From IMG/VR virus record IMGVR_UViG_3300012573_000004: a DNA stretch of 64,000 nucleotides; one strand, given 5' to 3'. The translations under genes were made by a program, and so were the position numbers. This DNA is from a virus (lineage: Duplodnaviria > Heunggongvirae > Uroviricota > Caudoviricetes). A model generated the notes under the pieces. It was not told the DNA's origin. It was given only the letters and a program-made list of their open reading frames with translations, and ran no database searches. Positions 1 to 64,000 of this stretch are shown here, piece by piece. Numbering within the stretch: the first letter of the stretch is position 1; each line of letters begins with the position of its first letter.

Positions 1-13
1 GTTGCTCACCAAA

Positions 14-55
14 AAAGATATCCCCTCTGCGATCATTATCAGAGGGGATATCTTT
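14..55. terminator. Perfect 16-bp inverted repeat (aaagatatcccctctg / cagaggggatatcttt) with a 10-nt loop. An A-run precedes it, so a T-run follows on the minus strand. Likely a minus-strand or bidirectional terminator.
   Basis: Inverted repeat read directly in the sequence. Confidence 0.5.
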
Positions 56-536
56 GTGTGTAGTCCGCAGTTGTCGTTTTTGTTGATCAATCATAACCAC
101 TGTTGTCTACACTTCAAGATGAGTCAAGAGGTACTCACTAACGTATGCACAAAAACCCCAAGACCCACACTGCGCATAACATTACAACTGTTGTCCCTGC
201 ATAAACTCTGGGTTAAAAACCAAAAAGTTGATCATTAAATAAGAACCAATCATCCCTGAAACTAAAGATTTTGGGGCTTTTTAGATGATTTTCTTGATAA
301 ACCTCAAGATTGAGTTGCTTAGTTGAGGTTTAATCTCACTTATGGGATAAGGATTTACTCCACAGACGAATGCTAAATTGTCTACAAGGTGCATTGCTCA
401 TGCACTAACACGTACCTCTAGAAGGAGTTGCACCCTCACAAGCACCTTATAAGAGTGCTGTGCTAACCGTTACACCACAGAGTCTTAACTTCTACATGAA
501 ATCATTCTGGCAAATAATATGGTCTCATGTAGAGAG

Positions 537-610
537 CGCCCCTGAGAGGATTCAAACCTCCAACCTTCCCTTTAGGAGAGGGGTTCTCTATCCCGTTGAG
601 CTACAGGGGC
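537..610 (-). tRNA. tRNA-Arg (anticodon CCT); CCA not encoded
   Basis: Reverse complement folds as a cloverleaf: acceptor GCCCCTG/CAGGGGC, anticodon loop CTCCTAA, T-arm GGAGG-TTTGAAT-CCTCT. Confidence 0.7.
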
Positions 611-758
611 TTGTATGACTAGATATCCACTGTGTCAACCACTATGGCTATCTAGTTGTTATGTGGAAGATAATCACTTGCCATGGTGCCTGGTTTATTT
701 TTACTTGTCATAATTGACAAAGGGTGAACACCGGGAAACACCAATGCTAAATAGGAAG

Positions 759-2174
759 TCAAAGATCACTACACACAGAATCATTATTGATTCTGCTATC
801 ATGTACATCATTGACTAATTTGGCACCATTTTTTGAGTGAGACACCCCAGGACATACACCGTTGTCCTGGGGGCTTTTTCTTATATGGCGTGGAAGAACG
901 CTAAGCCCTATTCCTCTTCTAGCAATAAGATAGCTTGCTTTTTGGTGTATGGTTTTTCCATACTTTCTATCATTCCAGAATTGGGTATTTTTAGAAGTAT
1001 TATAAGGACTTACCTTTATGCATTTACCTCCACATATATCCATCTTTCTCTTTAGAAGAGTAGAAAATGTGTGATAAGGGATTTTATTAATAGTTCTATT
1101 TAGAGCTCTTGCACTACTTATAGAACTTCTTTTCAAAAAAGAAAGGCCTTTGAGGTTTTCAATATAAACTGTGCTGCAATGATTCTTTTTCAGCCAGAGA
1201 TAAATGGAATGAACAAGTGTTTCAATATCTTTGGAGTGCTTATGATGAAACTCCCTTTGTGCAATAGGGTTTCCATGTTTGTCTACTATAGTGCAAGAAA
1301 CAAAACCAGAGTTTTGGTCAATACCACATGCTCTTCCAGGTATATGTGATATTCCATGCTTCTTGTACAATCTTTCTTTTTCTACCCTAGTAGTTATATG
1401 TAGTCTCCATACCCTTTTATTGCTATCCCAGCAAAACTGGTATGCAGTTGCTAAACGCTCTTTGATACTATGATAAACATTCTTTTTACCGTGTTTAATG
1501 ACTACTTTGCCAAGCACATATTCTCTTCCTTGTAGTCTTAATGCTTTTTGCATTCCTGAACTAATCTTGATGGTTAGTTCTCCAGTGTCAGGGTTTAACT
1601 TGATGGTGTCATTTCCACATGTTTTTCCTGATTCACCCATAAACTCAAGGAATAATCTCTTGTTATTCCAATCTTCTTTTAATGAATCATCCCAGTAGTT
1701 TTGTGTGATTTTTCTTTGAAGCTTTGAACCACCAAAGCAGCATGATGGTGCTTTGGAAGATGATAGCCTTATTTTCTTGTTAATAACGGCAATAGAATCA
1801 ATGGCATTCTTTTTCTTTAATCCATGCAAAGTGGGAAGTTTCTTGTGAAGACGTGATATTTCTTTGTTCCAACTTCTGATATTTTCTTGAGAAGTTCTTA
1901 ACGCTAGTTGATACTGCTCAGAATTGGAATAAACAACATAGTCTGCTTCTCTTTTGCTAATCCCATATTTTTCCATTAACCGTGATCTACGTTCTAGCTT
2001 AGAAGGAGTATCCTTGTCTTTTCTATGACAAGATACTATGTATGAATAATCATCATTTCTCACGGTACTTAGGAAAAGTCCCACAGTGTGAAGAATATTC
2101 TTTCCCTCTTTGGTGAGATCAAGCTTTGTAGAATAGGTGAATACAAGATAGTCTTTACTTTTCATGAGATTCAC
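759..2174 (-). CDS. tnpB: TnpB-family RuvC-like nuclease (IS607-type accessory). C-terminal zinc finger and RuvC-III look degenerate.
   Basis: RuvC-I-like CGIDQNSGFVSCTIVDKHGNPI and RuvC-II-like VYIENLKGL. Only two Cys (CGGKC) in the zinc-finger region. Overlaps the upstream recombinase ORF. Confidence 0.65.
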   Translation of the reverse strand: MNLMKSKDYLVFTYSTKLDLTKEGKNILHTVGLFLSTVRNDDYSYIVSCHRKDKDTPSKLERRSRLMEKYGISKREADYVVYSNSEQYQLALRTSQENIRSWNKEISRLHKKLPTLHGLKKKNAIDSIAVINKKIRLSSSKAPSCCFGGSKLQRKITQNYWDDSLKEDWNNKRLFLEFMGESGKTCGNDTIKLNPDTGELTIKISSGMQKALRLQGREYVLGKVVIKHGKKNVYHSIKERLATAYQFCWDSNKRVWRLHITTRVEKERLYKKHGISHIPGRACGIDQNSGFVSCTIVDKHGNPIAQREFHHKHSKDIETLVHSIYLWLKKNHCSTVYIENLKGLSFLKRSSISSARALNRTINKIPYHTFSTLLKRKMDICGGKCIKVSPYNTSKNTQFWNDRKYGKTIHQKASYLIARRGIGLSVLPRHIRKSPQDNGVCPGVSHSKNGAKLVNDVHDSRINNDSVCSDL

Positions 2175-2784
2175 CCTTAGATTCTTCTTGAAGGAGATTT
2201 TTTACTCTTTCAGCTCCTCTTTTACCATATAATCTCCCACATGCTGATACCATGAACTCAGTTATTTCTGTTGCTAAGTCATCTTCAACATCATTATCAT
2301 TGGCAACAATGATGTCCCTTCCTTGTGCATTAAGAGTCTTTTTAATGAGATTAAAATTGCTTCTAGCTAGCCTTTCTCTATGTTCAACAATGATGGTGGA
2401 TATAGAAGGATCAGCAAGTATAGAAGATAGTTTCTTTCTATTTTCATTAAATCCAGAACCTACCTCTTCTACACATTTATCAATTGATAATCCATTGTTG
2501 TTAGCATATTCATAGATAGCTAGCTTCTGAAGTGGCAATGACTCTTTTTGCTTAGATGTGCTCACTCTGCAGTAGGCAACTGTGAAATCATCATTATTAT
2601 TTTCTTCATAGGAAGAAATACCAGTGAAGGATTCTGGAACCTCAACTAAAATGATTCTTTCACTAGGGCGAAAAGTGGGAAAAGGTATCTTTCCTTGGTG
2701 ATACCAATTCAAAGCAGTTTGACGTGTTACTGTCATAAGATCTGCATATTCAGAAAGTCTGATTTTCCTTGTTTTCTCTTTCAT
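2155..2784 (-). CDS. tnpA: IS607-family serine recombinase (MerR-like HTH plus resolvase catalytic domain)
   Basis: Catalytic YCRVSTSKQ serine motif. N-terminal HTH (LMTVTRQTALNWYHQGKIP). Start chosen at MKEKTRK, preceded by the SD aaagggg. Confidence 0.75.
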   Translation of the reverse strand: MKEKTRKIRLSEYADLMTVTRQTALNWYHQGKIPFPTFRPSERIILVEVPESFTGISSYEENNNDDFTVAYCRVSTSKQKESLPLQKLAIYEYANNNGLSIDKCVEEVGSGFNENRKKLSSILADPSISTIIVEHRERLARSNFNLIKKTLNAQGRDIIVANDNDVEDDLATEITEFMVSACGRLYGKRGAERVKNLLQEESKGESHEK

Positions 2785-2919
2785 TAGTATCACCCCTTTC
2801 ATACTATAGTGCATTTGTATATATGGTATTATCATTATACCATACCTTTTTCATATTTGTCAAAATAAGTATTGATACAATGTTTTATATTGAAAATACC
2901 ATATTTTAATAGCAGTTAG

Positions 2920-2992
2920 TGCCCCCGGCAGGATTTGAACCCGCGACACATGGGGTAGAAACCCACTGCTCTATCCACTGAGCTACGGAGGC
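2920..2992 (-). tRNA. tRNA-Arg (anticodon TCT)
   Basis: Reverse complement GCCTCCGTAGCTCAGTGGATAGAGCAGTGGGTTTCTACCCCATGTGTCGCGGGTTCAAATCCTGCCGGGGGCA. Anticodon loop TTTCTAC. Confidence 0.8.
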
Positions 2993-3488
2993 ATGTGTTC
3001 AGCCAATGAAAGCAACCTTTCATGACAACTACCATTTAACCACAGTATCATCTTGATGTCAAGAACAACTCTTCCAAGGGTGTTCAAAGTCCTTTGTCAA
3101 GCTGTTCCACGTGAAAGGAAAGACTCAAGATGTATTTGTAGGAAAATTATCCCTACAAATGACACTGATTATCTCAATACTAGATAATCAGTGCGGGAAG
3201 TGCAAGCATCACCCTATCAAAAAGCACACCATCATATTGTGATGCTTATCACTTGTGCGGTTATGAAGTTATCATCAGATGATGAGGAAACAAGGAGGAG
3301 GAAAACAGCACTATTTTCTACAAATAGCGCACCTCATCACCAGTTTCTGGTGCTCTCATCGGCTGACATGAACTACTATAACACTATAAAAAATCTCATG
3401 TCAAATTCTTTACCGTTTTTACTTAAGTACTGCTGTTTTGATACTCTTCAAAGAAGAAAACCAACCTACTAGATAAAGGAAACGATCT

Positions 3489-4622
3489 ATGGCAACTCTT
3501 ACTTTTGATGACTTGACATCTAAAGCACTCAAATGGGTACTTTCTGGTGCAGACAACTCTGACTATGGACACTACATTATAATCTCCATTGACAAGGATG
3601 GATTTACTAAACTTTCCACCAACACTCCCTTTGGACGATCTTTGGAGATGCAGGCTGAAAACACTGAAGGTGAATATTCTGATGTAGCTTTTGCAGCTTC
3701 TACTCTTTCTGGTTTGGCTAAAAGTGTAGAAGAAGGAGATCAGCTCACTTTAAACATTGACAATAAGAAAGATGTTATCTACATCTCACTTGCTTCTACC
3801 ACTATCACAGTAGATAACCTCTATGATGTGTGTCCTGTGGTTGCTAGTCTGCGTGGAAAAACCACTCTTACCACTGTAGATGCTAGCTCTGTAGCTCAAG
3901 CTTTGACTACTGCTACAAAGATGCTTCCCAAAAATGGTGATGTAGCTATTGACTGTGATAGTGATCGTTTGACTGTTTCTGCTATTTCTTCTGAACTTGT
4001 TTCTAGAGAAGAGTTCCCTTCTACTCTTCCTGAAGGTGAAGAGTCTCACATTCTTGTATCAGGAAAGAAGCTTTCTCCTCTTAATGCAGTAGTGCGCACT
4101 GGAATTGTAGAGGATATGAAGATTAAGGAAGAACGTGGAGTGGTAAGTTTTGTCTTCCCTATTCATGATGATTCTATTGGTATTGATGCGTTGTCTATGA
4201 ATGTTTCTACTGCAGTAGAAAACTACAATGGTGAAGGAGGAGAGTTCCTTGATGATGAGGAAGATGAGATCGCTACCTTGTCTATTTCTGAAGTCAAAGA
4301 AGCTCTAGCCCCTTTGACTGCTGTTGTCTCTGATGCCAATGTCACCATTGATACTACAGGTGCTCATGGTGTATCTCTTACTATCACCTCCAAAGGTACA
4401 GCTGCAAAAACCATTGTTCTAGATGCTGAAGTAGCTTCTGGTACTACCTATACAGTTTCTTTGCCAATGTTTATGGCTGCTTTGAAGAATATTTCTACTG
4501 CACAGGTTGTTATTTCTTCCATTTCTGTTGATGATGATCCACAGTGGTACATCTTGACTCCAGATCATGGTGATGATGACAATCCTGGTGAAGATCTCAT
4601 TGTTGCCATTCCTCTTAGATAA
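3489..4622 (+). CDS. DnaN-like DNA polymerase sliding clamp (beta clamp) homolog; orphan
   Basis: 377 aa, the size of a beta clamp. Segment LTLNIDNKKDVIYISLASTTITVDNLYDVCP resembles the domain-I 'SGrsrFsLstLpaedfP' region. RLTVSAISSELVSREEF resembles the domain-II 'lrlvATDghRLa' region. SD aaaggaaacgatctATG. Confidence 0.5.
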   Translation: MATLTFDDLTSKALKWVLSGADNSDYGHYIIISIDKDGFTKLSTNTPFGRSLEMQAENTEGEYSDVAFAASTLSGLAKSVEEGDQLTLNIDNKKDVIYISLASTTITVDNLYDVCPVVASLRGKTTLTTVDASSVAQALTTATKMLPKNGDVAIDCDSDRLTVSAISSELVSREEFPSTLPEGEESHILVSGKKLSPLNAVVRTGIVEDMKIKEERGVVSFVFPIHDDSIGIDALSMNVSTAVENYNGEGGEFLDDEEDEIATLSISEVKEALAPLTAVVSDANVTIDTTGAHGVSLTITSKGTAAKTIVLDAEVASGTTYTVSLPMFMAALKNISTAQVVISSISVDDDPQWYILTPDHGDDDNPGEDLIVAIPLR

Positions 4623-4648
4623 GATGGTGGCTCTATAAGAAAAACAAA

Positions 4649-4692
4649 ATGCACCTTTTTGTTACAGATTATACAAAGAGGTGCATTTTTTA
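4649..4692 (+). terminator. Rho-independent terminator downstream of the clamp gene
   Basis: atgcacct...aggtgcat stem followed by TTTTT. Confidence 0.6.
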
Positions 4693-4735
4693 TGTCCCCT
4701 TTATACCTGTGCAGTGTTCAATGACACTTTGTGTC

Positions 4736-4749
4736 CCTTTTTGAAGATA
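4736..4749 (+). promoter_or_regulatory. TTGTGTCCCTTTTT motif copy. Representative of at least 14 plus-strand copies (a degenerate ATGTCCCCTTTAT copy also lies at 4691).
   Basis: Exact motif read in the sequence. See the findings for the full list. Confidence 0.5.
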
Positions 4750-5042
4750 CCTGATGAAAGCTATTTCCAACAATGATTTTTTCGACCCCCTCCTCTAATA
4801 AGATCAAGGGGAGAATACAGCTTTTTTACAGCATTATTACTTCCTCATTTTTCAAGTTGCCTATTTATATTCAAGAATATAAATGCAATGTGCATGCTTT
4901 GACCTGCTGTTTTATAACCACTACCCCCATTTTCTACCCCCGTAGAAGTCAAAAAACTTGCGCTGTTCATCTTGCTGTGTCATACTAATAACCACAAGGA
5001 AAAACACACCATATCAACACTTCTTAAAGGAGAAAAAATATC

Positions 5043-7610
5043 ATGCGTTATAACACTGGCGTATCTACTATCAGCAATGCACAGTCTAATCTTATGACTG
5101 TAGATCCTGACAAGGCTGCAAAGGTAGCAGCAATGCTTGTCAACAACTACACCTCCTATGTCACCCCTGTGCGAGAGGTCATCATCAATGGTTTGGAAGC
5201 TGTTGAGGGTCAAGAAGATGGTCATGTCACAGTAGAGTTTGATGCTCAACTGAAAAAGGCCACTTCTGTTTTCTCCAACTATGACATCAATGGAGAAAAT
5301 GACTACACCATTCATATCACTGATAATGGCTGTGGCATGAGCCATGACTTTGCTAAGAACAAGTTTGTTCACCTGACTGCTTCCAGCAAGGATGACTCTG
5401 ATGATTCTATTGGTGGCTTTGGTATTGGTGCTAAGGCTGTAGCTTCCATTTCCCACCACACTGTATTCCGCACTGTTCAAGATGGTGTTGCTACTGTCAT
5501 TGTCTTTGGCATGTCTGACAAGGGTGCCACCACCTCTGTTAGTGATCCTATGGAAGTAGATGAGCCTAATGGCACTAAGGTATCTATCCATGTGGATCAG
5601 GATACTTTCTATAGCATCATCTCTGATATTGAAGAACAGTTTCTTGACTGGATTGATCCTGAGACTCCACTAACTGTTTCTTCTCCTGAAAGGGATTTTC
5701 AGGTAGGCAAGAAGTCTCAGGATACATTCCATTCTTATACTCATAGCAATGGTGTTGTAGTTCATATGGTAAAGAACAATGATAAGGGTATGTTTAGTTT
5801 TAATCCTGCTGACTCTATGCTTCGCTGTGTAGGAATGCCTTATCCTGCTACCAACTCTATGAAGAATTCCTATGAGATTGGTGCTTCTTTTGTCAGGGCT
5901 TTGAACGGTGTTATCCCAGGAGCGCAAGTAAGAAACAATAGTTTCTACCTCATCATTGATGTTCCACCACGTGATATCACCATTGACTCTAGCCGTGAGC
6001 GTGTAGCTGATACTGTGCATCTTCGCACTGTCATTGATGAAGCTATTGATGCTGCTGTAGAGGATTATGCTTATAGCATTGCACATAACCTTAAAAACTC
6101 TAAGGATAGCCAGGAGTTTTTTGATAAGATCGTTCAAGGATTCCCCTGTGTTGGACTCACCCTACGTAGTGGAGCATTGGGCAATGCTAACTCTATTGTG
6201 GAAGATTACACTACCTATGTAGAAAAAGATAATGATCTTGAGGGCAAGGGTATCTTTATTATCAATGATGAAGATGATAAGTGCTACAAGAGCGGAAATC
6301 TATATGAAATGGATAATGATTCCATTAGGTACATTCTTGATGCGTGGCGTGCAGAGTCTATTTCTCGTGTTTTTGCAAGCTCTGACAGTATTGATGATGC
6401 TTTGGGTGTTGATACACACAAGTGCTCTTTTGTGGTAGTTGTTGATACCAAGAATGGTGGCTCTACTACACAGATCAACGGTGGCGGTCTCTATGATAAG
6501 ATTCTTCCAGATTCTTTCTTGAGTCTTTTTGATGACAAGGAAGACATTGATCTTACTATGGAACTTGTTAAGTGGCATCTTGACATTAATGCTTATACTG
6601 CACCTAAGAGCTACCATGCTATCCGCAAGTCTATGATGACTCGTGGACGTGGCAAGGGCAAGAATGGTTCCCATTCTAAGCGTGAGATCTTCTCCTATAT
6701 TGACAACAATGGAAATCGCAAGATTGTCACTGCTGGTGATGCCAATGATATTCTTACCCAGTGGAAGAATGATAACATTTCTACCCTTGTTCTACTTCAA
6801 GACAACAATGACAATACTGGTCTTGACTACTATCAAGAAACACTAAAAAACATTGACAAGGTTGTTCAAAAGGTCTATGGCACAGATCACAAGGTAGTAT
6901 TTGTTTCTGCTAAGCGCTGTGATACTGTGGCAAAGAATGTGCGCATCTTGAAAGAAAATGCTGACAAGGCAGTAATGGAAGTCAATGAAGATATCCTTGA
7001 TGGTAAAGATGTCACAAACTCTATGTCTCATATCACCAAGGATATGTCTCAAGGAATGGGTTTCTTGTTCTTTGAAAGCTCTCTAGACAACTTCTTTGGT
7101 GGCGAGTATGTCAATAGTGGTATTGGATACAAGTGGCTAGATGCTGAATATGGCAATGGCACTATCCAGGATATTCTTGTTGATTACTTGAATCTAGATC
7201 CTGAAAAGTATCACAAGGCTAAGGAAAATATCATTGAAACTATCAATGTTGTTTCTGATGACGAACCTCAATCTCCTGATGACACCTCTGTAGATTACTA
7301 CCGTGCTATTACTGGAAGTGCTATTGTTTCTGCATTCCACAAATTCTACTACAGCCTTGGAAACAAGGATAAGACCCTTGACACTGTAGGAAAGCTCTTT
7401 GCTGATGGTGCAGATTACGATGAATACACCCGCCGAGTGCAAATCCTTTTCAACGTTGTAAACTATACTTGCAAAAACCATGTTGGATACAGTGGTATTA
7501 GCAACAAGGAATCTGCTAAGTTTATGGGCAATACCATTGCTACTGCTCAAGAGCTTGCAGACAATCCTGACTCTTTGGCAACTCAAATGATGACAAATGG
7601 CTGGGTGTAA
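5043..7610 (+). CDS. GHKL-superfamily (Bergerat-fold) ATPase; MORC/Hsp90/MutL-like, function unknown
   Basis: N-box REVIINGLEAV. G1 box TDNGCGM. G2 box GGFGIGAKA. SD aaggagaaaaaatatcATG. Confidence 0.55.
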   Translation: MRYNTGVSTISNAQSNLMTVDPDKAAKVAAMLVNNYTSYVTPVREVIINGLEAVEGQEDGHVTVEFDAQLKKATSVFSNYDINGENDYTIHITDNGCGMSHDFAKNKFVHLTASSKDDSDDSIGGFGIGAKAVASISHHTVFRTVQDGVATVIVFGMSDKGATTSVSDPMEVDEPNGTKVSIHVDQDTFYSIISDIEEQFLDWIDPETPLTVSSPERDFQVGKKSQDTFHSYTHSNGVVVHMVKNNDKGMFSFNPADSMLRCVGMPYPATNSMKNSYEIGASFVRALNGVIPGAQVRNNSFYLIIDVPPRDITIDSSRERVADTVHLRTVIDEAIDAAVEDYAYSIAHNLKNSKDSQEFFDKIVQGFPCVGLTLRSGALGNANSIVEDYTTYVEKDNDLEGKGIFIINDEDDKCYKSGNLYEMDNDSIRYILDAWRAESISRVFASSDSIDDALGVDTHKCSFVVVVDTKNGGSTTQINGGGLYDKILPDSFLSLFDDKEDIDLTMELVKWHLDINAYTAPKSYHAIRKSMMTRGRGKGKNGSHSKREIFSYIDNNGNRKIVTAGDANDILTQWKNDNISTLVLLQDNNDNTGLDYYQETLKNIDKVVQKVYGTDHKVVFVSAKRCDTVAKNVRILKENADKAVMEVNEDILDGKDVTNSMSHITKDMSQGMGFLFFESSLDNFFGGEYVNSGIGYKWLDAEYGNGTIQDILVDYLNLDPEKYHKAKENIIETINVVSDDEPQSPDDTSVDYYRAITGSAIVSAFHKFYYSLGNKDKTLDTVGKLFADGADYDEYTRRVQILFNVVNYTCKNHVGYSGISNKESAKFMGNTIATAQELADNPDSLATQMMTNGWV

Positions 7611-7626
7611 CATTTAGTAAATAGAA

Positions 7627-7660
7627 AACCTCTCCCCTTAGTGGGAGTGGTTTTCATTTT
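7627..7660 (+). terminator. Rho-independent terminator after the GHKL ATPase gene
   Basis: Imperfect stem acctctccc/gggagtggt followed by a T-run. Confidence 0.5.
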
Positions 7661-7860
7661 TTATTTTCAATGATTTTGTGTCCCTTTGGAAGTATTCTAT
7701 CCTGCATACTAGACAACATGATTGCTGTATGATACAATTGAACACGTAAGAAAAACACACCAGAAAATATCAAAAAATGTAGTATATCTACTTGTCAGAA
7801 CCATGACTGACTGATATACTAATGAAATATAACCCAATCATTTATGAAAGGAACAAAGAA

Positions 7861-8688
7861 ATGGCACAGCCACTATCTTTTACTATCATTTCTCAAGATG
7901 ACACTTCTATCCTCTCTTTTGTAGATATGACTACAGGACAGTCTGGAAATCTCCCACAGTGGTCTAGTCTTGATAAAAAGTCACAAAACACCATCATGGA
8001 TATCATTAAAAATCCAGATAGTGTAGACGGTGATCCTATCAAGGCTATCTATGATGCAGCAAGCAACTATAACTCCAATGCTATCCAAGAGATCCGCAGC
8101 AAGCTAGGTATCACAGTAGATATTGATAATATCTACATTGGTTCTATTGTTTTGCCTAAGACTTTCCAAAAGCTACTGGGAAATGTTGATACACTAGAAG
8201 AAGCACAAAGCATTGTTGCTTTTGCTAAGGATCTAGAAAACAATCCTGGTGAGCACTGCAAGGAAGCACTTATTGAGTGGCTAGTAGCTAATCCTAGCTT
8301 GTCTTTTGCTCCAGATGGTCGCATCATTGGCTACCGTGCAGTTGATGACAAGTTCCTTTCCTATCACAGTGGTTATGGCATTGTCAATGGAGAAGAGTTT
8401 TCTAACTCTAAGCTAGATAGCACTCCTGGAAATGTTTTGCAGTTCCCTCGTTTTATGGTAGATCAGAATACTGATAAGCATTGTTCTATTGGCCTCCATG
8501 TGGGTACATGGAAGTATGCTTCTACATTTGGACATCAAAAGCACATTTCTGTTGCTTTCAAGGCTTCTGATGTAGTCTCACCACCATCTGATGCTCATCA
8601 GGAGAAGATCCGAGTTTCTGAGTTTGCTGTTCTAGAAGAAATCACTGAACCCTACCATGACACCATTGTTGTAGGTAAAACCTACTAA
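7861..8688 (+). CDS. Hypothetical protein
   Basis: Long ORF. Start moved to MAQPLSF because of the SD aaaggaacaaagaaATG. Confidence 0.5.
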   Translation: MAQPLSFTIISQDDTSILSFVDMTTGQSGNLPQWSSLDKKSQNTIMDIIKNPDSVDGDPIKAIYDAASNYNSNAIQEIRSKLGITVDIDNIYIGSIVLPKTFQKLLGNVDTLEEAQSIVAFAKDLENNPGEHCKEALIEWLVANPSLSFAPDGRIIGYRAVDDKFLSYHSGYGIVNGEEFSNSKLDSTPGNVLQFPRFMVDQNTDKHCSIGLHVGTWKYASTFGHQKHISVAFKASDVVSPPSDAHQEKIRVSEFAVLEEITEPYHDTIVVGKTY

Positions 8689-8732
8689 TAAATCAAGCAC
8701 CATCACTTTTTTAAGAAAGGACACTTTATACT

Positions 8733-9608
8733 ATGTCTAAGATCATTACCATTTTTTCTAATCCTGGAACCTATAGCTCTACGCTTCCATCTTCTTCAGT
8801 ATCTGACAAGGTAGAAGATAACAAAACTCTTACTGCTTTGGGTCATACTGTTGATGAAAAGAATTTTGATAAGTCACGTCATGTAGCATCTCTTTTCAAT
8901 GCTATTTCCCGTGGACGCAATGTTCATGCTACAGCGCAGCGCATTGGTCTTGTTTCTGATCATCCTGGTGAGGGTGGCAATGATATTGAATATCTATCAG
9001 AAGCCATGAAGAATATCTATGGCATTCATGGTGATAACGCCATTCTGGGTAGCATTGAGGTAACAGATGCACAAATGGAGTATCTAGAGTCTAATCCCAA
9101 TGCTATGGAGGTATTTATTGATAATGCAACCATTCAACCTGATAACCTTTCCTGGAATAAGGAAGATGTAGAGCACCGTGAGTCTTTGTGTGAAGAAGTT
9201 CACTCTTTTGCTAATGATGTCAATGATCTCATTGATGTAGCACGTGAAGCAGAAGATGAAGATGATGACTGGACTGATGACTGGGATGATGAAGATGATT
9301 GGAATGACTGGGATGAAGAAGATGATTGGGATGACTGGGATGACTGGGATGAAGAAGATGATTGGGATGAAGATGATGATTGGGGTGAAGATGACTACAG
9401 TGTAGAAGAAGATAATGAGGATTCTAATACAGGAGTCAACTCACCCTCACAGATCAAGGATGATGAATATATCAGCATTGAAGATCTTAGCCCACATGCA
9501 CAGCTTGTAGTTCTAACCCCAGAAGAACTAGAAAAGCTGAAAAAGCACCCACGTTTTGCTAATGCAGAACAGCTAGAGCTTTCCTTTGATGATGTAGATG
9601 ATGAATAA
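8733..9608 (+). CDS. Highly acidic protein with a tandem (D/E)DW repeat tract (DDWTDDWDDEDDWNDWDEEDDWDDWDDWDEEDDWDEDDDWGEDD)
   Basis: ORF with the SD aagaaaggacactttatactATG. Low-complexity D/E/W repeat. Terminator follows. Confidence 0.6.
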   Translation: MSKIITIFSNPGTYSSTLPSSSVSDKVEDNKTLTALGHTVDEKNFDKSRHVASLFNAISRGRNVHATAQRIGLVSDHPGEGGNDIEYLSEAMKNIYGIHGDNAILGSIEVTDAQMEYLESNPNAMEVFIDNATIQPDNLSWNKEDVEHRESLCEEVHSFANDVNDLIDVAREAEDEDDDWTDDWDDEDDWNDWDEEDDWDDWDDWDEEDDWDEDDDWGEDDYSVEEDNEDSNTGVNSPSQIKDDEYISIEDLSPHAQLVVLTPEELEKLKKHPRFANAEQLELSFDDVDDE

Positions 9609-9628
9609 TCTTTCATCTTAAAACTTTA

Positions 9629-9671
9629 CCCCTTGTGCATTATGTGAGGTGATGCACAAGGGGTGTTTTTT
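9629..9671 (+). terminator. Rho-independent terminator (12-bp perfect stem ccccttgtgcat/atgcacaagggg plus T6)
   Basis: Read in the sequence. Confidence 0.8.
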
Positions 9672-9742
9672 GATCATTTATTTTTGTGTCCCTTTTTCCT
9701 ATCAAGATGACACTCCAAGATGCAAAAAAAAATAAATGACAA

Positions 9743-9925
9743 CTAATAGCGCCACTCGTTTTTTGCTAAACTTTTCAAACGCTCAACAAAAGGAGTATAA
9801 GGTCTAGGCTCACGAGATTCCAACTCGTCTAATATGTCACTATCAACCACAGTAACGCTATCTGCTATGGCTTTGTTTCTAGAACATTCTTGGCATTGTT
9901 TTATATGTTCATCATGCTCGTCCAT
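9743..9925 (-). CDS. Small hypothetical protein (MDEHDEHIKQCQEC...)
   Basis: SD aaaggtgag upstream of the ATG. A small minus-strand ORF between plus-strand genes. Confidence 0.3.
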   Translation of the reverse strand: MDEHDEHIKQCQECSRNKAIADSVTVVDSDILDELESREPRPYTPFVERLKSLAKNEWRY

Positions 9926-10112
9926 CAATGATCACTCACCTTTCAAAATATCTTTACTAATCTTATTGATTCTACAGGAATAATCCCCTGTGCTTTTGTC
10001 TATATTGATAGTAGATTTTAGTATAACACCAAAAGGATGTGTAGTCATTTTGTTCTTGGTAAGATAATCCACATATCTTATAATCATCACAAGAAAAGAG
10101 GATAGGTTATCT

Positions 10113-11906
10113 ATGGCAAGAAGAAAGACACGCAAATCACCCGCTAGGCGCTCACGTAAGCGCTCAACATCTTCTAAGAAGTCAACTACCCTTAATAGCT
10201 CACAGAAGTCCTTAAAACAGCGTCAGAAGGCTCCTTGGGATAGGTTGAAATTAGCAGGATACAGTACCCCTATTATCTATCAATTCCCGTGGGAGGATAG
10301 AGCATTATCTAAAGTGGCACAAGCTGAATACTTCCCTGGTATTGGGTATGTATCTTTGAAAGAAAATCCTCTCTTTAAAGACTATAGGATAAAAAACTAC
10401 TCTTGGGAGAAGTTCATAGAAGATAAAACTAGCAATACAACATCTACTCCTTTCCCAGAAGGAGAAGATCCTTATGTTTTAAGAGAAGATCAAAAAGAAG
10501 ATGTTGCAACTATCATTAAAGCTTATAATGCTGGTGCTCCTGAATTCTTGATTGCCAATGCTACTGGTACAGGAAAAACAGTTACTACCCTTGCAGCATT
10601 AGATGAGCTTAATCCTCACAGTGTTCTTATAGTATGTCCTACAGCAGTTATTCCTGTATGGAGAAGACATATTGAAGATATGGGTGATAAGGGAAGGAAG
10701 TATGTTATTATCAACTATGAATCCTTGAAGAAACTTGTGTCCCCTCCTGATGAAGCAGTTAAAGCTAAAAAGGCAGCAACTCAAAATAAACACATTTCTC
10801 TATCAGGAAAACCTTATACACATTTTGATGCAGTTGTCATTGATGAAGCACACAAGACTAAAAACCCTACTGCACAACAATCACGCATATGCTCTATGAT
10901 CTCTGCGCATGCACGCTTTACTCTAAGGCTCACAGCTACCCCTGGAAAGAATCCTTCACAGCTTCATTACTTGTATAGACTTTTATCTTTTAATACTGGG
11001 GATAACATTGAAGTAAAAGATGATAAAGATTTCTCCCGCTATATTTCCTGGTGTAAAAAGCATCATGTTGATGGCATTGTCTCTGCTCCTTTTGGAAATG
11101 GTATTACCTTTGAAGGCGGTAGTGACTCTGTAAGAGCTATGGAGAAGATACTCTATGGAAAAACTACCCACGGTGTTACAACAGCCATAAAGAAGAAACC
11201 ACACAATTGGGATAAAGTAATAAGACAACCCTACCCTATTGACATTTCTGCACAAGAAAAACAGGACTATCAACTTCTAGTAGAAGATGTAAAAAACATT
11301 ATGCTCAATGCTGGAAAATCTAGAAGAATGGATATGTCTAAAGGTATTGCTGCAATGATGAAGATGCGTCAAAAAGCTGGTCTTTTAAAAGCATCACATA
11401 TTGCCAACTACACACAGTATTGTGTTCAAGATCTAGGAGAACAAGTAGTTATATCTACTGTATTTCACAACACTGCAGAAGTCATTGAAGAAAAACTTCA
11501 TTCCTTAAAGATTGACTGTGTAACTATCACAGGAAAAGACTCTGCTGAAGACAAAGAAGATAAAAGACTAGCCTTTCAACAAGGTAGAGTCCCTGTAGTC
11601 ATCACCTCTATTACTACAGGTATTTCCTTACACAGCAATGAAGAATCAGTAGGAGGAAACTCTACTCCTCGCAGGCTCATTGTAGGAGATATCCACTTTT
11701 CTCCTATTGAGCATACACAGCTAGAGGGAAGAATCAACAGGAATGGAGAAAGCGGGATTGTAGTCATTCCTATGCTTGCTGATACAGTAGATGAGAAAGT
11801 TGTATCTACTTTACTTCATGGTGTAGAAACTCAATCTATTCTTCAATCACATGGCGATGAAGATGATATTGCTTTTCTTGCAGATGCACTAGGAGTAAAA
11901 CTTTAA
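10113..11906 (+). CDS. SNF2/DEAH-box superfamily-2 helicase with a basic N-terminal tail
   Basis: Walker A GTGKTVTT. DEAH box VVIDEAHKTKN. Motif VI QLEGRINRNGESG. SD aaaagaggataggttatctATG. Confidence 0.75.
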   Translation: MARRKTRKSPARRSRKRSTSSKKSTTLNSSQKSLKQRQKAPWDRLKLAGYSTPIIYQFPWEDRALSKVAQAEYFPGIGYVSLKENPLFKDYRIKNYSWEKFIEDKTSNTTSTPFPEGEDPYVLREDQKEDVATIIKAYNAGAPEFLIANATGTGKTVTTLAALDELNPHSVLIVCPTAVIPVWRRHIEDMGDKGRKYVIINYESLKKLVSPPDEAVKAKKAATQNKHISLSGKPYTHFDAVVIDEAHKTKNPTAQQSRICSMISAHARFTLRLTATPGKNPSQLHYLYRLLSFNTGDNIEVKDDKDFSRYISWCKKHHVDGIVSAPFGNGITFEGGSDSVRAMEKILYGKTTHGVTTAIKKKPHNWDKVIRQPYPIDISAQEKQDYQLLVEDVKNIMLNAGKSRRMDMSKGIAAMMKMRQKAGLLKASHIANYTQYCVQDLGEQVVISTVFHNTAEVIEEKLHSLKIDCVTITGKDSAEDKEDKRLAFQQGRVPVVITSITTGISLHSNEESVGGNSTPRRLIVGDIHFSPIEHTQLEGRINRNGESGIVVIPMLADTVDEKVVSTLLHGVETQSILQSHGDEDDIAFLADALGVKL

Positions 11907-12004
11907 TCTTTCCTGTGGATTTCACATATATAACTTCGTTATGATATAGTTTTCAACTATGAACATTTGCACATATCTTTTGTCACGAAGAGAAGAGGAA
12001 AAAC

Positions 12005-12388
12005 ATGGCAAAAACTTACCAAACTCATATCATGTGGTCAGGTCACGGAGATGACATCTACAACCAACCTGTCAGTCTTCTAGCTTCTGGAGAAGACAAT
12101 GCACGAGAGATGTTTAGCAACATTGTCTCTGAAGGTCTTGCTATTAAAAATGATGGTCTTTTCCTAGCAGCTGTTTCACCAGAAATGACTGAAGAGGAAA
12201 TCAATACCTATTCTGATGATAAGGAAGCACTCTGTGCAATCATCAAAAGTGAAGATGAAAAGTTCTCTCTTGGATCACTGATTAAAGAATATGCTACCAG
12301 CAATGATGACTGGGCAGAAGGTTCTTTGACTGTTATCTATGATAATGATGAAACTGATGCTGATGTTACTATGACTAACCGTGGATAG
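12005..12388 (+). CDS. Small acidic hypothetical protein
   Basis: ORF with the SD agaggaaaaacATG, followed by a strong terminator. Confidence 0.55.
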   Translation: MAKTYQTHIMWSGHGDDIYNQPVSLLASGEDNAREMFSNIVSEGLAIKNDGLFLAAVSPEMTEEEINTYSDDKEALCAIIKSEDEKFSLGSLIKEYATSNDDWAEGSLTVIYDNDETDADVTMTNRG

Positions 12389-12404
12389 TTCTATACAATA
12401 GAAA

Positions 12405-12442
12405 CCCCCTAGCAAAGAATAATCTTGCTAGGGGGATTTTTT
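12405..12442. terminator. Bidirectional rho-independent terminator (ccccctagcaa...ttgctaggggg plus T6) between convergent genes
   Basis: Read in the sequence. Confidence 0.85.
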
Positions 12443-12464
12443 GTGTCCCTTTTATATAAAGAGA

Positions 12465-13769
12465 CTACTCATTGTCCTTCTCTTCATTGTTTTTCCCTTG
12501 GGAAGTATTATCTTCTGACTCTTTGTTTTCTTGTCTATTATCCTCCAGTGGAATAGCTCCAGCTTTCTCCATAGCTTTGTGATAAGACTTAGCAGCTTTT
12601 TCTTTCTGCTTTCTTCTCTCACGAAGTTGCTGAGTAGACTGTGATTCATCTGTTTCCTGATAACGGAATTGAGGAACAACCCAACCACGGTTTTGAGGGC
12701 TAGAAGAACCTCCTACACCCTTCTTTTTGTTGGTATTAGCAAAACGAGCCTTAGTCAAGGAACGTCCTACCTGTGCAATAGTTCCAGCAAAGTTAACCCT
12801 TTGATCATCAGGGAGATTTTTAGCGTTATTAGCAATCATTCCACGGCGAGTGGTAGCAGCATGAAGAGAATCAAATTCACCCAACTTGACAGTGACATCT
12901 TTACCTCTGGTATTGGTAAGCATATGTCCTAGTTCTTGAGTGTTTTTATCCACTGGAGAAGCATCCTCAAAAGAGGTTGCTACAGTAGTGCGCATTGACA
13001 CAACATACTTGCCATCTTTGTTTTCTGTAATATGCATGTCATGGCGTCCCTCTACTACAGATCCATCTGGCATAGAAAGACGAGTCATTTTAGTCAAACT
13101 GTCAGCAGCTTTACTACCAATCTCTTCTCCATCAATCTTTTTTGGAGGTCTAGTTGACTCCTCTTTTCTCCATGCAGAATCGGCACCAGTTTCTACCCAT
13201 GTAGATGCACGCTGTAGCTGTTCATCACTAAGATCATCAAGTTCTACTTTTTGAGGTTTTCCTGTAGTGTAGTCAATCCCTGATTTGTTGCGTTGTGCTC
13301 TAGGAGAAAACTCTGCACCACGGTTGATTGCTTCTTGTCTAAGTATTGGTCTTTCACTAATAAACTCATGATAGTCCTTATAGGAATCATCCCTTCTAGC
13401 GATACCTTCTTTCAAGAGCTTATCATAACGCTCAATCTTGCCTTGCTTTTCCTCCCACAGTCTTAGAGCACCTTGCTTAGAAGGAGAAGGTTTGCGTTTA
13501 GGCAAAGAGTCTTGCACCTCTTTAATCTGCTCTGCAAGGTACTCTTGTCCAGCTGGAGTAGCATAAAACACACGGTTTGCCTGCTCCATGCGAAGCTCAG
13601 CATTGTGTAGGCTTTTAGCTACTTTTTCTGGCATAGGGTTGTCATTGCCGCCATCTTCAAAAGGTTGTGCTTGTGCTTGTGCCTTTTGAAGATTTTTCCT
13701 TGCTGCTGCATGACGTTTTCTACCACTATTAGAACACCTTGGGCCTGGTCTTGCTCTACACATGTTCAT
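12465..13769 (-). CDS. Hypothetical protein (basic N- and C-termini, Q/K/E-rich)
   Basis: 434-aa ORF with no recognisable motifs. Confidence 0.5.
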   Translation of the reverse strand: MNMCRARPGPRCSNSGRKRHAAARKNLQKAQAQAQPFEDGGNDNPMPEKVAKSLHNAELRMEQANRVFYATPAGQEYLAEQIKEVQDSLPKRKPSPSKQGALRLWEEKQGKIERYDKLLKEGIARRDDSYKDYHEFISERPILRQEAINRGAEFSPRAQRNKSGIDYTTGKPQKVELDDLSDEQLQRASTWVETGADSAWRKEESTRPPKKIDGEEIGSKAADSLTKMTRLSMPDGSVVEGRHDMHITENKDGKYVVSMRTTVATSFEDASPVDKNTQELGHMLTNTRGKDVTVKLGEFDSLHAATTRRGMIANNAKNLPDDQRVNFAGTIAQVGRSLTKARFANTNKKKGVGGSSSPQNRGWVVPQFRYQETDESQSTQQLRERRKQKEKAAKSYHKAMEKAGAIPLEDNRQENKESEDNTSQGKNNEEKDNE

Positions 13770-13928
13770 CCCTCTTTCTTTTATATATTATTTGTTGTAA
13801 TAAGATTACATTGTTTAATAATAACAGTGTCCCCTATCACTGTGCATTAGATGATTTTTGACTTTTTATCCACTTATGTCTATTATAAAAATACACATAG
13901 GAAAACAACTACTAGAAAGGATATACCA

Positions 13929-14273
13929 ATGACTGCACAGTATTTCTTTGTTAAATATGCCAAAGGGCAAGATGGAGGGTTTGGAGATTACCGCTCTCCT
14001 GACTGGGAAAGCGCAGAATATCTTAAAGATAACAATGGAAACCTATTATGGTTTTCTAATGGGGAGGAAGCAGGCAAGTTTGTTCAATCTTGCAATGACT
14101 ATTCTGAAAATGTGTTTTATTCTCATGGTGATCATTATGAATATGATGGTGATTTTCCTGTAGAGTATGCTGTATTTTCTTTTGCAGTCCCTAACACTGA
14201 GTCTGCTGTAGGTGCTGATGCTGCATTTATGGAATACAAAGAGAAGATAAAAGAAGAAGCACTTTCTTGGTGA
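13929..14273 (+). CDS. Hypothetical protein
   Basis: Start at MTAQYFF, preceded by the SD aaaggatataccaATG. Confidence 0.5.
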   Translation: MTAQYFFVKYAKGQDGGFGDYRSPDWESAEYLKDNNGNLLWFSNGEEAGKFVQSCNDYSENVFYSHGDHYEYDGDFPVEYAVFSFAVPNTESAVGADAAFMEYKEKIKEEALSW

Positions 14274-14383
14274 AAGGTTGTGCTGCATAAACAACCATGC
14301 TATGATATAGTTAGTTGTTAACCTTTTATTAACTTTCTATAAACCCAGATGAACATGCACAACAAAAGTAAGGAGATTATATC

Positions 14384-14476
14384 ATGAAGTTCATTGCTAA
14401 GCTCTTCAACATCAAGAAGGATGCCACCCCTGTTGATGCAGCTTATCAGCGTGGATATGTTATGCTAATTCGATAA
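14384..14476 (+). CDS. Candidate 30-aa small protein (MKFIAKLFNIKKDATPVDAAYQRGYVMLIR)
   Basis: Perfect SD taaggagattatatcATG with an intrinsic terminator immediately downstream. Below the 60-aa cutoff of the ORF track. Confidence 0.4.
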   Translation: MKFIAKLFNIKKDATPVDAAYQRGYVMLIR

Positions 14477-14490
14477 AAGACAGCGCAAAA

Positions 14491-14526
14491 ACACCCCTTG
14501 ATAAGGAATCAAGGGGTGTTTCTTTA
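14491..14526 (+). terminator. Rho-independent terminator (acaccccttgat/atcaaggggtgt)
   Basis: Read in the sequence. Confidence 0.7.
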
Positions 14527-14536
14527 TGCCTAAAAG

Positions 14537-15292
14537 TTACATCCTTGGACCTGTGCTTCCTACTGCAACAGCAAAAAGTGATACAATAACAAACAGAAAT
14601 AGCACTATCAATGGTAGCAAGAGTGCTACCCAGTTTATCACCTTAGATGCTTTATCTTTTTCATAGGAGTTATCTAGTATAAATAGGTAGTAGAATGGAA
14701 GAATGATGCCAATTCCAGTAAATAATGACACTACTAGGTTAATAATGGCAAAGAAAAGCTGATTTCCCTGTGTTTTCAAAAACTCAGGCCAGTTGCTACT
14801 ACCATTGCCAGTATCACCAGAATGGATGAAATCTTCATACTGTTGCTTCACCTGAGCAGGTGGAACAGGAGGAACTGGTCCTCCTCCAGTGAAATAAGAG
14901 TTTCCTTGCTGCTGTTGCATCTGGCTATCTTCATCATAGTCATATCCATCATAGTGTGAAGAGGAAAAGTCTTCATACTGTGCAGCATTGGATTCTGGAA
15001 TATTATCTACATCAGCAAAAGGAGTTCTGCGAGGAGTGTATTCTTCTGCAGTGTCTTCTTCCTGGTAATCACTATCATCATTGATGAAATCATCACCAGT
15101 GTAGTATTCATCAAGACCACTGTCAGTATCTGGGTAGTAATCTTGATCTTCAGTGCTATCTTCTTCTGCTACAGCATGTGTATCTTCCTGCTCTGTATAA
15201 GGAGTAGCTGTAGAGTTATTTTCTTCTGTACTATCCACCTCATCATCATAAGGTGCATGGGTGGGGTATTTATTGTTTTGTGGTTGAGTCAC
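14537..15292 (-). CDS. Membrane protein with an acidic Q-rich N-terminal region and two C-terminal TM helices. Start uncertain (possible GTG).
   Basis: ORF 14537..15430. There is no early ATG. A GTG at 15292 has the SD gaaggtga. C-terminus has TM segments LVVSLFTGIGIILPFYYLF and LLLPLIVLFLFVIVSLFAVAVG. Confidence 0.4.
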   Translation of the reverse strand: MTQPQNNKYPTHAPYDDEVDSTEENNSTATPYTEQEDTHAVAEEDSTEDQDYYPDTDSGLDEYYTGDDFINDDSDYQEEDTAEEYTPRRTPFADVDNIPESNAAQYEDFSSSHYDGYDYDEDSQMQQQQGNSYFTGGGPVPPVPPAQVKQQYEDFIHSGDTGNGSSNWPEFLKTQGNQLFFAIINLVVSLFTGIGIILPFYYLFILDNSYEKDKASKVINWVALLLPLIVLFLFVIVSLFAVAVGSTGPRM

Positions 15293-15489
15293 TATGGTGT
15301 CACCTTCCAATTGTGAGGTTAAAAGATTGAAAAAATGTATATAACATATGATAACAGGAAAGGTGCTTATCCTGTTATAGTTGTTACTGGTGTGTTTTAA
15401 AAAAGTTTGTGTCCCTTTTTTATAACACAAAAATAACCTCTTTTCCTTGTAAAAGATTAACCTACAGGGAAAAGAGGTTATGAGCTATC

Positions 15490-16254
15490 CTATGCACTCA
15501 AAGCACGGTGTCCTGAGATGCGTCCAGTCTTTCCTGTGTCAAACTTAGAGCCATCAGCATAACCTGCATTATAAGAGTTCCTATCTACAGAAGATCTAGA
15601 AGAAGTCTTGATATTTCCCTTGCAATCACCCATAGCATATTCTTTAGCTTTTTCCTGATCATTGATAATGGCTACTACACCATCACCATTATTACTACGA
15701 GCTTCAGCTTCATGTCCTCGTAGAGAATCCTTAATAGCAGAAGCATAGCCTACCATGTGGGAAAGACGCTTTTTGCGAACCCCATAGACTCCAGAAGGAA
15801 TAGCCTTCATAGCAGAATCAACCATGGTCAAAGATGCTACAGAGAACAACATCTTCACTCGCTCACGGTCAATATCTCGCCCATAAATATCCACAGTATT
15901 AACAGCTTTTCCTGGGATATTACTTCCCACTGCATAGCAGCCTAGAGCATTAGAAATAACTGTCACTAGAATGTGCTGTTGCTTCTTATAAGGAATATTA
16001 GAGTCAAAGACAATGCTGTCTTTGCCCATTTCATTATTGTTATGTGCATTATGAGTATGAACATCATTTTCTTCAATACCATACTGAGCCATAAGCTTCA
16101 TAGCACGAGATAATGCTGCATCTCCTTCTGCTGTTCCCTGCTGATCATTAGCAAGGTTGAGAAGCTTGGAAATCTTTGCAGTGATAGTAGCACTCTTATG
16201 AGACAAGATATTCTCCTTGATATGGATGGTGTTTTCTTTTGATGCATTTCCCAC
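15490..16254 (-). CDS. DUF2786-like protein (common on phages and plasmids)
   Basis: ISKLLNLANDQQGTAEGDAALSRAMKLMAQYGIEE matches the DUF2786 pattern 'KirKLLakAest...EAeaaLakAqeLMakhGI'. Confidence 0.5.
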   Translation of the reverse strand: MGNASKENTIHIKENILSHKSATITAKISKLLNLANDQQGTAEGDAALSRAMKLMAQYGIEENDVHTHNAHNNNEMGKDSIVFDSNIPYKKQQHILVTVISNALGCYAVGSNIPGKAVNTVDIYGRDIDRERVKMLFSVASLTMVDSAMKAIPSGVYGVRKKRLSHMVGYASAIKDSLRGHEAEARSNNGDGVVAIINDQEKAKEYAMGDCKGNIKTSSRSSVDRNSYNAGYADGSKFDTGKTGRISGHRALSA

Positions 16255-16484
16255 TATATACCACTGTGTTTTTCTTGTCTATCCATATCCCTCATATGGG
16301 GGTGGGTAGAAAATAGCACGAATATAACTATTGACAAAAAGCAATCATTGTGATAGAGTTGTAAGCAACTGCATTGGTTAATCAATAGCAGGAATATATG
16401 TTTTTTCTTTGACATTTTTCAAAGAAATGGTGGAGCTAAAAAAGACACAGGAAAAATCCTGTGTCTTTTTCTATTTATTTTTTC

Positions 16485-16733
16485 TTAATGAGAAACATCA
16501 TCAGGTTGAGGGGTTTGTGACACACCTACATCACGAGAATCAGTATTGTGTTCACTATGACGGGTAGGTCCAGCAAGGATAACAGACATTAATACAACTA
16601 CAAGAATAATGCAAGATACTGCTAAAGAGATAGCAAAATCCTGAGCATTATTTTCTTGTAGAGTTCTGTTTTCCCTATAATACATGTCTTGATAGTCTCT
16701 AATGCTTTGAGAGCTGTCAGTATAAGTGCTCAT
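16485..16733 (-). CDS. Small membrane protein (one TM)
   Basis: ORF with the hydrophobic segment ISLAVSCIILVVVLMSVILAG. Confidence 0.4.
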   Translation of the reverse strand: MSTYTDSSQSIRDYQDMYYRENRTLQENNAQDFAISLAVSCIILVVVLMSVILAGPTRHSEHNTDSRDVGVSQTPQPDDVSH

Positions 16734-16796
16734 GATAAATATTCCTTCACAGTTGATATTTTCTTTTTGACAACCATTATAGCTTCCTTGGATTCT

Positions 16797-17066
16797 TTAA
16801 TCAAGGATATTTTCTTCAGAAGTACTTTCTGGTTCTACCACTTTATCATTCATGGGATCAATGATTTTTCCTTCACTGTTTCTAATGGTATTGCCTGGTC
16901 CAATATTATAGTCTGTGGTTTCCTCTTCTATAGGAGAGCTGTCATTAAAATTTGTTTCTACAGTAACAGATGTTGTTTCTTTATCTCCTTCTACATCAGA
17001 GCAGGCACTAAGAAAAATAGAGCTTATAATGATTGCAGCTGTTGCACGTTGTGACTTTGTAGACAT
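16797..17066 (-). CDS. Small lipoprotein
   Basis: Signal peptide with the lipobox IFLSAC|SD. Confidence 0.5.
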   Translation of the reverse strand: MSTKSQRATAAIIISSIFLSACSDVEGDKETTSVTVETNFNDSSPIEEETTDYNIGPGNTIRNSEGKIIDPMNDKVVEPESTSEENILD

Positions 17067-17123
17067 GTCTTTTATTCCTTTAGACTCTATATGCTTTGTA
17101 CTATTTTAACATAGAAAACATGT

Positions 17124-17357
17124 CTACTTATCTAGCATGTTTGTGTCCCTTTTTCTAAAAGAAGAATGGAATGTGAGAAATGCAGTATAGAGCACTAATA
17201 CCAGTACTATAATACCTCCTCCTCTACCACTATAATGCTCTATAAGGAAGAGCAAAAGAGCACATGTGCAAAACACACATGTGCTCAACAGCATTATCTT
17301 TCTAGCTATCAAAGAAATATCCCTTGATAACATCATAGACATACCAGTATCCTGCAA
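17124..17357 (-). CDS. Small membrane protein
   Basis: ORF with two hydrophobic segments. Overlaps the upstream ORF. Confidence 0.35.
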   Translation of the reverse strand: MQDTGMSMMLSRDISLIARKIMLLSTCVFCTCALLLFLIEHYSGRGGGIIVLVLVLYTAFLTFHSSFRKRDTNMLDK

Positions 17358-17619
17358 GAGGAATCAGCCCTGCAATATTCTCTAGATACACAGTGCCATA
17401 ATAAGCTATGACACCAGGAGTGATAAGAAGAATAGCCAAAGCAACAAACACTGCAATGTTAAATGCATATTGAGATGCCTTATGTTGGATATTCTTTCCA
17501 GAATGGGTGAAAGTAGTCATTGTGGTGCTACATCCTTTTCTTATCAGGAGTTGAACAAGTGAAATGTTCTTTTCTTGAAGAACAACTTTCACTGTAGTCA
17601 CAAAAACACCACAAGTCAA
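17302..17619 (-). CDS. Small membrane protein
   Basis: ORF with the hydrophobic segment IAVFVALAILLITPGVIAYY. Confidence 0.35.
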   Translation of the reverse strand: MTCGVFVTTVKVVLQEKNISLVQLLIRKGCSTTMTTFTHSGKNIQHKASQYAFNIAVFVALAILLITPGVIAYYGTVYLENIAGLIPLAGYWYVYDVIKGYFFDS

Positions 17620-17631
17620 TATTTACCCCAT

Positions 17632-17805
17632 TTAGGGTGTAGTAGTTACTGTTTCTACTTGTTCTACTTGTGTATTTTCAACAGAAGAAGATTCAACCTG
17701 ATGATGAAAATAAATGGCCATTGCAGCTCCAATAGCTAGAATCCCCAGCAAAATCACAGCACAGAGAAAGTCTTTCCCTTTTTCACTTAGTTGTTTCATA
17801 GGCAT
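17632..17805 (-). CDS. Candidate 57-aa membrane protein (MPMKQLSEKGKDFLCAVILLGILAIGAAMAIYFHH...)
   Basis: SD aaaggagaaaaaATG. TM helix. Below the 60-aa cutoff of the ORF track. Confidence 0.4.
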   Translation of the reverse strand: MPMKQLSEKGKDFLCAVILLGILAIGAAMAIYFHHQVESSSVENTQVEQVETVTTTP

Positions 17806-17820
17806 TTTTTCTCCTTTGTA

Positions 17821-18657
17821 TTACCAGCTAGACAGTAGAGAAGAGCCAGAGCTTAGACCAGGAACTGCAGGTTTAGGTGGTGTAGAAGGAATGCCCGGAA
17901 GAGGAGAAGGGGAAGGAGCTGGTGCAGGTGAAGGCTGTGGGATGTTATCTTGTCCAACAACCTCTACACCCCATTGTGCAAAATCTTCAGATACTTCATC
18001 ACCAAAGTTGATATTATCATTGCCGATATATCCACCAGAAAGAGAAGCAATGATATGTGCCTTGCCATTGTCATCTACAGAATAAATAGGAGAACCCGAA
18101 TCACCACCAATAGCAAAAACACTAGCTTCTACACTTCCACGTTGGTAATCAATCTTAGTGACTTTGCCACATGTCTTTTGAGTGCTCCTGCCATATTTGC
18201 ATACATTATCCCACTTCTGTACATCACTGAGGGATTTTGAATTGTCAATAGGAATACCCCCTTCAATAACACCAGAAGTTGTTACTCCAGGTGATAGCTT
18301 GAAAATAGCCAAGTCATTAAATGTCTTTCCATTAGGGTTGTGGTGAAAAGAGTTATCACCATAGTAGTTATTCATAAAAGAATCATCAGAGATAGGAACA
18401 TTGCGAGAAGAAATCTTCTTCACTGGAGATCCATCATCACGCTTCCTCACGCAATGTCCTGCTGTTGCACCGTAAAGATCACCTTTTTTATCTTTTACTA
18501 CTGCAGTAAGAGTGCATAGTGACACCTTGTGGTTAGAAAAATGAATTTCAATTTGATTTCCAGGATTTACTGTAGCAGGTTCAGCATATGCTACAACAGG
18601 GGAAAAGAGAGCAACAGATGCTGCAGAAACAACTGCAGCAAACTTGGCTTTAAACAT
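17821..18657 (-). CDS. Secreted trypsin-like (S1/chymotrypsin fold) serine protease
   Basis: Signal peptide MFKAKFAAVVSAASVALFSPVVAYA. His motif TAGHC. Ser motif GGDSGSP. Pro-rich C-terminus. Confidence 0.8.
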   Translation of the reverse strand: MFKAKFAAVVSAASVALFSPVVAYAEPATVNPGNQIEIHFSNHKVSLCTLTAVVKDKKGDLYGATAGHCVRKRDDGSPVKKISSRNVPISDDSFMNNYYGDNSFHHNPNGKTFNDLAIFKLSPGVTTSGVIEGGIPIDNSKSLSDVQKWDNVCKYGRSTQKTCGKVTKIDYQRGSVEASVFAIGGDSGSPIYSVDDNGKAHIIASLSGGYIGNDNINFGDEVSEDFAQWGVEVVGQDNIPQPSPAPAPSPSPLPGIPSTPPKPAVPGLSSGSSLLSSW

Positions 18658-18881
18658 AGATAAGTGCCTTTCTAGATAGTTTTTGATAGTTCATAGTAGA
18701 ATAGATATTCTTTACAAGAGAGAATAATACTATGCTGCATTTTATCTGTCAAGAAAATAGGAAAGAAATATACATTGTCAATGTGTAAGTTTTTGTGTCC
18801 CTTTTTAAGATTCTATAAAAAACCCCTTTGATCTCTTGTAAAAAATCAAAGGGGAGGATGAAAAGTGGCTTTTGATATCAC

Positions 18882-19082
18882 TTAGAATGTAACACGATCA
18901 AGGATCTCTACATCAGCCTTAGACTCAATAACACCTTCCTCAATAAGCTCACGCTCTAGTGCAGAGATTGCACGCTTGAGGTTGGAGCCATAAATAGCAC
19001 GCTTATGAACGTCCTTGTTAAGGTCAAACTTTCCTTTATCATCTTTGTCCTTTTTGAAAACATAAGCAAAAACGTAGTTCAT
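18882..19082 (-). CDS. Small hypothetical protein
   Basis: Start at MNYVFAYVF with the SD aaaggacaaactatATG. Confidence 0.4.
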   Translation of the reverse strand: MNYVFAYVFKKDKDDKGKFDLNKDVHKRAIYGSNLKRAISALERELIEEGVIESKADVEILDRVTF

Positions 19083-19223
19083 ATAGTTTGTCCTTTGTCT
19101 AGGGTACAGTTTCTTTCTATGTGTTATGTGAAACACATTGCAAGCATTTTATCACCAAAAGGGAACATTTTGCAGAAAACAAAAAAGAAACACCGCTAAT
19201 AGTTTAATCAACGGTGTTTTTGG

Positions 19224-19296
19224 AGCCTTCTATCGGGATCGAACCGATGACCTACGCATTACAAGTGCGTTGCTCTACCATCTGAGCTAAGAAGGC
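19224..19296 (-). tRNA. tRNA-Thr (anticodon TGT)
   Basis: Reverse complement GCCTTCTTAGCTCAGATGGTAGAGCAACGCACTTGTAATGCGTAGGTCATCGGTTCGATCCCGATAGAAGGCT. Anticodon loop CTTGTAA. Confidence 0.85.
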
Positions 19297-19500
19297 ATAT
19301 ATGCTTATCAACCTGTGTTTCTATCACTGTCAATCAGCATGAATACAACTATAACACACAGTTTTTCTACCTGTCAAATTGATGCTCAATATTGTTTCTA
19401 ACCAGGGAAGATTGGAAATAATAGAATAAGAATATCAATTGTTATAATCAATACATTGCAGTACTTTTTAACTTCTACTTTATTTTAAGGATGTATCCCC

Positions 19501-19983
19501 ATGGAGTTTTTTACTACCCCCTCTTGGTCAACATTGAGTGGAATATTTGTTCTATCACTCATTCTTTTTGGAGCTTTCATTGCCATTATCTACGATCAGC
19601 AAGGTGAAGAAAATCATAGAAATGTAAGAATCATCACTGTTATCTATGCAGCCTTGCAAATTGCACTCAAAGTATTCCTCGTCATTGGAATATTCAAAAT
19701 AACAGGTGGAACAGCACAAGCAGGATGGGGGCTTTTCATTGGATATATCCTTGTTCTCGTTGTTGACATCCCCACTATTGCCCTAGCATCTATTAAACGT
19801 CTTTCTCGTGGCTATGAAATATTACAAGATAGCCTGCTTGAAGATGAAGGTGAGTCAGAGGATGAAAACAAAGATGAAGACAAGGATGAAGATGAGGATG
19901 AGTCAGAGGGTGATATTAGAAAGGATGAAGATAAAGATGAAGATGAGGATGACATTGACAAGGATGATGATTCAACCAAATAG
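19501..19983 (+). CDS. Membrane protein (three or four TM helices) with an acidic E/D/K-rich C-terminal tail
   Basis: ORF with hydrophobic segments followed by EDEGESEDENKDEDKDEDEDESEG. Confidence 0.55.
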   Translation: MEFFTTPSWSTLSGIFVLSLILFGAFIAIIYDQQGEENHRNVRIITVIYAALQIALKVFLVIGIFKITGGTAQAGWGLFIGYILVLVVDIPTIALASIKRLSRGYEILQDSLLEDEGESEDENKDEDKDEDEDESEGDIRKDEDKDEDEDDIDKDDDSTK

Positions 19984-20049
19984 ATCTTATCATTCCCACT
20001 TTCACAGCAGGGAATGACTTATACCTTCATCCACATTATGCAGTTAAAT

Positions 20050-20445
20050 CTAGCACTTTAAATGAATCTCTTTGGCAAAAGCACAAGAGACATCCTTGCA
20101 CACAGCATCAACCATAGATCTTTGCACATTTTCCAAATATGACTCATCATCTTCCAATGGAAGCAAAGGGAAATCACGGTTGTATAAGTTCTGCTCAAAA
20201 ATATCAAATCCAATATCTTCTACTACAAACTTAACTGCATCTATTAACTCTTTTGAGATTTCTTGGACAGTTGCACCATATCCAAAGATATCCTCGCATA
20301 AAACATCTTTGATAGCATCCTGGATATCTTTGAAATCCTCTTCATTGATATTGATTCTCATATAGCTTCTAAGGCTATCATCAACAATATCAATGCATAA
20401 CTTCTTGTACATATCCAGATGGGTTTTCACCGCTGTCATTTTCAT
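20050..20445 (-). CDS. Hypothetical acidic protein
   Basis: 131-aa ORF. Confidence 0.5.
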   Translation of the reverse strand: MKMTAVKTHLDMYKKLCIDIVDDSLRSYMRININEEDFKDIQDAIKDVLCEDIFGYGATVQEISKELIDAVKFVVEDIGFDIFEQNLYNRDFPLLPLEDDESYLENVQRSMVDAVCKDVSCAFAKEIHLKC

Positions 20446-20591
20446 TCTCCTTGTTGCAAATCATATCCTTAACAAGGAGGATACAAGAGTATATGGAACA
20501 CAGACATAGCAACACACCTATATGTGATAGAAAAAAACTACCCTGTATAAAATGTTACACAGGGTAGTAAAAGACTGATTAAATATCAGTT

Positions 20592-21695
20592 TTATTCTTC
20601 TTCATCATCACGCTGAGCTTGCACAACAGCTTCTAGAGAGCGAACAATGGTAACAGTAGAATCCTTGGTATAAGGACTTGGTTTCAAGAAAGGATACTCT
20701 GGAATATCAATATCCTGTGTAGCAAAAACCTTGATATCACCTTCATCATCTTCTTCCATAATGAAAGATGCAATAGTGTCAAGGAAATCACCAATTTGAT
20801 CCTTAGCACTTTCAGAAGAAAGACCTTCCACCCAATTGTGAGAAACCTTCCATACAGCAACCATGTTTGTAGGAGATGAATCATCTTCATCAATGTCAAG
20901 ATCAGCGTTGCAAGCAACTACAACATGACCTGGAATAATACCTTCAATAGCACTTAAAACCATTGCGTTATCCACTGCAAGATATCTTCCTTCACCAGTT
21001 CTTGCTATCTGAATATCTCCACTTGTACCAGGAGAGTTATCATCATAGATATCCATTCTATATGCAGAAGACATCATTGCTAGACCTTCATATTCAGCTT
21101 CTTCCAAATAAGAAGTATCAGGAATGAAGAAAAGAGCATACACATCACTTTCATGAGGAATCATCCTAGGGAGAATACTCATTGTTTCAGTATCTACAAT
21201 TGTAGAAAGAGCATCATCTACCTCATCTTTATGAGCTTTCTCATCTGGCTTCTCATCCATGAGTGAATCAAACTCATCCTGATTGAATACTGCAGTAGTA
21301 GAAATCCTTCCCAAGAAATCTACTGCACGTTCACGGTTTAAGATATAACTTTCTTCTTCTACAGAATCAATGATGTCTTCAATCTCTTGCTCTTGGTTTT
21401 CATCTTTGTTCTTTTCATCTTCTAAAAGGTCTACTTCAAAAGGTGGAAGAGAAAATCCATAGTCATCCAACACTTGTTTCATTTCTGAAAGTTGCTCTTG
21501 TGAAGAACAATGAATGAAACATAGATCTTTGTTTTCTACATCTGATACATCAGCTTCCTCTTCAGAAAGGTAGACTCTAGCACTTCGTGACACCACTGCT
21601 AGCGGTGTGAGAACCTTTACATTGGTAAAGTTGGTTGTTTCCAAAAACTTCTCCATAGTGGATAGAGGAGATTGCACTGCAATAATATAAGACAT
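20592..21695 (-). CDS. Hypothetical acidic protein
   Basis: ORF. Start at MSYIIAVQSP (the upstream part begins with TTG). Confidence 0.5.
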   Translation of the reverse strand: MSYIIAVQSPLSTMEKFLETTNFTNVKVLTPLAVVSRSARVYLSEEEADVSDVENKDLCFIHCSSQEQLSEMKQVLDDYGFSLPPFEVDLLEDEKNKDENQEQEIEDIIDSVEEESYILNRERAVDFLGRISTTAVFNQDEFDSLMDEKPDEKAHKDEVDDALSTIVDTETMSILPRMIPHESDVYALFFIPDTSYLEEAEYEGLAMMSSAYRMDIYDDNSPGTSGDIQIARTGEGRYLAVDNAMVLSAIEGIIPGHVVVACNADLDIDEDDSSPTNMVAVWKVSHNWVEGLSSESAKDQIGDFLDTIASFIMEEDDEGDIKVFATQDIDIPEYPFLKPSPYTKDSTVTIVRSLEAVVQAQRDDEEE

Positions 21696-21793
21696 AAAAA
21701 ATTTCTCTTTCTTTCTCAAAAAGCCTATTGTATTTTTATGCTATCATGCTACAGTTATATAAAGCAAGGAAAACAAAACAACAAGGAGAAAAA

Positions 21794-21985
21794 ATGATTA
21801 TTTACACTTCAATCCACAACCACAAAAGAGCGGAAAAGCAGCAGGAAATGCGCAGAAGCAATGCTGCAGGTGTTCATAGCTGTACTGTGTCTCGAAGTGC
21901 AGCTGCACATTCTGACATCTATGACAACCTGGAATCTTTTGGGCTATCCAGTGCTGATGATGCACTAAACCTAGAAAACTGGTGA
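21794..21985 (+). CDS. Small hypothetical protein
   Basis: Strong SD aacaaggagaaaaaATG (MIIYTSIHNHK...). Confidence 0.35.
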   Translation: MIIYTSIHNHKRAEKQQEMRRSNAAGVHSCTVSRSAAAHSDIYDNLESFGLSSADDALNLENW

Positions 21986-22311
21986 TTTATATGATAAAGA
22001 TTTTTGTTGATGACATGAGAGTACCCTTATCCGAAGATTGGGTTTTAGCTTCCACTGTTAAAGAAGCACAAGATCTCATCAAGCAAGGAGGAGATTTTGT
22101 ACTCTCCCTAGATCATGATCTAGGTCAAAGAGAGGGAGATGAGGATAACACACGTTCATTGCTTTTATGGTGTATAGACAATGGATATACACCACAAGCT
22201 GCAGCAGTGCATTCTTCCAACCCCGTTGGTGCTCAATGGCTGAGAGAATGCCTTCTCTATGATTTTCCAGAACCCATTCCTCGTATCACACCTCCATCAT
22301 GGTCTATTTAA
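21982..22311 (+). CDS. cREC-like (cyclic-phosphate-processing receiver-like) domain protein
   Basis: IKIFVDDMRVPLSEDW...VLSLDHDLG matches the hallmark 'ilflDD.R.P ... iSLDHDLG' of standalone phage cREC/REC-like domains. Confidence 0.45.
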   Translation: MIYMIKIFVDDMRVPLSEDWVLASTVKEAQDLIKQGGDFVLSLDHDLGQREGDEDNTRSLLLWCIDNGYTPQAAAVHSSNPVGAQWLRECLLYDFPEPIPRITPPSWSI

Positions 22312-22355
22312 AAAAACTCCCTTCTTATCTTTTAAGAGGGGAGTTTTTCCATCTA

Positions 22356-24593
22356 CTAGGAAAGAGGGTGAACAACCTTCCTTCCAAACATCTGATCTTC
22401 AATCATAGGAGTCAATGTCTCTGCAAAGAGATTAGTAATGTGATGACTATCACGGTACACTACAACATTTCCCACAATGGGATTAACCCACCCATTAGTA
22501 ATAATAGAGTTATTAATATCCATCAAGGTAACCCCAGGAATACCCCTATATGCTTCCAGGGAAGGATCTGTATCATTTAAAAGACCTTGTGAAGAAAATC
22601 CACATTCACTTGAGATATCTTTTCCATCTATCCTAGCCTTGCTGACACAAATGCGCATATCATCATATTTACCATCTTCAGTGGTAGACCATGCAACATC
22701 CCTCATAAGATAAATAGGAATATTCTTATCAGCAAACTTGCGCATAGATTCTACATACTTTTCTGGAACGATCTCTGGTCCTACACCTGTAGCAGTGCTA
22801 GGTCTAGTAGAAGTATGGAAGATACCTTCTGTAGGAGGATTGTTAAGAACATAATCTACAACTTTATCAGAGAAGTCTTTACATCCAGGATAATCTGAAT
22901 TATCCCACTTCTTATCTAGATAAAGAGCACAACCCATCTTAATCAAGGGTATAAGCTTTATACCTCTACGCTTAGCAATATCATCTAAAGCTGGAAGATA
23001 CATTTCAGAATGAGAGCCACCTAGAATATACATTGTCTTATCAGAAGAGGTATCTCCATACTCACAAGGAGTGCCATCCTTTTTGTTAAACACAATGTCA
23101 TTATTTTTGAAATCAGAAAAACAGACATCTTTCTGACTTTGTGGATACATATTATCCACTCCTTCATCAGGATTGGGCATGATATCTACACCATCAGGAA
23201 CAATCTTATTTTCTGTTACAGCCCTAGCTCCAGGATAAGCAACATCTTTGCCACCATTAGCAGCAATAGCATGTTCTACCTGAATCTTTTTAAGATGTTC
23301 CACCCCTGCATAAATGCCAGGAGAAGTAGCAACAGTAGCAATCATTACCACAATACATGTTGCAGCAGAACGCATTGCCACAGAAGGAGATCTACGATGC
23401 TTCCTCTTAGCTTTTCCTGACAACATCTCTTTGAGCGTTGCTCTTTTAGGCTTTTTCTTTTGCCTTAGAGGTTGTTCTACATAAACATGAGTAACCCATG
23501 CAAGAATGCTAGATACACCAATAACCACAATCCCTTGCAGTGGATCAAACTGTGGTCTAGAAGTAATATGTGCAGCTACAATAAGAACCATCCAGTGCCA
23601 CAGATACAAGCTATAAGAGATTTTTCCTAGCCACAACATAAAAGGTGTTTCAAAAATAAGCACTGGACCCATAGTTGCCCATGATTTCTCTTCAGCTTGA
23701 TTATGATTTCCAGAAAAGATAATCAGCATAGCACCAATCAAGGGAACCAAAGTCAAAGGACCAGGGAACTGTTCTACACCATTGAGAACAATGCCTGCTC
23801 CCACAATGAGCACTACTCCTACTAGTGTAGACACCCACCTTAAAAGAGGAGAGAAAACTACTTTATCTAGTACAAATAGACCAATGAGACCACCTAAAGC
23901 AATCTCCCAGAATCTAGAAAAAGTAGAGTAATAGTTTTCCACCTGATTGTGGTTGCCTAACCATATAGCATAAACAAAAGAGGAAGCGGCTAGAATGCCA
24001 ACTACTGTTGCAACAAGGTTCTTAGCATTTTTTCCTGTCTTTTTACACAGTGAAACACATATCACAATAAGAGCAATGAGAAGTGCATAGATCTGAACCT
24101 GAACTGACATTGACCATAGATGCTGGAAGACATCAGCATCACTGCTAGCCCGTGCATAAGAATCACCATCTTGAATAAAAATCCAGTTAATACAATACAG
24201 TGCTGCAGCAGAAGCATGCCTTAGCATATCCTCCCACTGTGCAGGAGGAATAACCATAAGAGACAAGACAACTCCTGTGGCAATCATCACAATCAAAGCA
24301 GGATACAACCTACGCAAGATCCTTAACATAGATTGTGTATAAGAAAGACCATCTTCTTTTTGCGCATTGCGTAGCTGAGAAGAAATCAGCAAAAGACCAC
24401 CAATAAACAAAAAGATATCCACACCAGAAGATACCCTGCCAATAAAGACATGGAAAATAACCACTAGAGCTAGAGCAAAACCTCTAAGACCATCAATGTG
24501 ATGATAATAGCGCCGAGTGGAAGTAGAACTACTAGCCCTGTGACTTCCCCCTTTTCTAGGAACTAGTGTTTTAGGTGTCATCATTGTAGTCAC
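22356..24593 (-). CDS. Acyltransferase family 3 (OafA/YrhL-like) membrane O-acyltransferase fused to a C-terminal SGNH hydrolase domain
   Basis: Hallmark HIDGLRGFALALVVIFHVF. About 10 TM helices. Large C-terminal extracytoplasmic domain. Confidence 0.85.
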   Translation of the reverse strand: MTTMMTPKTLVPRKGGSHRASSSTSTRRYYHHIDGLRGFALALVVIFHVFIGRVSSGVDIFLFIGGLLLISSQLRNAQKEDGLSYTQSMLRILRRLYPALIVMIATGVVLSLMVIPPAQWEDMLRHASAAALYCINWIFIQDGDSYARASSDADVFQHLWSMSVQVQIYALLIALIVICVSLCKKTGKNAKNLVATVVGILAASSFVYAIWLGNHNQVENYYSTFSRFWEIALGGLIGLFVLDKVVFSPLLRWVSTLVGVVLIVGAGIVLNGVEQFPGPLTLVPLIGAMLIIFSGNHNQAEEKSWATMGPVLIFETPFMLWLGKISYSLYLWHWMVLIVAAHITSRPQFDPLQGIVVIGVSSILAWVTHVYVEQPLRQKKKPKRATLKEMLSGKAKRKHRRSPSVAMRSAATCIVVMIATVATSPGIYAGVEHLKKIQVEHAIAANGGKDVAYPGARAVTENKIVPDGVDIMPNPDEGVDNMYPQSQKDVCFSDFKNNDIVFNKKDGTPCEYGDTSSDKTMYILGGSHSEMYLPALDDIAKRRGIKLIPLIKMGCALYLDKKWDNSDYPGCKDFSDKVVDYVLNNPPTEGIFHTSTRPSTATGVGPEIVPEKYVESMRKFADKNIPIYLMRDVAWSTTEDGKYDDMRICVSKARIDGKDISSECGFSSQGLLNDTDPSLEAYRGIPGVTLMDINNSIITNGWVNPIVGNVVVYRDSHHITNLFAETLTPMIEDQMFGRKVVHPLS

Positions 24594-24750
24594 AGTATCA
24601 AGTCACTTCCTTGCATATCTTTTTTATTGGTGTGGTTTATTATTAAAAGATAATATTTTTAACTCTCATTGTATATCAGTATTGTTTAATATCCAACTTT
24701 TTGCAGTTATAGCACTCTTTTGTGGCATTCCATTGAAAAAACAATGATGC

Positions 24751-25128
24751 CTATATCTCTTTGTAATCAATAATGTTTAATGGCCTGCTATAGGGTTCAG
24801 CCCCTGTACCTGTTACTGTAAACTCATACAAAGAGCCTTCTTCAATGTGAGAGAAAATATCATCAGGGTCAGTGCTCAAATACCGCAAAGAAGGCTTAAC
24901 AACCAATGTTCCACATTCTAAAGTGTCAACTTTATATTGCTTTTCATCTTCCTTCCCTTCACCTGAATAGGAAGCTATCTCTTTGCCTGCAACAGTACAG
25001 GGAATGGTGTTTTTATGGCTAGAGTGATAAACCCACAAAGAAAATACCAAAATAGATACAGCACATATAGCTAAAACTGCTAATGCAATCAAGCTGATTG
25101 TATAACTTTTCTTTGTGTTCATCATCAC
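24751..25128 (-). CDS. N-terminally membrane-anchored small protein
   Basis: TM segment ISLIALAVLAICAVSILVFSLWV. Confidence 0.5.
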   Translation of the reverse strand: MMMNTKKSYTISLIALAVLAICAVSILVFSLWVYHSSHKNTIPCTVAGKEIASYSGEGKEDEKQYKVDTLECGTLVVKPSLRYLSTDPDDIFSHIEEGSLYEFTVTGTGAEPYSRPLNIIDYKEI

Positions 25129-25274
25129 TCTTTCTCTCTATGATTTTTTCATCCTTGCAAAAGATAAAAATACCACAAAAATAGCACTAATCTAAATCAA
25201 TCATCTGTGATTTTTAAAATGATATAGTTTTCCAAAGTGCCATTAAACAAATCTTTTCAAGAGGAAACCAATCC

Positions 25275-25946
25275 ATGACAATAACGTTTCTTATTGCTCA
25301 AATCCTAGGATTTTGCGCTGCTGGTGCAGCATGTATGCAACACCCATCTCATGTGATTTACCTTTGGGGACATAGAAAAGATGTTTCTATTCTTAAAGGT
25401 TTATCTCTGTTATCTATCCTTTTTACTACTGCAAACTCTATTGCATGGGGTGTATATGGATTAATGTACAAAGCTTACCCCACAGCACTTATTTCAGTAT
25501 CAGGAACCATTGTCATGGCTATCACAGTAGGAATCCTAGTTAAAGCGCGCATGTGGAAGATTCCTGCACTGATAGGATATATACTTTTTATCTTGCTGTT
25601 GATATTTTTGTCCCTTATAGCACCACAAGATCAACTAGGTTTTTGGGGAAATATGATTTCTATTGAAATGTGGATTCCAGCTGCATTAAAAGTTGTCAAA
25701 GTCAGAAACACACCAGCAGCTTTATCTTATCCTCCTGTAACATCCTGGACAATCATCATCACCAATATTCTATGGATATCCTATGGTGTTCTTTTGCAAG
25801 ATATATGGCTATGGCTTTCTGCACCTTTTTCCATCACGTGTGCTCTCATGATGCTATGGGCATATCACAGCACAAAGAAACACCTTGATGGTCATGCAAC
25901 CCATATCATAGAAGAAGATCACTCTTTAACTTCTGAGAACTCATAA
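25275..25946 (+). CDS. Integral membrane protein (multi-TM)
   Basis: ORF with six or seven hydrophobic segments. Confidence 0.55.
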   Translation: MTITFLIAQILGFCAAGAACMQHPSHVIYLWGHRKDVSILKGLSLLSILFTTANSIAWGVYGLMYKAYPTALISVSGTIVMAITVGILVKARMWKIPALIGYILFILLLIFLSLIAPQDQLGFWGNMISIEMWIPAALKVVKVRNTPAALSYPPVTSWTIIITNILWISYGVLLQDIWLWLSAPFSITCALMMLWAYHSTKKHLDGHATHIIEEDHSLTSENS

Positions 25947-26368
25947 GTCCTATCAGGATCGCTGTCTGGTTGAATCTTTCCTCTAGGGCGCACTTTAAAA
26001 TCATAAGTATGTCCAGGTTTAATAGAGTCGTCTATAACTCTACTATGCAACTCCTCAATACTTACTCTAGCTTCAATATCATGATCGCAGTTATCATCTT
26101 GCTTGGTGTCAATGAGATATATACCTCCAGAATATGATGAGTTATATTGCCCATTTCCAATCAATCTTTTTAGCTTCACTGCATCAGGAGAATCTTCTAC
26201 AGTACAAGTCTTCACTATTTCCTCTGGCTCTACTTGTTCAGCAATATTTTTAGACAAAGAGTTTTCCCCTGAAAACATTCCAGAAGCAACAGCAGTACTT
26301 ACTATCACAACCACTACTGCAAAAAAGAAAAAAGCTACTTTCTTCTTGCTTAGCTTGTTGTTTTCCAT
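25919..26368 (-). CDS. Secreted or anchored small protein
   Basis: N-terminal TM/signal segment VAFFFFAVVVVIVSTAVASG. Confidence 0.5.
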   Translation of the reverse strand: MENNKLSKKKVAFFFFAVVVVIVSTAVASGMFSGENSLSKNIAEQVEPEEIVKTCTVEDSPDAVKLKRLIGNGQYNSSYSGGIYLIDTKQDDNCDHDIEARVSIEELHSRVIDDSIKPGHTYDFKVRPRGKIQPDSDPDRTYEFSEVKE

Positions 26369-26641
26369 ATTGATTTCATGTCCCCTTTATGAGTTGATTA
26401 TTCCTTAAAAATGTGGTTTATATTTTATTTCCTTTTACAGTATAATCACCCAACGCTTTTTCCCATAATCCCACACCTTATCCAACTCATTAAGCTCAGC
26501 AAGTTGAGATTCAGTAAGACCATCTATATATTTTAAAGCAGGATCTTGTTGGAATCTGGAAATCCTATAGTTAAACTTATGCTTTCTTTCCATTCCAACT
26601 TTGTAGTAGTAATCAGGATGAAGATCACCATCAAATATGAA

Positions 26642-28036
26642 CTACCAACTCACTAAAGCTGAGTTGGTTTCCTGCTTCTTAGAGGATACAGTCCCCTGCA
26701 TTGCTGCAGGTTTCTGTAGGTCTACAACCCTCTCACTATGCTCATAGAAAACATAGTCCAATTGGTCCAAATAAGAGTTTTGTCCAATCAGCACAGGCGT
26801 TAATTCCCTATGTTCCATAGGTATATTATGTTCTGATAAACCAAAATCTATCATGTTTTTAGCTGCATGAATATCACGATCTTCTGTAGCACCACAGTAT
26901 TTACATACATATTCTCTTTCTTTCAAAGAGTGTTTAGTGTTTTTATCACATGAAGAACACCATTGTGTAGTAGGAGACCACTTATCCACCATAAAAGCTC
27001 TTGGATGAGCTTTCAAAAGAGATTTAACTCTACCTAGAACACTGTGATGGAGTTTTCTTCCAAAGCGCATCTTCCATGCACTCAAACTTTCATCTTGAAA
27101 GAAGACATACTCATTTTTCATCAAAAGAGAAACTATTTGTTTAGCAAGATTATCTTTCTTGTTATTAAGTTTGTCATATTCCCTGTTTAGTTTCTCCTTT
27201 GTAATGAAGTAGTTATGAGAAAGTGGAATATAAGACAAACCTTCTTGATTCTTTCTCTTTTTTGCTTGTCTATATTGTCTATCTAGTTTCCTTTGTAGTC
27301 TTTTTACCCTTTGTGGCACTTCAATAGTAGTACTTATCTTCTCACCAGTTGATAGGGTTATGTGAGTTGCAATTCCCATATCAATCCCAATAGCAGTATT
27401 AGGAATGAAATCATCTACATCTACTTGTGAGGTATAAGCTGTTATTTTAATGAAGAACCCTGATGCTTTTTTAATGAGTTTAGCATTAGCTAACTCAGCA
27501 TCTTGAGGTATTTGATGCAGTCCATAAACTTTAAAACTTCCAGGTATCTTTTGAATACTTGCTTTCTTTTCTAGAAAGTTTATTTTATAGGTAGTTTTGT
27601 ATTGCTTGAGATCAATACTTTGAACCTTGCGTGCAAATTTCAAACTTCCTACTTTATGTCCCTTTTCTTTGAGTGCTTTCAAAGAAGACAAGTTTCTAGA
27701 GATGGAAGAAACAATAGACTGTTTCAACTGAGAACCTAGATAACAAATCTTCCTATCTTCCATTTTTCCTTCCCTGTTCATCACAGGTACTGTTTTTCCA
27801 GGAATATAAGAAGTTGGTTTATCAGTGTTAAGAGCAGCATTGTATATCCATTTTGCTTCAAGAAACACCTTATCTAGCGCTTCTTTTTGCTGGAGGTTGA
27901 GTTTATCCATATCAACTTTTAGCTCATAAACTTTACATGTTTGTTGAGATCTACGCTTGCGAGTTTCTTGTCTTGTTCTCGCTATTTGTGCATTTTTCTC
28001 ATTTGCATAAACTTTCTTATTTACTATAGCTGACAT
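26642..28036 (-). CDS. tnpB: TnpB (IS605 OrfB) RuvC-like nuclease
   Basis: RuvC-I IGIDMGIATHITLSTGEK. Zinc finger CSSCDKNTKH...CKYCG. RuvC-III DRDIHAAKNMI. SD agaggtgaataataccATG. Confidence 0.8.
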   Translation of the reverse strand: MSAIVNKKVYANEKNAQIARTRQETRKRRSQQTCKVYELKVDMDKLNLQQKEALDKVFLEAKWIYNAALNTDKPTSYIPGKTVPVMNREGKMEDRKICYLGSQLKQSIVSSISRNLSSLKALKEKGHKVGSLKFARKVQSIDLKQYKTTYKINFLEKKASIQKIPGSFKVYGLHQIPQDAELANAKLIKKASGFFIKITAYTSQVDVDDFIPNTAIGIDMGIATHITLSTGEKISTTIEVPQRVKRLQRKLDRQYRQAKKRKNQEGLSYIPLSHNYFITKEKLNREYDKLNNKKDNLAKQIVSLLMKNEYVFFQDESLSAWKMRFGRKLHHSVLGRVKSLLKAHPRAFMVDKWSPTTQWCSSCDKNTKHSLKEREYVCKYCGATEDRDIHAAKNMIDFGLSEHNIPMEHRELTPVLIGQNSYLDQLDYVFYEHSERVVDLQKPAAMQGTVSSKKQETNSALVSW

Positions 28037-28114
28037 GGTATTATTCACCTCTTTTCTGATATTTTGCTATGCTCTTACTTAAAGAGTATAGCACATAAGA
28101 AAGTGATAAGTAGA

Positions 28115-28528
28115 ATGCACAAGGAATATAAATCTCTTAATAGAAACACCACAAGAATCAGGTATCATATTGAGTTGTCATTTAGATATGGATATAAAGT
28201 TGCACAAAGCATAGGAGATGACAATGTGAAAAGCATTATCAACTCAGCCGTAAGTCATTGTGAAGGTGTGAAACTTTTATCAGTGGGAATAGATAAAAAT
28301 CATGTCCATATGGTTATAGATTCACCTCCTTATTGGAGTGTTACTCAATTAGTAGATAGAATAAAACAACTTTCTACTCACAGAGCATGGATGAAGTATT
28401 TTCCTATTGTGAAACAGTTTTGTGGGAAGAAAAAAGTTTTATTTTCTGATGGATATTTTTGTGAATCTATTGGAAATGTTGAAGAAAATGTAGTAATAGA
28501 TTATGTTAAAAATCAAGGGAAGAAATAA
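28115..28528 (+). CDS. tnpA: IS200/IS605 Y1 (HuH) transposase TnpA
   Basis: HuH motif HVHMVI. Catalytic Tyr region SDGYFCESIG. Length 138 aa. Confidence 0.75.
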   Translation: MHKEYKSLNRNTTRIRYHIELSFRYGYKVAQSIGDDNVKSIINSAVSHCEGVKLLSVGIDKNHVHMVIDSPPYWSVTQLVDRIKQLSTHRAWMKYFPIVKQFCGKKKVLFSDGYFCESIGNVEENVVIDYVKNQGKK

Positions 28529-28551
28529 TCAACCACATTCACCCCACCAGC

Positions 28552-30114
28552 TTAAAAGACAGGTGGGCTTTCTGTGGTTGATATGGTAAATCCAAGAGTT
28601 TTATACAGGCTTCCATCAGAAACTGTATTGTCAGAAAATGTCACAATCTTTTCCAAACCATATTCTCTTGCGTAAGACATACCCTTTTTAAGAAGTTTTC
28701 CCATCCCTCCTACTACCACACAAGAGGTTACATACCTATCAAGGTAGAGGATGTTTTTATTCTTTCTCCAAGAAGACACAGCAACTAGATCACCACCTTG
28801 ATCATAGAGACCAATGTATTTACTTCCCTGTGATCTTCCTTGAATGTGGTATTTATCTAGGAAATCTCGTGCTGTAGCAAAATCCACAGAATCAGAAAAT
28901 GTATTTCTAGCATACACCTTTCTATCTTGAGATACTCCAAGTTTATGAGAAATCATAGATTCTACTATTTTTCTTCTCAACATCCAGTCATCTTCCCATA
29001 CCACAATCAACTGAATGCCTTTATCTGCACAAAGCTTCCACTTGATAATGTGCTTATCTTTGGTTTTTCCTACCTTTTCACTGTGCCAATAAAGACCATT
29101 GAACTCTATGGCCAAGTTGTGATCCGGAATATAAATATCTAACTCATGAGTTCTTAAAGCAGATCTATCAGAGGTTTTTACTCCTACTTCTTGTGGAAGT
29201 ATAGATTTAACAAAATCAGCAACTTCAGTCTCCATGGTAGATACCTTCTTGCAACAACGAGGGCATCCACTACCTCCTGTCCTGCCACTTATGATGGCTT
29301 TCCAACTGTGTCCATTCTCACATTTCCACCATACTTTTTTGGTTGATTTAGCAGCAACATCATGTGGTGTGAGAGGAAGATTCTTGCTGGTATCCCATTC
29401 TTTAGATAGTTCTGGGAAAAGAGTAGCAATGTCATTGTCTCCAGGTAATACCTTTTGCCCCACACATACTGGACATCCACTTTTATTCATTGACCTATGG
29501 TAAATAGAAGCTTTATAGCTATGATTTTTCTTTGGACATAACCACCATACTTTTTTATGTGTTCCATAACTATAAGATTCAGGTAGTAAATCATTTTTAT
29601 CATAATCCCATTCTTTTATAAGATCAGGGAATCGTGTTTTAAGATCTGTTTCTCCTACAATCACCCTGTTTCCAGAACAGTAAGGACACCCTGTTCCACC
29701 TGAAACACGAGAGGAGATTTTGGTTTCCCATTCATGCCCCCTATCACATATCCACCACACCTTCTTCCCAGAACTTTGCACTACCTCTTGAGGTTTTAAG
29801 TCATTCCTTTTATAATTCCACTGTGATGCAATTTTAGGATGAATGTATGCAAAGTCATTAAATCCTTGCAAAACTTTCTTCCCTGCACAATAAGGACAGT
29901 TTCTCCCACTTGCCCTACTTTTAATGACAGCAGCCCAACTATGACCTTTATCACATTTCCACCATGCCTTCTTATGCGATCCAGGAAGTACTTGATTAGG
30001 AGAAATGGTATTTTTATCATCATCCCATTGTTGAGCAAGATAAGGATGTAAATAGACAAGGTTATTTTTGCTTGTTACACTCCTGCTTGGTTTAGAAATG
30101 ATATCATTTTCCAT
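28552..30114 (-). CDS. Five tandem treble-clef zinc-ribbon repeats, a Vsr/PD-(D/E)xK-like endonuclease domain, and a GNAT-like C-terminus
   Basis: Five repeats of W(D/N)x(x)KN...P....GS.KK(A/V)WW.C..GH.W.A.I..R..G.GCP.C.G. Then DIYIPDHNLAIEFNGLYWHSE (Vsr/DUF559-like 'EfDG..WH'). Confidence 0.6.
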   Translation of the reverse strand: MENDIISKPSRSVTSKNNLVYLHPYLAQQWDDDKNTISPNQVLPGSHKKAWWKCDKGHSWAAVIKSRASGRNCPYCAGKKVLQGFNDFAYIHPKIASQWNYKRNDLKPQEVVQSSGKKVWWICDRGHEWETKISSRVSGGTGCPYCSGNRVIVGETDLKTRFPDLIKEWDYDKNDLLPESYSYGTHKKVWWLCPKKNHSYKASIYHRSMNKSGCPVCVGQKVLPGDNDIATLFPELSKEWDTSKNLPLTPHDVAAKSTKKVWWKCENGHSWKAIISGRTGGSGCPRCCKKVSTMETEVADFVKSILPQEVGVKTSDRSALRTHELDIYIPDHNLAIEFNGLYWHSEKVGKTKDKHIIKWKLCADKGIQLIVVWEDDWMLRRKIVESMISHKLGVSQDRKVYARNTFSDSVDFATARDFLDKYHIQGRSQGSKYIGLYDQGGDLVAVSSWRKNKNILYLDRYVTSCVVVGGMGKLLKKGMSYAREYGLEKIVTFSDNTVSDGSLYKTLGFTISTTESPPVF

Positions 30115-30277
30115 TAATATTTTTCCTTTATATTTAGTATATTTTTTGATATTCCTCTTATAGAGGATAAATCTCTATGTGCTGCTAATCATATAGTTCC
30201 ATTGTAGCATAAAGAAAAACCCTAGAACAAACATCAACATGCTCTAGGGTTAATATTGCAACTGCATTAACTACTTA

Positions 30278-31159
30278 TTAAACACGAGAGAATTCAGCAA
30301 TGTAGTTATCATTGCTAGACTGCATACAAGTAATAAAGACAAGACGATTAGGCTTCTTCTCATTCCAAATATCTTTGTCTCGTGCAATCAGACCTTTACC
30401 AGCACGGTGAGACTTCTCAAACTTAAACTTAATTCCGCCAACCTCAATAATATCACCAGGGTTAAGCTTAGATTCTCTGCTTACAGGATCATAAAGCCAG
30501 TTTCCTGGTGCTAGTCCTGATAGTGCTCTACCATCAGGAGTGGTGTCGAGCGCATGAGCCGCCAGGTAGGACGTACCTTGTGAGGTCTTATCATACTTCA
30601 CACCACGGTTTTTAATCCAGAACACAGAAGTAAAATTTGTTGGCTCAATGGTTCCGTTTTTTGGCTCCACCAAGGATCCCAATGCAAAATCAGCATTCAA
30701 GGAAGGGATCTTTACTCTTTTACCAGTATTGGAAATCTGTTTCATTTCCTTAGCACTAGGCTTCCTATCAGTCTGCGCTGGGGTGCTTCCCCTGCGATGA
30801 GTATTCTTGTCCCTTTTATTCTTGTTCTTATTATCATTGTGAGGAGATGAGCTGCTATCTCCTCGTCCTGGAAGATCTGAGTGATTAACTGGGTTTCCTA
30901 GAAGATCCACATTCTGGTTAGGATCGTCATCTTTATCTTGTCTTCCTACAGGTGCATCTTTTACTGCTGTTAGCTGTGAAGAATCTTCAGGCACTGTCAC
31001 AGCATTAAATTGGGCACCTGCATTATTAGATACCTCTTGACCCTTATCTGACTTCATAAACATTGTTACTGATCCAACAATAACCAAAATAGCCACCATG
31101 GCTACAGCAATGATGATTGCCAGAGTCTTTTTCTCTTTTGCTCCAATTTTTGATGACAT
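30278..31159 (-). CDS. Membrane-anchored sortase-family transpeptidase (class E/F-like)
   Basis: N-terminal TM LAIIIAVAMVAILVIVGSV. Catalytic His in TSYLAAHAL. Cys in LVFITCMQS. Arg in NYIAEFSRV near the C-terminus. Confidence 0.6.
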   Translation of the reverse strand: MSSKIGAKEKKTLAIIIAVAMVAILVIVGSVTMFMKSDKGQEVSNNAGAQFNAVTVPEDSSQLTAVKDAPVGRQDKDDDPNQNVDLLGNPVNHSDLPGRGDSSSSPHNDNKNKNKRDKNTHRRGSTPAQTDRKPSAKEMKQISNTGKRVKIPSLNADFALGSLVEPKNGTIEPTNFTSVFWIKNRGVKYDKTSQGTSYLAAHALDTTPDGRALSGLAPGNWLYDPVSRESKLNPGDIIEVGGIKFKFEKSHRAGKGLIARDKDIWNEKKPNRLVFITCMQSSNDNYIAEFSRV

Positions 31160-31384
31160 TATACTTTGTGTCCCTCTCTTAGTGTTGTCCTTGTGCTTAT
31201 AAGTATTATACTTTATTTCCTATTATCTTCTCATATTAAGAAGCGTTTACACAAAACTACATTTCTCTCTCAATACAAAAAGATGATCTTCCATACCTGT
31301 ATAGAGTACAACATAGAATCAAGAAAAAGAAAAAGCCACAAAGAAAAGTCATCCTTTGTGGCTTTTTATACAAGCTATCTTTCC

Positions 31385-32503
31385 TTAGTTGTTATCAGAA
31401 GATACTTCCTTGTTGTTATTGTCATCAATGGAAAGAGACTTCTTTAGCTCATTGAGAACAGTGGTGGAAGAAACAGCTAGAGTAGAAAGAGTCTTAGTGA
31501 TATCCTTGTCATCTCCTACAATGGTGAGGTTGGAGTTGGAAAGAGACTTTCCTAGAGACTCCATGATTTCTGGAAGGTACTTAATCATCTCAGCTTGCAA
31601 GGTAACAGAGTTGGAAGAAGACAGTGCTTCTGCTTCCAGCTTGGTAGCCTTTGCCTTGGTTTCTGCAGCAATAGTATCTCGTTTAGATTCTGCTTCTGCT
31701 AACTTGACAATATCAGCTTCATACTCAGCTTGCTTAAGCTCAGCTTCAGCCTGACGGAGCTTGGTTTGTTCTCGTGTCACAGAAAGCTTCTCACGTGCTT
31801 CTGCTAATGGACCTGATTGTTCTGCTTCAGCTCGTGCCTTAGCGGTTTCTACAGTGTTCTGTGAGGTCTTGAGATCAGTTTCTTTCTGGTTTTCAGAAAT
31901 ATCCCTATCAGCTTCTAGCTGTGCTCTACGAATTCGTGCTTGGGAAGCTGCATCTTCCCGTGCTGCATTTTCTGCCACACGAATAAGCTCAGGCTTGGAA
32001 AGGTTCTGGATATGTCCATTATCATCTGTGACACCATTGATCTGGAAAGAATCAATCTTCCAGCCAAATTCTGACATTTTCACTGATACTTCTTCCATGA
32101 CAGAGACAGCTAAAGCCATGCGATCATTGATGATTTGCTCTACTGACAATCCACCAATGAGACCTCGTGTTGCACCCTCAAATACATCAGCTGCTGCTTT
32201 TTCAATGTCATCATCACTATAGTTAAGGAATTTTGCTGCAGCCCTGGTAATACCTTCAATAGAACGTTCTACAGAAAAGACCACAGTAGCAGAGACTTTG
32301 ATCTCCACATTGTCCTTTGTCTGTGCTAGAAGTTTAAAGCTAACATTGTGTGCATCTGTGCGAAAACGCTCCACCCTGTGAAGCAGTGGAACAACCCACG
32401 TTCCTGAACCTACCACTACCTTGAATGGTTGCTTAGGATCTCTTTTGCCAAATCCACCTGTGATGATAATGGCTTCTGTAGCCTTTGGAGTGATAAAAAA
32501 CAT
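31385..32503 (-). CDS. Flotillin-like SPFH/band-7 protein (YqiK/FloT-like)
   Basis: SPFH domain (VVPLLHRVERFRTDAHNVSF...). Long Ala/Glu-rich coiled coil (AEAELKQAEYEADIVKLAEAESK). SD aaaggaaaacaATG. Confidence 0.7.
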   Translation of the reverse strand: MFFITPKATEAIIITGGFGKRDPKQPFKVVVGSGTWVVPLLHRVERFRTDAHNVSFKLLAQTKDNVEIKVSATVVFSVERSIEGITRAAAKFLNYSDDDIEKAAADVFEGATRGLIGGLSVEQIINDRMALAVSVMEEVSVKMSEFGWKIDSFQINGVTDDNGHIQNLSKPELIRVAENAAREDAASQARIRRAQLEADRDISENQKETDLKTSQNTVETAKARAEAEQSGPLAEAREKLSVTREQTKLRQAEAELKQAEYEADIVKLAEAESKRDTIAAETKAKATKLEAEALSSSNSVTLQAEMIKYLPEIMESLGKSLSNSNLTIVGDDKDITKTLSTLAVSSTTVLNELKKSLSIDDNNNKEVSSDNN

Positions 32504-32752
32504 TGTTTTCCTTTCTTTTATGATATATTTTTCATCAGTTAAATACATAGTACTGGATATAGACTGAAAGATCAACAAAAACACATAAAAGCATAATGAA
32601 ATAGTAATGTGGTATTATATGCTTAAAGACTTATATGTGATTGTAATCACATATGCAATATGGTCTTGTTTTTCAGTATAATAGCAGTCTAGTTATAATA
32701 AACCTTAGAAAAAACCATTGAATAAATAGTACTTGCAGAAAGGGATACACCT

Positions 32753-33211
32753 ATGAACTCTCCTAGTGCATCGCTGCGCACTCTTGCTGCAAAGGGTCTA
32801 GTTCCTTTGTCTTTAGTTGCAGCTCTTGTTACTGGAAACCCTACTGTTTCTGCACAAGAAACCACCTCTTATAATAAAAATTACAGCTTTTCCCAAGAGG
32901 AAAAACCACAGGACAAAAAGCCTTCTTATTCTTTTGGAGCTAAACTCTTTGCTCCTTCTTCTTTTGATGGCCATGCTGGAATGTGGGTAGGTAGAAATCT
33001 ATCTACTACATCATCTAAAGATATGAACATACCTCAGCTTCATGAGTATTTTGTCTCCAATGAAGGTGTCTTGTATAAAACCACTATTACTTCTGGAAAA
33101 AACACTATAGATGAAAAACACACTAGTGTTCTTCCTGAAAAGGTATCACAAAGCCTGAGAGAAAAAATGCCTTCTATGCCTGCTGAACTGGTGTTTCAGC
33201 ACTTTTCTTAA
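32753..33211 (+). CDS. Secreted hypothetical protein
   Basis: Signal peptide LAAKGLVPLSLVAALVTGNPTVSAQE. Confidence 0.5.
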   Translation: MNSPSASLRTLAAKGLVPLSLVAALVTGNPTVSAQETTSYNKNYSFSQEEKPQDKKPSYSFGAKLFAPSSFDGHAGMWVGRNLSTTSSKDMNIPQLHEYFVSNEGVLYKTTITSGKNTIDEKHTSVLPEKVSQSLREKMPSMPAELVFQHFS

Positions 33212-33300
33212 AACATAAAAGACACTATGCTACCTCTTTTTAGGGGTAGCATTTTTTTATCTCTTGACAATGTTTTTTCTTCTATGTCATACTATATTCA

Positions 33301-33651
33301 GTGCTTCACACAGCAGGGAAGAATCTTGCTGGATTTAAAAGCACTATGAACTTTGTACAACAACACACTATATCAAGGAGACACCTCGTGTTTAGCTTTA
33401 CTACCCCTGGAATGGAAGAGACTTCTAACGCTATGGAAGACAATCTTGTTGCTTCTGGGGATGACATCACCACCATTGATGATTTTGACTTTGAAGATAT
33501 GGAAGATTCATATGATGATTTTGATGATGTAGAAGAAAATCCATATGAGGAAGAGTACGGTGATCTCAGTGATGAATGGCTAGATGATTGCTATGAAGAC
33601 AACCTTCGCATGAAGTTTTCTCGCAGCGCTCGAAACAATGGTGATTGGTGA
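33301..33651 (+). CDS. Acidic hypothetical protein (start uncertain)
   Basis: ORF with a D/E-rich segment DDFDFEDMEDSYDDFDDVEENPYEEEYGD. Confidence 0.4.
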   Translation: MLHTAGKNLAGFKSTMNFVQQHTISRRHLVFSFTTPGMEETSNAMEDNLVASGDDITTIDDFDFEDMEDSYDDFDDVEENPYEEEYGDLSDEWLDDCYEDNLRMKFSRSARNNGDW

Positions 33652-33657
33652 TATATA

Positions 33658-34362
33658 ATGGCTGGTAAGCCGTCATATAATAAAAAGGATAATGACTATG
33701 TAGATATGCAGCTTTTTACCAAGGAGCATTTTTATCTTTTCCCTGTGATTAAATATGATTACACAGGTGATGATGGTCATATCATTGCAGTATCTTCAGA
33801 AGTTTTTGATGGTGGTCTATCCAACGCTATTGATTACACCCAAGGAAAAGCTCTAGAAGAACAGCAGGTGCAAAAATACACACTGATTACTATTTTACCT
33901 GCTGTTGCTATGGCTTCCTTTATGATTTTATCTGGAGGTATTTTCAACTACATCATTGCTACTGCTTTGATGGTCTCTATCTTTTTGTCTATTAGAAAGT
34001 TCCTTAATGCTGAAGCTTTAGTTACTGTGATGAAAAAGTCTTTTAGAGACAACCGCATTATGGATAAATCTACTGATCTATACAAGATAGCAACAGTAAA
34101 AGAAATACAATCTTTTAACTGTCCCATGGATGTTTCTGAAAATCTCCATCAGATTCCACGCAAAGTATGGGAAGAAGCTGGCTTGGGAACATATTTTGCT
34201 CCTCAAGATATGTTTTCCATCATTGTTTTAATCGCTCTATCTTCCCCTGTAACACACAATGAAGCTGTAAAAATAGTAGAAGATATGATTTATGCCACTG
34301 AAGAAGAAAAAATGAAATGCATTGACAAGCTTTTAGCGCTTATCATGCAGAAAGTAGATTAA
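33658..34362 (+). CDS. Membrane protein (two TM helices)
   Basis: ORF. Terminator follows. Confidence 0.5.
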   Translation: MAGKPSYNKKDNDYVDMQLFTKEHFYLFPVIKYDYTGDDGHIIAVSSEVFDGGLSNAIDYTQGKALEEQQVQKYTLITILPAVAMASFMILSGGIFNYIIATALMVSIFLSIRKFLNAEALVTVMKKSFRDNRIMDKSTDLYKIATVKEIQSFNCPMDVSENLHQIPRKVWEEAGLGTYFAPQDMFSIIVLIALSSPVTHNEAVKIVEDMIYATEEEKMKCIDKLLALIMQKVD

Positions 34363-34410
34363 AAAAACACCCTCTTGAAGAAAAATATTTCTTCAAGAGG
34401 GTGTTTCTTA
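34361..34410. terminator. Bidirectional terminator (acaccctcttgaag/cttcaagagggtgt, A-run plus T-run) between convergent genes
   Basis: Read in the sequence. Confidence 0.8.
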
Positions 34411-34419
34411 TTTATCTAG

Positions 34420-35922
34420 TTAAAAGAATATCTTTTTCACTTTGTCTAGGAAAGATACATTAACCTTTCCACCTGTATTAACTTTAGGTCCTACATTAGT
34501 AGAAATGTCTTCTTTCTTCACAGGTTCAGGTTTATTTATGTCCCTTGATACTTTTTCCTTATGAAAAGTATCATTGTCTTCTTCATCTTCTGTATCATTT
34601 ACTGATGCTGAGAGATCATCTCGTGAAATTTCTCCTTCAGCTGGTTGTGGGGGTTGTATGGTATAGCCATCATCACTATCCTTGCTGGTAGAGGTTGTGG
34701 GTTGGTCAGAATCTGTGTGGCTATCCTCTGTAGATGAAGGAAATGTAGTCTGGCTGGGAGTGGCACTATCTGCATGAGAAGACACTACAGAAGGGGATTC
34801 TTTCTTTGCATTATCATCATCTCCCTGTGGTGGAACTACTGATGGTGATGAGTCAGGAGAAGGATTATTATCTCCTGAGGAAGGCTTATCTTTGTCACCT
34901 GAGGAGGGCTTATCTTTATCTCCTGGAGAAGGCTTGTTATCTCCTGGTGAAGGTTTATCTTTGTCACCTGAGGAAGGCTTATCTTTGTCTCCTGGAGAAG
35001 GCTTGTTATCTCCTGGGGATGGTTTATTATCATCAGAGGATGGTTTATCTTTGTCATCAGGGGAGGGCTTGTTGTCATTTGTATCTTTGTCACCAATGGT
35101 ATTGACAAATACCTCTTTCCCTACTGTCTTTTCAATCCACTCTTTATACTCAGAAACAGGCATGTACATAGTCTTCTTATTTCCTACTGGATCCACACCT
35201 TTTGGAGTTGCTCCAAAGGAAAGAACACCATAGAGTGTATCATTGATAACAAATGGTCCTCCAGAATCCCCTACTGTAGAAATTCCTTTTTTGAAAATAA
35301 CAGGATTAACGTTCATTCCTGGATTAAACTCATCATCTTTTTCTGTCTTATAAGACATTGTTCCATCCAGAGTGTTAAGTTTTTCCAATTTATCCTTTTT
35401 ACCTGGTCCCCAGCCATATCCTTTTCCTTCAGTGTTTTTATTGATGACACCTTCTTGCAGCTTCATAGGGGTAATATTGCTTGCAGGTTTATCAAGGTGA
35501 AATAACGCCATGTCCCTATCTGAAGAGTAGGTCTTTACATTGTCTACTTTATAAACAGGCTGTGATTTGGCACTAGTTCCAAAAGAAATATCTGAATACC
35601 ACTTATCTATTCCACCTTTAGGAATACAATGCTGTGCTGTTAACACCCACTGTGGTGCAACCAAAGTTCCAGAACAAGTCAGAGTATGAATTTTAGGTTT
35701 TTTATCATCTATATCTTCCTTATTTTTCATAAAAATTCGTGCTACTGCACTAGTGGTATCATTATCTGGTGCATCTGTAGAAGAAACCATTGCTGATGCT
35801 GGTGCTATAGAAGCTGTTAGTGCAATAGCAGCTACAGTAGAAGCTGTGTATATTGTGTGTTGTGAAGGCATAAAGAGTAGTCCTTTTTCTAGATGTTGTG
35901 CATTTCTATGCAAATTTTTCAC
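34420..35922 (-). CDS. Secreted trypsin-like serine protease with a (D/N)KPSPGDKDKPSSGD repeat linker and a C-terminal TGG tag (GPKVNTGGKVNVSFLDKVKKIFF)
   Basis: Signal peptide. His motif TAQHC. Ser motif GDSGGPFV. Tandem-repeat linker. Conserved C-terminal tag. Confidence 0.8.
   Translation of the reverse strand: MKNLHRNAQHLEKGLLFMPSQHTIYTASTVAAIALTASIAPASAMVSSTDAPDNDTTSAVARIFMKNKEDIDDKKPKIHTLTCSGTLVAPQWVLTAQHCIPKGGIDKWYSDISFGTSAKSQPVYKVDNVKTYSSDRDMALFHLDKPASNITPMKLQEGVINKNTEGKGYGWGPGKKDKLEKLNTLDGTMSYKTEKDDEFNPGMNVNPVIFKKGISTVGDSGGPFVINDTLYGVLSFGATPKGVDPVGNKKTMYMPVSEYKEWIEKTVGKEVFVNTIGDKDTNDNKPSPDDKDKPSSDDNKPSPGDNKPSPGDKDKPSSGDKDKPSPGDNKPSPGDKDKPSSGDKDKPSSGDNNPSPDSSPSVVPPQGDDDNAKKESPSVVSSHADSATPSQTTFPSSTEDSHTDSDQPTTSTSKDSDDGYTIQPPQPAEGEISRDDLSASVNDTEDEEDNDTFHKEKVSRDINKPEPVKKEDISTNVGPKVNTGGKVNVSFLDKVKKIFF
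34842..35097. repeat. In-frame tandem repeat (about 21-24 bp units) encoding KPSPGD(N/K)DKPSSGD
   Basis: Repeated DNA. Antisense frames give the spurious ORFs 34806..35105, 34836..35108 and 34892..35233. Confidence 0.7.
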
Positions 35923-36033
35923 ATAGTTTTTCCTATTCTAGGATACATTTTTATCCTTGTTTTTGCTGGGATGAGAAAAACCCCTGAATCCTTATAACAG
36001 GAAACAGAGGTTTGATTCTATAAAACTACAACA

Positions 36034-37314
36034 TTAAAAGAGTTGTTTTACCTTTGCAAAAAATGATTTACCTTGTACCTTTCCACCAGTCTTTACTGTT
36101 GGTCCTACAGCTTCCTCTTCTGCAGAATCATTGACACTATTTCTGTCTTCTGTGCTGTCTACTGTAGAACCACCTTCAGTGGTATTTCCTGCAGTAGCAC
36201 TTCCTGTAGTGGTACTTCCTGCAGCAGTGTTTCCTGCGGCAGTGTTCCCTGTGGTAGTAACCCCTGGAACAGTTCCATTGCCAACAACAACAGCTTCATC
36301 AGTATCTTCAGGAGGGTTAATCACTGTTGCATCAGTTACCTTGGAGTCATCTACTTGTGTCCCTTTATTTGTGGAAGACTTATGAGAAGTTGATGGTTTT
36401 GCTGTTTGTGATGTAGAAGGTTGGGAAGACTCATCCTCACTAGGAGTGTCTCCATTGGAGGTGTCTTCCTTAGTGGGAACTTCTGCATCAACAGTTCCAC
36501 CATCTTCTTGTGGTTGTGCATTACCAGAATCTTCCCCTGATGCAGTTACAAAACTATCATTTTGTTCAATGGTTTTTTCAATCCATTCTTTGTATTGAGC
36601 TACAGGCATATATAGTCCATGAGATATTTCTCCCTTGTCAGGAATAGTTGCCATAGACAAAACGCCATATACTGTGTCATCTATAATAAATGGAGATCCA
36701 GAGTCACCCTTTGCAGAATGGCCACCATCAAAGATTACCTCATTAGTGTCCATGTCTTTAAATGGTCCACCATGAACAGCTTCTGGAAGCATTGTTCCAT
36801 TGAGGGTATTGAGAGCTTTGAGTCGTGGTTCATCTATAGGCTTTCCCCATCCATAAGCTTGTCCCTGCTTTTCTTCTTGTATAACACTATCCCAAAGCTT
36901 CAACGGGGTGATATTTCTTACTGGTTTATCTAAATGGAATAGAGCCATATCATCTTGATCAGAGTGCATTTTAACATCATCTATTTTGTACTCTTGTCCA
37001 TCATCAGTGGTCCCAAAAGTAGCAACCCCAGAATACTTATCTAGTCCTTCTTTAACACAGTGTGCAGCAGAAAGAATCCATTGTGGAGCAATCAAAGTTC
37101 CTGTACAAGATGTAACATGCACAATCCCACTACCATTGGCTTGTACTGCATCTATTTCAGCTTTATCACTTAGCTGGATGTGTGTTATAGCATTAGTAGT
37201 ATCATTAGCTTCTGCATTAGTATCACTGACTAGAGCTTGTGCAGGAATGGCCATAGTTGTCAATGCTAATGCTGCTGTTGCAGAAGCTGTAGCCATTTTT
37301 GTTTTATAACCCAT
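36034..37314 (-). CDS. Secreted trypsin-like serine protease with a Thr/Ala/Gly-rich linker and a C-terminal TGG tag (GPTVKTGGKVQGKSFFAKVKQLF)
   Basis: Signal peptide. His motif SAAHC. Ser motif GDSGSPFI. Tag. Confidence 0.8.
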   Translation of the reverse strand: MGYKTKMATASATAALALTTMAIPAQALVSDTNAEANDTTNAITHIQLSDKAEIDAVQANGSGIVHVTSCTGTLIAPQWILSAAHCVKEGLDKYSGVATFGTTDDGQEYKIDDVKMHSDQDDMALFHLDKPVRNITPLKLWDSVIQEEKQGQAYGWGKPIDEPRLKALNTLNGTMLPEAVHGGPFKDMDTNEVIFDGGHSAKGDSGSPFIIDDTVYGVLSMATIPDKGEISHGLYMPVAQYKEWIEKTIEQNDSFVTASGEDSGNAQPQEDGGTVDAEVPTKEDTSNGDTPSEDESSQPSTSQTAKPSTSHKSSTNKGTQVDDSKVTDATVINPPEDTDEAVVVGNGTVPGVTTTGNTAAGNTAAGSTTTGSATAGNTTEGGSTVDSTEDRNSVNDSAEEEAVGPTVKTGGKVQGKSFFAKVKQLF

Positions 37315-37399
37315 GAAAAAAATCCTTCTTTCTCTTATTTTCTATCTCTCTTGTAAAAAATCATGAACTCATGATTGGCAACATGTCTATTGTAGATGT

Positions 37400-38800
37400 T
37401 TACTGTGTTGCATTGTCATAACTGGATGCATGAGCGTTGTGGGTATCTACATCATGGTCATGAGTAACATCTTTTCTCACAGTGCTTTTGTTTCCATAAG
37501 CACTATCTCGTGCAACTTTTTTATGAGAAGAGTTTTTGATTGTCTTGAGACGTTTGTGCAAGCTATCAAATCTCTTACCACTTTTCTTTTCTATTTTGGA
37601 GATTACCTTTTCAGCCAAGGATGCATCAGTTCCTGCCTGAGCATGTGATTGTGCTCCACCTTGTGCTGTTGCATGTGCTGTGTTTTTACCACCAATAGAT
37701 GAAGCATGTGCTGAAGATCGTGATTTGTGTCCCTTATGTGCATGATGAGATGGTTTCTTATTTCCCTTCTTTGCATGATGAGAAGGTTTTTTCCCTGCTG
37801 CTTTAGACTTATGGTGTCCAGATGCAGGCTGAGGAGAAGATACTAGTTTCTCACCTGTAGTCTCGTTAATCCATTTGCCATAAGGAGAAACAAGAGCATA
37901 AAGCACAGTATCAGTAGACTTTTGCCCATCATCACCATGAACAACACCCTGAGACAAAATTCCATAAACTTTTCCATTAATAATAAATGGAGATCCAGAA
38001 TCACCATAGGTAGACTGTCCAGAGTTTAATGTAGCACGCTGAGTTTTCATACCTGGTACAGCACTGTCAGTTTCTACCTTGGGTTGAATCTGTGCAATAT
38101 CAGCAGTGAGATTTTCTGCTTCTGCAGGCACGCCTTGATCATCTACATCACCCCATCCATACACAGAACCAGGGGTAGGAGATTTGACTATGCGGGAAGA
38201 AATCTTTAATGGTTGTGCAGCAGAAGGAGTACTAAGATGAAGAAGGGAAAGATCTACCTTGTCATTGTTGACAACACTATCTACCTCAATTTTATCTGTA
38301 GATTCTGGTGTTTCTCCCAAAGTTACTTCAGAAAATGCTTCTTGTTTATCTACACAGTGTTTTGCTGTAAGAATCCACTCAGGAGCAATGAGAACACCTG
38401 TACAAATAGTAGAACCATATCCTTGACCTGAAGAAATATCATCAGAGTCAGAGGAATCATCAGAAGAATCATCAGTAGAATCTTCCTTATTGTCCTCATC
38501 TTTTACTTCATCAGAATCTTCTTTGTTATCATCATTGTTGCTTGAATCTTCTGAAGATTTTTCATCTGAAGATGTTTCATCTTCTTCATTGGCATAGTTT
38601 TCTGTTTCTTTATCCCCAGTACCAGATTCCTTATTGCTATCTTCTGGGAATGTTGTTTCAACTCTAGCAATAGCACCAACATTTTCTTGATTTTTAGGCT
38701 GAGAGCCATCAACAATAGCAAAAGCAGGTGAAGCAACAACACTTGTTGTTACCACACCTGCACATAGTGCTGCTACATATCTAGACATGTGCTTAGTCAT
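37400..38800 (-). CDS. Secreted trypsin-like serine protease with an acidic N-terminal low-complexity region and a basic His/Lys-rich C-terminal region
   Basis: Signal peptide. His motif TAKHC. Ser motif GDSGSPFI. No TGG tag. Confidence 0.8.
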   Translation of the reverse strand: MTKHMSRYVAALCAGVVTTSVVASPAFAIVDGSQPKNQENVGAIARVETTFPEDSNKESGTGDKETENYANEEDETSSDEKSSEDSSNNDDNKEDSDEVKDEDNKEDSTDDSSDDSSDSDDISSGQGYGSTICTGVLIAPEWILTAKHCVDKQEAFSEVTLGETPESTDKIEVDSVVNNDKVDLSLLHLSTPSAAQPLKISSRIVKSPTPGSVYGWGDVDDQGVPAEAENLTADIAQIQPKVETDSAVPGMKTQRATLNSGQSTYGDSGSPFIINGKVYGILSQGVVHGDDGQKSTDTVLYALVSPYGKWINETTGEKLVSSPQPASGHHKSKAAGKKPSHHAKKGNKKPSHHAHKGHKSRSSAHASSIGGKNTAHATAQGGAQSHAQAGTDASLAEKVISKIEKKSGKRFDSLHKRLKTIKNSSHKKVARDSAYGNKSTVRKDVTHDHDVDTHNAHASSYDNATQ

Positions 38801-38901
38801 GGGTAAATCACACCTTCATGGATAGAAAAACATTTTTCCTTGATATTTTAGCAGGTTGAAGGTGTGATTAGAGTTGCCTTGCTTTTTGCTGTGTATCTTT
38901 T

Positions 38902-39204
38902 CTACAAAGCTGCATATTCTGCAGCAGAACACAACATCTTTCCCCATTGTGCCTGGCTGCTATCTTTATCCTCTTCACCACGGAAGACTTTCCTTCCTAG
39001 CTTATATGCTTCAGCAGAGCTAAAAGAAGCTACCAGTTCTTCTGATGACAGCAATTCAACACTATTGGAGTGTGCCTTGGCCACTACGCTTTTACCTTCT
39101 AGAGACCATGTACAGGTATCACCAATAGATACAGTAGCCTTAATGCGGGGAACATCCCCATTTCTGTAATAGTTCTTCTTGCTCTTATTATGAGTCATTG
39201 TCAT
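38902..39204 (-). CDS. Small hypothetical protein
   Basis: ORF only. Confidence 0.3.
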   Translation of the reverse strand: MTMTHNKSKKNYYRNGDVPRIKATVSIGDTCTWSLEGKSVVAKAHSNSVELLSSEELVASFSSAEAYKLGRKVFRGEEDKDSSQAQWGKMLCSAAEYAAL

Positions 39205-39382
39205 TTCTCCTTTTATTACATGATATATATTGTGCTTGTTGATATTACAGAATAAACAATACCTGATTCCACTTATAAATGCAAGATTGTTCTATTTTTG
39301 CATAACGTAAAACGAGCTGTGAGCTTGTTATTATGATATATGACCTTTTCACATTATAAAAAGATTGGACGTTTAAATACCC

Positions 39383-42073
39383 ATGAAGAAAAACACTATT
39401 TTAGCTTGTACTGCTTTGTCACTTATTCTCCCCTGTGTCCCTGCTCATGCTGCTAATGATATTTACAATATATCACCAGCTTCCACCCCACAGCAGATCA
39501 AAGATTCTACCTCTTCCCAGGTAATGACTATTCATGATAGAGAACGATCTTCAGATCTCACCACCATTTGGATAGCACCAAGGAAAGATTGCAATGATAA
39601 AGCTGATGGTAGCAAAGACAACCCAGTATGTGATGTGTCACAGGCTAGCTCTATTCTTAACAATCTTTACCAACAGGGAAAAGCACGTGGTGATGTAGAC
39701 ATCAGATTCAAAACAGGAAAAGGTGTTGTCTATCAACCTGAAAATGGAAAAAGGTTTGGTGATTTTACCTTCGCTCCTACAGCAGGACATGTAGTGAGAT
39801 TTATTCCTGATTGGTACAACAACATTGATGACTTGAAGAAAATCAATGCTGATAATAGAATCAATGTTAAAGGATATCCAGCTTCACAATCTAAAAATAA
39901 TGACTCTGGGGTAGGTTTATCTATTTCTCCTAAATCTAATAAGGGAGGAACATATCAAATCAGTGGATTCCATTTTGACAACCTGGTAAACCCATTGAAA
40001 GTCATCACTCCTCAAGTAACCAAAGACAAAATATCCAATAGCTCTGATCCAGAAGATATCTATAAAAACATTAGACATTCCCAGAATGCACCTATAGGGA
40101 ACATGCTTATTTCCAATAACGTTTTTGATCATGTAGGTGATGCATACACAGCTGGTGGTGGAAACTACATCTCAGGTGCAATGAGGGTGTGGGGTGCTAC
40201 CAACATGCTTATCAAAGACAACACTTTTATCAATGGAAAAGCAACTTCTAAAAACACTTCTACTTCCCATGTTATCTACAACTATATGACATCAGGAACA
40301 GTCTATGAAGGAAATACCTTCAAAAATAATAACTACTCTTTGATTAGAGCACGCTTGAGCAATGATGATATTATTACAGGAAATAACTTTTCTACATCTA
40401 AGAGTCTTTTTGGAAAAGACAAGGAAGTGATTGGAACATGGTATCAAGGATACCTCTATGGTAAAGGAGGAACAAGAGACAACAAATCTTATGCAGAATG
40501 TAAAGGTGATGGACCTTTTGAGTTCAACAACACCTTTACAGGAAGATACTCCACTGTCTTAAGAAACCTTAAACAGCAACCTTATTGCACAGATAAAAAA
40601 CGCATCACAGCACCCATGTTTCTAGAAGGAATACAAACTGGAGATAAAGAATATTCCCTTCGTTGGGGGGATGCTGATACTAATGGTGATGGAGTGAAAA
40701 ACTACCATGTCTATGTAGGAAAAGCTAATAAGTATGGAACTCCTACTTCTGATGTACCTGTCAAAGTAAAAACCACTCCTTCTTCTGTGCATGAAGCCAC
40801 AATTGATAAATCTATGTTTGACAAAGCTGGTATCAAGCCAGGTGATAACTTCCACTATTATGTGGTAGCAGAATCTACATCTGGATGGTTGTCTTCTAGA
40901 AACCAACTGAAAACATCAGCATTCCTTGATAAAACCTATCAAGGAAGAGACAACTATACTGTAGCTAGAGTGGAATCATGGGATAGAATCACTGATGGTA
41001 AAAAGCCAGAGAAATCCACTTTTAACTATGATCTTGTTTCACACAAGGTATCACCTAGCTATAAGAGTGCAAAAGTAAAACCAGGAGACAAAGCAACACA
41101 GTATGTGTCCCTTTCCAAGGTTCCTGCTTATACTACATTCTCATTGAAGGATTCCACATTTCCTAAAAAGGTATCTATAGATCCACGCACAGGAAAAATC
41201 ACTGCTGACACTGCAAAAGTAAAACCTGGAAAATATACAATAGATGTTGATGTGCAATATGGTGATTGGTCTCATGACACTGCAACATTCAACCTTGAAG
41301 TAGAAGAAGAAACAGTTGACAAGCCTTCTACTGATAAGCCAACCACCAGTACCAGCAAGAAGCCAACCACCAGTACTAGTAAAAAGCCAACCACCAGTAC
41401 TAGTGAAAAACCAACTTCTACTGACAAGCCAACCACCAGTACTAGTGAAAAACCAACCACCAGTACTAGTGAAAAACCAACTTCTACTGACAAGCCAACC
41501 ACCAGTACTAGTAAAAAGCCAACCACCAGTACTAGTAAAAAGCCAACCACCAGTACTAGTAAAAAGCCAACCACCAGTACTAGTGAAAAACCAACTTCTA
41601 CTGACAAGCCAACCACCAGTACTAGTGAAAAACCAACTTCTACTGACAAGCCAACCACCAGCACATCTAGTGACATTTCCAAGCCATCTAGCTCCAATGA
41701 TGTAACAACTAGCAAGAAGCCAACAACTTCTTCCAACAAGAAGACTGCTTCTAGCACTGTAGTTTCTCCTACAGCACAACCTTCTCCAGTAGATAAGGGA
41801 AGCTCTCATCACCCATCACTATGGGAGAAAATAAAGTCTGTCTTTTCTCCACATAAAGAAGATCAATCTTCTTCTAATAACCAAGTAAAAACCCCTTATC
41901 ATGCAGTCAATGCAGAAAATAGTGAAAGCAACGCAAGAGACAGTCATGACTACCACCCTGGTGATGCAAGCAATGATGCAGATACAGGAGAAGGGAAAGT
42001 AGGTCCAGAGGTAAACACTGGTGGAAAGGTGGATAGATCCTTCCTAGATAAGGTTGTATCCATTGTGAAATAG
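39383..42073 (+). CDS. Large secreted right-handed beta-helix (pectin-lyase-fold-like) surface protein with TSTS(K/E)KP tandem repeats and a C-terminal TGG tag (GPEVNTGGKVDRSFLDKVVSIVK)
   Basis: Signal peptide ILACTALSLILPCVPAHA. Parallel beta-helix repeats (NNVFDHVGD...GNTFKNNNYSLIRARLSNDDIITGNNFS). Thr/Ser/Pro repeats. Tag. Confidence 0.7.
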   Translation: MKKNTILACTALSLILPCVPAHAANDIYNISPASTPQQIKDSTSSQVMTIHDRERSSDLTTIWIAPRKDCNDKADGSKDNPVCDVSQASSILNNLYQQGKARGDVDIRFKTGKGVVYQPENGKRFGDFTFAPTAGHVVRFIPDWYNNIDDLKKINADNRINVKGYPASQSKNNDSGVGLSISPKSNKGGTYQISGFHFDNLVNPLKVITPQVTKDKISNSSDPEDIYKNIRHSQNAPIGNMLISNNVFDHVGDAYTAGGGNYISGAMRVWGATNMLIKDNTFINGKATSKNTSTSHVIYNYMTSGTVYEGNTFKNNNYSLIRARLSNDDIITGNNFSTSKSLFGKDKEVIGTWYQGYLYGKGGTRDNKSYAECKGDGPFEFNNTFTGRYSTVLRNLKQQPYCTDKKRITAPMFLEGIQTGDKEYSLRWGDADTNGDGVKNYHVYVGKANKYGTPTSDVPVKVKTTPSSVHEATIDKSMFDKAGIKPGDNFHYYVVAESTSGWLSSRNQLKTSAFLDKTYQGRDNYTVARVESWDRITDGKKPEKSTFNYDLVSHKVSPSYKSAKVKPGDKATQYVSLSKVPAYTTFSLKDSTFPKKVSIDPRTGKITADTAKVKPGKYTIDVDVQYGDWSHDTATFNLEVEEETVDKPSTDKPTTSTSKKPTTSTSKKPTTSTSEKPTSTDKPTTSTSEKPTTSTSEKPTSTDKPTTSTSKKPTTSTSKKPTTSTSKKPTTSTSEKPTSTDKPTTSTSEKPTSTDKPTTSTSSDISKPSSSNDVTTSKKPTTSSNKKTASSTVVSPTAQPSPVDKGSSHHPSLWEKIKSVFSPHKEDQSSSNNQVKTPYHAVNAENSESNARDSHDYHPGDASNDADTGEGKVGPEVNTGGKVDRSFLDKVVSIVK
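41316..41660. repeat. In-frame tandem repeat (27/33-bp units) encoding KPTTSTS(K/E)KPTSTD
   Basis: Repeated DNA. Explains the spurious antisense ORFs 41141..41812, 41272..41757 and 41316..41705. Confidence 0.75.
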
Positions 42074-42089
42074 ATTAAAAAACACACCA

Positions 42090-42124
42090 AAAAAGCGCTG
42101 AGAGCATTTCTCAGCGCTTTTTGT
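42090..42124 (+). terminator. Rho-independent terminator (aaagcgctgaga/tctcagcgcttt plus T-run)
   Basis: Read in the sequence. Confidence 0.85.
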
Positions 42125-42195
42125 CTTCCTATACTACAATCACATCATATTTCTTTTTAAACCTCTTAGAATGTGATACAGAGGATTCTTGTCAT

Positions 42196-42564
42196 CTAGA
42201 AATAAGTAACAAAAGATACATCATTTAAGTTGATGTCATCATCTCCAATGACAGTATCACCTTTGACTTCAGCATAATCCACGGTGAAGTATTCAGGATA
42301 GTCTTGAATCAAAGAGGAGATATCATGGTAATAATCCCCATCCCAGAAAAACCTATCATCTTCATCATAGATATTCTGAGAAGAAATATCACCATAGTCA
42401 TCTTGCAAAGACTCATCTTTGATGAGATTAAAAAGATCAACAAAACCCTCAGGTGCTAGATTGTTGATGTGGCAATCAACTTCAGCAATATAGTCTTGTG
42501 CAATCTCATCATCTTCTACAGTCTTAAATACTCCAGTAAAAGAAAAGACCTTATCCTTGTTCAT
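42196..42564 (-). CDS. Acidic hypothetical protein
   Basis: Start at MNKDKVF with a perfect SD aaggagaaataacATG. Confidence 0.5.
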   Translation of the reverse strand: MNKDKVFSFTGVFKTVEDDEIAQDYIAEVDCHINNLAPEGFVDLFNLIKDESLQDDYGDISSQNIYDEDDRFFWDGDYYHDISSLIQDYPEYFTVDYAEVKGDTVIGDDDINLNDVSFVTYF

Positions 42565-42662
42565 GTTATTTCTCCTTGTTGTGATGGTGTTTTTATCTTC
42601 ACCTTCTACCCTAGACAAGAAAGAACAACATTTCTACCCAACACCCTCTTTCAGGGGTGTTT

Positions 42663-43076
42663 TTAGATTGTGTCTTTGCTGGATTTAATAGTGATATCCT
42701 GAGCATTGTTGCTGTGTTGTGCTGTGGTGAGATCTACTACAACATAGTCATCTTCTCCAGTAAGCTTGCTTTCAATATCCTTGCTTTGAACCTTATGGAC
42801 TACAGCATGTACAGTTCCCATACTTCTATCAGTTTCACGATACTCCATACCTAAGTGAAGAGTACTAAGATAGACCTTAAATACAGTGCGCAAAATAGTA
42901 TTTGCAGCTCCATATGTGCCTATGTTTTTCAACATGGAAGAAAAGAAGTCATCTCCAAAGATCTCTTCTTTTAAAACACTTAAATAGTACTCTGAAACAA
43001 CTGGAGTAGTAACAGTTACTGCTGTAAAAGTATCTTTGTTAATATTACTCTCCATTAAAATATCACATTGTGACAT
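42663..43076 (-). CDS. Hypothetical protein
   Basis: ORF. SD aaaaggaga upstream. Confidence 0.45.
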   Translation of the reverse strand: MSQCDILMESNINKDTFTAVTVTTPVVSEYYLSVLKEEIFGDDFFSSMLKNIGTYGAANTILRTVFKVYLSTLHLGMEYRETDRSMGTVHAVVHKVQSKDIESKLTGEDDYVVVDLTTAQHSNNAQDITIKSSKDTI

Positions 43077-43231
43077 AAGTATCATTCTCCTTTTATTGTA
43101 TTTTTTCTATTGATTTCTATATTACCAAAAATGCAAAAGTGATATGCAAAACACCTCAACATTGGATTTTTAAGACTAGTTGGTATACTTTTTGCATATA
43201 TCAACAATCAAAGAAGAAAAGGTGAAAAAGT

Positions 43232-43759
43232 ATGGATAACACAGAAAAACCCCACAACTCTACTGCTAAAAAGCTTGCCACCATTGCAGCAGTTGTAGGT
43301 GTGCTCATAGCTATAATTGTAGCTTTTGTCATTTTTTCTCAAAAAGATAGTAGTGATTCTGAAAAGAATGACCTTACACAAACACAGCAACCTTCCAATG
43401 AAGATATGCTTCCAGAAGAGTCAAAAACTACCTCTGCACGAGACTTGCTAGAAAAGCATGACGGAAAAGTAACACAGCAGGATAAAGATGCAGTAAAATC
43501 AGCTAAAAAGTATCTTGACAACCCTGGTGGATTTTCTCCTGACACCCTAACAGAAAAGCTTAAAAAAGATCACATTCCTGAAACCTCCATTGACTATGCA
43601 CTAGACAATGCTGATGCAAATTGGAATGAGCAAGCAAAAAATTCTGCACAAGAGATTAAAAACAGCCTTGGGTGGACCAATGAGGAGATTACCAATACAC
43701 TAGTTCTTTCAGGTTTTACTGATGAACAAGCACAATATGCTGTGGATAATATTTCTTAA
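43232..43759 (+). CDS. Membrane-anchored Ltp-like repeat protein (host cell surface-exposed lipoprotein / superinfection-exclusion family)
   Basis: N-terminal TM. Two Ltp-like repeats: AVKSAKKYLDNPGGFSPDTLTEKL and AKNSAQEIKNSLGWTNEEITNTLVLSGFTDEQAQYAVDNI. Confidence 0.5.
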   Translation: MDNTEKPHNSTAKKLATIAAVVGVLIAIIVAFVIFSQKDSSDSEKNDLTQTQQPSNEDMLPEESKTTSARDLLEKHDGKVTQQDKDAVKSAKKYLDNPGGFSPDTLTEKLKKDHIPETSIDYALDNADANWNEQAKNSAQEIKNSLGWTNEEITNTLVLSGFTDEQAQYAVDNIS

Positions 43760-44004
43760 AACGCATATTATACAAGAAAAACAGGGATGAGGATAAAAAC
43801 TTATGTCCCTGTTTTTTCTAATTGAGATGGTATTCCTTTAAAGCATTCTTGATCATTTCCCTGGTGAAACCATCTGCAACTAACATATCTATCATATCAT
43901 TGGTAGATAACCCTGTTGTCTTTTCTATATCCTGTAATGCTTGCTGTATTTCTTTGGTATAATCAACATCAACGTTATCTAGAGCATATTTAATAGCTTC
44001 ATCA

Positions 44005-44277
44005 TCATTGATATCTTTTTTTCAACTTCTCATAAATTTTCTTTTCAGAAACAGAATCACTATCAACATATCCTTGTGCAATACCAAGTGCTTTTTGAGA
44101 CAGTTCAGGAGCTTTTGTTTGCGCAGCTTTTTCTGCAGTAGAAACTATATCTTCTGCAGGTTTAACTTCCTTATCTTTTCCAATATAGGTATCTTTATCC
44201 ATAAGAGTACCACAAGAAGAAATAAGCACAGAAGATACAGCTATACTGCATATCATTATTGTTTTTCTAGAAAACAT
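44005..44277 (-). CDS. Small lipoprotein
   Basis: Lipobox LISSC|G after a hydrophobic N-terminus. Confidence 0.5.
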   Translation of the reverse strand: MFSRKTIMICSIAVSSVLISSCGTLMDKDTYIGKDKEVKPAEDIVSTAEKAAQTKAPELSQKALGIAQGYVDSDSVSEKKIYEKLKKRYQ

Positions 44278-44382
44278 AACTTCTCCTGTGCTATATTATG
44301 ATGCATATATACTTACATATCTATTATATGCATCAACAATATCACAGCTATGCATTTCCTCTTATAGCTATCAACTTACCTC

Positions 44383-44814
44383 TTATTCAACATAAGAGTC
44401 AATAAAAGCAAGAGAATAGGTAACGTTCATGGAATGGCGCTGAAGTTGTGTAGGAGAAATATCACCCATGTTGTTTTCCTTTAGGTGCAAAGACAAACGC
44501 TGATAGTCATCTTCTTCCACTATCAAGTGCTGAGCAGCTTCACTTAAGCTTTGAAACATTCCAATATAGAAACCAAACTGGAATGCTACCAAGTGAGACA
44601 TATTATCTACGCTATATCCTAAAGCATCAGCTATAGTGTAGAACTCATGTTCTCCTACTCCATGAGCTTGAGCATTATCCCCTGTCATCATTCCATGGTA
44701 AATAGGGGTAGAAAACCCATAAAAACGCTCCTTGTCTAAAGCATAAGTATTCATAGTCTCTACCATGTCTTCAAAATTGTTGCGAAGAAAATCAGAAGAA
44801 AAGATATTAAGCAT
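44383..44814 (-). CDS. Hypothetical protein
   Basis: ORF only. Confidence 0.45.
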   Translation of the reverse strand: MLNIFSSDFLRNNFEDMVETMNTYALDKERFYGFSTPIYHGMMTGDNAQAHGVGEHEFYTIADALGYSVDNMSHLVAFQFGFYIGMFQSLSEAAQHLIVEEDDYQRLSLHLKENNMGDISPTQLQRHSMNVTYSLAFIDSYVE

Positions 44815-44996
44815 TGATATTTCTCCTTAAAAAAGTGGTGTGTTTTTTCTGATGCTCCTAGTATAGCCTACACAACAACAATGATCAACAACAATGATTA
44901 ACCTTCTCATAGAGAAAACACCTTCTTAGTGCATTTTTGCACCAGGAAGGTGTTGATTCTTCTAAAAAGAGATGGGATATACCTCTTTAAAGTTGA

Positions 44997-45848
44997 TTAA
45001 ATCAAGTTGGCAAATGTCATAAGAACATTCCTGTCACCTGTAGGATAGACATCAAAATTAACAGATGGTTTGAGGTTGGCTACCTGAGATACAACCTCAA
45101 AAGTCTTATCAGCAGGGAAGGAAACCACTGCTGTTACAAAGGAGTTCTTGTTAACAGTGGAGATAATATCTACTGCTTCTTCTGCGCTGTCAACCTCTGC
45201 ACTATAAGAACGCACATCCTTATCATCTACCTTATTGAGAACAGTGACCACGGTGGGGTTTTCTTTGAGATAGTCTGTAATAAGCTTCTTAGCATTGCCA
45301 ATATGAGAAAGATCCTCATCATAATCAGGATTGTCAATGATAATAACAATCTTGGAATTTTCACCTAGATAGGCAATAAACTCAGTGTCTTTGCTTTCAT
45401 TTTCATCACCAAGAATATCCCACATATTCTTTTTGGTCTGCAGGGTAGCATCACTAACAGTGATAGTCTTGTTCTTATACTTTACCTCAGTAGAGATATC
45501 CTTAAAGCATTGTGAGCACTCTTGTGAATTCTCATTTGAATCTTCTTGAAATTCTGTTTCATCTACAACAGGAAGTCCAGACATCATATCTTCCTCAGAT
45601 GTTGATTCCTTATCACAGCAACAATCACTCTCACACTTGTTGGAAGAGTCTTTGCCAAGAGAAGATTCATTCTTTAGAAGAATAGAAACAGCATCAGGGA
45701 TGGATTCTTTGAGATTGAGGTTTTTAAATCCTCCCTTAGGATCATTGATAATAAAGTTAAAATCCTTTTCAGTCTCTTTTCTAATCTGAGGAAGAGACTC
45801 TTCCACCTGGTCAATAATCATGTTGAGCAAATCTTCAGAATAAGACAT
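44997..45848 (-). CDS. Hypothetical acidic protein
   Basis: ORF. SD aaggagaacatatATG. Confidence 0.5.
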   Translation of the reverse strand: MSYSEDLLNMIIDQVEESLPQIRKETEKDFNFIINDPKGGFKNLNLKESIPDAVSILLKNESSLGKDSSNKCESDCCCDKESTSEEDMMSGLPVVDETEFQEDSNENSQECSQCFKDISTEVKYKNKTITVSDATLQTKKNMWDILGDENESKDTEFIAYLGENSKIVIIIDNPDYDEDLSHIGNAKKLITDYLKENPTVVTVLNKVDDKDVRSYSAEVDSAEEAVDIISTVNKNSFVTAVVSFPADKTFEVVSQVANLKPSVNFDVYPTGDRNVLMTFANLI

Positions 45849-45931
45849 ATATGTTCTCCTTATGTGCTAGAGATAACGTTTACGTTTTCCAACTCTACCA
45901 TAGAGGAAAAAGAGTTATCAACTGCAGTTTA

Positions 45932-46282
45932 CTATGCTGCAGCAATGCAGTCTTTTTCCAGTTGAGGAATCTCAGAAGAAATGCGCTCAATCTTTTCAGT
46001 GGAGCGGTATCCATCTCGTACTAGATAATCACATTCTCTTAAAGCCTTATCTAGTTTTTTGCCTTCTGGAGTATCTTGCAAGGAAATATTTTTCTCTTTT
46101 AGATTTAAGCGCACTTGCTCTACTTGTTGTTGCACTCTATCCCTAATCTTTTTGCTTTTCATGTGTGCTCTTTTCTGCTTCTTTTCCTCATTTCCAGCCA
46201 GAAACAAAAAAGTAACCAGTCCAACCAAGAGAATGATAGCAACTGCAACAATACCAATAGTGATCCAAGTACTTATGCCCAT
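45932..46282 (-). CDS. N-terminally membrane-anchored coiled-coil protein
   Basis: TM segment ITIGIVAVAIILLVGLVTFLFL followed by a charged helical region. Confidence 0.5.
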   Translation of the reverse strand: MGISTWITIGIVAVAIILLVGLVTFLFLAGNEEKKQKRAHMKSKKIRDRVQQQVEQVRLNLKEKNISLQDTPEGKKLDKALRECDYLVRDGYRSTEKIERISSEIPQLEKDCIAAA

Positions 46283-47415
46283 AGAAATCTAATCCTTTTT
46301 TATTGAAAAACTTTTTTGTATATCCCTTCTACTGTAATAACAGACAATGGTATAATCCAAATTTTAACAAAGTCAAGGATGTAGGGTTGATTTTTAAAAT
46401 ATACCAACTATCTTGTACAAAGAACAAAAATGTTACATGGGAAAACCATGTCCCTTTTAGTGATTGCAAAAATAAAAGCTCTATTTTTCATTCTAAGCCT
46501 TTGAAAACACTTATATGGGTATTTGTACAAATCTCTCCTCTGCAACGCTCTCACAGCCACACAGGGTATCTATTTAGCTCATTTTTTATACAGCATCAGA
46601 AGACATCTTTTCTATATAGGATCTTCTTCTCCTTGAGTTGTTTTTCATCTCTTTGCACAAAAAAAGCAAATCCATTTTAAGAAGATAAACTCTTTTCATG
46701 TAGGACCCTACCTAGATCTTGTGCTCAACTTCTTAAAACGTCTCATAGAACAAAAACTTCTATTTTTACCCTTGAAAAATCACAAAATGATAACAGAATA
46801 ATAACAGAATAATATACTTATTTTTCTCAGTTTTTTCTTAGGAAAATATGAACTTCAGTAGGGGGTAATGTTAAGGTTTCAATTTTTACCAATTTTCACC
46901 ATATCAGCAGGTAGATTTATGTTTTTTGCAAAAACTAGACAGAGCTGTCTATAAAGTTATACAAATGTTATCAAAATTAGTGTTTCTGTGAAATACCTGT
47001 GAATCCTGATTTTTGACAGATCTGTGCTTAAACCCAAAAACATTATCTGGAAGAGACATCTAAGAAGTTCATGGAAGTGAATATTCAAGACAACTAGCAA
47101 AGATTGTCTAAAGCTTCATGGAAATAATGTTTCAAGATCTTTACAAGTTTCAAGATAAGTTGTCTTATGTTCATCTGCAGAATCTTTTTTCAAAAGCTTC
47201 AGCAGATGTCTTAAACGGAATGCTAACGCATTCCTAGAGAAGATTACTTAGAGGTGAATCAAATTGCATAATTTTGTTTAATTTAACCCCCCTATAATTC
47301 CCCCCTAAACAATAGTCACGTGGTAAGTAGACCGAGCCGTCTATCAGAGATTTCACAGAATACAAGATTTTCAGACTATCCCCTGGTAGGGGTATGTTTT
47401 TCCACCTGGGAAAAC

Positions 47416-47450
47416 AGTTTATTCACATTTTTATCCACAGGGTTGTGAAT
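47416..47450. promoter_or_regulatory. Cluster of three DnaA boxes (TTATTCACA, TTATCCACA, TGTGAATAA) inside a 1.5-kb gene desert; candidate replication origin
   Basis: Exact or near-exact matches to the TTATNCACA consensus in both orientations within 35 bp. Flanked by AT-rich DNA. Confidence 0.5.
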
Positions 47451-48065
47451 AACTCTAAATAAGCTTTCTACCTGCTGTTATGTAAAAATGTGATCAAACT
47501 CATATAGGGTTGAAAATGACTTGTTTTTATACCTTGAGCTGTAAGTTAATCTTTTGTTAACCTAATGTTCATCTATTATTTTTATTCATAAGCGGTTTTT
47601 TGCGAAAAAAATGACAAAGGGACATGAAAATAGAACCTTTTTTAGTAGTTAAAAATAACGATTTTTATGTGTTCTACTTCACAAAAACGCCCTAAAAATT
47701 CAACCAATTTCTCCATATAAACGATTTTTTATAAGGTCTGCACTTTTGGTATAAAAAGTGCAAAAACTTAACATAATGGAGATGTTTTCTTGGATTTCTT
47801 TTTCTCAAGTATTGTTTTTGTGTCCCTTTCTCCAAATTCTGTTAGTGGATACAACCCATCATTGGATATATCTTCCTATAGCAAAAAATCACACCTAGAT
47901 CTCTTGTTTTAAAATATCTCTGCAACAGAAGTGAAACACCCCTGAAAAACTAAAAAATATAGCCACATGAGGAAAGAAAAACACATTGAGGTATAAATAC
48001 TCACAAAAACACTTTCAACCGCTTAGAAATCAATATAAAGCTTTTGTTCTTTTTTCTTCTAGAGA

Positions 48066-48108
48066 TTAAAAAAAAGAGACTGATCTTTTAAAAAGACCAG
48101 TCTCTTTT
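48066..48108. terminator. Bidirectional terminator (near-perfect 16-bp stem aagagactgatctttt/aaaagaccagtctctt, A-run plus T-run) downstream of minus-strand gene 48152..49135
   Basis: Read in the sequence. Confidence 0.8.
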
Positions 48109-48151
48109 CAACAGTTGCACAAATGCTTATATTTTTCTATAGAGCAGAAAA

Positions 48152-49135
48152 CTACCACTGTCCATAGATTTCAGAATGTGCTCTGATATTCATGTTTCCA
48201 GAAATAATACCTCCATGGCAAACTGTATAATCTAGAACATGAACGTTTTCACATACCATGCTATCTCCTTGGATTGTACAGTGTCCATAAATATGTGAAG
48301 TGCCACACACCTGAGCGTTATCTTTTACTACAGCATTGCCATAGATATGAGATTGTCCATAACACAGTGCTTCCCCTGATACTTCTGCATGTCCATAGAC
48401 AACACTGTTGTTATAGATTTCAGCGCTTCCCTTAATCACACAATGACCATAAGCTTTAGCTTCATCTGATAGACAAGCATGACCAGAAACATGACAATAT
48501 CCTTTAAGCTGAACATTGTCTACAACAATAGAAGAACCATCAACTCGCGCATAGTCTGAAACTACAACATCTCCACAAACATGAGCATTGTTTCCTACTT
48601 GAGCATCATCTTTTACCTGTGCCTTTCCATAGATACAAGCTTTTCCACAAAGATAAGCATAACCATAGATATCAGCACTTCCACTAACTTTCACATTGTC
48701 TCTAACAATAGCCCTTTGATGCACTTGAGCATTATCAAAAACTTGACTGTCATCTCTAATGATTGCACTGCTATAGACATGAGCATTGCCATATACTTGT
48801 GCATTTCCTAGAACAAAAGATTTGCCTGAAACATGAGCTTTATCATACACCTGTGCATTGTTTTTGATAGTTGCATAATCTTTTATTACTGCATTTCCAT
48901 ATACTTGTGCAGTGTCTTTTGCACAGCTAGATCCAGAAAGAACAGCATTGCCATATACCTTAGCATTATCAAAAACCCATGCGTTATCAGAAAGGTTATG
49001 TGGTGATTCTACAAAACCTCCTTTATCTCCTTGAGATACACCCTGATCAGGAATATCTTTGAGTGCTTGAATCCTGTGTAGGGTGTGTCCTGAGACAACA
49101 ATGGTGTCATGGGTAAGTCTAAAATAGGTATCCAT
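48152..49135 (-). CDS. Beta-solenoid repeat protein built from ~10-residue units ([DN]-x-A-x-V-[YFC]-G-[NK]-A-x-V), function unknown
   Basis: At least 25 consecutive degenerate repeats (NAKVYGNAVL, TAQVYGNAVI, NAQVYDKAHV, NAQVYGNAHV...). The same repeats are visible at DNA level. Confidence 0.6.
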   Translation of the reverse strand: MDTYFRLTHDTIVVSGHTLHRIQALKDIPDQGVSQGDKGGFVESPHNLSDNAWVFDNAKVYGNAVLSGSSCAKDTAQVYGNAVIKDYATIKNNAQVYDKAHVSGKSFVLGNAQVYGNAHVYSSAIIRDDSQVFDNAQVHQRAIVRDNVKVSGSADIYGYAYLCGKACIYGKAQVKDDAQVGNNAHVCGDVVVSDYARVDGSSIVVDNVQLKGYCHVSGHACLSDEAKAYGHCVIKGSAEIYNNSVVYGHAEVSGEALCYGQSHIYGNAVVKDNAQVCGTSHIYGHCTIQGDSMVCENVHVLDYTVCHGGIISGNMNIRAHSEIYGQW

Positions 49136-49246
49136 AATTGATAAGCTCTCCTTTTAATGATATATAGTGCTTTTTAACTACCAATGATAGACTTATGTGC
49201 ATCAAAAGTCAATAACATAGACAACATCATTAACATTTTAAGAATA

Positions 49247-49290
49247 GAAAAAATCCCTGTGGAAAAACTCCACAGGGAAAAGTTTTTTTT
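49247..49290. terminator. Bidirectional terminator (tccctgtgg/ccacaggga, A-run plus T8)
   Basis: Read in the sequence. Confidence 0.8.
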
Positions 49291-49423
49291 ATTCTGTGCT
49301 AATGGCTGCTAGTTGCTCGGCTGTAGCAATAAGAACAATGAGACCCCATGCTAAAGCCAATGGCATCATCACAGCACTAACAGCAGCAATAACGGTATTT
49401 TTTACCATATGATATCACCTTTC

Positions 49424-49828
49424 TTAAACAAGATTAGGTTGTGCAGTTTTGTGGAAATCCAGCTCAATAGAGCGCACATCATAAGTAGATGCAGCCTTAG
49501 ACAAGTTGATGATCATGAAGTTATCATCATCACCTGCAAGATTATATACCTCATTCATAGAATCTAGAGCAAAAATATCAGCATCAGTCCAGTTTCGTGC
49601 AGCAGCATTCCTATGATAGTTGTCTTTACCCAAATCCAGCTTGGAGTAATGAATCATGAAGACTTCTTGCAGAATCAGATCCGTTACAGCATGTACTCCT
49701 CGCTTGTTGAGCATCATAGTGATGTCATTGTCATTGAGAACATTTTCAATCAAAGATACAGTGGAATCAAAGGTGTTCTTGGTAGATGCCACCACTCCTG
49801 TGATAACCCCAGCACCCTGGTATTGACA
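49424..49828 (-). pseudogene. 3' portion of a small-protein gene split by the IS605-like insertion. Paralog of 52245..52670. Continues from the 5' fragment at 51902..51925.
   Basis: Translation ...CQYQGAGVITGVVASTKNTFDSTVSLIENVLNDNDI... aligns with the intact paralog from residue 9 onward. No in-frame ATG start: the track ORF 49424..49795 begins at a GTG, and the frame upstream of 49828 hits stop codons. Confidence 0.6.
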
Positions 49829-49879
49829 TTCTCCCCATAGCTAAAGCTAGGAGATTCAGTGTGTTATAGACTATAACTC

Positions 49880-51346
49880 CTAAATGGAGGTGTTATCATC
49901 TATAACCTTGACTGGATTGATAGCATCATTGAAATCAGCCTTGATTGAAGGTTTGAAAAACTCTTCTCTCATACCTTGCGGTATTGTAGGTCTTATAATC
50001 TCTCCACTACCATTCATATGATGTGCATCATATGCGGGCAAGTCAGTGCCCTGTAAAATATACTCATATAGAGCTAGGATGTTGCAAGCAGCATTGGTAT
50101 CAGCATTGCTATCATATCCACAATGCTTACAAAGAAAAATAGATTGACTCTCTCTATTCTTCTTATTTGTATATCCACACTTGCTGCACCTTTGAGAAGT
50201 GTAATAAGCTGGAACATACACTACTTGCTTTCCATTGTTTAAAGCTTTATATTCCAACATGGTACTTATTGTGGAAGGTGAAGCTGAAAGAAAAGATCTA
50301 TTCATTCCTCTCTTTTTCTTTCCACCTTTTTTAGTCATGTTCTTAACCTGGAGATCTTCTAGAACAATCACACCATGTTCTCTAATGATGAAGGTTGTTT
50401 TTTCTTGAAGCCAAGAGTTTTTATATGCAGAAATCTTCTTGGAATAATGAGCACATTTTCTCTTGTTTTCTTGGTAAGTATTTCCCTTCATCACCTTGTA
50501 CATGTTTTCTTTCCCACCAGCTTTTTTAGCTCTAGATCTAGCCTTACCCATTTGCTTTTGATAATACTTCTTCTTAGACTCATACTTATCTAAGAGCTTT
50601 TTATCAAAAGACATAGTTTTTCCATCACTAGTAGCTAGTGGAATGACCCCTCCACGATCAATGCCTACTGCTTTATTAGTTGCAGTAGAGTTCTTCTTAT
50701 TGCAAGCTGGGGTATTAGTAAAAACAACTGTCTTTGAAGACCAATTGACTATGACACTGGTATAGGGGTTAATGTCATCATAGGTTTTTACCCTAATGGT
50801 AATCTTCCAAGAAGATTTGTCCTTGGAGTTTTTCTTTTTATCTTTGGGATTTCTACCACCAATAACAATGACTCCTGTGTTTTTACCAGTTTTATGGTAT
50901 CTAGCATTAGTACCATTGTTATACCAGCATACAAAATATTGATCTTCTTTCTTTTTAGATTTAAATCTAGGCATAGAACCAGGATTAGATACACCTTTTT
51001 CTCTTAATGTTTTTCTTCTTTTTACAGCAGAAAACCATTCAATGTTTTCTTTCTTTTCTGGAGCTTGCAAAATCATTGTTGGAATAGCAGAAAGGAAAGA
51101 ATACTCTATCCTTGCATTTTTGTCAGTGATATTTGCAACATCACTTCCAATGGGGACAAGATTTTTATTCTTGTCATATTTCTTTCTTTTAGATCTATGC
51201 TGATTAAATCTTGTTCTGTATCCATCACATAACCAGTTCATAATCTTATCAGGAGATGTAGTATAAGAGTCAGTACCTTGAATACAACCACGGTAGATAG
51301 GAGCACCTGAGTGTTTAACACTAATGATTTTAGCCTTTTGACTCAT
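49880..51346 (-). CDS. tnpB: TnpB (IS605 OrfB) RuvC-like nuclease
   Basis: RuvC-I AVGIDRGGVIPLATSDGK. RuvC-II VIVLEDLQVKNM. Zinc finger CSKCGYTNKK...CKHCG. RuvC-III SNADTNAACNILA. Confidence 0.8.
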   Translation of the reverse strand: MSQKAKIISVKHSGAPIYRGCIQGTDSYTTSPDKIMNWLCDGYRTRFNQHRSKRKKYDKNKNLVPIGSDVANITDKNARIEYSFLSAIPTMILQAPEKKENIEWFSAVKRRKTLREKGVSNPGSMPRFKSKKKEDQYFVCWYNNGTNARYHKTGKNTGVIVIGGRNPKDKKKNSKDKSSWKITIRVKTYDDINPYTSVIVNWSSKTVVFTNTPACNKKNSTATNKAVGIDRGGVIPLATSDGKTMSFDKKLLDKYESKKKYYQKQMGKARSRAKKAGGKENMYKVMKGNTYQENKRKCAHYSKKISAYKNSWLQEKTTFIIREHGVIVLEDLQVKNMTKKGGKKKRGMNRSFLSASPSTISTMLEYKALNNGKQVVYVPAYYTSQRCSKCGYTNKKNRESQSIFLCKHCGYDSNADTNAACNILALYEYILQGTDLPAYDAHHMNGSGEIIRPTIPQGMREEFFKPSIKADFNDAINPVKVIDDNTSI

Positions 51347-51449
51347 GGTTTTCTCCTTTCTTGGATAAGAATGTTCTTTGTTATATGATGTGTTAGTAGT
51401 ATAACATAAAAAAGAACACTATGCAAATCATTGCTTCAAGGAGTAGCTT

Positions 51450-51845
51450 ATGGATGGAAATATTAAAACAGAAAATCACATTACTTATGACTGCCATTAC
51501 CATGTTGCATGGTGTACCAAGTATAAGCTTGAACTCTTAAAAGATGGGGTTGATGAGCGTTTAAAGGAAATCATTTATGATGTAGCACAAGAGTTTGATG
51601 CTGTTGTTGAAGAGTTAAAAATCACAAAAGATCATGTTCATTTAATTTTGTCATGCTACCCTCATATTACTCACAAAATAATCAGAACAATGAAGGGTAG
51701 ATCTTCTAGTCTTCTACGAGAGGAATACAGTTTCATCAATACTAGAACCCCTTCCCTGTGGACAAGACGTTATTTCATTGCTACTACTGGTGAATCACAG
51801 CTAAGAAATATTAAAAGGTACATAGAAAATCAAAAGAGGAGATGA
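51450..51845 (+). CDS. tnpA: IS200/IS605 Y1 (HuH) transposase TnpA
   Basis: HuH motif HVHLIL. Catalytic Tyr region RRYFIATTGES. Length 131 aa. Confidence 0.8.
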   Translation: MDGNIKTENHITYDCHYHVAWCTKYKLELLKDGVDERLKEIIYDVAQEFDAVVEELKITKDHVHLILSCYPHITHKIIRTMKGRSSSLLREEYSFINTRTPSLWTRRYFIATTGESQLRNIKRYIENQKRR

Positions 51846-51901
51846 CACCACCATTCCTCCCCATGCCTAAAGACAGAAGAATCCTGGTGGTGTGCATAGG
51901 T

Positions 51902-51925
51902 TTTCCACAATAATGAACTTGGACA
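51902..51925 (-). pseudogene. 5' fragment (MSKFIIVE) of the IS-disrupted small-protein gene, with its conserved ~230-bp upstream leader (51926..52140)
   Basis: ATG TCC AAG TTC ATT ATT GTG GAA is identical in sense to the start of the paralog (MSKFVIVE). The reading frame then runs into IS sequence and stops. Confidence 0.55.
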
Positions 51926-52244
51926 TATATCTCATCTCTTTCTGATAGATGGTGTGTTTTCCTCTTGAACAACTTCTATATTAGAAGAAAGAAAGAAAGT
52001 TCCCTGTTTAACTGATACCCCATTGTAGGGGTGGTAAAGAAGAGGGTGATATTGTGTCCCCTTATATCACAGTAGATACGCAACACAAAAATGGATAGAG
52101 CGGTTTGTATATTTTAACCTATTCCCACACAGTACCTCCTCACTCTTTTAGCACGCTAATATAATAAGTGGTGGGGAGTTCATAAAAACAAATAAAGACC
52201 CTTGCAAATCTAGCATCTACAAGGGTTTTTATCTGTTTTCTGTC

Positions 52245-52670
52245 TTATGCATCAACCTTTGCAGGATTGTAGAAATCTAGCTCAATAGAGCGTGCATCAT
52301 GGGTAGATGCAGCCTTGGATAAATCAATAACCATGAAGTCATCATCACCTCCAAGGTCATATATCTCTTGCATGGAATCTAGGGTTAGGATCTCAGCGCT
52401 AGACCAGTTTCGTGCAACAGCATTGGTGTGATAGTCATTTTCACCCATGATATCCAACTTGGAATAATCAATCATGAAAACATCATTCAAAATGAGCCTG
52501 GTAATAACATAAGTGCCACTTTGCTGAAGCAGTGCAGAAATGTCATTGTCATTGAGCACATTTTCAATACGGGAAACAGTAGATTCAAAGGGGTGCTTGG
52601 TAGATACCTCCACTGCCTTGACCATTCCAATTCCATGGTACTGCTGTTCCACAATAACAAACTTAGACAT
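52245..52670 (-). CDS. Small hypothetical protein (142 aa); intact paralog of the IS-disrupted gene
   Basis: MSKFVIVEQQYHGIGMVKAVEVSTKHPFESTVSRIENVLNDNDI... SD ctaggagagaaaacATG. Confidence 0.6.
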   Translation of the reverse strand: MSKFVIVEQQYHGIGMVKAVEVSTKHPFESTVSRIENVLNDNDISALLQQSGTYVITRLILNDVFMIDYSKLDIMGENDYHTNAVARNWSSAEILTLDSMQEIYDLGGDDDFMVIDLSKAASTHDARSIELDFYNPAKVDA

Positions 52671-52886
52671 GTTTTCTCTCCTAGTAGATGGTGTGCTTTC
52701 TTGCTTGAACACCTTTTACTATAGTGGGAAAGGTGTCATCTGTCTACTTGCTACCCCATTTGAGGGGTGAAAAAAGAGGAGGGTGATATTGTGCCACCCC
52801 CCCCTTTTTTTGTCTTGTGGTGAGCACACAACACAAGAATAGACAGAGTGGTCTGTCTATTTTAATATTGATTCATATTTAGTGAA

Positions 52887-52920
52887 ATAAAAACAGCATG
52901 AGATGTTCTCATGCTGTTTT
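52887..52920 (-). terminator. Terminator for tRNA-Asp (aaacagcatgaga/tctcatgctgttt hairpin with a T-run on the minus strand)
   Basis: Read in the sequence. Confidence 0.75.
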
Positions 52921-52923
52921 CTG

Positions 52924-52997
52924 CGCTTCTGACGGGACTCGAACCCGCGACCTCCGCCGTGACAGGGCGGCGCGCTAACCGGCTGCGCCACAGAAGC
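52924..52997 (-). tRNA. tRNA-Asp (anticodon GTC). Notably GC-rich.
   Basis: Reverse complement GCTTCTGTGGCGCAGCCGGTTAGCGCGCCGCCCTGTCACGGCGGAGGTCGCGGGTTCGAGTCCCGTCAGAAGCG. Anticodon loop CTGTCAC. Confidence 0.85.
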
Positions 52998-53131
52998 AAT
53001 AAATATACTATAACACACCTAGAAAAACACTGTCAAGTCCTAGTTTAAAAAACTTTCTCCACACAAGAAAATGCATGCTGCTATGATGAAAAAGAACATT
53101 TATTTCTCTATTTTTCGCAAAGGAAAAGCAC

Positions 53132-53542
53132 ATGGCTAAAAAGAAAAAGAACACCTCTTCATCTACATCTTCTAGAACTGATATTGCAGCATCATTTATT
53201 GCTGACAACATCTACCGTTATAACACCATGACTGTTGAAGATAGATCTGTTACCCCTTGGGATCTAAGAGATGCACTGATTTCAAAAAACCCTGGAAACC
53301 TTTATGAAGTAAAAAACACCTCTGATGGTGATGTGGTATCTATCAACAACAATGACTGTGTTATCTATGCAGGTGATTCTGCTTTTAGTGATGCTGGACA
53401 AAGGGGTTTTAAACTAGATAGAATCATCTATGACCGCATGGGTGGATCTAGAGGGAAAGGATCTGGATCAGGGGGAAGTTTTGTCACTGTTGCACTTGTA
53501 CTTCTTCTTGTCATTATCATTGCAGTGGCTATTTTCTTCTAA
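53132..53542 (+). CDS. Tail-anchored small protein (basic N-terminus, C-terminal TM VTVALVLLLVIIIAVAIFF)
   Basis: ORF. Terminator 53565..53602 downstream. Confidence 0.5.
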   Translation: MAKKKKNTSSSTSSRTDIAASFIADNIYRYNTMTVEDRSVTPWDLRDALISKNPGNLYEVKNTSDGDVVSINNNDCVIYAGDSAFSDAGQRGFKLDRIIYDRMGGSRGKGSGSGGSFVTVALVLLLVIIIAVAIFF

Positions 53543-53564
53543 GTTGTACTTGTTCAATACAGTC

Positions 53565-53602
53565 AAGCTGGTTTTGTTTTTCAACAAGACCAGCTTTTTT
53601 GT
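53565..53602 (+). terminator. Rho-independent terminator (aagctggt...accagctt plus T6)
   Basis: Read in the sequence. Confidence 0.65.
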
Positions 53603-53820
53603 ATCTAGCAAATAAGATAAAAACACCTCTGATAACTCCATACTCTTTCCTGAGATAGCTTGAAACAAGCTCTTTGGATTTTCATACACAAAGAGATTTC
53701 CAGCTGCTTAGAAAGCAATATAGGAGGTATTATTATATTGTGTCCCTTTTACCTTTTCATAAAAAAGAAAAACACCCCTTGGAATACATCTAAGAGGTGC
53801 ATTTAAATCATAGGCTGTTT

Positions 53821-54552
53821 CTATGCAGCCACAGAACTGTGATGATCAATGACTACATCAGCAAAATCCTCCAAAGTGGAAACACGAACACCTGGAAGAT
53901 GCTCATTATATGGCTGATTGTAGATAACAGGGAAAGAATGAGATCGTGCCAGAACATCAATGATGTTTTTAGGTGCATCATCAATGATGTAGTCAAAACC
54001 CATTTCTGACTTGTTCTTCTTATCCATGAAGAACAAACGATCATCAGTGATGTTGATACCATGACGGGAAAAGAAGCGCAAAGTCTCCTTCCTCCATGGC
54101 TCACGGCGGGCTGTAACAGCAAGAACCTTGAATCCATGATCTACAAGCTTATTGACAGCCATAGGTGCAGTAGGATCAGCTAGAGGAATATCTCCTGCTT
54201 TATCCATGACTGAAACATGTGCTTTTTCAAAGTCATCAAAGTTTTCAAACCATCCAGAATCAACAAAGTTATAAGACTCTGGACAGTCAATATCACTTTC
54301 TGCAACAAGAGAATAAGGCTTCATAGCTGCATTAAAATCAGCCATAACACCATCAATGTCTAGTGCTACTACAGGAGACTTCTTAGTAATGGTAAAAGTC
54401 TTTTCTACCATAAGATCTTTGACAAGATGTGCTTCTTTGATCTTTCCTGGAGATACCTGATCTACAGGGAGATGAGAATACGTAGTGTATAAATCCAATG
54501 AGGACATAAGTGATAAAACTCCTTGATAATATAAGTGCTTTTTTAGATACAT
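53821..54552 (-). CDS. HAD-superfamily 5'(3')-deoxyribonucleotidase-like (NT5C-like) protein
   Basis: HAD motif I VVALDIDGVMADF. Motif III/IV region ...YIIDDAP. Start uncertain (several in-frame Met codons). Confidence 0.55.
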   Translation of the reverse strand: MYLKKHLYYQGVLSLMSSLDLYTTYSHLPVDQVSPGKIKEAHLVKDLMVEKTFTITKKSPVVALDIDGVMADFNAAMKPYSLVAESDIDCPESYNFVDSGWFENFDDFEKAHVSVMDKAGDIPLADPTAPMAVNKLVDHGFKVLAVTARREPWRKETLRFFSRHGINITDDRLFFMDKKNKSEMGFDYIIDDAPKNIIDVLARSHSFPVIYNQPYNEHLPGVRVSTLEDFADVVIDHHSSVAA

Positions 54553-54597
54553 GTGTCACTATAGCAGTGTATCTTTGCTTGATCAAGGAAAATGCAA

Positions 54598-54651
54598 AGA
54601 AAAATAAAAACACCCCTCTATGCAGAGATAGATCCTTGCATAGAGGGGTGT
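54598..54651 (-). terminator. Terminator (15-bp perfect stem acacccctctatgca/tgcatagaggggtgt with a T-run on the minus strand) downstream of the TnpB-like unit
   Basis: Read in the sequence. Confidence 0.8.
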
Positions 54652-54705
54652 TTCAGCCCAATAAGGAGTAAATGAACAATAGTTCACTGGATACACCACA
54701 GCATA

Positions 54706-54812
54706 AGCTATAAGTAAGCTTCTGCTGCGTGTATGACTATACCATAAGATAAAAGAAGACAAAAAGAAAAAACACACATGTACTTTTTACTCCTTGGTAG
54801 CGATCTAGCCCC
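54706..54812. repeat. ~100-bp direct repeat, copy 1 (downstream of the TnpB-like gene). Copy 2 is at 56558..56655.
   Basis: gctata..agcttctgctgcgtgtatgactatacca.aaga.aaaagaaga...cacacatgtactttttactcctt..tagcgatc.agccc shared between the two copies at about 90% identity. Confidence 0.75.
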
Positions 54813-54826
54813 CACCACAGTACCAA

Positions 54827-56623
54827 CTACATTAACAAAGAATGCACACAATGCATATCTTTTCTAGCATAGTTGGTTTTAGCAGCCTTTTCAGGGTCCT
54901 GGAGAGTATCGTATCTATCTCCATCCACTAAAACTGTCACATCATCATAGTGTGTAGTGGTGCTGTAAGTATTTCCCACCTCCTCCACAAACTTTTGTCG
55001 TGCTTTCTTGAACTGTCTTCCTTTCTTTTTATTATCACATTTTCCTGTAGGTTTTCCTTTCTTCTTTCCAGTTGATTTATAGGATAGAGTATCCTTTGTT
55101 ATAGGTGTTCTTAGATTCTTTTTATTCTTATCTCTTTTATAAGATTTAGATTTTCTTCTAGTAGAAGACATTTTACAAGCAGTAGGTATTGCTCTTTTTC
55201 CTATGTTGTATGAAGCATTGATATCTCTATCTACATCTTCTTTGCACTGTGTGCAATGAGCATTCTTCCATGTATTAAATGTAAGATTACTTCCACAGAA
55301 ATAGCATTGCGTGCTTGTATAAGCAGGATTGACAGTAATAACTCTTCCACCATTGAGTTCTACATATTCAGTAGTCCTTTTAACTAGTTCCCCTCTATTC
55401 CATCTACCACTGCTCATAGTATTTTCAATCCATGAAAGATCTTCAAAAGCTACAACAGCGTTATCCCATATATGTGATATATAAGCTATTTCACCTGCTG
55501 CAATGATTGCAAGTTGCCTTTTCTTGTTGCTGTTTTTCTTTCTTTGAAGAGATATTTCATTTTTGATATCCATATACTTTTTGTCAAAAATAGATGTCTT
55601 GTCTAACTTTTTATGTAGTGAAGATATTTGTCTAGATGTTGCTTTGATACTATTAGATAAAGAATGCACTCTTCTTGACAAAGATGTACTATGCACCACT
55701 CTTCCATTTTTGTCAATGACTGAAACTACTGCATAGTCACTAATATTGACATCTACGCCAATAAAATAGTTGCTGGTTATATCTTTGTAGATGTAAGGGT
55801 ATTCCATAGAAAAATGGAATAATACTTTGTTGTCTTTCACAGTTATATCAGGCAAGCATACTTTTGATGCTTCAAAAAACCTTGATGTGTCAAAATGAAA
55901 GTATAGCAAATACCACTGTCCATCAATAACCATTCTTAGACAAATATGACCATCTTCAAAAGGATTGTTGGTGATATATGCATAGCCTTTATCAACAATG
56001 CTTAAGCTTATCTTGTCCCTTATATCACAAGGGGTTCCTATATGGGCTGTTCTCTTCCATCCTGAACTGATATATTTATCACTTGATCCATTGAAAGCTT
56101 TTATTCTTTCTAACCATGATGTAGCTTCATCTACTACTCTTCTGTGGTACAACCATTGTCTTCTGGAGTTGCCACTGGTTTTTGATACATTCTTTGTGTG
56201 TTCTTTGTAGGATATACCACCATTTGAATAGCTAATATGAGATTCTTTATGTGATGGAATAACACCTTGTGGAAGATTTAACCCTAGAGAAATACCTATT
56301 TTACTTGCATTGTTGAAACCATTGTACCTTTCCATATCATCAAGCAAGTGGATATCATTTCTCAGTGTCCATTCAGCTGCTGCTGTTATTGATTGTATTT
56401 CTTCTTTCAACCTAGCAAGAATGAGCTTTGTATCATCAACATCTTTTCCTGATAAATCATGAATGGAATAAGGTGTTGCAGTAAAGCTTTTATAACACTT
56501 ATTGCTGTTTTTGCTCAATATAATCACCTGCTTTAGATAACAAGCACAAGCTTCAATCGCTATAGCTTCTGCTGCGTGTATGACTATACCACAAGACAAA
56601 AGAAGAAAAAAGGGGAAGCACAC
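54827..56623 (-). CDS. TnpB-like / Cas12-like RuvC nuclease (598 aa with an N-terminal extension)
   Basis: RuvC-I IGVDVNISDYAVVSVIDKNG. RuvC-II AVVAFEDLSWIE. Zinc finger CYFCGSNLTF...CTQC. RuvC-III DVDRDINASYNIG. The ATG at 56623 has the SD caaggagtaaaaagtacATG, and this start lies inside the direct repeat. Confidence 0.7.
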   Translation of the reverse strand: MCFPFFLLLSCGIVIHAAEAIAIEACACYLKQVIILSKNSNKCYKSFTATPYSIHDLSGKDVDDTKLILARLKEEIQSITAAAEWTLRNDIHLLDDMERYNGFNNASKIGISLGLNLPQGVIPSHKESHISYSNGGISYKEHTKNVSKTSGNSRRQWLYHRRVVDEATSWLERIKAFNGSSDKYISSGWKRTAHIGTPCDIRDKISLSIVDKGYAYITNNPFEDGHICLRMVIDGQWYLLYFHFDTSRFFEASKVCLPDITVKDNKVLFHFSMEYPYIYKDITSNYFIGVDVNISDYAVVSVIDKNGRVVHSTSLSRRVHSLSNSIKATSRQISSLHKKLDKTSIFDKKYMDIKNEISLQRKKNSNKKRQLAIIAAGEIAYISHIWDNAVVAFEDLSWIENTMSSGRWNRGELVKRTTEYVELNGGRVITVNPAYTSTQCYFCGSNLTFNTWKNAHCTQCKEDVDRDINASYNIGKRAIPTACKMSSTRRKSKSYKRDKNKKNLRTPITKDTLSYKSTGKKKGKPTGKCDNKKKGRQFKKARQKFVEEVGNTYSTTTHYDDVTVLVDGDRYDTLQDPEKAAKTNYARKDMHCVHSLLM

Positions 56624-56655
56624 ATGTACTTTTTACTCCTTGATAGCGATCAAGC
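56558..56655. repeat. ~100-bp direct repeat, copy 2. It contains the SD, the start codon and the first ~20 codons of the TnpB-like gene.
   Basis: See copy 1. Confidence 0.75.
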
Positions 56656-57043
56656 CCTCTCACCACACAATAAGGAAAACAACAGCAAAGGGCGATCAAG
56701 CTGGTGGAATAAAAAGCAAACATGTGTGCTTTTCCCCTCTATTTATTTATATGAGCACTATATAAGAAAACATCCTTTCCCTCAAGTGCTGTTTTTAAGC
56801 ATACTACATAGGGTAAAAACGTGTCAAAATAAGGTGTATAAAATAGGAGTTTCTGCAGGTGAAAGGTATAAAATATGTTGATTACTTTTACACATCTTTA
56901 CAACTTTGCAGCTTTACAGCTCTACAGTTTCCCCCTTCTCCTTAGTTGATTTCTCTTTTCCCTAGTGACTAGGCAAAGATATTATTAACAAGTATAATGT
57001 AGATCACAATGGAGTTTATCTTTCAAAAGCAAAGGAGTGCTCT

Positions 57044-57505
57044 ATGGAAAACACAAACTATCTTATTACTACCTCTGATGAGAATATGTATTATCTTTTG
57101 ATAGATAAAAAATACACTCCACAAGAAAGCTTAGAGTACTTCCTGCAGTATGATCTCAATGCTTTGCTAGAGTTTATAGCAACAGTAAAGTCATCTTCTA
57201 CTCTGCTCTACTATTGGAGAGCAATAGAATCATTAGATACCCCCCTAGATTACTTCACTCAGTGTCAAGAACTGCTTTTCTCTTTTGTAGGAAATGATAA
57301 TACTCCCCAAGAAATCATCCATGATGTAGCAAGCAATAACACTGTGCTAAAAGATGATAAGTTGGGAGTAGAGCCTTGTATAGCACATATGTTTGCTACG
57401 CATATTAACTCAACTCAAGAACTTATAGAAATATATCATGATAACTTTGATAACCATGAAGATATACAAGATGATTTTAATGAGTTGATGCTTGCTGCAT
57501 CATAG
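57044..57505 (+). CDS. Acidic hypothetical protein
   Basis: ORF. SD aaaggagtgctctATG. Confidence 0.5.
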   Translation: MENTNYLITTSDENMYYLLIDKKYTPQESLEYFLQYDLNALLEFIATVKSSSTLLYYWRAIESLDTPLDYFTQCQELLFSFVGNDNTPQEIIHDVASNNTVLKDDKLGVEPCIAHMFATHINSTQELIEIYHDNFDNHEDIQDDFNELMLAAS

Positions 57506-57670
57506 ATGATATTTGTGTCCCCTTTTGACTTCTTCCAATAGCACTCTTTGAAACAATGCTATATTCTGCTATCATTGTGTATTCTTAAAAAAGATACCCC
57601 CCCCATGCAATCACTTTTTTCTAGACACGTTCCCACTTAAACTTCATAAACCTCAAGGAGATAACAACTT

Positions 57671-57955
57671 ATGACTACCTCAAATATTTCAAGTATAGAA
57701 GCAACTGAGCTTCTATATAGAAAAGTACGCTATACAGGATACCTTCTTCCTGTGGATAACTACATCATTGCTATTGAACAAACATGGAATGATGAAACTA
57801 GCACCAACAACTTTGATGCTCATATCTTCTCCTATGAAGAAGATCCACAGTTTGTGTCTCACATAACCTCTAGTCTTTTAGAAGACAACACTTTATTTGA
57901 GACAGAAAACGCTGCAGGAAAATGGGCTATTGATAAGCTAAACAAGATTGCGTAA
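57671..57955 (+). CDS. Hypothetical protein
   Basis: ORF. SD aaggagataacaacttATG. Terminator follows. Confidence 0.45.
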   Translation: MTTSNISSIEATELLYRKVRYTGYLLPVDNYIIAIEQTWNDETSTNNFDAHIFSYEEDPQFVSHITSSLLEDNTLFETENAAGKWAIDKLNKIA

Positions 57956-57965
57956 ATGTAAGAAA

Positions 57966-58013
57966 AAACACCCCTTTGGAAGATTATAAAATATCAACCA
58001 AGGGGTGTTTTTC
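57966..58013. terminator. Bidirectional terminator (acacccctttgg/ccaaggggtgt, A-run plus T-run)
   Basis: Read in the sequence. Confidence 0.75.
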
Positions 58014-58023
58014 ATATATTCAA

Positions 58024-58263
58024 CTACAGTGCAACATGAGTAGAAATAACAGTCTTGTCTCCATTGTCTTCTACTTTTACCTTGTCTACAAAAATGAAAT
58101 CATAGCGCAGAGATTGGATGTGTAGCTCTGCTTCTTTTTTGCTCTTCCATTCTGACTCTACATGAGTATCCTTGCTATAAGAATGAGCAACTCTTACTAC
58201 CCACAGGTATCCATCTTCTTGTGGTTTAGATGTTGTTGCTAGAGTATCTAGAACATTAAACAT
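58024..58263 (-). CDS. Small hypothetical protein
   Basis: ORF. SD aaggagaacaagaagatacaATG. Confidence 0.4.
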   Translation of the reverse strand: MFNVLDTLATTSKPQEDGYLWVVRVAHSYSKDTHVESEWKSKKEAELHIQSLRYDFIFVDKVKVEDNGDKTVISTHVAL

Positions 58264-58355
58264 TGTATCTTCTTGTTCTCCTTAAAAACAGTGGCGTGGT
58301 GCTTTTCTTCTAAAAATGATTATTGCATAGATAGCTTTGTTAAAGCAAACAAAAG

Positions 58356-58427
58356 CTCCCCCGGTAGGATTCGAACCTACATATCACGCATTAACAGTGC
58401 GCTGCTTTGCCAGTCAGCCACGGAGGA
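58356..58427 (-). tRNA. tRNA-Asn (anticodon GTT). The D-arm is atypical in my hand fold.
   Basis: Reverse complement TCCTCCGTGGCTGACTGGCAAAGCAGCGCACTGTTAATGCGTGATATGTAGGTTCGAATCCTACCGGGGGAG. Canonical anticodon loop CTGTTAA. T-arm GTAGG-TTCGAAT-CCTAC. Confidence 0.7.
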
Positions 58428-58468
58428 ATGTTTATAAAAAACAGTATAATACATAAAGTGAATCATTG

Positions 58469-59179
58469 TCAAATACCATTCTCACCAGCAGTGTTGCCAC
58501 TATTTTCTGTATTTGGGTTAGGAAGAGGAATATTAGGTAAAGGCTGTTCTCCTACTCCACTGTTGTTATCAGAAGTGCTACCACCACTATTTCCTTGAGT
58601 TGCATTTCCTTGGGTGTTATTTCCCTGATTTGTAGGAGAAGGACTATTTCCATTATTTCTAGGGGTGTTTCCTTGTTGAGCAGGGGTGTTATTTCCCCTG
58701 TCATTTCCCCTGTTGCTATTTCCTCTATCAGGAGTGTTTTTATGTGGTGTATTAGGATTGTTGTGCCTTTGTGGAGTATTCACATTTTCTTCAGGATAGC
58801 TATGTCCATTGGTATTTCTTTTTTGGTTATTACCTTCAGTATTACCACTGTTGTTTTGCTGCTGGTTTCCACCATTTCCTGTGGTATTGTCATTTCCTTC
58901 TTCAGGGATACCAGTAGGTGTTACACCAGTGTTTGCAGAAGAGTCTTCTCCTGGATTATAAGTCTCTACAGTATTTACTGTAGTGGTAGTAGGAGTATTA
59001 TTTTTGATAATAACCTTTTCTATGGGAACAGTGCGCACAATCACAGTATTGACAGTGTGATCTTTTCCTATGTCATAATGATCAAAAGCTTTACCAGTAA
59101 GATAATAAGAGGAGGAAAAAGATATAACTGCTCCTATAGAGTAGATAGCAATAGTTGCTTTTTTACTAGGATTAATCAT
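58469..59179 (-). CDS. N-terminally anchored surface protein with an N/T/G/Q-rich low-complexity region
   Basis: TM segment ATIAIYSIGAVISFSS followed by a highly biased composition. Confidence 0.5.
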   Translation of the reverse strand: MINPSKKATIAIYSIGAVISFSSSYYLTGKAFDHYDIGKDHTVNTVIVRTVPIEKVIIKNNTPTTTTVNTVETYNPGEDSSANTGVTPTGIPEEGNDNTTGNGGNQQQNNSGNTEGNNQKRNTNGHSYPEENVNTPQRHNNPNTPHKNTPDRGNSNRGNDRGNNTPAQQGNTPRNNGNSPSPTNQGNNTQGNATQGNSGGSTSDNNSGVGEQPLPNIPLPNPNTENSGNTAGENGI

Positions 59180-59256
59180 ATTCTTGTCCCTCCTTGAAAA
59201 TAAGTTGTATTTTTTATCTGTGGTGCTTTTACTAGCATATCACTATAACGTAGCAT

Positions 59257-60132
59257 CTACATCATCAGCATCTTATGCGCTATCTCCCTCATAGCTTTTT
59301 CCACAAAGAATACCTGTGTAGAGTAAGGATGTGGGATGAAGGAAAGAGAAGAAAAGTAAGTTTTTGCCAATGTATAGCTATCTGCAGAAAATCCCCTCCA
59401 TTGAGGACCAGTAGCACGAGTACTAACAAGGAGATTTTCTGCTCTAGAGATTATGAAACTTTTGTACTTATTATCACTATTGTACTTTTTCTCATTATCA
59501 ATAGTGGTATAAAAATTGGAATAGTTATTACCAAAAAATCCAATGTATACTCCTAAAAGTCCTTTTCCAGGAATCCATACAGGTCCACCAGAATCTCCAA
59601 GTTTCCCATAAGCTCCAGAGTCTCCTATAATGACATTGCCTGCTACTATTTTGATATTTCCACAGTTAATCTTTTTCTGCACTCTGCTATATACACATAC
59701 TTTTTCACTGCTTTTAACATCAGAAATATCTACTTTTCTATCACCAGAATAGATATTTTCTCCCAAAGAAACATAGTTATTAAGTTTTACAACATTAAAA
59801 TCATTTCCCATAGATTGAGATAAAAGAGTTTTGCTACTTCTGTCAGTGCGAGATTCTATAGTTCCAATGATGTGATCATCATTGTCATATACCACTGATT
59901 TCTTCCCCTTAAAAGAACAGTGATCTGCAGTATAAGCAAGCTTTTCTTTGTGATTTATGTATCCAATAGTGCAAGTTTTCTTTTTATCAATAGAGATTTT
60001 ATCACCTTGCACAATGGTGGGAAGATCCTCAATAGGTGTGGTGTAAATAGGTTGTGCAGAAGCGTGAGCAGGAAAAATAATGATAAAGCAGAAAGCATAT
60101 AATAATGCTATCTGCTTTGTTAAAATATGCAT
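59257..60132 (-). CDS. Secreted trypsin-like serine protease
   Basis: Signal peptide IALLYAFCFIIIFPAHASA. His motif TADHC. Ser motif GDSGGPVW. Confidence 0.75.
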   Translation of the reverse strand: MHILTKQIALLYAFCFIIIFPAHASAQPIYTTPIEDLPTIVQGDKISIDKKKTCTIGYINHKEKLAYTADHCSFKGKKSVVYDNDDHIIGTIESRTDRSSKTLLSQSMGNDFNVVKLNNYVSLGENIYSGDRKVDISDVKSSEKVCVYSRVQKKINCGNIKIVAGNVIIGDSGAYGKLGDSGGPVWIPGKGLLGVYIGFFGNNYSNFYTTIDNEKKYNSDNKYKSFIISRAENLLVSTRATGPQWRGFSADSYTLAKTYFSSLSFIPHPYSTQVFFVEKAMREIAHKMLMM

Positions 60133-60216
60133 AGTAGTTTCTATAACCTTTTTGATGTATCCTAGAATGGCTGAGCTGTTTTAAGCAACTATCCTAGCAC
60201 AATCATTTCACTATGT

Positions 60217-60744
60217 CTATGCAGCACTAACAGTTTCAGGAGGGGTAAGAAGAACATGATCTCTTCCCATGCTTCTGTTGAGGATTTTAATAGCAGCATT
60301 ATGTATGTCTTGTCCCCCTGAGGAAGAACACCATGGTTCTATAATAAAAGTTTTTACTCCCTGATCAAAAAGATCTAGTGCTGTAGCAAGAATGCATCCA
60401 TCAGTATCAAATCCTGCAAGGAATACCTCACAGTCATCTCCCTGCATCTCTATAAGAGGAATAAGCTGTTGTGCCGCACTATAGGTACTTTTGGGAAGGG
60501 AAATATCATAAGCATGCTGGATTTGTTTGATAGAAGCGGTCTTCTCATTTTTAATCATCATGTCATCCCATCCTAGTTGTTTAACAAAAAGGCTAGTTGG
60601 ATCATTGTAGAATGCAGTAGCAGCAACAAGATCAAACCCAGAAAGATCTGCTGATGCAATAGAAGACACTACATCTTGTGTCCCTTGAGTGGTATTAAAT
60701 CCGTCTTGCATATCAATCAAAGCAAGAAGCTGTGGTGAATCCAT
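60217..60744 (-). CDS. Isochorismatase-family cysteine hydrolase (nicotinamidase/PncA-like)
   Basis: LLALIDMQDGF (typical 'LlvIDmQndF'). VFLAGFDTDGCILATALDLFDQGVKTFII (catalytic Cys region). SD acaaggag. Confidence 0.6.
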   Translation of the reverse strand: MDSPQLLALIDMQDGFNTTQGTQDVVSSIASADLSGFDLVAATAFYNDPTSLFVKQLGWDDMMIKNEKTASIKQIQHAYDISLPKSTYSAAQQLIPLIEMQGDDCEVFLAGFDTDGCILATALDLFDQGVKTFIIEPWCSSSGGQDIHNAAIKILNRSMGRDHVLLTPPETVSAA

Positions 60745-60797
60745 AAATATCATCTCCTTGTATCATAAATCACAATCTTGTTTCTCATAACTATATC

Positions 60798-60839
60798 AAA
60801 AAACATCCCCTCTTAAACTATGAAAGCTTAAGAGGGGAT
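60798..60839 (-). terminator. Terminator (atcccctcttaa/ttaagaggggat with T6 on the minus strand) for gene 60888..62714
   Basis: Read in the sequence. Confidence 0.8.
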
Positions 60840-60887
60840 AGCCGTTGCTTGGTAAATATATGTTTTCAATACAGTGAATGTATGAAT

Positions 60888-62714
60888 CTAGGAGAAGATT
60901 CCCTTAACCTTGTCCCAGAAGCTTAGTGTAATGTTTCCTCCAGTATTAACCTCTGGACCAGCTTTAGAATCATTAAGAGGTTGTGTGTCACCGCTTACCT
61001 TCTTTGGTTGATAAGGAGTGGATGGAGAGTTAGGAGTAAAGGAATCATTGCTGTTGCTGTTGTCTCTTATTGGGGAAACAGGAGTGGTTGTAGCAGCAAA
61101 GGAAGGAGTGTTCTCTTCTACTGGAGTTCCTTCATCATTATCACCATTGTGAGCGTTGTCATCTACAGGAGTACTTGGAGTCTTAGAAGTGCTTGGTGTA
61201 GATGGAGTCTTAGAAGTGCTTGGTGTAGCCGTGTCCCTTCTTGGTGTTGTAGAAGTACTTGGAGACTCTGACTTGCCTGGCTTATCTGGAGTACCTGGAG
61301 TATCGGGCTTATCTGGGGTATCAGGAGTATCTGGGGTGTCAGGAGTATCTGGCTTCTCAGGCTCATTAGCTATAGCACCCATACCAAAACTTGCACCAGT
61401 TCTGTCATGGATAATGAACTTCCTAGGAGTACTATCAACCTTATAACCCTTTGGAGCCTTGTCTTCTACCAACTCATATCTTCCCTCAGGAAGAGCAACA
61501 TTGATAAGACCATCTTCTTTGTAGAGATCTTCTAGAGCGTTCTTATCATTATCACCAGGTTTCTTGTTATCTGTAACAGTGAACTCTTCTTTAGTACCAA
61601 GATTCTTAATCTTCCAAGAAGATCCAGAAAGAAGCTTATTATCTTTATCAGTCTTTCTTAGGGTTAGACCATTGTCAGAAGGGTAGAGATAGTTGTCATC
61701 AAAACTCCACGTGCTTTTAGCTCCAGAACCTGTATCTGCTCTTGCAATACGAGACACAGAAGCAGGCTTTATTGTCACCATAGGGTTACAGGAAGCAAAT
61801 ACAGTAGGTTTATGCCAAACTTCCTTCTCCCCTGTTTCTGGGTCTTCTCTGTAATCCCTGCTAGGTTCTAAAAACCTTCCATCTCCTCCTCTGATTCTGG
61901 ATGAAGCTGCTGTTCTATCATAATAAGAAGTGTTAATGGAGAAAACATCATCATGTTTCATGAAGAAATCAAATCTTTCACTTAAAGAAAGACCCTTTTC
62001 TGGAACAAGTTCTGATTTGAGTTCTCTTCTTTTCTTGAATCCGTCTCCATAAGGAGCATAATTCTCAGTATTCATGCCAGCAAAATCTATCCCTCCCATG
62101 GTATGCCCATAACCATTGTATATCTTAGCATTATAAAGATGCCCACTCTCAGGATCTTTCTTCCACTCTACCATCTCTTTAGGAAGGTAGTTTTCTGGTT
62201 TGAACAACCTATAGAAGTATTTTTCTTCAATATTAGGATCTCTATCTTCTTTTTCTACATCAGTAGCAATGAAGTACTTATCCTTACCCTTAACCTTCAT
62301 CAATTTTGGCTTTTTATCATCAGGATATTTTTCCACCAAATAACTATAATCCCCTGGAGCATCCCAACTTGACTCTTCTAGATTATTAAGCTCTTCTTCA
62401 GTAGGGTGCTCATATCCTGGGGCTTCTGGATAACCATCATCAACAATATAGGTATTAATATCACCTACCTCTTTGAGCTTATCTTGAAAATCCTTATCCA
62501 TAATATCTTCACAGTATAACCATTCACCCCACTTCCAACTGTCTTCTGTTTCAGTATCAGATGGGTAGATGTTATCTACATCTCTTTCTTCAGCAGTTGG
62601 GTAAAGTTTTTCTACAGGATCTTCCACTGCAGAAGCTATACCACTTCCACCTATTCCTGCAGCTAGTGCTAGTGAGAGAGCAAAAACACTAGTGGTATTC
62701 TTTTTTAGAGACAT
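60888..62714 (-). CDS. Secreted 608-aa protein with a (PDT)n/PGTPDKP repeat linker and a C-terminal TGG tag (GPEVNTGGNITLSFWDKVKGIFS)
   Basis: Signal peptide VFALSLALAAGIGGSGIASA. PEKPDTPDTPDTPDTPDKPDTPGTPDKPGK repeat. Tag. Confidence 0.65.
   Translation of the reverse strand: MSLKKNTTSVFALSLALAAGIGGSGIASAVEDPVEKLYPTAEERDVDNIYPSDTETEDSWKWGEWLYCEDIMDKDFQDKLKEVGDINTYIVDDGYPEAPGYEHPTEEELNNLEESSWDAPGDYSYLVEKYPDDKKPKLMKVKGKDKYFIATDVEKEDRDPNIEEKYFYRLFKPENYLPKEMVEWKKDPESGHLYNAKIYNGYGHTMGGIDFAGMNTENYAPYGDGFKKRRELKSELVPEKGLSLSERFDFFMKHDDVFSINTSYYDRTAASSRIRGGDGRFLEPSRDYREDPETGEKEVWHKPTVFASCNPMVTIKPASVSRIARADTGSGAKSTWSFDDNYLYPSDNGLTLRKTDKDNKLLSGSSWKIKNLGTKEEFTVTDNKKPGDNDKNALEDLYKEDGLINVALPEGRYELVEDKAPKGYKVDSTPRKFIIHDRTGASFGMGAIANEPEKPDTPDTPDTPDTPDKPDTPGTPDKPGKSESPSTSTTPRRDTATPSTSKTPSTPSTSKTPSTPVDDNAHNGDNDEGTPVEENTPSFAATTTPVSPIRDNSNSNDSFTPNSPSTPYQPKKVSGDTQPLNDSKAGPEVNTGGNITLSFWDKVKGIFS
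61270..61370. repeat. In-frame short tandem repeat encoding PDTPDTPDTPD...
   Basis: Repeated DNA. Explains the spurious antisense ORFs 61156..61446 and 61163..61366. Confidence 0.65.
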
Positions 62715-62916
62715 TTCTTTTCTTTCCCTTCAGAAAAATAAACAAATTGGTATTCAATGTACATATTAAAATATACATTCTATTTTCAGAATACATCATT
62801 TGTGAAAAATATGTACATCTCCCTTTTTTCACAAGACAAATACGATACAGTTCACAAAATAAAAAATCATCACCTCCTCCAGTACAGAGAAGAGGTGATG
62901 ATTTACAAACTGTTAT

Positions 62917-63876
62917 TTAGACATTCAAATGTGGAGTTTTTCCAGAAAGAATAGACATGATGAAAGGTGTCAGAATCACTGCTACTCCAGCAATAGCAGC
63001 AAACCCTAGAAGCCATTCAGATCCACTAGAGCTTCCAGAAAACCCACCTGTTTTAGGAGGAGTAGGTGCAGAAGGTTTATGGGTAGCTGGAGTAGGTGTC
63101 ATCTCAGTATCATTGTCCTGATCACCAATGTCAGGGTTTTTCAACGGGGTTTTCTCTAACACATAAGGAGAGTGTTCAGCATATTGACCAGCAGGACACA
63201 TCTTAGACTCATCTACTGTTCCATCTTCATTAATAGAACCATCACCTTCAGCACAATTCTTGTCATCAATAGAGGTGAAGAAATGTTTACCTCCAATGAT
63301 CAAGGTGTATACACCTACAAACCCTTTTCCTGGAATCCAAGCAGGTCCTCCAGAATCTCCACCAATGCCATTGACATGTTCATCTCCTACTACCAAAGTT
63401 CCATCTACACTTTTAACTTTTCCACAATGAACACTGTTGAACTTCCTACTAAACATACATAGCTTTTCACCAGAAGTGATATCTGCAGTGCTTACCCTGT
63501 TATCTCCAGAATAAGAGTTTTCTCCTGTTTCAACATCATCATAAAGATTGATATAAGCTACATCATTACGAGATTTAGGAATACCCATTTTCCTATCAGA
63601 AAAACGTCCATATGCTTCACCAATCTTTTCCCTGTTACTGTTGTAGATAACACTTTTTTGATGCGCTGGAAGACAATGATCAGCAATATAAGCTTTATGT
63701 GTGTTTTTATCTACATAACCAACAGTACAAGCAATAGCAGTTTCATTGATATATACCTTTTCACCTTGTGAGATAGTTGTCTGGGAAGAATCCTGCTGTG
63801 CATGAGCGATCTGTGGAGATGCCAAAGATGCAAAGAATACTGCACATGCAGTAGTCAAAGATAATACTTTTTTCAT
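62917..63876 (-). CDS. Secreted trypsin-like serine protease ending in an LPXTG-like anchor (PPKTGG, hydrophobic TM, Lys-containing tail)
   Basis: Signal peptide. His motif IADHC. Ser motif GDSGGPAW. C-terminus PTPPKTGGFSGSSSGSEWLLGFAAIAGVAVILTPFIMSILSGKTPHLNV. Confidence 0.8.
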   Translation of the reverse strand: MKKVLSLTTACAVFFASLASPQIAHAQQDSSQTTISQGEKVYINETAIACTVGYVDKNTHKAYIADHCLPAHQKSVIYNSNREKIGEAYGRFSDRKMGIPKSRNDVAYINLYDDVETGENSYSGDNRVSTADITSGEKLCMFSRKFNSVHCGKVKSVDGTLVVGDEHVNGIGGDSGGPAWIPGKGFVGVYTLIIGGKHFFTSIDDKNCAEGDGSINEDGTVDESKMCPAGQYAEHSPYVLEKTPLKNPDIGDQDNDTEMTPTPATHKPSAPTPPKTGGFSGSSSGSEWLLGFAAIAGVAVILTPFIMSILSGKTPHLNV

Positions 63877-64000
63877 GATAGTTTTTGTTTTCCTTTTTTG
63901 ATAAGAGTGATACTTTTTGCTCTTTTATTTTATTATACCTATCAAAAAAGAGCAAGTTTTTTTGGAGAAATACACATTTATGCAGGTTAGTGCTACTCTA

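Follow-up and report, generated by a model that had tools for sequence, protein, structure and literature searches.

The six genes at 3489-12388 of the window (the 64,000-nucleotide stretch of DNA analyzed here) are best explained as a conserved stretch in the backbone of an uncultured replicon, ~380 kb in size, and as neither a defense island nor a single operon; we consider this explanation, taken as a whole, rather probable. Most likely, the segment brings together the element's own processivity clamp, an rII-type counter-defense cassette and a DNA translocase.

Gene content and transcription units

All six ORFs lie in the same direction at the positions given in an earlier note made from the sequence (Table 1). 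Their orthologs in elements of 48-49% GC follow the same gene order, while the GC content of the window is 37.6%; amino-acid identity to these orthologs is, in block order, 82, 45, 69, 49, 74 and 66%. Conserved in this way across elements of differing GC, the six ORFs are real genes. Two small ORFs, 3191-3472 and 4773-4988, show no conservation as proteins and are probably not genes.

Table 1. Features of the block and of its left flank
Feature	Coordinates	Strand	Remarks
IS607-type pair	759-2835		Serine recombinase and TnpB
tRNA-Arg(TCT)	2919-2992	-	ARAGORN, Rfam
Clamp ORF	3489-4622	+	377 aa
rIIA-like ORF	5043-7610	+	855 aa
rIIB-like ORF	7822/7861-8688	+	288/275 aa by start choice; 275 aa from M14
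Acidic protein ORF	8733-9608	+	291 aa
Strong intrinsic terminator	9627-9665	+	17-bp stem and T-run; ends the rIIB-acidic protein transcription unit
SNF2 helicase ORF	10113-11906	+	597 aa
Small acidic protein ORF	12005-12388	+	127 aa
Strong hairpin terminator	12405-12435	.	Between convergent 127-aa (+) and 434-aa (-) genes; right end of the block

The genes had been described as bounded by terminators. This holds for the right end, where a strong hairpin is found, but not for the left end, where we found none; the other strong terminator lies inside the block, 3' of the acidic protein gene, and weak ones occur at 4723-4735 and 7630-7647. With terminators inside and none at its left end, the block therefore comprises several transcription units rather than one operon.

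The earlier note also placed the block next to a tRNA/IS607 hotspot. Both elements are indeed present beside it. However, tRNA-Arg(TCT) also stands 5' of the clamp gene in two related lineages, L006 and L008, which have no IS607 at this place. Because it is kept upstream of the clamp in these IS607-free relatives, the tRNA is not an island or integration boundary; it is a conserved left neighbor of the clamp gene.

Conservation across lineages

The full block recurs in the 48-49% GC elements, in the same order and with the same tRNA. Homologs of its genes co-occur in L006, L008 and L021, and the trio of clamp, GHKL ATPase and SNF2 helicase is found together in the first two. In the distant L021, clamp, rIIA, rIIB and acidic protein are together, the clamp being only ~25% identical to that of the window, but the SNF2 gene is not beside the cassette. 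Three lineages (L003/L005, L016 and L020, clamp identity 31-45%) have the clamp without rIIA, rIIB or SNF2. The clamp, the cassette and the SNF2 gene are therefore separable units, which may lie side by side for historical, not functional, reasons. A ParC/GyrA-like gene is linked to the clamp in three lineages in total, lying ~1 kb 5' of it in L006 and L008 and ~5 kb away in L016. P0284 and P0158 may be on one contig, because the longest listed for each is 19,976 bp.

A diverged sliding clamp

The first protein (pI 4.2) has no match in Pfam, NCBIfam, PHROGs, PADLOC or a PDB sequence search. Despite these misses, structure prediction bears out the DnaN-like fold suggested earlier: the AF2 model (pLDDT 86, pTM 0.82) repeats a beta-alpha-beta domain three times, its top 50 Foldseek matches in the PDB are all bacterial DnaN chains (E 1e-17, TM ~0.72, 11-15% identity), and phage DnaN-like clamps are matched in BFVD (E 3e-17). 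Sequence links to DnaN are faint but in register. A profile of the wider clamp family has a PDB DnaN as its top match (E 0.0097), and a distant family member matches Pfam DNA_pol3_beta_3 at 7e-7. Lysines K144, K193, K194 and K270 are invariant and located in predicted inner helices. On this model we confidently predict a highly diverged, three-domain beta sliding clamp of the DnaN family.

At E<=1e-3, a search of 1.84 billion proteins gives 25 representative clusters for the family, all from metagenomic contigs and nearly all of 375-425 aa; a pattern scan of IMG/VR did not find it. On the contig that carries the clamp gene, we saw no polymerase, clamp loader or replication initiator. The best fit here is the alternative raised in the earlier note, a mobile element with a clamp of its own, the clamp lying in the conserved backbone of a ~380-kb replicon.

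An rIIA/rIIB pair with an acidic partner

The second protein had been read as a Bergerat-fold ATPase of the MORC/Hsp90/MutL type. The ATPase part of this reading stands: the quoted GHKL motifs are present, Pfam HATPase_c is matched at 1.5e-6, and the key residues E45, N49, D94, G96, G98, G124, G127, G129 and K131 are invariant among homologs. Its placement among GHKL subfamilies is another: PHROG 612 'RIIA' matches residues 92-668 at 9e-24, and most of the top ~30 BFVD matches of its AF2 model (pLDDT 78) are either named phage RIIA proteins or viral proteins without a name, aligned over long stretches at E-values of 1e-20 to 1e-13. The protein is an rIIA homolog, with an N-terminal GHKL ATPase and a long, fast-evolving C-terminal region. 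Identities as MORC, MutL, Hsp90 or GyrB were rejected in favor of rIIA on PHROG 612 and the full-length structural matches.

The earlier note left two proteins of the block unassigned. One of them, the 275-aa protein, is identified by profile, precomputed Pfam and tblastn matches as rIIB, the partner of rIIA: it matches PHROG 609 'RIIB' at 1.9e-30, an identical gene carries a precomputed match to PF26926 (Phage_T4_rIIB), and tblastn aligns it with a T4-like rIIB at 25% identity over 89% of its length (E 7e-15). Tblastn matches extend to 2346 phage records versus only 8 plasmid records. The protein is 69% identical in L006 and L008 and 45% in L021. Since rIIA/rIIB is a long-described phage gene pair, the view that the block is not a described system fails for its core.

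In L006 and L008, a ParC/GyrA-like gene of 740 aa (Pfam DNA_topoisoIV 3.6e-107) lies ~3 kb 5' of the GHKL gene and no GyrB was seen in the vicinity, the best PDB and NCBIfam matches of the GHKL N-domain include topoisomerase VI-B, and phage topoisomerase II appears among weak structural matches (Foldseek, BFVD) at ranks 49-50. The rIIA-like protein might thus be taken for the ATPase subunit in a type IIA topoisomerase of an unusual, split kind, working with the ParC/GyrA-like protein. We consider this very improbable: TOPRIM, DNA_gyraseB and GyrB_C are absent from the protein in Pfam and NCBIfam searches, the related elements L010 and L017 have a canonical GyrB immediately 5' of the GyrA-like gene, and that gene is not adjacent in the window lineage. 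The conserved partner of the GHKL protein is rIIB, and its long structural matches are RIIA proteins. A canonical topoisomerase or MutL, which the earlier note named as a possible outcome, is likewise not supported, and neither is a MORC-type protein.

Between lineages, identity is 45-47% for rIIA versus 69% for rIIB and 82% for the clamp; rIIA is thus the fastest-diverging gene of the block, and the rapid divergence seen in these alignments would be consistent with a conflict gene. T4 requires its RIIB on hosts with RexAB, and bacterial gasdermin systems sense this protein (PMC10312443). Described as joining a GHKL domain at the N-terminus to a variable C-terminal one, rIIA is the core of a poorly understood counter-defense system, and rIIB is alternatively read as a transcription factor (PMC7824862). 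This alternative for rIIB, and the derivation of the rII function considered here from a Gram-negative phage, count against a counter-defense reading.

In every cassette-bearing lineage observed, an acidic protein follows rIIB. Its window version (pI 4.05, 85 D/E) has no match in Pfam, NCBIfam and PHROG family searches. It consists of a conserved ~170-aa N-domain, an acidic-aromatic tract and a short C-terminal segment ending QLELSFDDVDDE. The tandem (D/E)DW repeats reported earlier are confirmed as eight units within a 50-residue tract of 36 D/E and 9 W, encoded by a 9-nt periodic repeat (9249-9410). Orthologs in L006 and L008 are 48-49% identical with the same tract, and L021 has a protein of the same architecture at this place, with a D/E-Y tract and a pI of 4.05.

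The SNF2 helicase and its small neighbor

The first 45 residues of the fifth protein (pI 9.2) include 17 K/R, and the protein has both a GTGKT motif and a DEAH box. It passes Pfam cut-offs for ResIII (7e-17) and SNF2-rel_dom (4e-15) and matches PHROG 62 'DNA helicase' at 5e-49 over residues 93-582. These motifs and domain matches agree with the earlier description, and the protein is an SF2 helicase of the SNF2/ResIII type whose N-terminal tail is rich in Lys/Arg. Identity to its L006 counterpart is 74%; its best annotated relatives are helicases of 300-700-kb plasmids of Actinomycetota and Bosea (~33% identity). The small acidic protein always lies directly 3' of the SNF2 gene (in L001, L006, L007 and L008) and is 66% identical in L006. 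This second of the unassigned proteins matches no family in Pfam, PHROGs or NCBIfam.

The block had been proposed as a new anti-phage defense system (MORC-like, with a BREX/DISARM-like helicase), in which a MORC-like GHKL ATPase would act with an SF2/SNF2 helicase and a clamp-like sensor. Mobile elements carry defense islands, and the wider region has a GmrSD_N-HNH gene and an EcoRI-type methylase on its right flank and a 1043-aa DEAH helicase with a methylase-like gene on its left. PADLOC gives domain-level matches of the SNF2 protein to DpdE, PbeA, ZorD and DrmD, and a negligible one to TmtA. However, the NCBIfam defense models score 16-48 bits against cut-offs of 500-1500 (DrmD 37 versus 610, ZorD 16 versus 1500), and no DISARM, Zorya, Dpd or BREX partner gene lies within the block. 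Terminators divide the genes, the GHKL protein and its neighbor are the phage counter-defense genes rIIA/rIIB, not MORC-type, and the genes belong to the conserved backbone of an element family, not to a variable island. A defense system is therefore improbable.

The host replicon

The longest contigs pile up at 374-383 kb, and searches of phage, plasmid, IMG/VR and GTDB sets did not find the replicon. The likeliest reading is a giant plasmid-like element of ~380 kb in a Gram-positive host. Contigs carrying relatives of the linked GyrA-like gene also encode Rep3, ParA, RepA_N, a T4SS coupling protein, a MobL relaxase and GyrB.

Several features of the replicon are phage-like and count against a plasmid: scattered tRNAs (six in or near the window), NT5C, HNH and homing endonucleases (among them an HNH-type enzyme with four DUF4379 zinc-finger repeats), a PNKP-like gene just beyond the window, and, in relatives, PhoH and an intein-bearing RNR. 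These features, and the excess of phage over plasmid records among rIIB homologs, would also suit a jumbo phage genome, of which the block would be an early DNA-metabolism and host-takeover region and the clamp the phage replisome clamp. In L006 and L008, moreover, rIIA lies ~3 kb 3' of a topoisomerase-A-like gene; analogously, rIIA and rIIB of T4 are neighbors of topoisomerase II genes, rIIA adjoining genes 39 and 60 on the T4 map. We regard a jumbo phage as possible but doubtful. The analysis covered ~22% of the replicon. Among the larger ORFs of the window (~60) and of ~70 kb of related loci (49), no capsid, portal, terminase or tail family was found, the sole virion hint being a tape-measure match at 6e-6. 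The block is absent from GenBank phages (megablast) and the clamp family from IMG/VR, and the nearest relatives of the GyrA-like gene keep plasmid-type company (Rep3, ParA, T4CP, MobL). Finally, the replicon has many cell-surface and membrane genes of kinds atypical of phages: three trypsin-like proteases, SpaA, RibLong, an MS channel, SPFH and AT3-SGNH.

Proposed roles

From the folds, family assignments and conserved gene order shown for the block, we infer all of its biochemical activities and its counter-defense role. The block holds three functional units, and each has transcription signals of its own. The clamp would form a head-to-tail dimer ring that holds a Pol III-type replicase, the element's or the host's, and repair factors on the DNA of the element. 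By homology with T4 rIIA/rIIB, the cassette of rIIA ATPase, rIIB and a family-specific acidic-aromatic protein may shield the incoming or replicating element from abortive-infection and exclusion systems (RexAB-like) of the host and resident prophages, with the fast-evolving C-terminal region of rIIA and the acidic tail as the putative conflict interface. The SNF2 translocase and its small acidic partner probably serve the element in DNA remodeling, recombination or anti-restriction; PHROG 62, to whose helicase modules in phage and plasmid proteins the translocase is related, also matches a DarB-like antirestriction protein.

Comparison with known systems

Like bacterial and phage DnaN, the clamp is acidic overall and has ~375 aa, a three-domain fold (TM ~0.72-0.75 to many of these proteins) and conserved lysines on predicted inner helices. 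Unlike them, it is 10-15% identical, matches no DnaN model (Pfam PF00712/PF02767/PF02768), is not beside dnaA, recF or gyrB, and comes from a small family (25 clusters). The helicase has the SNF2/ResIII motor domain in common with DrmD of DISARM, ZorD of Zorya, DpdE and PbeA. However, it has 597 aa versus about 1000 or more, lacks a nuclease or other effector domain and partner genes, falls far under family cut-offs, and has stand-alone megaplasmid helicases as its closest annotated relatives.

The replicon resembles the Inocles, giant plasmid-like elements of oral Streptococcus (Kiguchi et al. 2025, PMC12340149), in size class (245-395 kb), in many insertion sequences, in mostly unannotatable ORFs at about one per kb, in having its own tRNAs, gyrase and DNA-repair genes, and cell-wall and LPXTG-type surface genes, and in being missing from isolate genomes and reference databases. 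The scanned parts of the replicon showed none of the marker InoC (PF13814), VirB4 and VirD4, and clamp and rII genes are not mentioned in PMC12340149. Published Inocle GC is 32% (alpha to gamma) or 24% (delta) (PMC12340149) versus 38% in the window and 42-50% in relatives, a mismatch (24-32% versus 38-50%) that counts against an Inocle-like element.

As in T4, rIIA and rIIB form an adjacent pair in the order A then B (PHROG 612/609), rIIA combines an N-terminal GHKL domain having intact ATP-site residues with a long, variable C-terminal region, and a tblastn search with rIIB finds T4-like phages. Unlike in T4, the pair resides on a ~380-kb replicon in whose scanned parts no virion genes were seen; its rIIA has 855 aa versus the 725 positions of the PHROG model and is found by profile and structure searches, not by tblastn; and the cassette adds the acidic-aromatic protein, always 3' of rIIB, usually with a DnaN-like clamp nearby. 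A 154-kb Mycobacterium intracellulare plasmid (NZ_CP015269) differs in its high-GC actinobacterial host, in lacking clamp and acidic-tract protein, in the amidoligase and GATase genes that intervene, and in a helicase that is part of a 1580-aa DarB-like methylase/helicase (PHROG 10089, 6e-258). Yet this non-phage replicon also has rIIA-like (PHROG 612, 1e-47) and rIIB-like (PHROG 609, 3e-37) genes, two genes 3' of a protein with an SNF2-type helicase module (PHROG 62, 1.5e-33).

Composition of the block

The six co-oriented genes that an earlier note had proposed as a new defence-like system resolve into three recognisable parts, each of a known kind: a protein of DnaN fold, an rII gene pair and an SNF2 helicase. 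This involved correcting two family assignments, which lay beyond the reach of sequence reading alone. New here are the clamp family, undetected by sequence libraries, a third protein conserved alongside the rII pair, and the finding of this cassette on a replicon that is giant and possibly non-viral. By megablast, the block had no match in phages or plasmids.

All six plus-strand ORFs are present (coordinates of all features are collected in the table below). The six ORFs are real genes, with orthologues standing in the same order on contigs ten GC points higher (48-49% in the related loci L006/L007 and L008, against 37.6% in the window). Protein identity between the window and L006/L008 is 82% for the clamp, 74% for the SNF2 protein, 69% for the 288-aa protein, 66% for the 127-aa protein, 48-49% for the acidic protein and 45-47% for the GHKL protein, which is the fastest-diverging product of the block. 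Two further ORFs inside the block showed no conservation when tested and are probably not genes.

The motifs first read from the sequence were recovered as described. The GHKL protein carries the quoted N-box, G1 and G2 motifs, with key residues invariant in 11 homologues; the acidic tract comprises 50 residues with 36 Asp/Glu and nine Trp, the underlying DNA being a 9-nt periodic repeat; and the SNF2 protein has both its Lys/Arg-rich N terminus and its DEAH box. The block had also been described as bounded by terminators: a strong hairpin does stand at its right end, but terminator-like hairpins also divide it internally, a second strong one after the acidic gene and weaker ones following the clamp gene and the GHKL gene. 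Of the two proteins left as unknowns, the 288-aa protein resolves to rIIB, and the 127-aa protein is also conserved.

Coordinates of features in the window and in related or compared sequences (window positions unless stated otherwise)
Feature	Position	Strand	Remarks
Clamp gene	3489-4622	+	377 aa
rIIA gene	5043-7610	+	855 aa
rIIB gene	7861-8688	+	275 aa (288 aa if started at 7822)
Acidic protein gene	8733-9608	+	QLELSF (residues 280-285) at 9569-9586
SNF2 gene	10113-11906	+	
127-aa gene	12005-12388	+	
ORFs, probably not genes	3191-3472; 4773-4988		93 aa; 71 aa
Strong terminator-like hairpins	9627-9665; 12405-12435		
TTGTGTCCC(TTT)	4729, 7676, 9684, 10735, 12441, 15407, 17141, 18793, 31166, 36355, 37725, 47818, 52052, 53738, 57513, 60676	+	exact copies
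Left-end ORF	2-238		
tRNA-Ile (TAT)	412-484	-	
IS607-type pair (serine recombinase and TnpB) and three more TnpB/Cas12f-like ORFs	759-2835; 26642-28048; 49880-51346; 54827-56623		
Lys/Glu-rich protein gene	12465-13769	-	434 aa, pI 9.3; convergent with block
Zinc-finger repeat protein gene	28552-30114	-	520 aa; adjoins TnpB gene
Trypsin-like serine protease genes	34420-38800	-	three in tandem: 500, 426, 466 aa
DnaA-box-like 9-mers	47419-47452		three in 34 nt, one perfect
SF2 helicase and 341-aa protein	L023, 8-4615		immediately left of window start
Restriction-like genes	L014, 1-2874		about 7-10 kb past window right end
Ribonucleotide reductase, class I, large subunit	L021, 818-3535		6.5 kb upstream of clamp
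rIIA-like and rIIB-like genes	NZ_CP015269, 142728-152873 (L012/L013)		Mycobacterium intracellulare plasmid, 154 kb

A diverged sliding clamp

Structure modelling bore out the reading of the first gene as a clamp. A DnaN protein is expected to repeat the clamp domain three times within a single chain of about 370 aa, and the AF2 model (pLDDT 86, pTM 0.82; input alignment of 15 family members) shows three repeated beta-alpha-beta domains in the DnaN fold. The top 50 Foldseek matches in the PDB are all bacterial DnaN (E ~1e-17, TM 0.69-0.74, around 0.72, at 11-15% identity), and matches in BFVD include phage DnaN-like clamps, down to E 3e-17. Invariant lysines of the family sit on the predicted inner helices.

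The window protein itself matched nothing in Pfam, PF00712, PF02767 and PF02768 included, nor in NCBIfam, PHROGs, PADLOC, the PDB (phmmer) or phage genomes (tblastn). When 20 family members were compared with Pfam, PF02768 (DNA_pol3_beta_3) was matched once, at 7e-7, in a distant member, PF00712 twice at 0.067 or weaker, and PF02767 once at 0.044; with a wider family profile, the top PDB match was a DnaN, in register, at E 0.0097. The link from clamp to DnaN thus came only from structure and from profiles of distant family members, and the faint in-register sequence signal would favour homology with DnaN over convergence. On the strength of the model, we describe the clamp as a previously unmodelled, highly diverged DnaN family, one that all standard profile libraries miss.

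This family is small: with its profile, an exhaustive HMMER search through 1.84 billion representative proteins returned only 25 clusters, nearly all of 375-425 aa. Pattern scans of IMG/VR and of GTDB species genomes found nothing; the broader family alignment was too diverged for use in such scans. As the clamp is present in all lineages sampled, it looks like a core gene of the element family. No polymerase or clamp-loader gene occurs in the sequence read (window and related loci). A DnaN clamp encircles DNA as a dimer and takes up polymerase or clamp-loader peptides in a hydrophobic cleft; the model made here is of the monomer. The protein would most likely act as the replicon's own processivity ring.

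An rIIA/rIIB pair with an acidic third partner

The 855-aa protein had been placed with MORC, Hsp90 and MutL. Pfam HATPase_c matches it above cut-off, and its best family is PHROG 612 "RIIA" (9e-24, residues 92-668 against model positions 81-611 of 725). With its AF2 model (pLDDT 78), Foldseek aligns the RIIA proteins of KVP40, RB43, 44RR2.8t and other phages over long stretches (E 1e-20 to 1e-13). It has the layout of T4-type rIIA, namely an N-terminal GHKL domain with N-box, G1 and G2, followed by an rIIA-specific middle and C-terminal region. Profile matches to Hsp90 and TopoVI-B in the PDB span only residues ~28-200, that is, the N-terminal ATPase domain; the HSP90 score in NCBIfam is 18.6 bits against a cut-off of 455, and the long structural neighbours are RIIA. 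We accordingly reject a MutL, Hsp90 or MORC identity. A GyrB or ParE would combine GHKL, transducer (DNA_gyraseB), TOPRIM and C-terminal tail. This identity is rejected too: the GHKL domain alone was found, Pfam and NCBIfam detecting neither TOPRIM nor a GyrB domain, whereas canonical GyrBs of related elements show all four Pfam domains. Searches by tblastn with the full-length and N-terminal rIIA sequences gave no match in phages or plasmids.

About 250 nt 3' of rIIA begins the rIIB-like gene, and this adjacency is kept in the loci L001, L002, L006, L007 and L008 and in the distant lineage L021. The product matches PHROG 609 (1.9e-30) and, in precomputed annotation, PF26926 Phage_T4_rIIB. By tblastn it hits 2346 phage records against only 8 plasmid records, and annotated rIIB is reached in T4-like coliphages (E 7e-15 over 89% of length) and in actinophages (E 1e-26). 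What had been read as a large Bergerat ATPase next to an unknown is the classical rIIA/rIIB pair.

The pair travels with a conserved acidic partner. This protein has a conserved N-domain of ~170 aa, an acidic-aromatic tract whose length varies and a short segment at the C terminus. The gene that follows rIIB in L021 encodes a protein of matching architecture and equal pI (4.05), its tract carrying tyrosine where the window has tryptophan. Neither actinophage A3Wally nor the Mycobacterium plasmid has an acidic-tract gene behind rIIB; since it follows rIIB in L021 and is absent from these two, we regard the acidic protein as a third component of the rII cassette that is particular to this family.

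RIIB has been summarised as an anti-defence protein that is required on RexAB hosts, and its sensing by bacterial gasdermin systems has been shown (Wein et al., PMC10312443). The rIIA/rIIB/acidic trio would most likely act against abortive infection or exclusion, which would otherwise be fatal to cells that take up or replicate the element, and ATP-driven rIIA together with the rapidly diverging regions may form the interface of this conflict. The mechanism of T4-type rIIA/rIIB is still unresolved after many decades, and the acidic partner offers a new handle on rII function.

QLxLxF is the beta-clamp-binding consensus. The acidic protein has the C-terminal peptide QLELSF, the sole strict QLxLxF in 13.9 kaa of window ORFs. 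This hexapeptide is not kept in the L006 and L008 orthologues, which is why we treat it as a lead only; the L021 analogue ends in ...ITEFFL. One may speculate that rIIA, rIIB and the acidic-aromatic protein form a three-part machine coupled to a private beta-clamp on a giant non-viral replicon. The rII proteins would then be general guardians of foreign-replicon establishment at the replisome or DNA, rather than phage-only "lysis inhibitors"; a QLxLxF-type C-terminal peptide would attach the acidic protein to the clamp, or else this protein would mimic DNA, and the clamp family would have diverged past recognition by sequence to escape host or rival clamp-targeting factors. We regard this scheme as a long shot.

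The SNF2 helicase and known defence systems

The fifth protein has the two lobes of the SNF2 family, an N-lobe with Walker A (GTGKT) and DEAH box and a C-lobe. ResIII (62 bits) and SNF2-rel_dom (56 bits) are both over the Pfam cut-off, and Helicase_C, at 17.4 bits, falls under its cut-off of 23.5. PHROG 62 aligns through residues 93-582 (5e-49); the helicase portion of a DarB-like antirestriction protein is matched by this family too. The best annotated relatives, at about 33% identity, are stand-alone helicases of 300-700-kb plasmids, phage matches being few and weaker. No rII or clamp genes lie beside the closest plasmid homologues (Frondihabitans, Euzebya).

The proposal of a new defence system found no support. 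PADLOC matches of the SNF2 protein to DrmD, ZorD, DpdE and PbeA are partial and at domain level only. The NCBIfam scores fall far under cut-off (DrmD 37.5 against 610, ZorD 16 against 1500, DpdE 17 against 500) and the partner genes are absent, so that we reject a system of DISARM, Zorya, Dpd, BREX or MORC type. No PADLOC model matched the other block proteins. Remodelling or protection of the element's DNA is the probable role of the SNF2 translocase. What the data establish for the block is a set of family assignments, from which we infer the activities.

Conservation of the neighbourhood

The co-occurrence of clamp, GHKL and SNF2 genes holds in L006/L007 and L008. There the order reads ParC/GyrA-like gene (Pfam DNA_topoisoIV, 3.6e-107), tRNA-Arg(TCT), clamp, rIIA, rIIB, acidic protein, SNF2, 127-aa gene and a convergent 415-aa gene. 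The window lineage has the same block, and to the left of tRNA-Arg an IS607 and other tRNAs replace the GyrA-like gene; compared with L006 and L008, the IS607 adjoining the block counts as an insertion. The left-end ORF of the window was considered as the tail of a GyrA-like gene, and this was ruled out. On the other side, the convergent Lys/Glu-rich protein of the window stands at the same place in L001, L006 and L008, and has no family match.

In L021, whose clamp is ~25% identical, we find the clamp, a Dam-type methylase, rIIA (inverted), rIIB and the acidic protein, without SNF2. The clamp occurs without the rII cassette in L003/L005 (45% identity), L016 (41%) and L020 (31%); in L016 it lies 5 kb from a GyrA-like gene. 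The rII trio is a cassette often, not always, beside the clamp, and SNF2 with the 127-aa gene forms a third unit, seen in one sub-lineage. The ribonucleotide reductase gene of L021 shows a weak intein signal.

A strand-polar 9-mer

The 9-mer TTGTGTCCC occurs in 16 exact copies in the window, against 0.3 expected, all on the plus strand regardless of gene orientation and mostly intergenic. Within the block, copies follow the clamp, rIIA, acidic and 127-aa genes. The motif recurs in the matching intergenic gaps of L006-L008, whose GC differs, and is found in L001, L014 and L003/L005; nearly all related loci carry it on one strand only, and more distant elements lack it. Its G-rich complement lies on the strand marked as leading by GC skew. 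A polar motif of Chi, KOPS or SRS type is one possible reading, a signal particular to the element another.

A search for DnaA-box clusters as a sign of an origin near the clamp found none close to the block. Sites with at most one mismatch number 49 window-wide, against 23 expected; one group of three lies in an AT-rich, ORF-free gap at ~46.7-48.1 kb, where GC skew shows no flip.

Other genes in and around the window

Beyond the IS607 next to the block, a second, non-identical copy lies further left in L001; the two share no 24-mers. The 520-aa zinc-finger protein has four DUF4379 treble-clef repeats and matches PHROG HNH and homing-endonuclease families at 2e-78. The same pair or trio of trypsin-like protease genes turns up close to the clamp in lineage L003/L005. 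The six tRNA genes are scattered, all on the minus strand, and include tRNA-Ile with anticodon TAT, believed rare in bacteria.

To the left of the window (L023), a 1043-aa SF2 helicase (GKS and DEAH) adjoins a 341-aa protein in which we recognised by eye a SAM-binding-like motif, CEPATGTGNF; from these motifs, the two might be a restriction-modification or defence pair. To the right, L014 encodes GmrSD_N with HNH (type IV restriction-like), an EcoRI-type methylase and a PNKP-like kinase/phosphatase, all on the same 378,967-bp contig.

Nature of the replicon and comparison with known elements

Contigs with exact copies of the block proteins reach maximum sizes that cluster at 374-383 kb across many samples, and the replicon is missing from those sets of GTDB, IMG/VR, PLSDB and GenBank phages that were searched. 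Six tRNAs and at least four TnpB/IS607/IS605 elements lie in the window, along with the three tandem proteases, the surface proteins SpaA and RibLong, SPFH, AT3-SGNH and NT5C; the majority of its ORFs have no family. The element family shows phage-like traits, namely rII genes, tRNAs, a PNKP-like gene, PhoH, a ribonucleotide reductase with a weak intein signal and homing endonucleases. A PHROGs search of roughly 110 ORFs (the larger window ORFs and ~70 kb of related loci), about a quarter of the replicon read, found no capsid, portal, large terminase or tail genes. The GyrA-like gene has ParC of Bacillota as its closest named cellular relatives (about 33% identity), and relatives at 40-50% identity sit on large contigs with Rep3, ParA, RepA_N, T4SS coupling protein, MobL relaxase and canonical GyrB. 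We lean towards a plasmid-like replicon; a phage is possible but doubtful, and an element of some other type improbable. The replicon may not be a phage, and its backbone genes are useful markers to find and classify such barely described ~380-kb elements.

The Inocles, elements of 245-395 kb, are IS-rich, encode a gyrase and Pol III of their own and are missing from isolate genomes (PMC12340149). Our replicon resembles them in size class, IS-richness and gyrase-linked relatives, but differs in GC content (24-32% in Inocles, against 37.6% in the window and 42-50% in its relatives). As GC does not fit, we do not accept identity with the published Inocles. Neither the InoC marker (PF13814 N-domain) nor VirB4 or VirD4 came up in Pfam scans of the window ORFs or in precomputed Pfam annotations of the flanks, which together cover the window and ~20 kb beside it out of ~380 kb. 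A 5.7-kb contig of 31% GC (L017, ERZ26880763) carries a canonical GyrB and GyrA-like pair, the latter 50% identical to the L006 GyrA-like protein; its GC matches Inocles alpha to gamma, which hints that the GyrA-like gene may link the element family to Inocles.

Matches to the rIIB domain also occur on seven further plasmids, including four Variovorax megaplasmids. The M. intracellulare plasmid NZ_CP015269 carries rIIA-like and rIIB-like genes that are not annotated as such ("ATP-binding protein" and "hypothetical"). It is a plasmid precedent for the cassette described here: its rII pair lies two genes 3' of a DarB-like helicase/methylase, after an amidoligase/GATase pair.

Follow-up and report, generated by a model that had tools for sequence, protein, structure and literature searches.

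What is the short oligonucleotide that recurs, almost exclusively on one strand, along this stretch of phage DNA, and what might read it? The 64,000-nt stretch analysed here (the window) comes from an uncultured jumbo phage of ~262–267 kb found in human-skin metagenomes, whose host is probably Corynebacterium; the DNA visible to us is about a third of the genome, and the strand uniformity reported below holds for that part. A preliminary description had claimed a recurrence biased about 14:1 towards one strand and beyond chance, and we found the motif within 0–7 nt of each position that it had given. Indeed, the bias is real and stronger than claimed. The 9-mer TTGTGTCCC occurs 16 times on the plus strand of the window and never on the minus strand, against 0.30 copies expected, an over-representation of about 50-fold, and 16 copies were reached in none of 100 shuffles. 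The 11-mer TTGTGTCCCTT occurs 12:0 (plus:minus) as an exact match and 20:0 with at most one mismatch. Equal counts on the two strands, one of the results named in the preliminary description as speaking against it, were not seen in the window: GTGTCCC is found 20:0, TGTCCC 37:3 and GTCCC 44:4, and words of the motif are the top strand-skewed k-mers of the window for each k from 5 to 9. The sole reverse copy, TCATGTCCCTT at 47617..47627 on the minus strand, has two mismatches and shares a 1.4-kb gene-free region (46681–48151) with an exact plus-strand copy at 47818..47828. Sites occur at a density of ~1 per 3 kb and are more evenly spaced than expected by chance (CV 0.55 versus 0.95–0.99 under random placement, P=0.002–0.003). 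Their orientation is unchanged across a DnaA-box cluster at 47.4 kb, and the plus-strand preference persists 10 kb past the window edge.

The copies had been described as all intergenic, which is wrong, since 8 of the 20 sites (TTGTGTCCCTT, at most one mismatch) lie within genes. The overlooked sites, all on the plus strand, are exact copies at 10735..10745 (TTGTGTCCCCT, codons L-V-S-P of a SNF2/ResIII helicase gene), 36355..36365 and 37725..37735 (both within minus-strand protease genes, in different reading frames) and 60676..60686 (within a minus-strand gene), together with 1-mismatch copies at 25606..25616 (TTTTGTCCCTT, plus-strand gene), 27654..27664 (TTATGTCCCTT, minus-strand TnpB gene), 34536..34546 (minus-strand trypsin-like protease gene) and 41103..41113 (plus-strand 896-aa RibLong-domain gene). 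Intergenic enrichment is nonetheless real, with 10–12 of the 20 sites falling in the roughly 16% of the sequence that lies between genes (P=5e-4). The observation that the bias disregards gene direction also stands, as about nine sites are in plus-strand gene contexts and about ten in minus-strand contexts.

Most copies had further been placed just 3' of a terminator. This holds only in part: 5 of the 12 intergenic sites in the window have a terminator-like hairpin within about 100 nt (9684, 12441, 18793, 31166, 53738), and only the first three of these abut the hairpin. The exact copy at 9684..9694 lies at a convergent junction, 19 nt past a strong terminator hairpin (9627–9665), and that at 12441..12451 abuts a bidirectional terminator where two convergent genes meet; here four genomes share an unchanged GTCCCTT but differ in the hairpin sequence. 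The exact copy at 18793..18803 sits between a minus-strand terminator (18854–18823) and a minus-strand TTGACA promoter (18781), and a further exact copy, at 53738..53748, marks another convergent junction. Two sites lie just upstream of minus-strand start codons: TTGTGTCCCTC at 31166..31176, 9 nt away and with the Shine-Dalgarno-like complement GAGGGA, and the core-only copy TGTCCCCTT at 26379..26387, 10 nt away and also with a Shine-Dalgarno-like complement. The motif thus overlaps the Shine-Dalgarno positions of some minus-strand genes. Exact copies also lie at 15407..15417, in the spacer of two minus-strand genes unless a doubtful TTG-start ORF is accepted, whose very 5' end would then hold it (the copy is intergenic in the relative L123), and at 17141..17151, flanked by two minus-strand genes and conserved in L123. 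A TTGTGTCCCCT copy at 57513..57523 follows a plus-strand stop codon by 8 nt. Another TTGTGTCCCCT copy, at 52052..52062, lies some 200 nt from an IS200-like tnpA gene, in the loop of a hairpin with a 7-bp stem (GTGATAT/ATATCAC). The association with terminators is clearer in the relatives than in the window.

The motif is also found in related phages that share only 32–51% identity in single marker proteins and range from 38 to 52% in GC content. Four of their loci (L126, L209, L210, L211) are oriented opposite to the window, and counts are therefore given as motif strand:other strand. GTGTCCC occurs 9:0 in L123, 10:0 in L125, 11:1 in L126, 7:0 in L209 and 13:1 in L210, and GTCCC 17:3 in L211; L209 and L211 carry many in-gene copies, all on one strand. 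Relative to marker genes the motif keeps its orientation, and the sites are orthologous. The exact copy at 4729..4739, between a 377-aa gene and rIIA, has orthologues in L123, L125 and L126, and homology of the window to L123 stops right after it. It stands in tandem with the degenerate plus-strand copy TTATGTCCCCT at 4690..4700, which is conserved in L123, directly follows a T-run and is preceded by a long-loop hairpin read by eye. Such tandem double or triple copies (4690/4729; 9133/9194/9206 in L126) are found in both the window and L126. The exact copy at 7676..7686, between rIIA and rIIB, follows a terminator-like hairpin, scored as a weaker 5-bp stem at 7630–7647, and precedes a sigma-70-like promoter; its orthologues are again in L123, L125 and L126. 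Lastly, the degenerate plus-strand copy (ACA)GTGTCCCCT at 13827..13835, in a divergent intergenic region upstream of a conserved 434-aa gene, is conserved as 'AATAACAGTGTCCC' in the same three loci, and L210 has a copy at the equivalent position. The sequence, strand and position of the motif are thus conserved across relatives of widely differing base composition. Three other jumbo phages (L205, L206, L208) lack it, and among 46 Corynebacterium loci, about 1 Mb in all, the 7-mer was rare, inconsistently oriented and not enriched. The motif therefore belongs to this phage lineage in particular and is no trait of the host chromosome.

Within genes, selection acts on the DNA itself. Compared with synonymous-codon shuffles, TGTCCC is in excess in plus-strand genes (6 observed, 1.9 expected) and in minus-strand genes (14 observed, 5.7 expected), while GGGAC, the complement of the core, is depleted in both (1 versus 6.1 and 1 versus 5.0 expected). 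In the SNF2 gene (597 codons), the same codon is used in four genomes at only 20% of invariant residues; the longest frozen synonymous run, six codons (AAGAAACTTGTGTCCCCT), contains the 10735 copy, and the next longest is three. At the DNA level, selection favours the motif on one strand and acts against it on the other, irrespective of the direction of transcription. Because TTGTGTCCCTT keeps to one strand whichever way genes run, it resembles a conserved, direction-specific signal carried by the DNA as such.

We tentatively propose, by analogy with the localized nicks of phages T5, tf and phiKMV, that the motif is recognised by a strand-specific nickase which the phage itself encodes. A phage-encoded enzyme acting on one strand would read it, most probably a site-specific nickase that would leave localized single-strand interruptions in the plus strand of mature genomes. 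With all sites on one strand the complementary strand would stay unbroken, and this would account for the purging of even the 5-nt core from that other strand; with the strongest sites between genes there would be less interference with coding sequence and transcription. Strand-specific phage nick sites are the closest documented precedent, and had been missing from the candidates of the preliminary description, as had the Type III orientation effect discussed below. Like our motif, the nick sites of T5/BF23, tf/LUZ24-like and phiKMV-like phages have a short consensus (7-mer in T5, 9-mer in tf, 19-mer in phiKMV), are restricted to one strand, fall at gene boundaries as well as within genes of both directions, and keep similar positions in relatives. 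In phage tf, 14 mapped nicks lie in the 9-mer TACT/RTGMC, all on the top strand, within genes of both orientations and also at gene boundaries, at one per 3.3 kb, a spacing similar to ours; the other strand lacks any single-substitution variant, and the positions are similar in relatives (PMC3517423). The sequences are, however, unrelated to ours, the carrier here is an uncultured ~265-kb jumbo phage of Gram-positive hosts, and our motif has a stronger intergenic preference and tandem copies. The intergenic preference, tandem copies and Shine-Dalgarno overlap are not known properties of nick sites and count against this proposal. In the roughly 100 kb examined, neither a nickase nor any other reader protein was identified, and the conserved neighbouring 434-aa protein gave no informative fold match.

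A signal that orients a translocase or replisome would account just as well for the polarity, for the depletion and for how evenly the sites are spaced. The motif might be a polar orienting or loading sequence for a phage DNA motor or replisome, similar to KOPS/SRS, Chi or a permissive Ter site, and read directionally by the SNF2/ResIII ATPase, the packaging motor, a recombination nuclease or the replicative helicase, so that wrongly oriented copies would be harmful. We hold this to be rather unlikely. In its favour, one strand is enriched and the other depleted inside genes of both orientations, the many in-gene copies of L209 and L211 are one-stranded, and the SNF2/ResIII gene, located in the densest motif region, is 74–76% identical across relatives in which rIIA is only 45–47% identical. 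KOPS (FtsK), SRS (SpoIIIE) and Chi (RecBCD/AddAB) are likewise short, strand-enriched oligomers, avoided on the other strand independently of gene direction and spread over whole replicons, as the motif is dispersed along the DNA examined. The purine-rich form on the G-rich strand is usual for KOPS and Chi, and the purine-rich complement AAGGGACACAA of our motif lies on the G-rich strand, which has most genes and all TnpB genes. The replication-polarity candidate of the preliminary description finds support in its general form, as a polar DNA-level signal, and fails as a host Chi or KOPS: those are host-chromosome signals for host motors, whereas ours is rare and non-polar in Corynebacterium and belongs to one phage lineage. 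It is also longer (11 nt), and to our knowledge neither its intergenic preference nor its T-rich flanks are found in KOPS or Chi. No FtsK-, RecBCD- or AddAB-like phage reader was seen, the orientation stays constant across the DnaA boxes, and the direction of replication is inferred.

It is quite improbable that the motif is a preferred site of lagging-strand priming. It contains GTGTC, the recognition sequence of T7-type primases (GTC plus a cryptic C, giving the primer pppACAC), GTC is invariant among all variants, the 1.0–3.0 kb spacing in the conserved core region falls within the size range of Okazaki fragments, and the distant relative L211 encodes a DnaG-type primase. However, since 3–5 nt are enough for priming, an 11-mer conserved at fixed sites would be over-specified, priming gives no reason for removal of the core from the other strand, and GC skew and the orientation of genes and TnpB suggest that the plus strand is the leading-strand, not the lagging-strand, template. 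Most copies also contain CCCTT, the site of poxvirus type IB topoisomerase, which like the T7 primase site is read on one strand only; these 5-nt words, unlike the motif, turn up by chance, the split for CCCTT taken by itself is no more than 83:40 in the window, and no type IB topoisomerase gene was seen in the loci examined.

A role in transcription, as promoter, operator or activator site, stoperator-like roadblock or terminator part, has little probability in our judgement. The intergenic enrichment would fit, as would the terminators that often adjoin and the sigma-70-like promoters often found downstream. Only about 1 in 10 divergent, promoter-only spacers carries the motif by a tally of the gene map, which would also suit a signal of this kind. 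The stoperators of actinobacteriophage L5 (cluster A mycobacteriophages) are similarly dispersed, asymmetric 13-mers, with more than 20 copies in short intergenic spaces, and their orientation tracks transcription and is required for function (PMC9283540). The orientation of our motif is instead fixed to the genome, with nearly equal numbers of sites in the two gene contexts, and selection also acts on copies inside genes, plus-strand and minus-strand genes alike. A promoter or operator driving rightward transcription, as suggested in the preliminary description, is further disfavoured by the lack of a conserved second promoter element at a fixed distance and by the sites at convergent junctions, which are kept in four genomes and where no promoter is expected.

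It is very unlikely that the orientation reflects evasion of a host Type III or Type ISP restriction enzyme that recognises a GTCCC-containing site and cuts only head-to-head copies, so that a phage with all copies the same way is safe. The near-total bias and the scarcity of GGGAC on the plus strand in genes (2 observed versus 11 expected) agree with this, and there is a documented precedent in T7, in which all 36 EcoP15 sites, asymmetric and short like ours, have the same orientation (PMC3874151). Those sites, however, are not over-represented and have no extended consensus or positional conservation, and all T7 genes lie on one strand, whereas our bias is independent of gene strand. Evasion leaves unexplained the excess of the 9-mer, the T-flanked 11-nt consensus shared by genomes of such different GC content, the conserved positions, the frozen synonymous codons and the even spacing, and would at most add a further pressure on a site that is functional anyway.

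We give practically no credence to a mobile or repeated element (REP/MITE-like, duplicated terminator cassette, IS200/IS605 or IS607 target, or uptake sequence): the motif is dispersed and mostly intergenic and the window has an IS200-like TnpA, four TnpB genes and a serine recombinase, but homology is limited to 11–13 nt, which excludes the terminator cassette feared in the preliminary description and, with the absence of inverted repeats and of a shared hairpin, its REP-like element; the copies are orthologous in distant relatives and not recent insertions, no IS end falls at the motif, and Corynebacterium DNA is not enriched for it, so that an uptake signal was rejected too. A packaging-linked role, which the preliminary description had named beside uptake, is still conceivable.

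In summary, this uncultured jumbo-phage lineage carries in TTGTGTCCCTT, whose core GTCCC is invariant, a polar DNA site that acts in cis. We reject its reading as a promoter, operator, REP element, uptake signal or host Chi/KOPS, and what we see in these phages looks like a directional signal at the DNA level, perhaps a single-strand cut site, rather than a promoter or repeat element.

The motif is an 11-nt word, TTGTGTCCCTT, that the window carries on one strand only. Its full form is found 12 times exactly, and 20 times when one mismatch is allowed, on the plus strand and never on the minus strand. The 9-mer TTGTGTCCC is present 16 times on the plus strand and absent from the minus strand, an approximately 50-fold excess over the shuffle expectation of 0.30, and a count of 16 was reached in 0 of 100 shuffles. 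Shorter forms show the same polarity (plus:minus, GTGTCCC 20:0, TGTCCC 37:3 and the core GTCCC 44:4), and for each k from 5 to 9 the most strand-skewed k-mers of the window derive from the motif. The strong strand bias of the preliminary description is thus borne out, as are its positions, with a motif found within 7 nt of each coordinate. The single reverse copy that it listed does exist (47617-47627), but is a look-alike with two mismatches. Gene direction does not account for the bias, since the sites are divided between plus-strand (about 9) and minus-strand (about 10) gene contexts, and the spacers that carry the motif are tandem, convergent and, in one case, divergent. The next 10 kb, past the right end of the window, contain eight further copies of the core, each on the plus strand, and no switch of orientation was seen within the approximately 84 kb read of the approximately 265-kb phage genome.

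All copies had been thought to be intergenic. Eight of the 20 sites are in fact located in long ORFs (10735, 25606, 27654, 34536, 36355, 37725, 41103 and 60676), so the exclusivity is lost, while an enrichment in intergenic DNA remains (P = 5e-4). Likewise, a position just 3' of a terminator, previously ascribed to most copies, applies to only about 5 of the 12 intergenic sites, which lie within approximately 100 nt of a terminator-like hairpin. Each hairpin beside a motif copy has a different sequence, and in the aligned copies the position counts are flat beyond about 11-13 nt. The 20 sites are 1.05-6.8 kb apart, with a coefficient of variation of 0.55, and are spaced more evenly than by random placement (P = 0.003 and 0.002); this persists when the random positions are taken for intergenic and coding sites as two classes.

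Selection on the word was evident from codon shuffles in which each protein and its codon usage were held fixed. On the plus strand, TGTCCC was observed 6 times in plus-strand genes (1.9 expected) and 14 times in minus-strand genes (5.7 expected), and GTGTCCC 3 times (0.4 expected) and 5 times (1.0 expected), respectively, whereas the complementary GGGAC was seen once in each gene class against expectations of 6.1 and 5.0. The SNF2 gene tells a similar story at the level of single codons: the same codon is used in four genomes at just 20% of invariant residues, and at 12% of those with four- or six-fold degeneracy, and the longest frozen run, AAG AAA CTT GTG TCC CCT, includes the motif and spans six codons compared with three for the runner-up. 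The signal acts on the DNA, without working through transcripts. The complements of some motif copies are found 5-10 nt upstream of minus-strand start codons, where they resemble a Shine-Dalgarno sequence (AAAGGGA). This was dropped as a full explanation because it concerns minus-strand genes only, GGGAC never being used in this way in plus-strand genes, and the overlap seems to result from the polarity rather than to cause it.

The window derives from an uncultured jumbo phage, as judged from the large skin contigs and the lack of matches in collections, and its host is probably Corynebacterium, the source of every named homologue of the AT3-SGNH acyltransferase (approximately 40% identity). 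An 855-aa HATPase protein (5043-7610), which we take as rIIA because the rIIB gene adjoins, is encoded on 262-379 kb contigs from human-skin metagenomes. When 25 kb was searched by megablast in collections of phages and plasmids, tRNA matches alone came back; tblastn of rIIA against cultured phages gave no match, and for the SNF2 protein the matches were limited to distant helicases. Scans of IMG/VR with a 14-mer, rIIA and an SNF2 alignment yielded chance matches or none, and a first scan of genome contigs with SNF2 gave no match; in JGI metagenomes, all that was found were close relatives of this region. The window encodes an SNF2/ResIII helicase, six tRNAs that serve AT-rich codons, four TnpB proteins, a serine recombinase, an IS200-type TnpA, secreted trypsin-like proteases, and SpaA- and RibLong-domain proteins, and it contains host-type promoters (TTGACA/TATAAT) and hairpin terminators. 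The relatives further encode topoisomerase II subunits, ligase, DnaG primase, Pol III alpha and RNase H.

Several other features of the window deserve mention. The tRNA genes (412-610, 2919-2992, 19221-19296, 52923-52997 and 58355-58427) are scattered and all on the minus strand; the set comprises Ile-TAT, Arg-CCT, Arg-TCT, Thr-TGT, Asp-GTC and Asn-GTT, the first four of which serve codons rare in high-GC hosts, in agreement with a phage of 38% GC growing on Corynebacterium. The four TnpB (Cas12f-like) genes (759-2835, 26642-28048, 49880-51845 and 54827-56623) are also on the minus strand. One is paired with the serine recombinase in an IS607-like element, which is missing from the relative L123 and present in an additional copy in locus L001, and another is divergent from the IS200-type Y1 TnpA (51450-51845), in an IS605-like arrangement. 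Secreted proteins encoded at 34420-38800, 39383-42073 and 60888-62714, namely three trypsin-like proteases, the RibLong-domain protein and the SpaA-domain protein, have a common C-terminal tail, GP(E/K/T)VNTGGKV..SF(L/W)DKVK..F, which may serve for sorting or anchoring as a signal not recognised before. Lastly, approximately 1.4 kb without ORFs (46681-48151), where the reverse look-alike of the motif is located, could be an origin or regulatory region. Three DnaA-box-like 9-mers cluster there at 47419-47452 (TTATTCACA, an exact TTATCCACA and an inverted TTATTCACA), and DnaA boxes with one mismatch are about twofold over-represented in the window as a whole (49 observed, 23 expected).

As the preliminary description had proposed, we looked for the motif in related genomes, and found it in six relative loci, on the same strand in all of them. 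Counts are given here as motif strand to other strand, with L209, L210, L211 and the locus extending past the right end of the window, L128, running opposite to the window. GTGTCCC is found 9:0 in L123 (rIIA 87% identical, 40% GC), 10:0 in L125 (47% identical, 49% GC) and 11:1 in L126 (45% identical, 48% GC). L209 (48% GC), another contig of the sample that yielded L125, has TGTCCC 12:0 and GTCCC 19:1, in the same orientation relative to the acyltransferase gene as in the window. Using a 434-aa protein as marker, we find GTGTCCC 13:1 in L210 (51% identical, 52% GC), where the consensus has moved to CGTGTCCCTTTT, and GTCCC 17:3 in L211 (36% identical, 46% GC). Orthologous copies, both intergenic and intragenic, are present in L123, L125, L126 and L210, and the motif is kept in orthologous spacers while the adjoining hairpins diverge in sequence. 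Three more jumbo phages, which have the acyltransferase or rIIB in common with this one (L205, L206 and L208), do not carry the motif. In 46 loci of Corynebacterium, the probable host genus (0.98 Mb in all), GTGTCCC occurs 57 times and GGGACAC 35 times, GTGTCCC ranking 14th lowest among 210 7-mers of the same composition, and the 7-mer showed neither coherent orientation per locus nor correlation with GC skew. The core GTCCC is found there in both orientations (993 and 1093 per 0.98 Mb). Because the motif is present in the relatives, missing from other jumbo phages, and rare and non-polar in Corynebacterium, the gene for its reader most probably belongs to the phage lineage rather than to the host.

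To our knowledge, the phages with strand-exclusive dispersed motifs are few (T5, tf and phiKMV), and for about 60 years it has been unclear what purpose the motifs serve. The localized single-strand interruptions of T5, tf/LUZ24-like and phiKMV-like phages are the closest documented phenomenon, and the motif is best classed with such one-strand sites. The tf genome has 14 mapped nicks, all in the top strand at the 9-mer TACT/RTGMC and amounting to one per 3.3 kb; its genes run both ways, the nicks lie partly at gene boundaries and partly inside genes, no single-substitution variant of the 9-mer is found on the opposite strand, and relatives have nick sites at similar positions (PMC3517423). 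Our motif matches tf in spacing, strand, gene contexts, absence of variants and positional conservation: it is a short consensus on one strand regardless of gene direction (20:0 for the 11-mer with at most one mismatch) and lies at similar positions in L123, L125, L126 and L210. We therefore tentatively prefer the possibility that TTGTGTCCCTT is recognised by a putative nicking activity, encoded by the phage and specific to one strand. The data show that the motif is polar, selected, conserved and confined to the lineage, whereas the cutting itself, the enzyme behind it and any role further downstream are inferred. An enzyme cleaving one strand, nickase or other, would also account for the purge of even the 5-nt core from the opposite strand, because under nicking one strand must remain unbroken.

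No nickase was recognised among the proteins of the window, and no reader protein of any kind emerged from the approximately 100 kb analysed. Past its right end, L128 1-2874 (approximately 71-73.9 kb in window numbering) holds an EcoRI-like methylase beside a GmrSD_N+HNH nuclease gene, adjoined by a polynucleotide kinase-phosphatase gene, and the HNH protein is a possible candidate for DNA nicking. Two neighbouring, possibly paralogous L128 genes of 300-307 aa (approximately window 65655-67498) both carry the core-bearing stretch TATGATA(A/G)ATA(C/T)ATGTCCCTTTATA. The gene for the 434-aa protein (12465-13769, minus strand) has a motif variant upstream in every genome; its product is 74-75% identical in the GC-rich L125 and L126 and 32-37% identical in the most distant homologues found. 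It had no Pfam, PHROG or PDB sequence match, and its reasonably confident model (pLDDT 74), which combines a helical bundle with a beta-sheet domain, had no informative structural neighbour. A conserved 377-aa protein likewise had no Pfam, PHROG or PDB match. A small, basic zinc-ribbon-like protein (72-77 aa, ...CPTGK...YKCxCGYWH...) is encoded between motif copies in L123 (9598-9816), L125 (9449-9676) and L126 (9322-9555). It was rejected as reader since the 64-kb window has no copy of the gene, unrelated sequence lying at approximately 4741-4995 instead, with the swap beginning exactly past the motif at 4729-4741. In blastn against L123 (approximately 90% identical), four segments end 9-12 nt past TGTCCC (4741, 7691, 9695 and 12453), and homology picks up again after 50-250 nt. 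These breaks may reflect fast-evolving spacers or motif-linked recombination; the latter was discarded, as the pattern did not hold generally among other genome pairs. Nor do the contigs of short assemblies end at motif sites.

A KOPS-, Chi- or Ter-like signal that orients a phage motor or replisome would fit the polarity, the depletion, the copies within genes and the even spacing just as well as a nick site does, and the codon shuffles, with one strand enriched and the other counter-selected whatever the gene orientation, agree with it. Such a signal does not predict the intergenic preference and lacks a candidate reader, and we regard it as possible but rather unlikely. KOPS, SRS and Chi are over-represented and skewed in host chromosomes, where a host motor reads them and their orientation turns at the replication origin and terminus, unlike the motif in the 46 Corynebacterium loci. 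On the rarity and inconsistent orientation of the 7-mer in those loci we reject both the DNA uptake signal suggested initially and a host Chi or KOPS. A more speculative proposal, which we consider doubtful, is that the motif is the phage's own genome-orientation code, read directionally at GTCCC by a putative motor-nuclease or translocase. Phage copies are all head-to-tail and the host core is in both orientations, so site orientation instead of methylation could distinguish self from non-self; alternatively, the code would steer replication or packaging. A candidate reader would be built around the highly conserved SNF2/ResIII ATPase. If true, a virus would be employing KOPS-like or inverted Type III logic.

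A priming site would agree with the GTGTC word and the spacing, but disagrees with the purge of the opposite strand and the inferred strand roles, and is improbable. A transcription signal is just as improbable: the promoter previously suggested has no second element and no conserved position beyond 11-13 nt, the gene after many of the sites is encoded on the opposite strand, and sites at convergent junctions are kept in four genomes. The T4-type late promoter TATAAATA was discounted, with 5 copies against 4.5 expected. The stoperators of cluster A mycobacteriophages have an orientation that tracks transcription and is needed for function (PMC9283540), unlike the motif, which keeps one strand in plus and minus gene blocks and at convergent junctions. 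Marginally less probable still is evasion of Type III restriction alone. The single orientation throughout is reminiscent of T7, whose 36 EcoP15 sites have one orientation (PMC3874151), and evasion could contribute to the purge of the reverse core, but it cannot yield the excess, the 11-nt consensus, the conserved positions and the frozen codons, and enrichment within genes contradicts pure avoidance. A mobile or repeated element is very improbable, since copies have no extended homology, inverted repeats or common hairpin, which, with conservation ending at about 11-13 nt, disposes of the REP-like element, MITE and duplicated terminator cassette.

The motif of this uncultured jumbo phage is genuine, polar on the DNA, specific to the lineage and under strong selection. 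To the few known cases it adds conservation over a deep lineage of uncultured human-skin jumbo phages, clear signs of DNA-level selection, positive as well as negative, even spacing and a preference for intergenic DNA. It thereby gives a comparative handle on the purpose of polar sites, and a simple sequence by which the lineage can be recognised. Should their role lie in orienting a motor or labelling self DNA, and not in nicking, the sites would represent a new principle of phage genome organisation.

Follow-up and report, generated by a model that had tools for sequence, protein, structure and literature searches.

The Sec-exported S1 serine proteases of the window, that is, of the whole stretch of 64,000 nucleotides analysed here, were found to fall into two sets that are unrelated to each other, namely the tandem triplet D-C-B and the proteases A, E and F. 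In our best reading of the data as a whole, to which we give a rough probability of 0.55, both sets would be envelope-remodelling cargo of a jumbo phage, and a C-terminal module carried by B and C would serve in surface retention. The six protease genes are as follows:

17821..18657, minus strand: protease A, a small alpha-lytic/Rv1815-like S1 protease (NCBIfam Rv1815_serprot, 1.2e-16, below the family cut-off)
34420..35871, minus strand: protease B, S1A trypsin family (Pfam Trypsin, 2.9e-23)
36034..37314, minus strand: protease C, S1A trypsin family (Pfam Trypsin, 1.5e-25)
37400..38800, minus strand: protease D, S1A trypsin family, first gene of the tandem triplet (Pfam Trypsin, 4.5e-24)
59257..60132, minus strand: protease E, alpha-lytic/Rv1815-like S1 protease (NCBIfam Rv1815_serprot, 5.5e-20)
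62917..63876, minus strand: protease F, a paralog of E

All six open reading frames of the original prediction were confirmed, on the minus strand and with the positions given for them, except that the start of B was revised, as gene calls in other assemblies and the alignment make the ATG at 35871 more likely than the GTG at 35922. A signal peptide of the n-h-c type ending in A-x-A could be read straight from the sequence in every copy, and the serine motif G-D-S-G-(G/S)-P was found in all six, both as predicted. The histidine motif T-A-x-H-C was exact in four copies (A, TAGHC; B, TAQHC; D, TAKHC; E, TADHC), while C (SAAHC) and F (IADHC) deviate from it. Alignments showed an intact His/Asp/Ser triad in each copy (H85/D122/S205 in C numbering; H71/D111/S181 in E numbering) and retention of the catalytic residues in the orthologs. 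The triads and signal peptides support the view that these genes encode catalytically intact, exported S1 serine proteases, and six copies in 64 kb do represent an unusual concentration. Low-complexity modules had been ascribed to every copy; those of A, B, C and D were as described, but none was found in E, whose C-terminal region of ~80 residues is non-repetitive.

The proposal of a single local paralog family did not hold, since BLASTP, Pfam/NCBIfam and structure comparison resolved two S1 subfamilies at three loci. In BLASTP, B, C and D shared 35-36% identity with one another, E shared 37% with F, and A shared 24-27% with E or F. Between the groups, we obtained one marginal alignment (A-D, E 0.017) and otherwise short matches at the catalytic-Ser motif with E above 0.9. 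The Pfam Trypsin threshold was passed by B, C and D (83-91 bits), whereas A, E and F fell below it, matched the Rv1815 model weakly and have an alpha-lytic protease-like fold. The suggested affinity to S1B (V8/Spl) proteases was not the best match in the structure comparison, where the AlphaFold model of E (pLDDT ~90 across most of the core) placed alpha-lytic protease, Lysobacter L1/L5 and streptogrisin B (SGPB) in the top ranks, at target-normalised TM-scores of 0.62-0.67; the best viral match of the model was the S1 peptidase of Gordonia phage Yvonnetastic (TM-score 0.71). Unlike classical alpha-lytic proteases, A, E and F have no long pro-region. Protease A has a Pro-rich tail with the conserved end PGLSSGSSLLSSW, and its triad and C-terminus are kept in the orthologs. 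In its C-terminal part, F has a Pro/Thr-rich spacer and PPKTGG, then a Ser/Gly stretch and finally a hydrophobic segment, and F alone among the window ORFs combines a sortase-like motif with a following hydrophobic segment. The predicted "PKTGG anchor" covers two different things: it is present as such in F, and the module of B and C is another one, consisting of GPxV(N/K)TGG and a 15-residue amphipathic end. In the F-like gene of a 47% GC relative, the PPKTGG anchor is missing.

The triplet D-C-B is bounded by the following features:

34364..34407, no strand assigned: hairpin resembling a bidirectional intrinsic terminator (stem of 19-20 bp), directly past the B stop codon
38902..39204, minus strand: conserved ORF of 98-100 aa without a signal peptide, immediately upstream of D in every relative (gene calls)

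The intergenic gaps within the triplet are short (85 and 162 bp), and no minus-strand terminator comparable to the strong one after B was found between D, C and B, suggesting that the three genes probably form a single transcription unit. Protease D carries an acidic Asp/Ser/Glu insert (~38426-38650) within an N-terminal loop, and its C-terminal region (~37400-37840) is rich in His/Lys. It lacks the C-terminal module, as do its orthologs in the related contigs L087 and L089. In C, a T/A/G/S-rich linker (~36109-36564) leads into the module (36034-36108). In B, a linker of KPSPGDKDK-type repeats (~34495-35085; TRF repeat array at 34856-35027) precedes the module at the C-terminus (34420-34494), and alignment of B across four near-identical assemblies placed all differences within the linker. 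The best PDB sequence match of C was kallikrein-6/trypsin; the position of Asp189 is occupied by His in C. At the base of the S1 pocket, B has Ile and D has Gln, as read from the alignment, and the differences among the three copies suggest that each has its own specificity and that none is trypsin-like. The B/C/D-type proteins share a conserved junction A-x-A/(L/I/M)V, with A27 and V29 invariant in their alignment. Signal-peptidase cleavage between A-x-A and (L/I/M)-V would expose the activating N-terminus of S1A enzymes, and a propeptide would thus be unnecessary.

The copies had been taken as an expansion under diversifying selection. We found that the expansion is not recent: the triplet is old, being positionally orthologous in relatives as distant as 33-51% protein identity, including relatives with 37% and 49% GC. 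The tail module is always on the C- and B-type copies of these relatives and never on the D-type, and orthologs of C keep it at identities as low as 39%. Purifying selection acts on the catalytic domains, with dN/dS values of 0.10-0.14 that show no sign of diversifying selection on the enzymes; they are gene-averaged over two pairwise comparisons, so that positive selection at single sites would escape them. Neighbour genes gave similar values (0.04-0.25). In D, the catalytic part gave 0.12-0.13, and the insert plus C-terminal region 0.27-0.43. The C-terminal tail is likewise under purifying selection (0.00-0.16). Fast evolution is confined to the low-complexity linkers and proceeds mainly via indels; the linker values of 0.22-0.48, together with the many indels, fit relaxed constraint and not positive selection.

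The module consists of 24 residues, [VA]GPxV[NK]TGG-x3-4-SF[FLW]xK[VI]xx[LI]F, and ends not only B and C but also two non-protease surface proteins of the window:

39383..42073, plus strand: adhesin-like surface protein of 896 aa with a signal peptide (Pfam RibLong, 8e-14); module at 41999-42073
60888..62714, minus strand: surface protein of 608 aa with a signal peptide (Pfam SpaA, 4.4e-10); module at 60888-60962

The former has a Rib domain and a KPTTSTS-repeat stalk (repeat array 41325-41661); the latter, which lies between F and E, has a SpaA/prealbumin-fold domain and a Pro/Thr/Ser stalk. In the six-frame translation of the window, P.V.TGG occurs four times, in each case 15 residues before the stop of a long ORF. 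Run against 1.84 billion representatives, a 24-position profile detected 50 clusters at E<=1e-3, and in 48 of these the match ends at most 3 residues from the C-terminus. The passenger domains include Trypsin, SpaA, Cutinase, RibLong, VWA, DUF11, SdrD_B and CshA. No NCBIfam model matched the module, and a full-text literature search with four short peptide strings from it returned no paper describing it. The module is thus conserved and not described in the libraries or papers searched.

We consider that the module probably tethers proteins to the host cell surface. Proteases B and C would then be built as a catalytic head, a long disordered low-complexity stalk and the module, of which the last 11-12 residues (hydrophobic moment 0.39-0.65) may form a short amphipathic helix that lies in the membrane interface and holds the protein at the envelope. 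The invariant GPxVxTGG may be a recognition site for a partner. Its conservation is stricter than a simple amphipathic anchor needs. F may be anchored through its PPKTG-type motif and hydrophobic segment, and D, having no module, may be released or held electrostatically through its His/Lys-rich tail. The predicted surface protease arsenal appears apt for several of the copies, whose stalk and C-terminal anchor seem built for cell-surface retention.

A possible, though rather doubtful, alternative is that the module is a cleaved sorting signal, in which a sortase-like transpeptidase cuts V-(N/K)-T/G-G and attaches the stalk to the cell wall by a covalent bond, the helix serving only to keep the substrate at the membrane before processing. 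The enzyme could be a Pfam-recognised sortase, which in the related contig L098 lies 8 kb from a tail-bearing gene, or the following protein:

30278..31159, minus strand: conserved membrane-anchored protein of 293 aa, in which His202 and Cys278 are invariant and whose synteny with the triplet holds in all relatives

The 293-aa protein is 66-85% identical in L087, L088 and L089 (dN/dS 0.14-0.16), a conservation above that of the proteases, and is a candidate processing enzyme. Cleavage would also agree with the invariant T-G-G and the fixed four-residue context before it, as in LPXTG or LAXTG, and with the passengers SpaA, Rib, SdrD_B, CshA and VWA, which are usual domains of sortase substrates. 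However, the module has neither the transmembrane segment nor the basic end of known sortase signals. The 293-aa protein matched nothing in Pfam, NCBIfam, PHROGs or PDB; in hhalign/BLASTP comparison with sortases only its LVxITC stretch aligned (14-29 residues, E 0.07-0.4), and its single-sequence structure model had a pLDDT of 41. Moreover, a protein with a canonical LPATG, TM and RRKK signal exists in the same genome type, and a sortase would therefore already have a classical substrate. We thus prefer the hypothesis of retention by the module itself.

The surroundings of the proteases had been described as accessory DNA, and epibiont or predatory lifestyles had been brought up. They are not such an island in a cellular genome; they look like a giant phage-like genome with rIIA/rIIB, HNH and tRNA genes. 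An adjacent rIIA/rIIB pair is a hallmark of phages, and the window contains the following:

5043-7610, plus strand: rIIA-like gene (phrog_612 RIIA, 9.3e-24)
7822-8688, plus strand: rIIB-like gene adjacent to it (phrog_609 RIIB, 1.9e-30)

The rIIB-like gene has a precomputed Pfam Phage_T4_rIIB hit in other assemblies. We also found a homing HNH endonuclease (phrog_559, 1.8e-78), an O-antigen-acetylase-type cargo gene (phrog_6705, 4e-99), a phage-type helicase, phrog_421, Ltp and an NT5C/PNK-like gene, with PNKP, GmrSD and a methylase just beyond the window. The window also has six tRNAs, among them Ile-TAT, Arg-TCT, Arg-CCT and Thr-TGT, which match its heavy use of the AT-rich codons AGA/AGG/ATA/ACA. 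Contigs of the element in independent assemblies measure 359,681 to 380,901 bp, and three of them end, by calculation, at an equal distance from the window. The assembly labels (OHJU14-1 and LARS22-1 scaffolds) read as human-skin metagenomes. Taken together, these data suggest that the element is a phage-like genome of ~375-380 kb from human skin, probably that of an uncultured jumbo phage. An actinobacterium, for instance a Corynebacterium, is the probable host, as hinted by the nearest trypsin relatives among the matches listed (Corynebacterium), an acyltransferase matching the SucT model (1.3e-149), the Rv1815 model match and the structural match to the Gordonia phage peptidase.

It seems unlikely that the window is instead an accessory region with a prophage remnant from an uncultured skin bacterium of low GC, which would be allied to Corynebacterium/Mycobacteriales and have the proteases and adhesins as its own surface arsenal. 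Cell-like genes are indeed present (flotillin, the SucT-like acyltransferase, MscS, a SWEET-like transporter, isochorismatase and an LPATG-anchored 2753-aa sortase substrate), and sortase, RecA-like and ClpB-like genes occur in relatives. The parts inspected showed no capsid, terminase, portal or tail genes, the element was not found in IMG/VR or GenBank phage searches, and the shared contig ends could reflect bounding chromosomal repeats. However, ~100 kb inspected of this element type contained no recognisable ribosomal or other translation gene, including aminoacyl-tRNA synthetases, and none for RNA polymerase, transcription or central metabolism. Phage-type genes are spread across the whole window and not confined to one block, the rIIA/rIIB pair adjoins a tail-bearing protein in a 49% GC relative too, and tRNAs are dense, with 6 in 64 kb and anticodons typical of phage sets. 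Homologs of each of the six proteases are rare and come almost exclusively from metagenome assemblies, as is also the case for the ten tail-bearing clusters traced to their source; one member is in an NCBI assembly.

A giant plasmid or other non-viral extrachromosomal element with acquired phage genes, whose proteases serve as skin fitness or colonisation factors, is improbable. The lack of phage structural genes in the parts inspected and the presence of several IS607/IS605-type TnpB copies and a resolvase would fit it, as would a cargo of adhesins, sortase substrates and proteases, which is common on conjugative or virulence plasmids. However, no replication, partition or conjugation genes were recognised in those parts, and a virus is indicated by rIIA/rIIB, homing endonucleases, the tRNAs scattered over the window and PNKP/NT5C. 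The plasmid collection, searched with protease C, gave only distant Streptomyces-type proteases.

In the jumbo-phage reading, the proteases lie beside other envelope-modifying cargo (an Ltp-like lipoprotein and the AT3-SGNH acyltransferase), and may themselves be cargo that remodels the surface of the infected cell or digests surrounding proteins.

The six ORFs of the original prediction were all found by translation, on the minus strand, and the ATG at position 35871 is most likely the start of the second. The genes, named A to F here, are as follows:

17821-18657, minus strand, protease A
34420-35871, minus strand, protease B
36034-37314, minus strand, protease C
37400-38800, minus strand, protease D
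59257-60132, minus strand, protease E
62917-63876, minus strand, protease F

A typical signal peptide ending in A-x-A was found at the start of all six, and the serine motif G-D-S-G-(G/S)-P was present in 6/6, as had been claimed. The histidine motif, given as T-A-x-H-C for every copy, was exact in four of the six, whereas C carries SAAHC and F carries IADHC. The catalytic Asp was kept as well, alongside His and Ser. In an alignment of 12 sequences of the B, C and D group, H85, D122 and S205 (C numbering) were invariant; in the group of A, E and F (22 relatives), H71 and S181 (E numbering) were invariant and D111 was found in all but one, and along with the triad, two Cys pairs are kept across this group. 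The predicted catalytic residues of all six enzymes are thus shown to be intact. The low-complexity modules assigned to each copy were as described in the other copies, but E has none. The junction A-x-A|(L/I/M)-V, at the predicted end of the signal peptide, was invariant in B, C and D, and in A, E and F about 10-25 residues lie between the signal peptide and the first barrel strand.

The six copies had been taken for a single paralog family. An all-against-all BLASTP comparison gave two groups instead, with no significant similarity between them over the catalytic domain. B, C and D shared 35-36% identity (E 1e-27 to 1e-71), E and F shared 37% (E 2e-42), and A matched E and F at 24-27% (E 6e-5 to 3e-7); across the groups, BLASTP gave nothing beyond one marginal A-D match (E 0.017) and short matches at the catalytic Ser motif with E above 0.9. 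Similarly, the Pfam Trypsin model (PF00089; gathering threshold 20.6 bits) was passed by B (83.3 bits), C (90.8) and D (85.9), while E fell below it (16.1 bits) and A and F gave no match to this model. Among NCBIfam models, the nearest to A, E and F was the Rv1815 family serine proteinase (NF051463), at 60.7, 71.6 and 46.6 bits, respectively. Since this is an equivalog model with a curated cut-off of 175 bits, and the scores lie far under it, A, E and F are distant relatives of Rv1815 and not its equivalogs or orthologs. Taken together, the observation behind the original prediction was largely right and its interpretation partly right: the proteases add new members to two S1 subfamilies that were already known.

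A profile of B, C and D searched against solved structures gave its best matches to the chymotrypsin family (kallikrein-6 and trypsins), with E-values down to 2.5e-29. The three enzymes align with this S1A family across the whole catalytic domain and have equivalents of His57/Asp102/Ser195 and Asp194 as well as the His-loop cysteine, but they lack Asp189 and the Cys191-Cys220 pair. The residue of C aligned with D189 of kallikrein-6, six positions ahead of the catalytic Ser, is a His, and the family alignment reads Ile in B and Gln in D at the equivalent position. As Asp189 is absent, B, C and D are predicted not to be Arg/Lys-specific, and they probably differ in specificity from one another. 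They further differ from the S1A family in a mature N-terminus that would apparently be made by signal peptidase and not by zymogen cleavage, in long disordered C-terminal stalks, in an acidic loop insert in D, and in the C-terminal module of B and C.

Rv1815 of Mycobacterium tuberculosis is an active serine protease that is secreted and small in size (PMC13090312). A, E and F resemble it in being small and carrying a signal peptide, and they match the model over about 140-180 residues. Among these three, the structural comparison with the alpha-lytic fold covered E alone. An AlphaFold model of E, built on its 22 relatives, had a pLDDT of about 90 across most of the catalytic core, and its top 15 PDB matches were alpha-lytic protease and Lysobacter L1/L5, with target-normalised TM-scores of 0.61-0.66; the score against Streptomyces griseus protease B (SGPB) was 0.67. 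The model of E thus superposes best on enzymes of the alpha-lytic protease/streptogrisin type, which we take to be MEROPS S1E. The S1B affinity (V8- or SplA-like) suggested earlier was not borne out, as the staphylococcal Spl and V8 proteases matched the model at lower scores (0.45-0.51) than did alpha-lytic protease and SGPB. Among viral proteins, the highest-ranking match of E was to an S1 peptidase from Gordonia phage Yvonnetastic, at a TM-score of 0.71. In contrast to alpha-lytic protease, A, E and F are without a long N-terminal pro-region, and they differ from both the alpha-lytic and the Rv1815 types in their added C-terminal regions, namely a Pro-rich tail in A, a helical region in E, and PPKTG with a hydrophobic segment in F.

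Relatives of the proteases were found in metagenome assemblies only. The order D-C-B recurs in four related contigs, L089 (37% GC), L087 (49% GC), and L096 and L097 (both at intermediate distance), and each of the three genes was most like its positional counterpart in the other genomes, indicating that the triplication is older than the divergence of these genomes. The neighbours are also kept, with an upstream ORF of 98-100 aa and downstream ORFs of 234, 87, 152 and 289-301 aa together with a DUF4379 gene. The upstream ORF (38902-39204, minus strand), which lacks a signal peptide, directly precedes D in all relatives examined and could be a regulator or an inhibitor. The DUF4379 zinc-finger gene (28552-30114, minus strand) ranges from 408 to 576 aa and varies in copy number among the relatives, and it is split in the related contig L088. 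A terminator with a 20-bp stem was found after B and none between D, C and B, which suggests that D-C-B forms one transcription unit.

The proteases had been proposed to evolve under diversifying selection. This was not demonstrable: the catalytic domains gave dN/dS values of 0.10-0.14 in pairwise Nei-Gojobori estimates against L096 and L097, similar to those of genes nearby (0.04-0.25). Values of 0.22-0.48, with 10-81 gapped codons, were obtained for the linkers and for D's acidic insert and basic tail, and in near-identical strains the differences in B were confined to its repeat linker. The enzymes are under purifying selection, and the spacers change by relaxed, indel-driven evolution.

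We found that B and C close with VGP(K/T)V(N/K)TGG and 15 further residues in the pattern x4-SF(L/F)xKVKx(I/L)F. The same C-terminal module, 24 residues in length, closes two other proteins encoded in the window:

39383-42073, Rib-domain protein of 896 aa, not a protease
60888-62714, SpaA-domain protein of 608 aa, not a protease

In a six-frame scan of the window, 4/4 occurrences of P.V.TGG lay 15 residues ahead of the stop codon of a long ORF. Relatives of C with as little as 39% identity kept the module while the linker preceding it was wholly different, and the dN/dS of the module was 0.00-0.16. D never has it, whereas C and B always do, in the three genomes compared. An exhaustive search of 1.84 billion representative proteins with a 24-position profile of the module returned 50 clusters at E<=1e-3, and in 48 of these the match ended no more than 3 residues from the C-terminus. 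The carriers have signal peptides, and their passenger domains are diverse: among 44 carriers scanned, Trypsin was found in eight, SpaA in four, and Cutinase, RibLong and VWA in two each, and DUF11, SdrD_B and CshA repeats also occur. These comparisons show that the tail is a conserved, C-terminus-specific module common to B, C and putative adhesin-type proteins. Its carriers are rare; the ten clusters traced to their source came from metagenome assemblies only, save one member in an NCBI assembly. A search of a 5.8-billion-protein index with the tail alone, in which shared 5-residue words were required, gave 36 candidates and one match. No NCBIfam model matched the four tails or the C-terminus of F in scans at E up to 10, GlyGly-CTERM and PEP-CTERM included, and a full-text literature search with four short peptide strings from the motif returned no paper describing the module.

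The sole member of this clade found in an NCBI assembly is the contig L101 (GCA_003555765.1, QWCJ01000277.1, GC 46.8%). Its region 7644-12037 encodes two tandem proteins that carry a variant of the tail, GPAVHTGGEVESxS[FL]W, and after them come five paralogous genes, all of which start with MxKKQGVHAGPNGPRFVFGRENLDYQ.

The arrangement of signal peptide, functional domain, disordered stalk and conserved C-terminal element is the architecture of a surface-retention signal. Like the known C-terminal sorting signals (LPXTG/sortase, GlyGly-CTERM/rhombosortase and PEP-CTERM/exosortase), the module stands at the extreme C-terminus of Sec-exported proteins, has a short T-G-G motif after a low-complexity stalk, and rides on many unrelated passengers, trypsin-like proteases among them; the GlyGly-CTERM/rhombosortase signal is known on the Vibrio trypsin-like protease VesB. 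Sortase-like cleavage of the module at T|G is a serious rival to the explanation that we favour. The module differs from the known sorting signals in having neither a transmembrane helix nor a basic cluster after the motif, but a stretch of about 12 residues that is amphipathic, and it differs from LPXTG in that its motif is xV(N/K)TGG and the ends of B and C are not of the LPXTG type. No transmembrane segment was found in the tail sequences analysed. The last 11-12 residues had a hydrophobic moment of 0.39-0.65 and a mean hydrophobicity near zero, which is the predicted signature of a surface-seeking amphipathic helix. The Escherichia coli enzymes PBP5 and PBP6 are exported and held at the membrane by C-terminal amphipathic helices; the module resembles these anchors in that an exported enzyme ends in a short, predicted amphipathic helix and has no segment spanning the membrane, but differs in the strictly conserved GPxVxTGG before the helix and in its many passenger types. 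We favour the hypothesis that the module may be a non-covalent amphipathic anchor whose GPxVxTGG part would be recognised by a partner.

One candidate for an enzyme acting on the module is encoded in the window, four genes downstream of B:

30278-31159, minus strand, 293-aa putative membrane-anchored protein with an N-terminal membrane helix

In this protein His202, in '..LAAHALD..', and Cys278, in '..RLVFITC..', were invariant, and there was no conserved Arg. It is 66-85% identical among relatives, above the proteases, and its synteny with the triplet is never broken. On inspection by eye, it resembles a class F sortase. Searches of Pfam (including PF04203), NCBIfam, PHROGs and PDB, with the single sequence or a 4-sequence profile, returned no match, and comparison by hhalign and BLASTP with Staphylococcus aureus SrtA and with a sortase of the related contig L098 aligned only the LVxITC stretch. 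A single-sequence AlphaFold model was unusable (pLDDT 41), and a tblastn match to a Kitasatospora locus was spurious. The L098 enzyme is a Pfam-recognised sortase (19677-20546, plus strand, of ERZ1029982 NODE_1; 212,779 bp, GC 36.7%) located 8 kb from a tail-bearing gene. Near that tail-bearing protein (P0052), L098 also encodes a RecA-like ATPase, a 1252-aa ClpB-like AAA+ protein, and NlpC/P60, CAP-domain and TQ-domain proteins. In L001, a contig of the same genome type as the window (1-2924, plus strand), a 2753-aa LRR/Ig/SpaA-domain protein ends in a canonical LPATG + TM + RRKKA sortase signal, indicating that classical and new C-terminal signals coexist.

The remaining protease ends are of other kinds. 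F ends in PPKTGG, a hydrophobic segment and a weakly basic end, and this putative anchor was absent from a more distant relative. The A-type proteases have their own conserved C-terminal end, PGLSSGSSLLSSW / KPAVPGLSSGSSLLSSW (window 17821-17900), and F has a similar GGFSGSSSGSEW stretch just ahead of its hydrophobic segment (62917-63080). These Ser/Gly-rich ends of A and F may represent another C-terminal signal, and a link to O-acylation is pure speculation. Published O-mycoloylation sites are Ser/Gly-rich and have no consensus (PMC11066868); O-mycoloylation of the A and F ends was set aside, as its sites lack a consensus and a mycolate-containing host is presupposed.

The surroundings of the proteases are not those of an ordinary bacterial chromosome. 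The features of the window that bear on this are listed here:

5043-7610, plus strand, rIIA-like gene (PHROGs 9.3e-24)
7822-8688, plus strand, rIIB-like gene adjacent to the rIIA-like gene (PHROGs 1.9e-30; precomputed Pfam Phage_T4_rIIB in other assemblies)
28552-30114, minus strand, homing HNH endonuclease/DUF4379 zinc-finger protein (phrog_559, 1.8e-78)
22356-24593, minus strand, 745-aa AT3 + SGNH acyltransferase (4.4e-99 to a family of phage O-antigen acetylases)
759-2835, 26642-28048, 49880-51346 and 54827-56623, minus strand, IS607-like pair (resolvase and 471-aa ORF) and three TnpB (OrfB_IS605/Cas12f-like)
412-484, 536-610, 2919-2992, 19221-19296, 52923-52997 and 58355-58427, six scattered tRNAs

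The rIIA/rIIB pair gave the first indication that the window is part of a giant phage-like genome, and in a relative with 49% GC the Phage_T4_rIIB gene adjoins a tail-bearing protein. The window also encodes a phage-type helicase, phrog_421, an Ltp-type lipoprotein and an NT5C/PNK-like gene, and PNKP, GmrSD, methylase and MscS genes lie just beyond it. The AT3-SGNH gene additionally matched the model of the mycobacterial arabinogalactan succinyltransferase SucT (1.3e-149, below cut-off) and is a candidate for cell-wall-modifying cargo. Related contigs such as L097 and L089 have the IS607/TnpB elements at different insertion sites, so the elements appear to move within genomes of this type. The tRNA set (Ile-TAT, Arg-CCT, Arg-TCT, Thr-TGT, Asp-GTC and Asn-GTT) matches the heavy use of AGA/AGG/ATA/ACA codons, AGA and AGG making up 64% of the Arg codons in the genes of the window. 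tRNA Ile-TAT is rare in bacteria and seen in phages, and the tRNA-Thr was 92.5% identical over 52 nt to that of phiKZ-like Pseudomonas phages. Beside the tRNA-Thr lies a small ORF (19501-19983, plus strand) with an acidic Asp/Glu/Lys tandem repeat (TRF arrays 19839-19971) and a weak PHROG methyltransferase match (1.9e-4).

Independent assemblies gave contigs of 359,681, 374,128 (ERZ27283402 k119_89616), 378,967 (ERZ27289771 k141_5510), 379,056 and 380,901 bp; three of them end, by calculation, 225-229 kb left of window position 1. The scaffold labels OHJU14-1 (SAMN03025589/90) and LARS22-1 we read as belonging to human-skin metagenome studies. No translation, transcription or central-metabolism annotation was recognisable across the roughly 100 kb inspected from genomes of this type. 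On the basis of the rIIA/rIIB pair, the homing endonuclease, the tRNAs, the lack of housekeeping annotation and the contigs of 359,681-380,901 bp, we take the window to belong to an uncultured jumbo phage, or at any rate to a giant phage-like element. A source in the skin genus 'Candidatus Pellibacterium' (QFRN01), considered earlier, was set aside in view of this phage-like context. Against the phage reading, no virion or packaging genes (major capsid, portal, terminase) were recognised in the same 100 kb, and the gene content is unusually cell-like. IMG/VR searches returned no relative of the element, and GenBank phages gave the tRNA-Thr match only, and the rIIA, E and C proteins had no match there. 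PHROGs held no convincing family match for any of the six proteases, and the topoisomerase and RecA-like proteins of related contigs matched phages and bacteria alike. A plasmid search with protease C returned distant Streptomyces proteases only.

The element resembles known jumbo phages in its contigs of 359-381 kb, its rIIA/rIIB pair and homing endonucleases, its dispersed tRNAs and its cargo of the Ltp and O-acetylase types. Its GC is low, as it is in phiKZ-type phages that infect high-GC hosts. It differs from known jumbo phages in that virion genes were not recognised in the 100 kb inspected, in the lack of a sequence match among GenBank or IMG/VR phages, and in its unusual load of Sec-exported proteases, of proteins with adhesin domains and of sortase substrates. 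When relatives of the triplet were sought with one genome per species, the matches listed were distant trypsins at 25-40% identity, with Corynebacterium first among them. The Corynebacterium trypsins, the Rv1815- and SucT-type matches, the cutinase passengers and the Gordonia phage peptidase hint indirectly at an actinobacterium as the possible host. Uncultured jumbo phages that encode chimallin and PhuZ have been predicted to infect Corynebacterium (PMC12625630), and, as far as cited in one preprint (bioRxiv 10.1101/2025.05.01.651599), novel skin jumbo phages occur in the Skin Microbial Genome Collection.

We propose the following scheme for the enzymes. The proteases would be exported by Sec, and in B, C and D the signal-peptidase cut at A-x-A|(L/I/M)-V would yield the activating N-terminus. 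The tail would hold B and C at the envelope on their long stalks, D would be released or bound via its basic tail, and F would be held by a sortase-type or membrane anchor. More speculatively, the proteases, the Ltp and the acyltransferase might jointly remodel the host cell surface during infection, where the trimming of receptors could, for instance, exclude other phages; alternatively, the proteases might digest the surrounding matrix or skin proteins. The full reading is a tentative one, to which we give a probability of roughly one in four: an uncultured clade of giant phages infecting skin actinobacteria would give the infected cell a new surface made of the phages' own proteases, esterases and adhesins, and the tail (GPxV[NK]TGG with an amphipathic helix), specific to the clade, would be read by a phage-encoded enzyme, sortase-like or otherwise new, such as the 293-aa protein.

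The module has the hallmarks of a sorting signal but is without the transmembrane segment of the sortase, rhombosortase and exosortase signals, and it is unmatched by the curated NCBIfam models. Together with its phage-like carrier, it is worth following up, beyond the proteases themselves. The proteases appear to be carried by a phage-like human-skin genome of about 380 kb along with adhesins, sortase substrates and cell-wall-modifying enzymes. If carriage by a phage is true, a skin commensal would receive secreted proteases as well as surface proteins from a virus, and phage exclusion, host adhesion and possibly host-skin interactions could be affected. If the tentative reading of the tail is also true, the tail and a phage-encoded sortase-like or new processing enzyme would constitute a virus-encoded protein-sorting system. 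Identifying the reader of the module could reveal a new way to hold proteins on the actinobacterial envelope.
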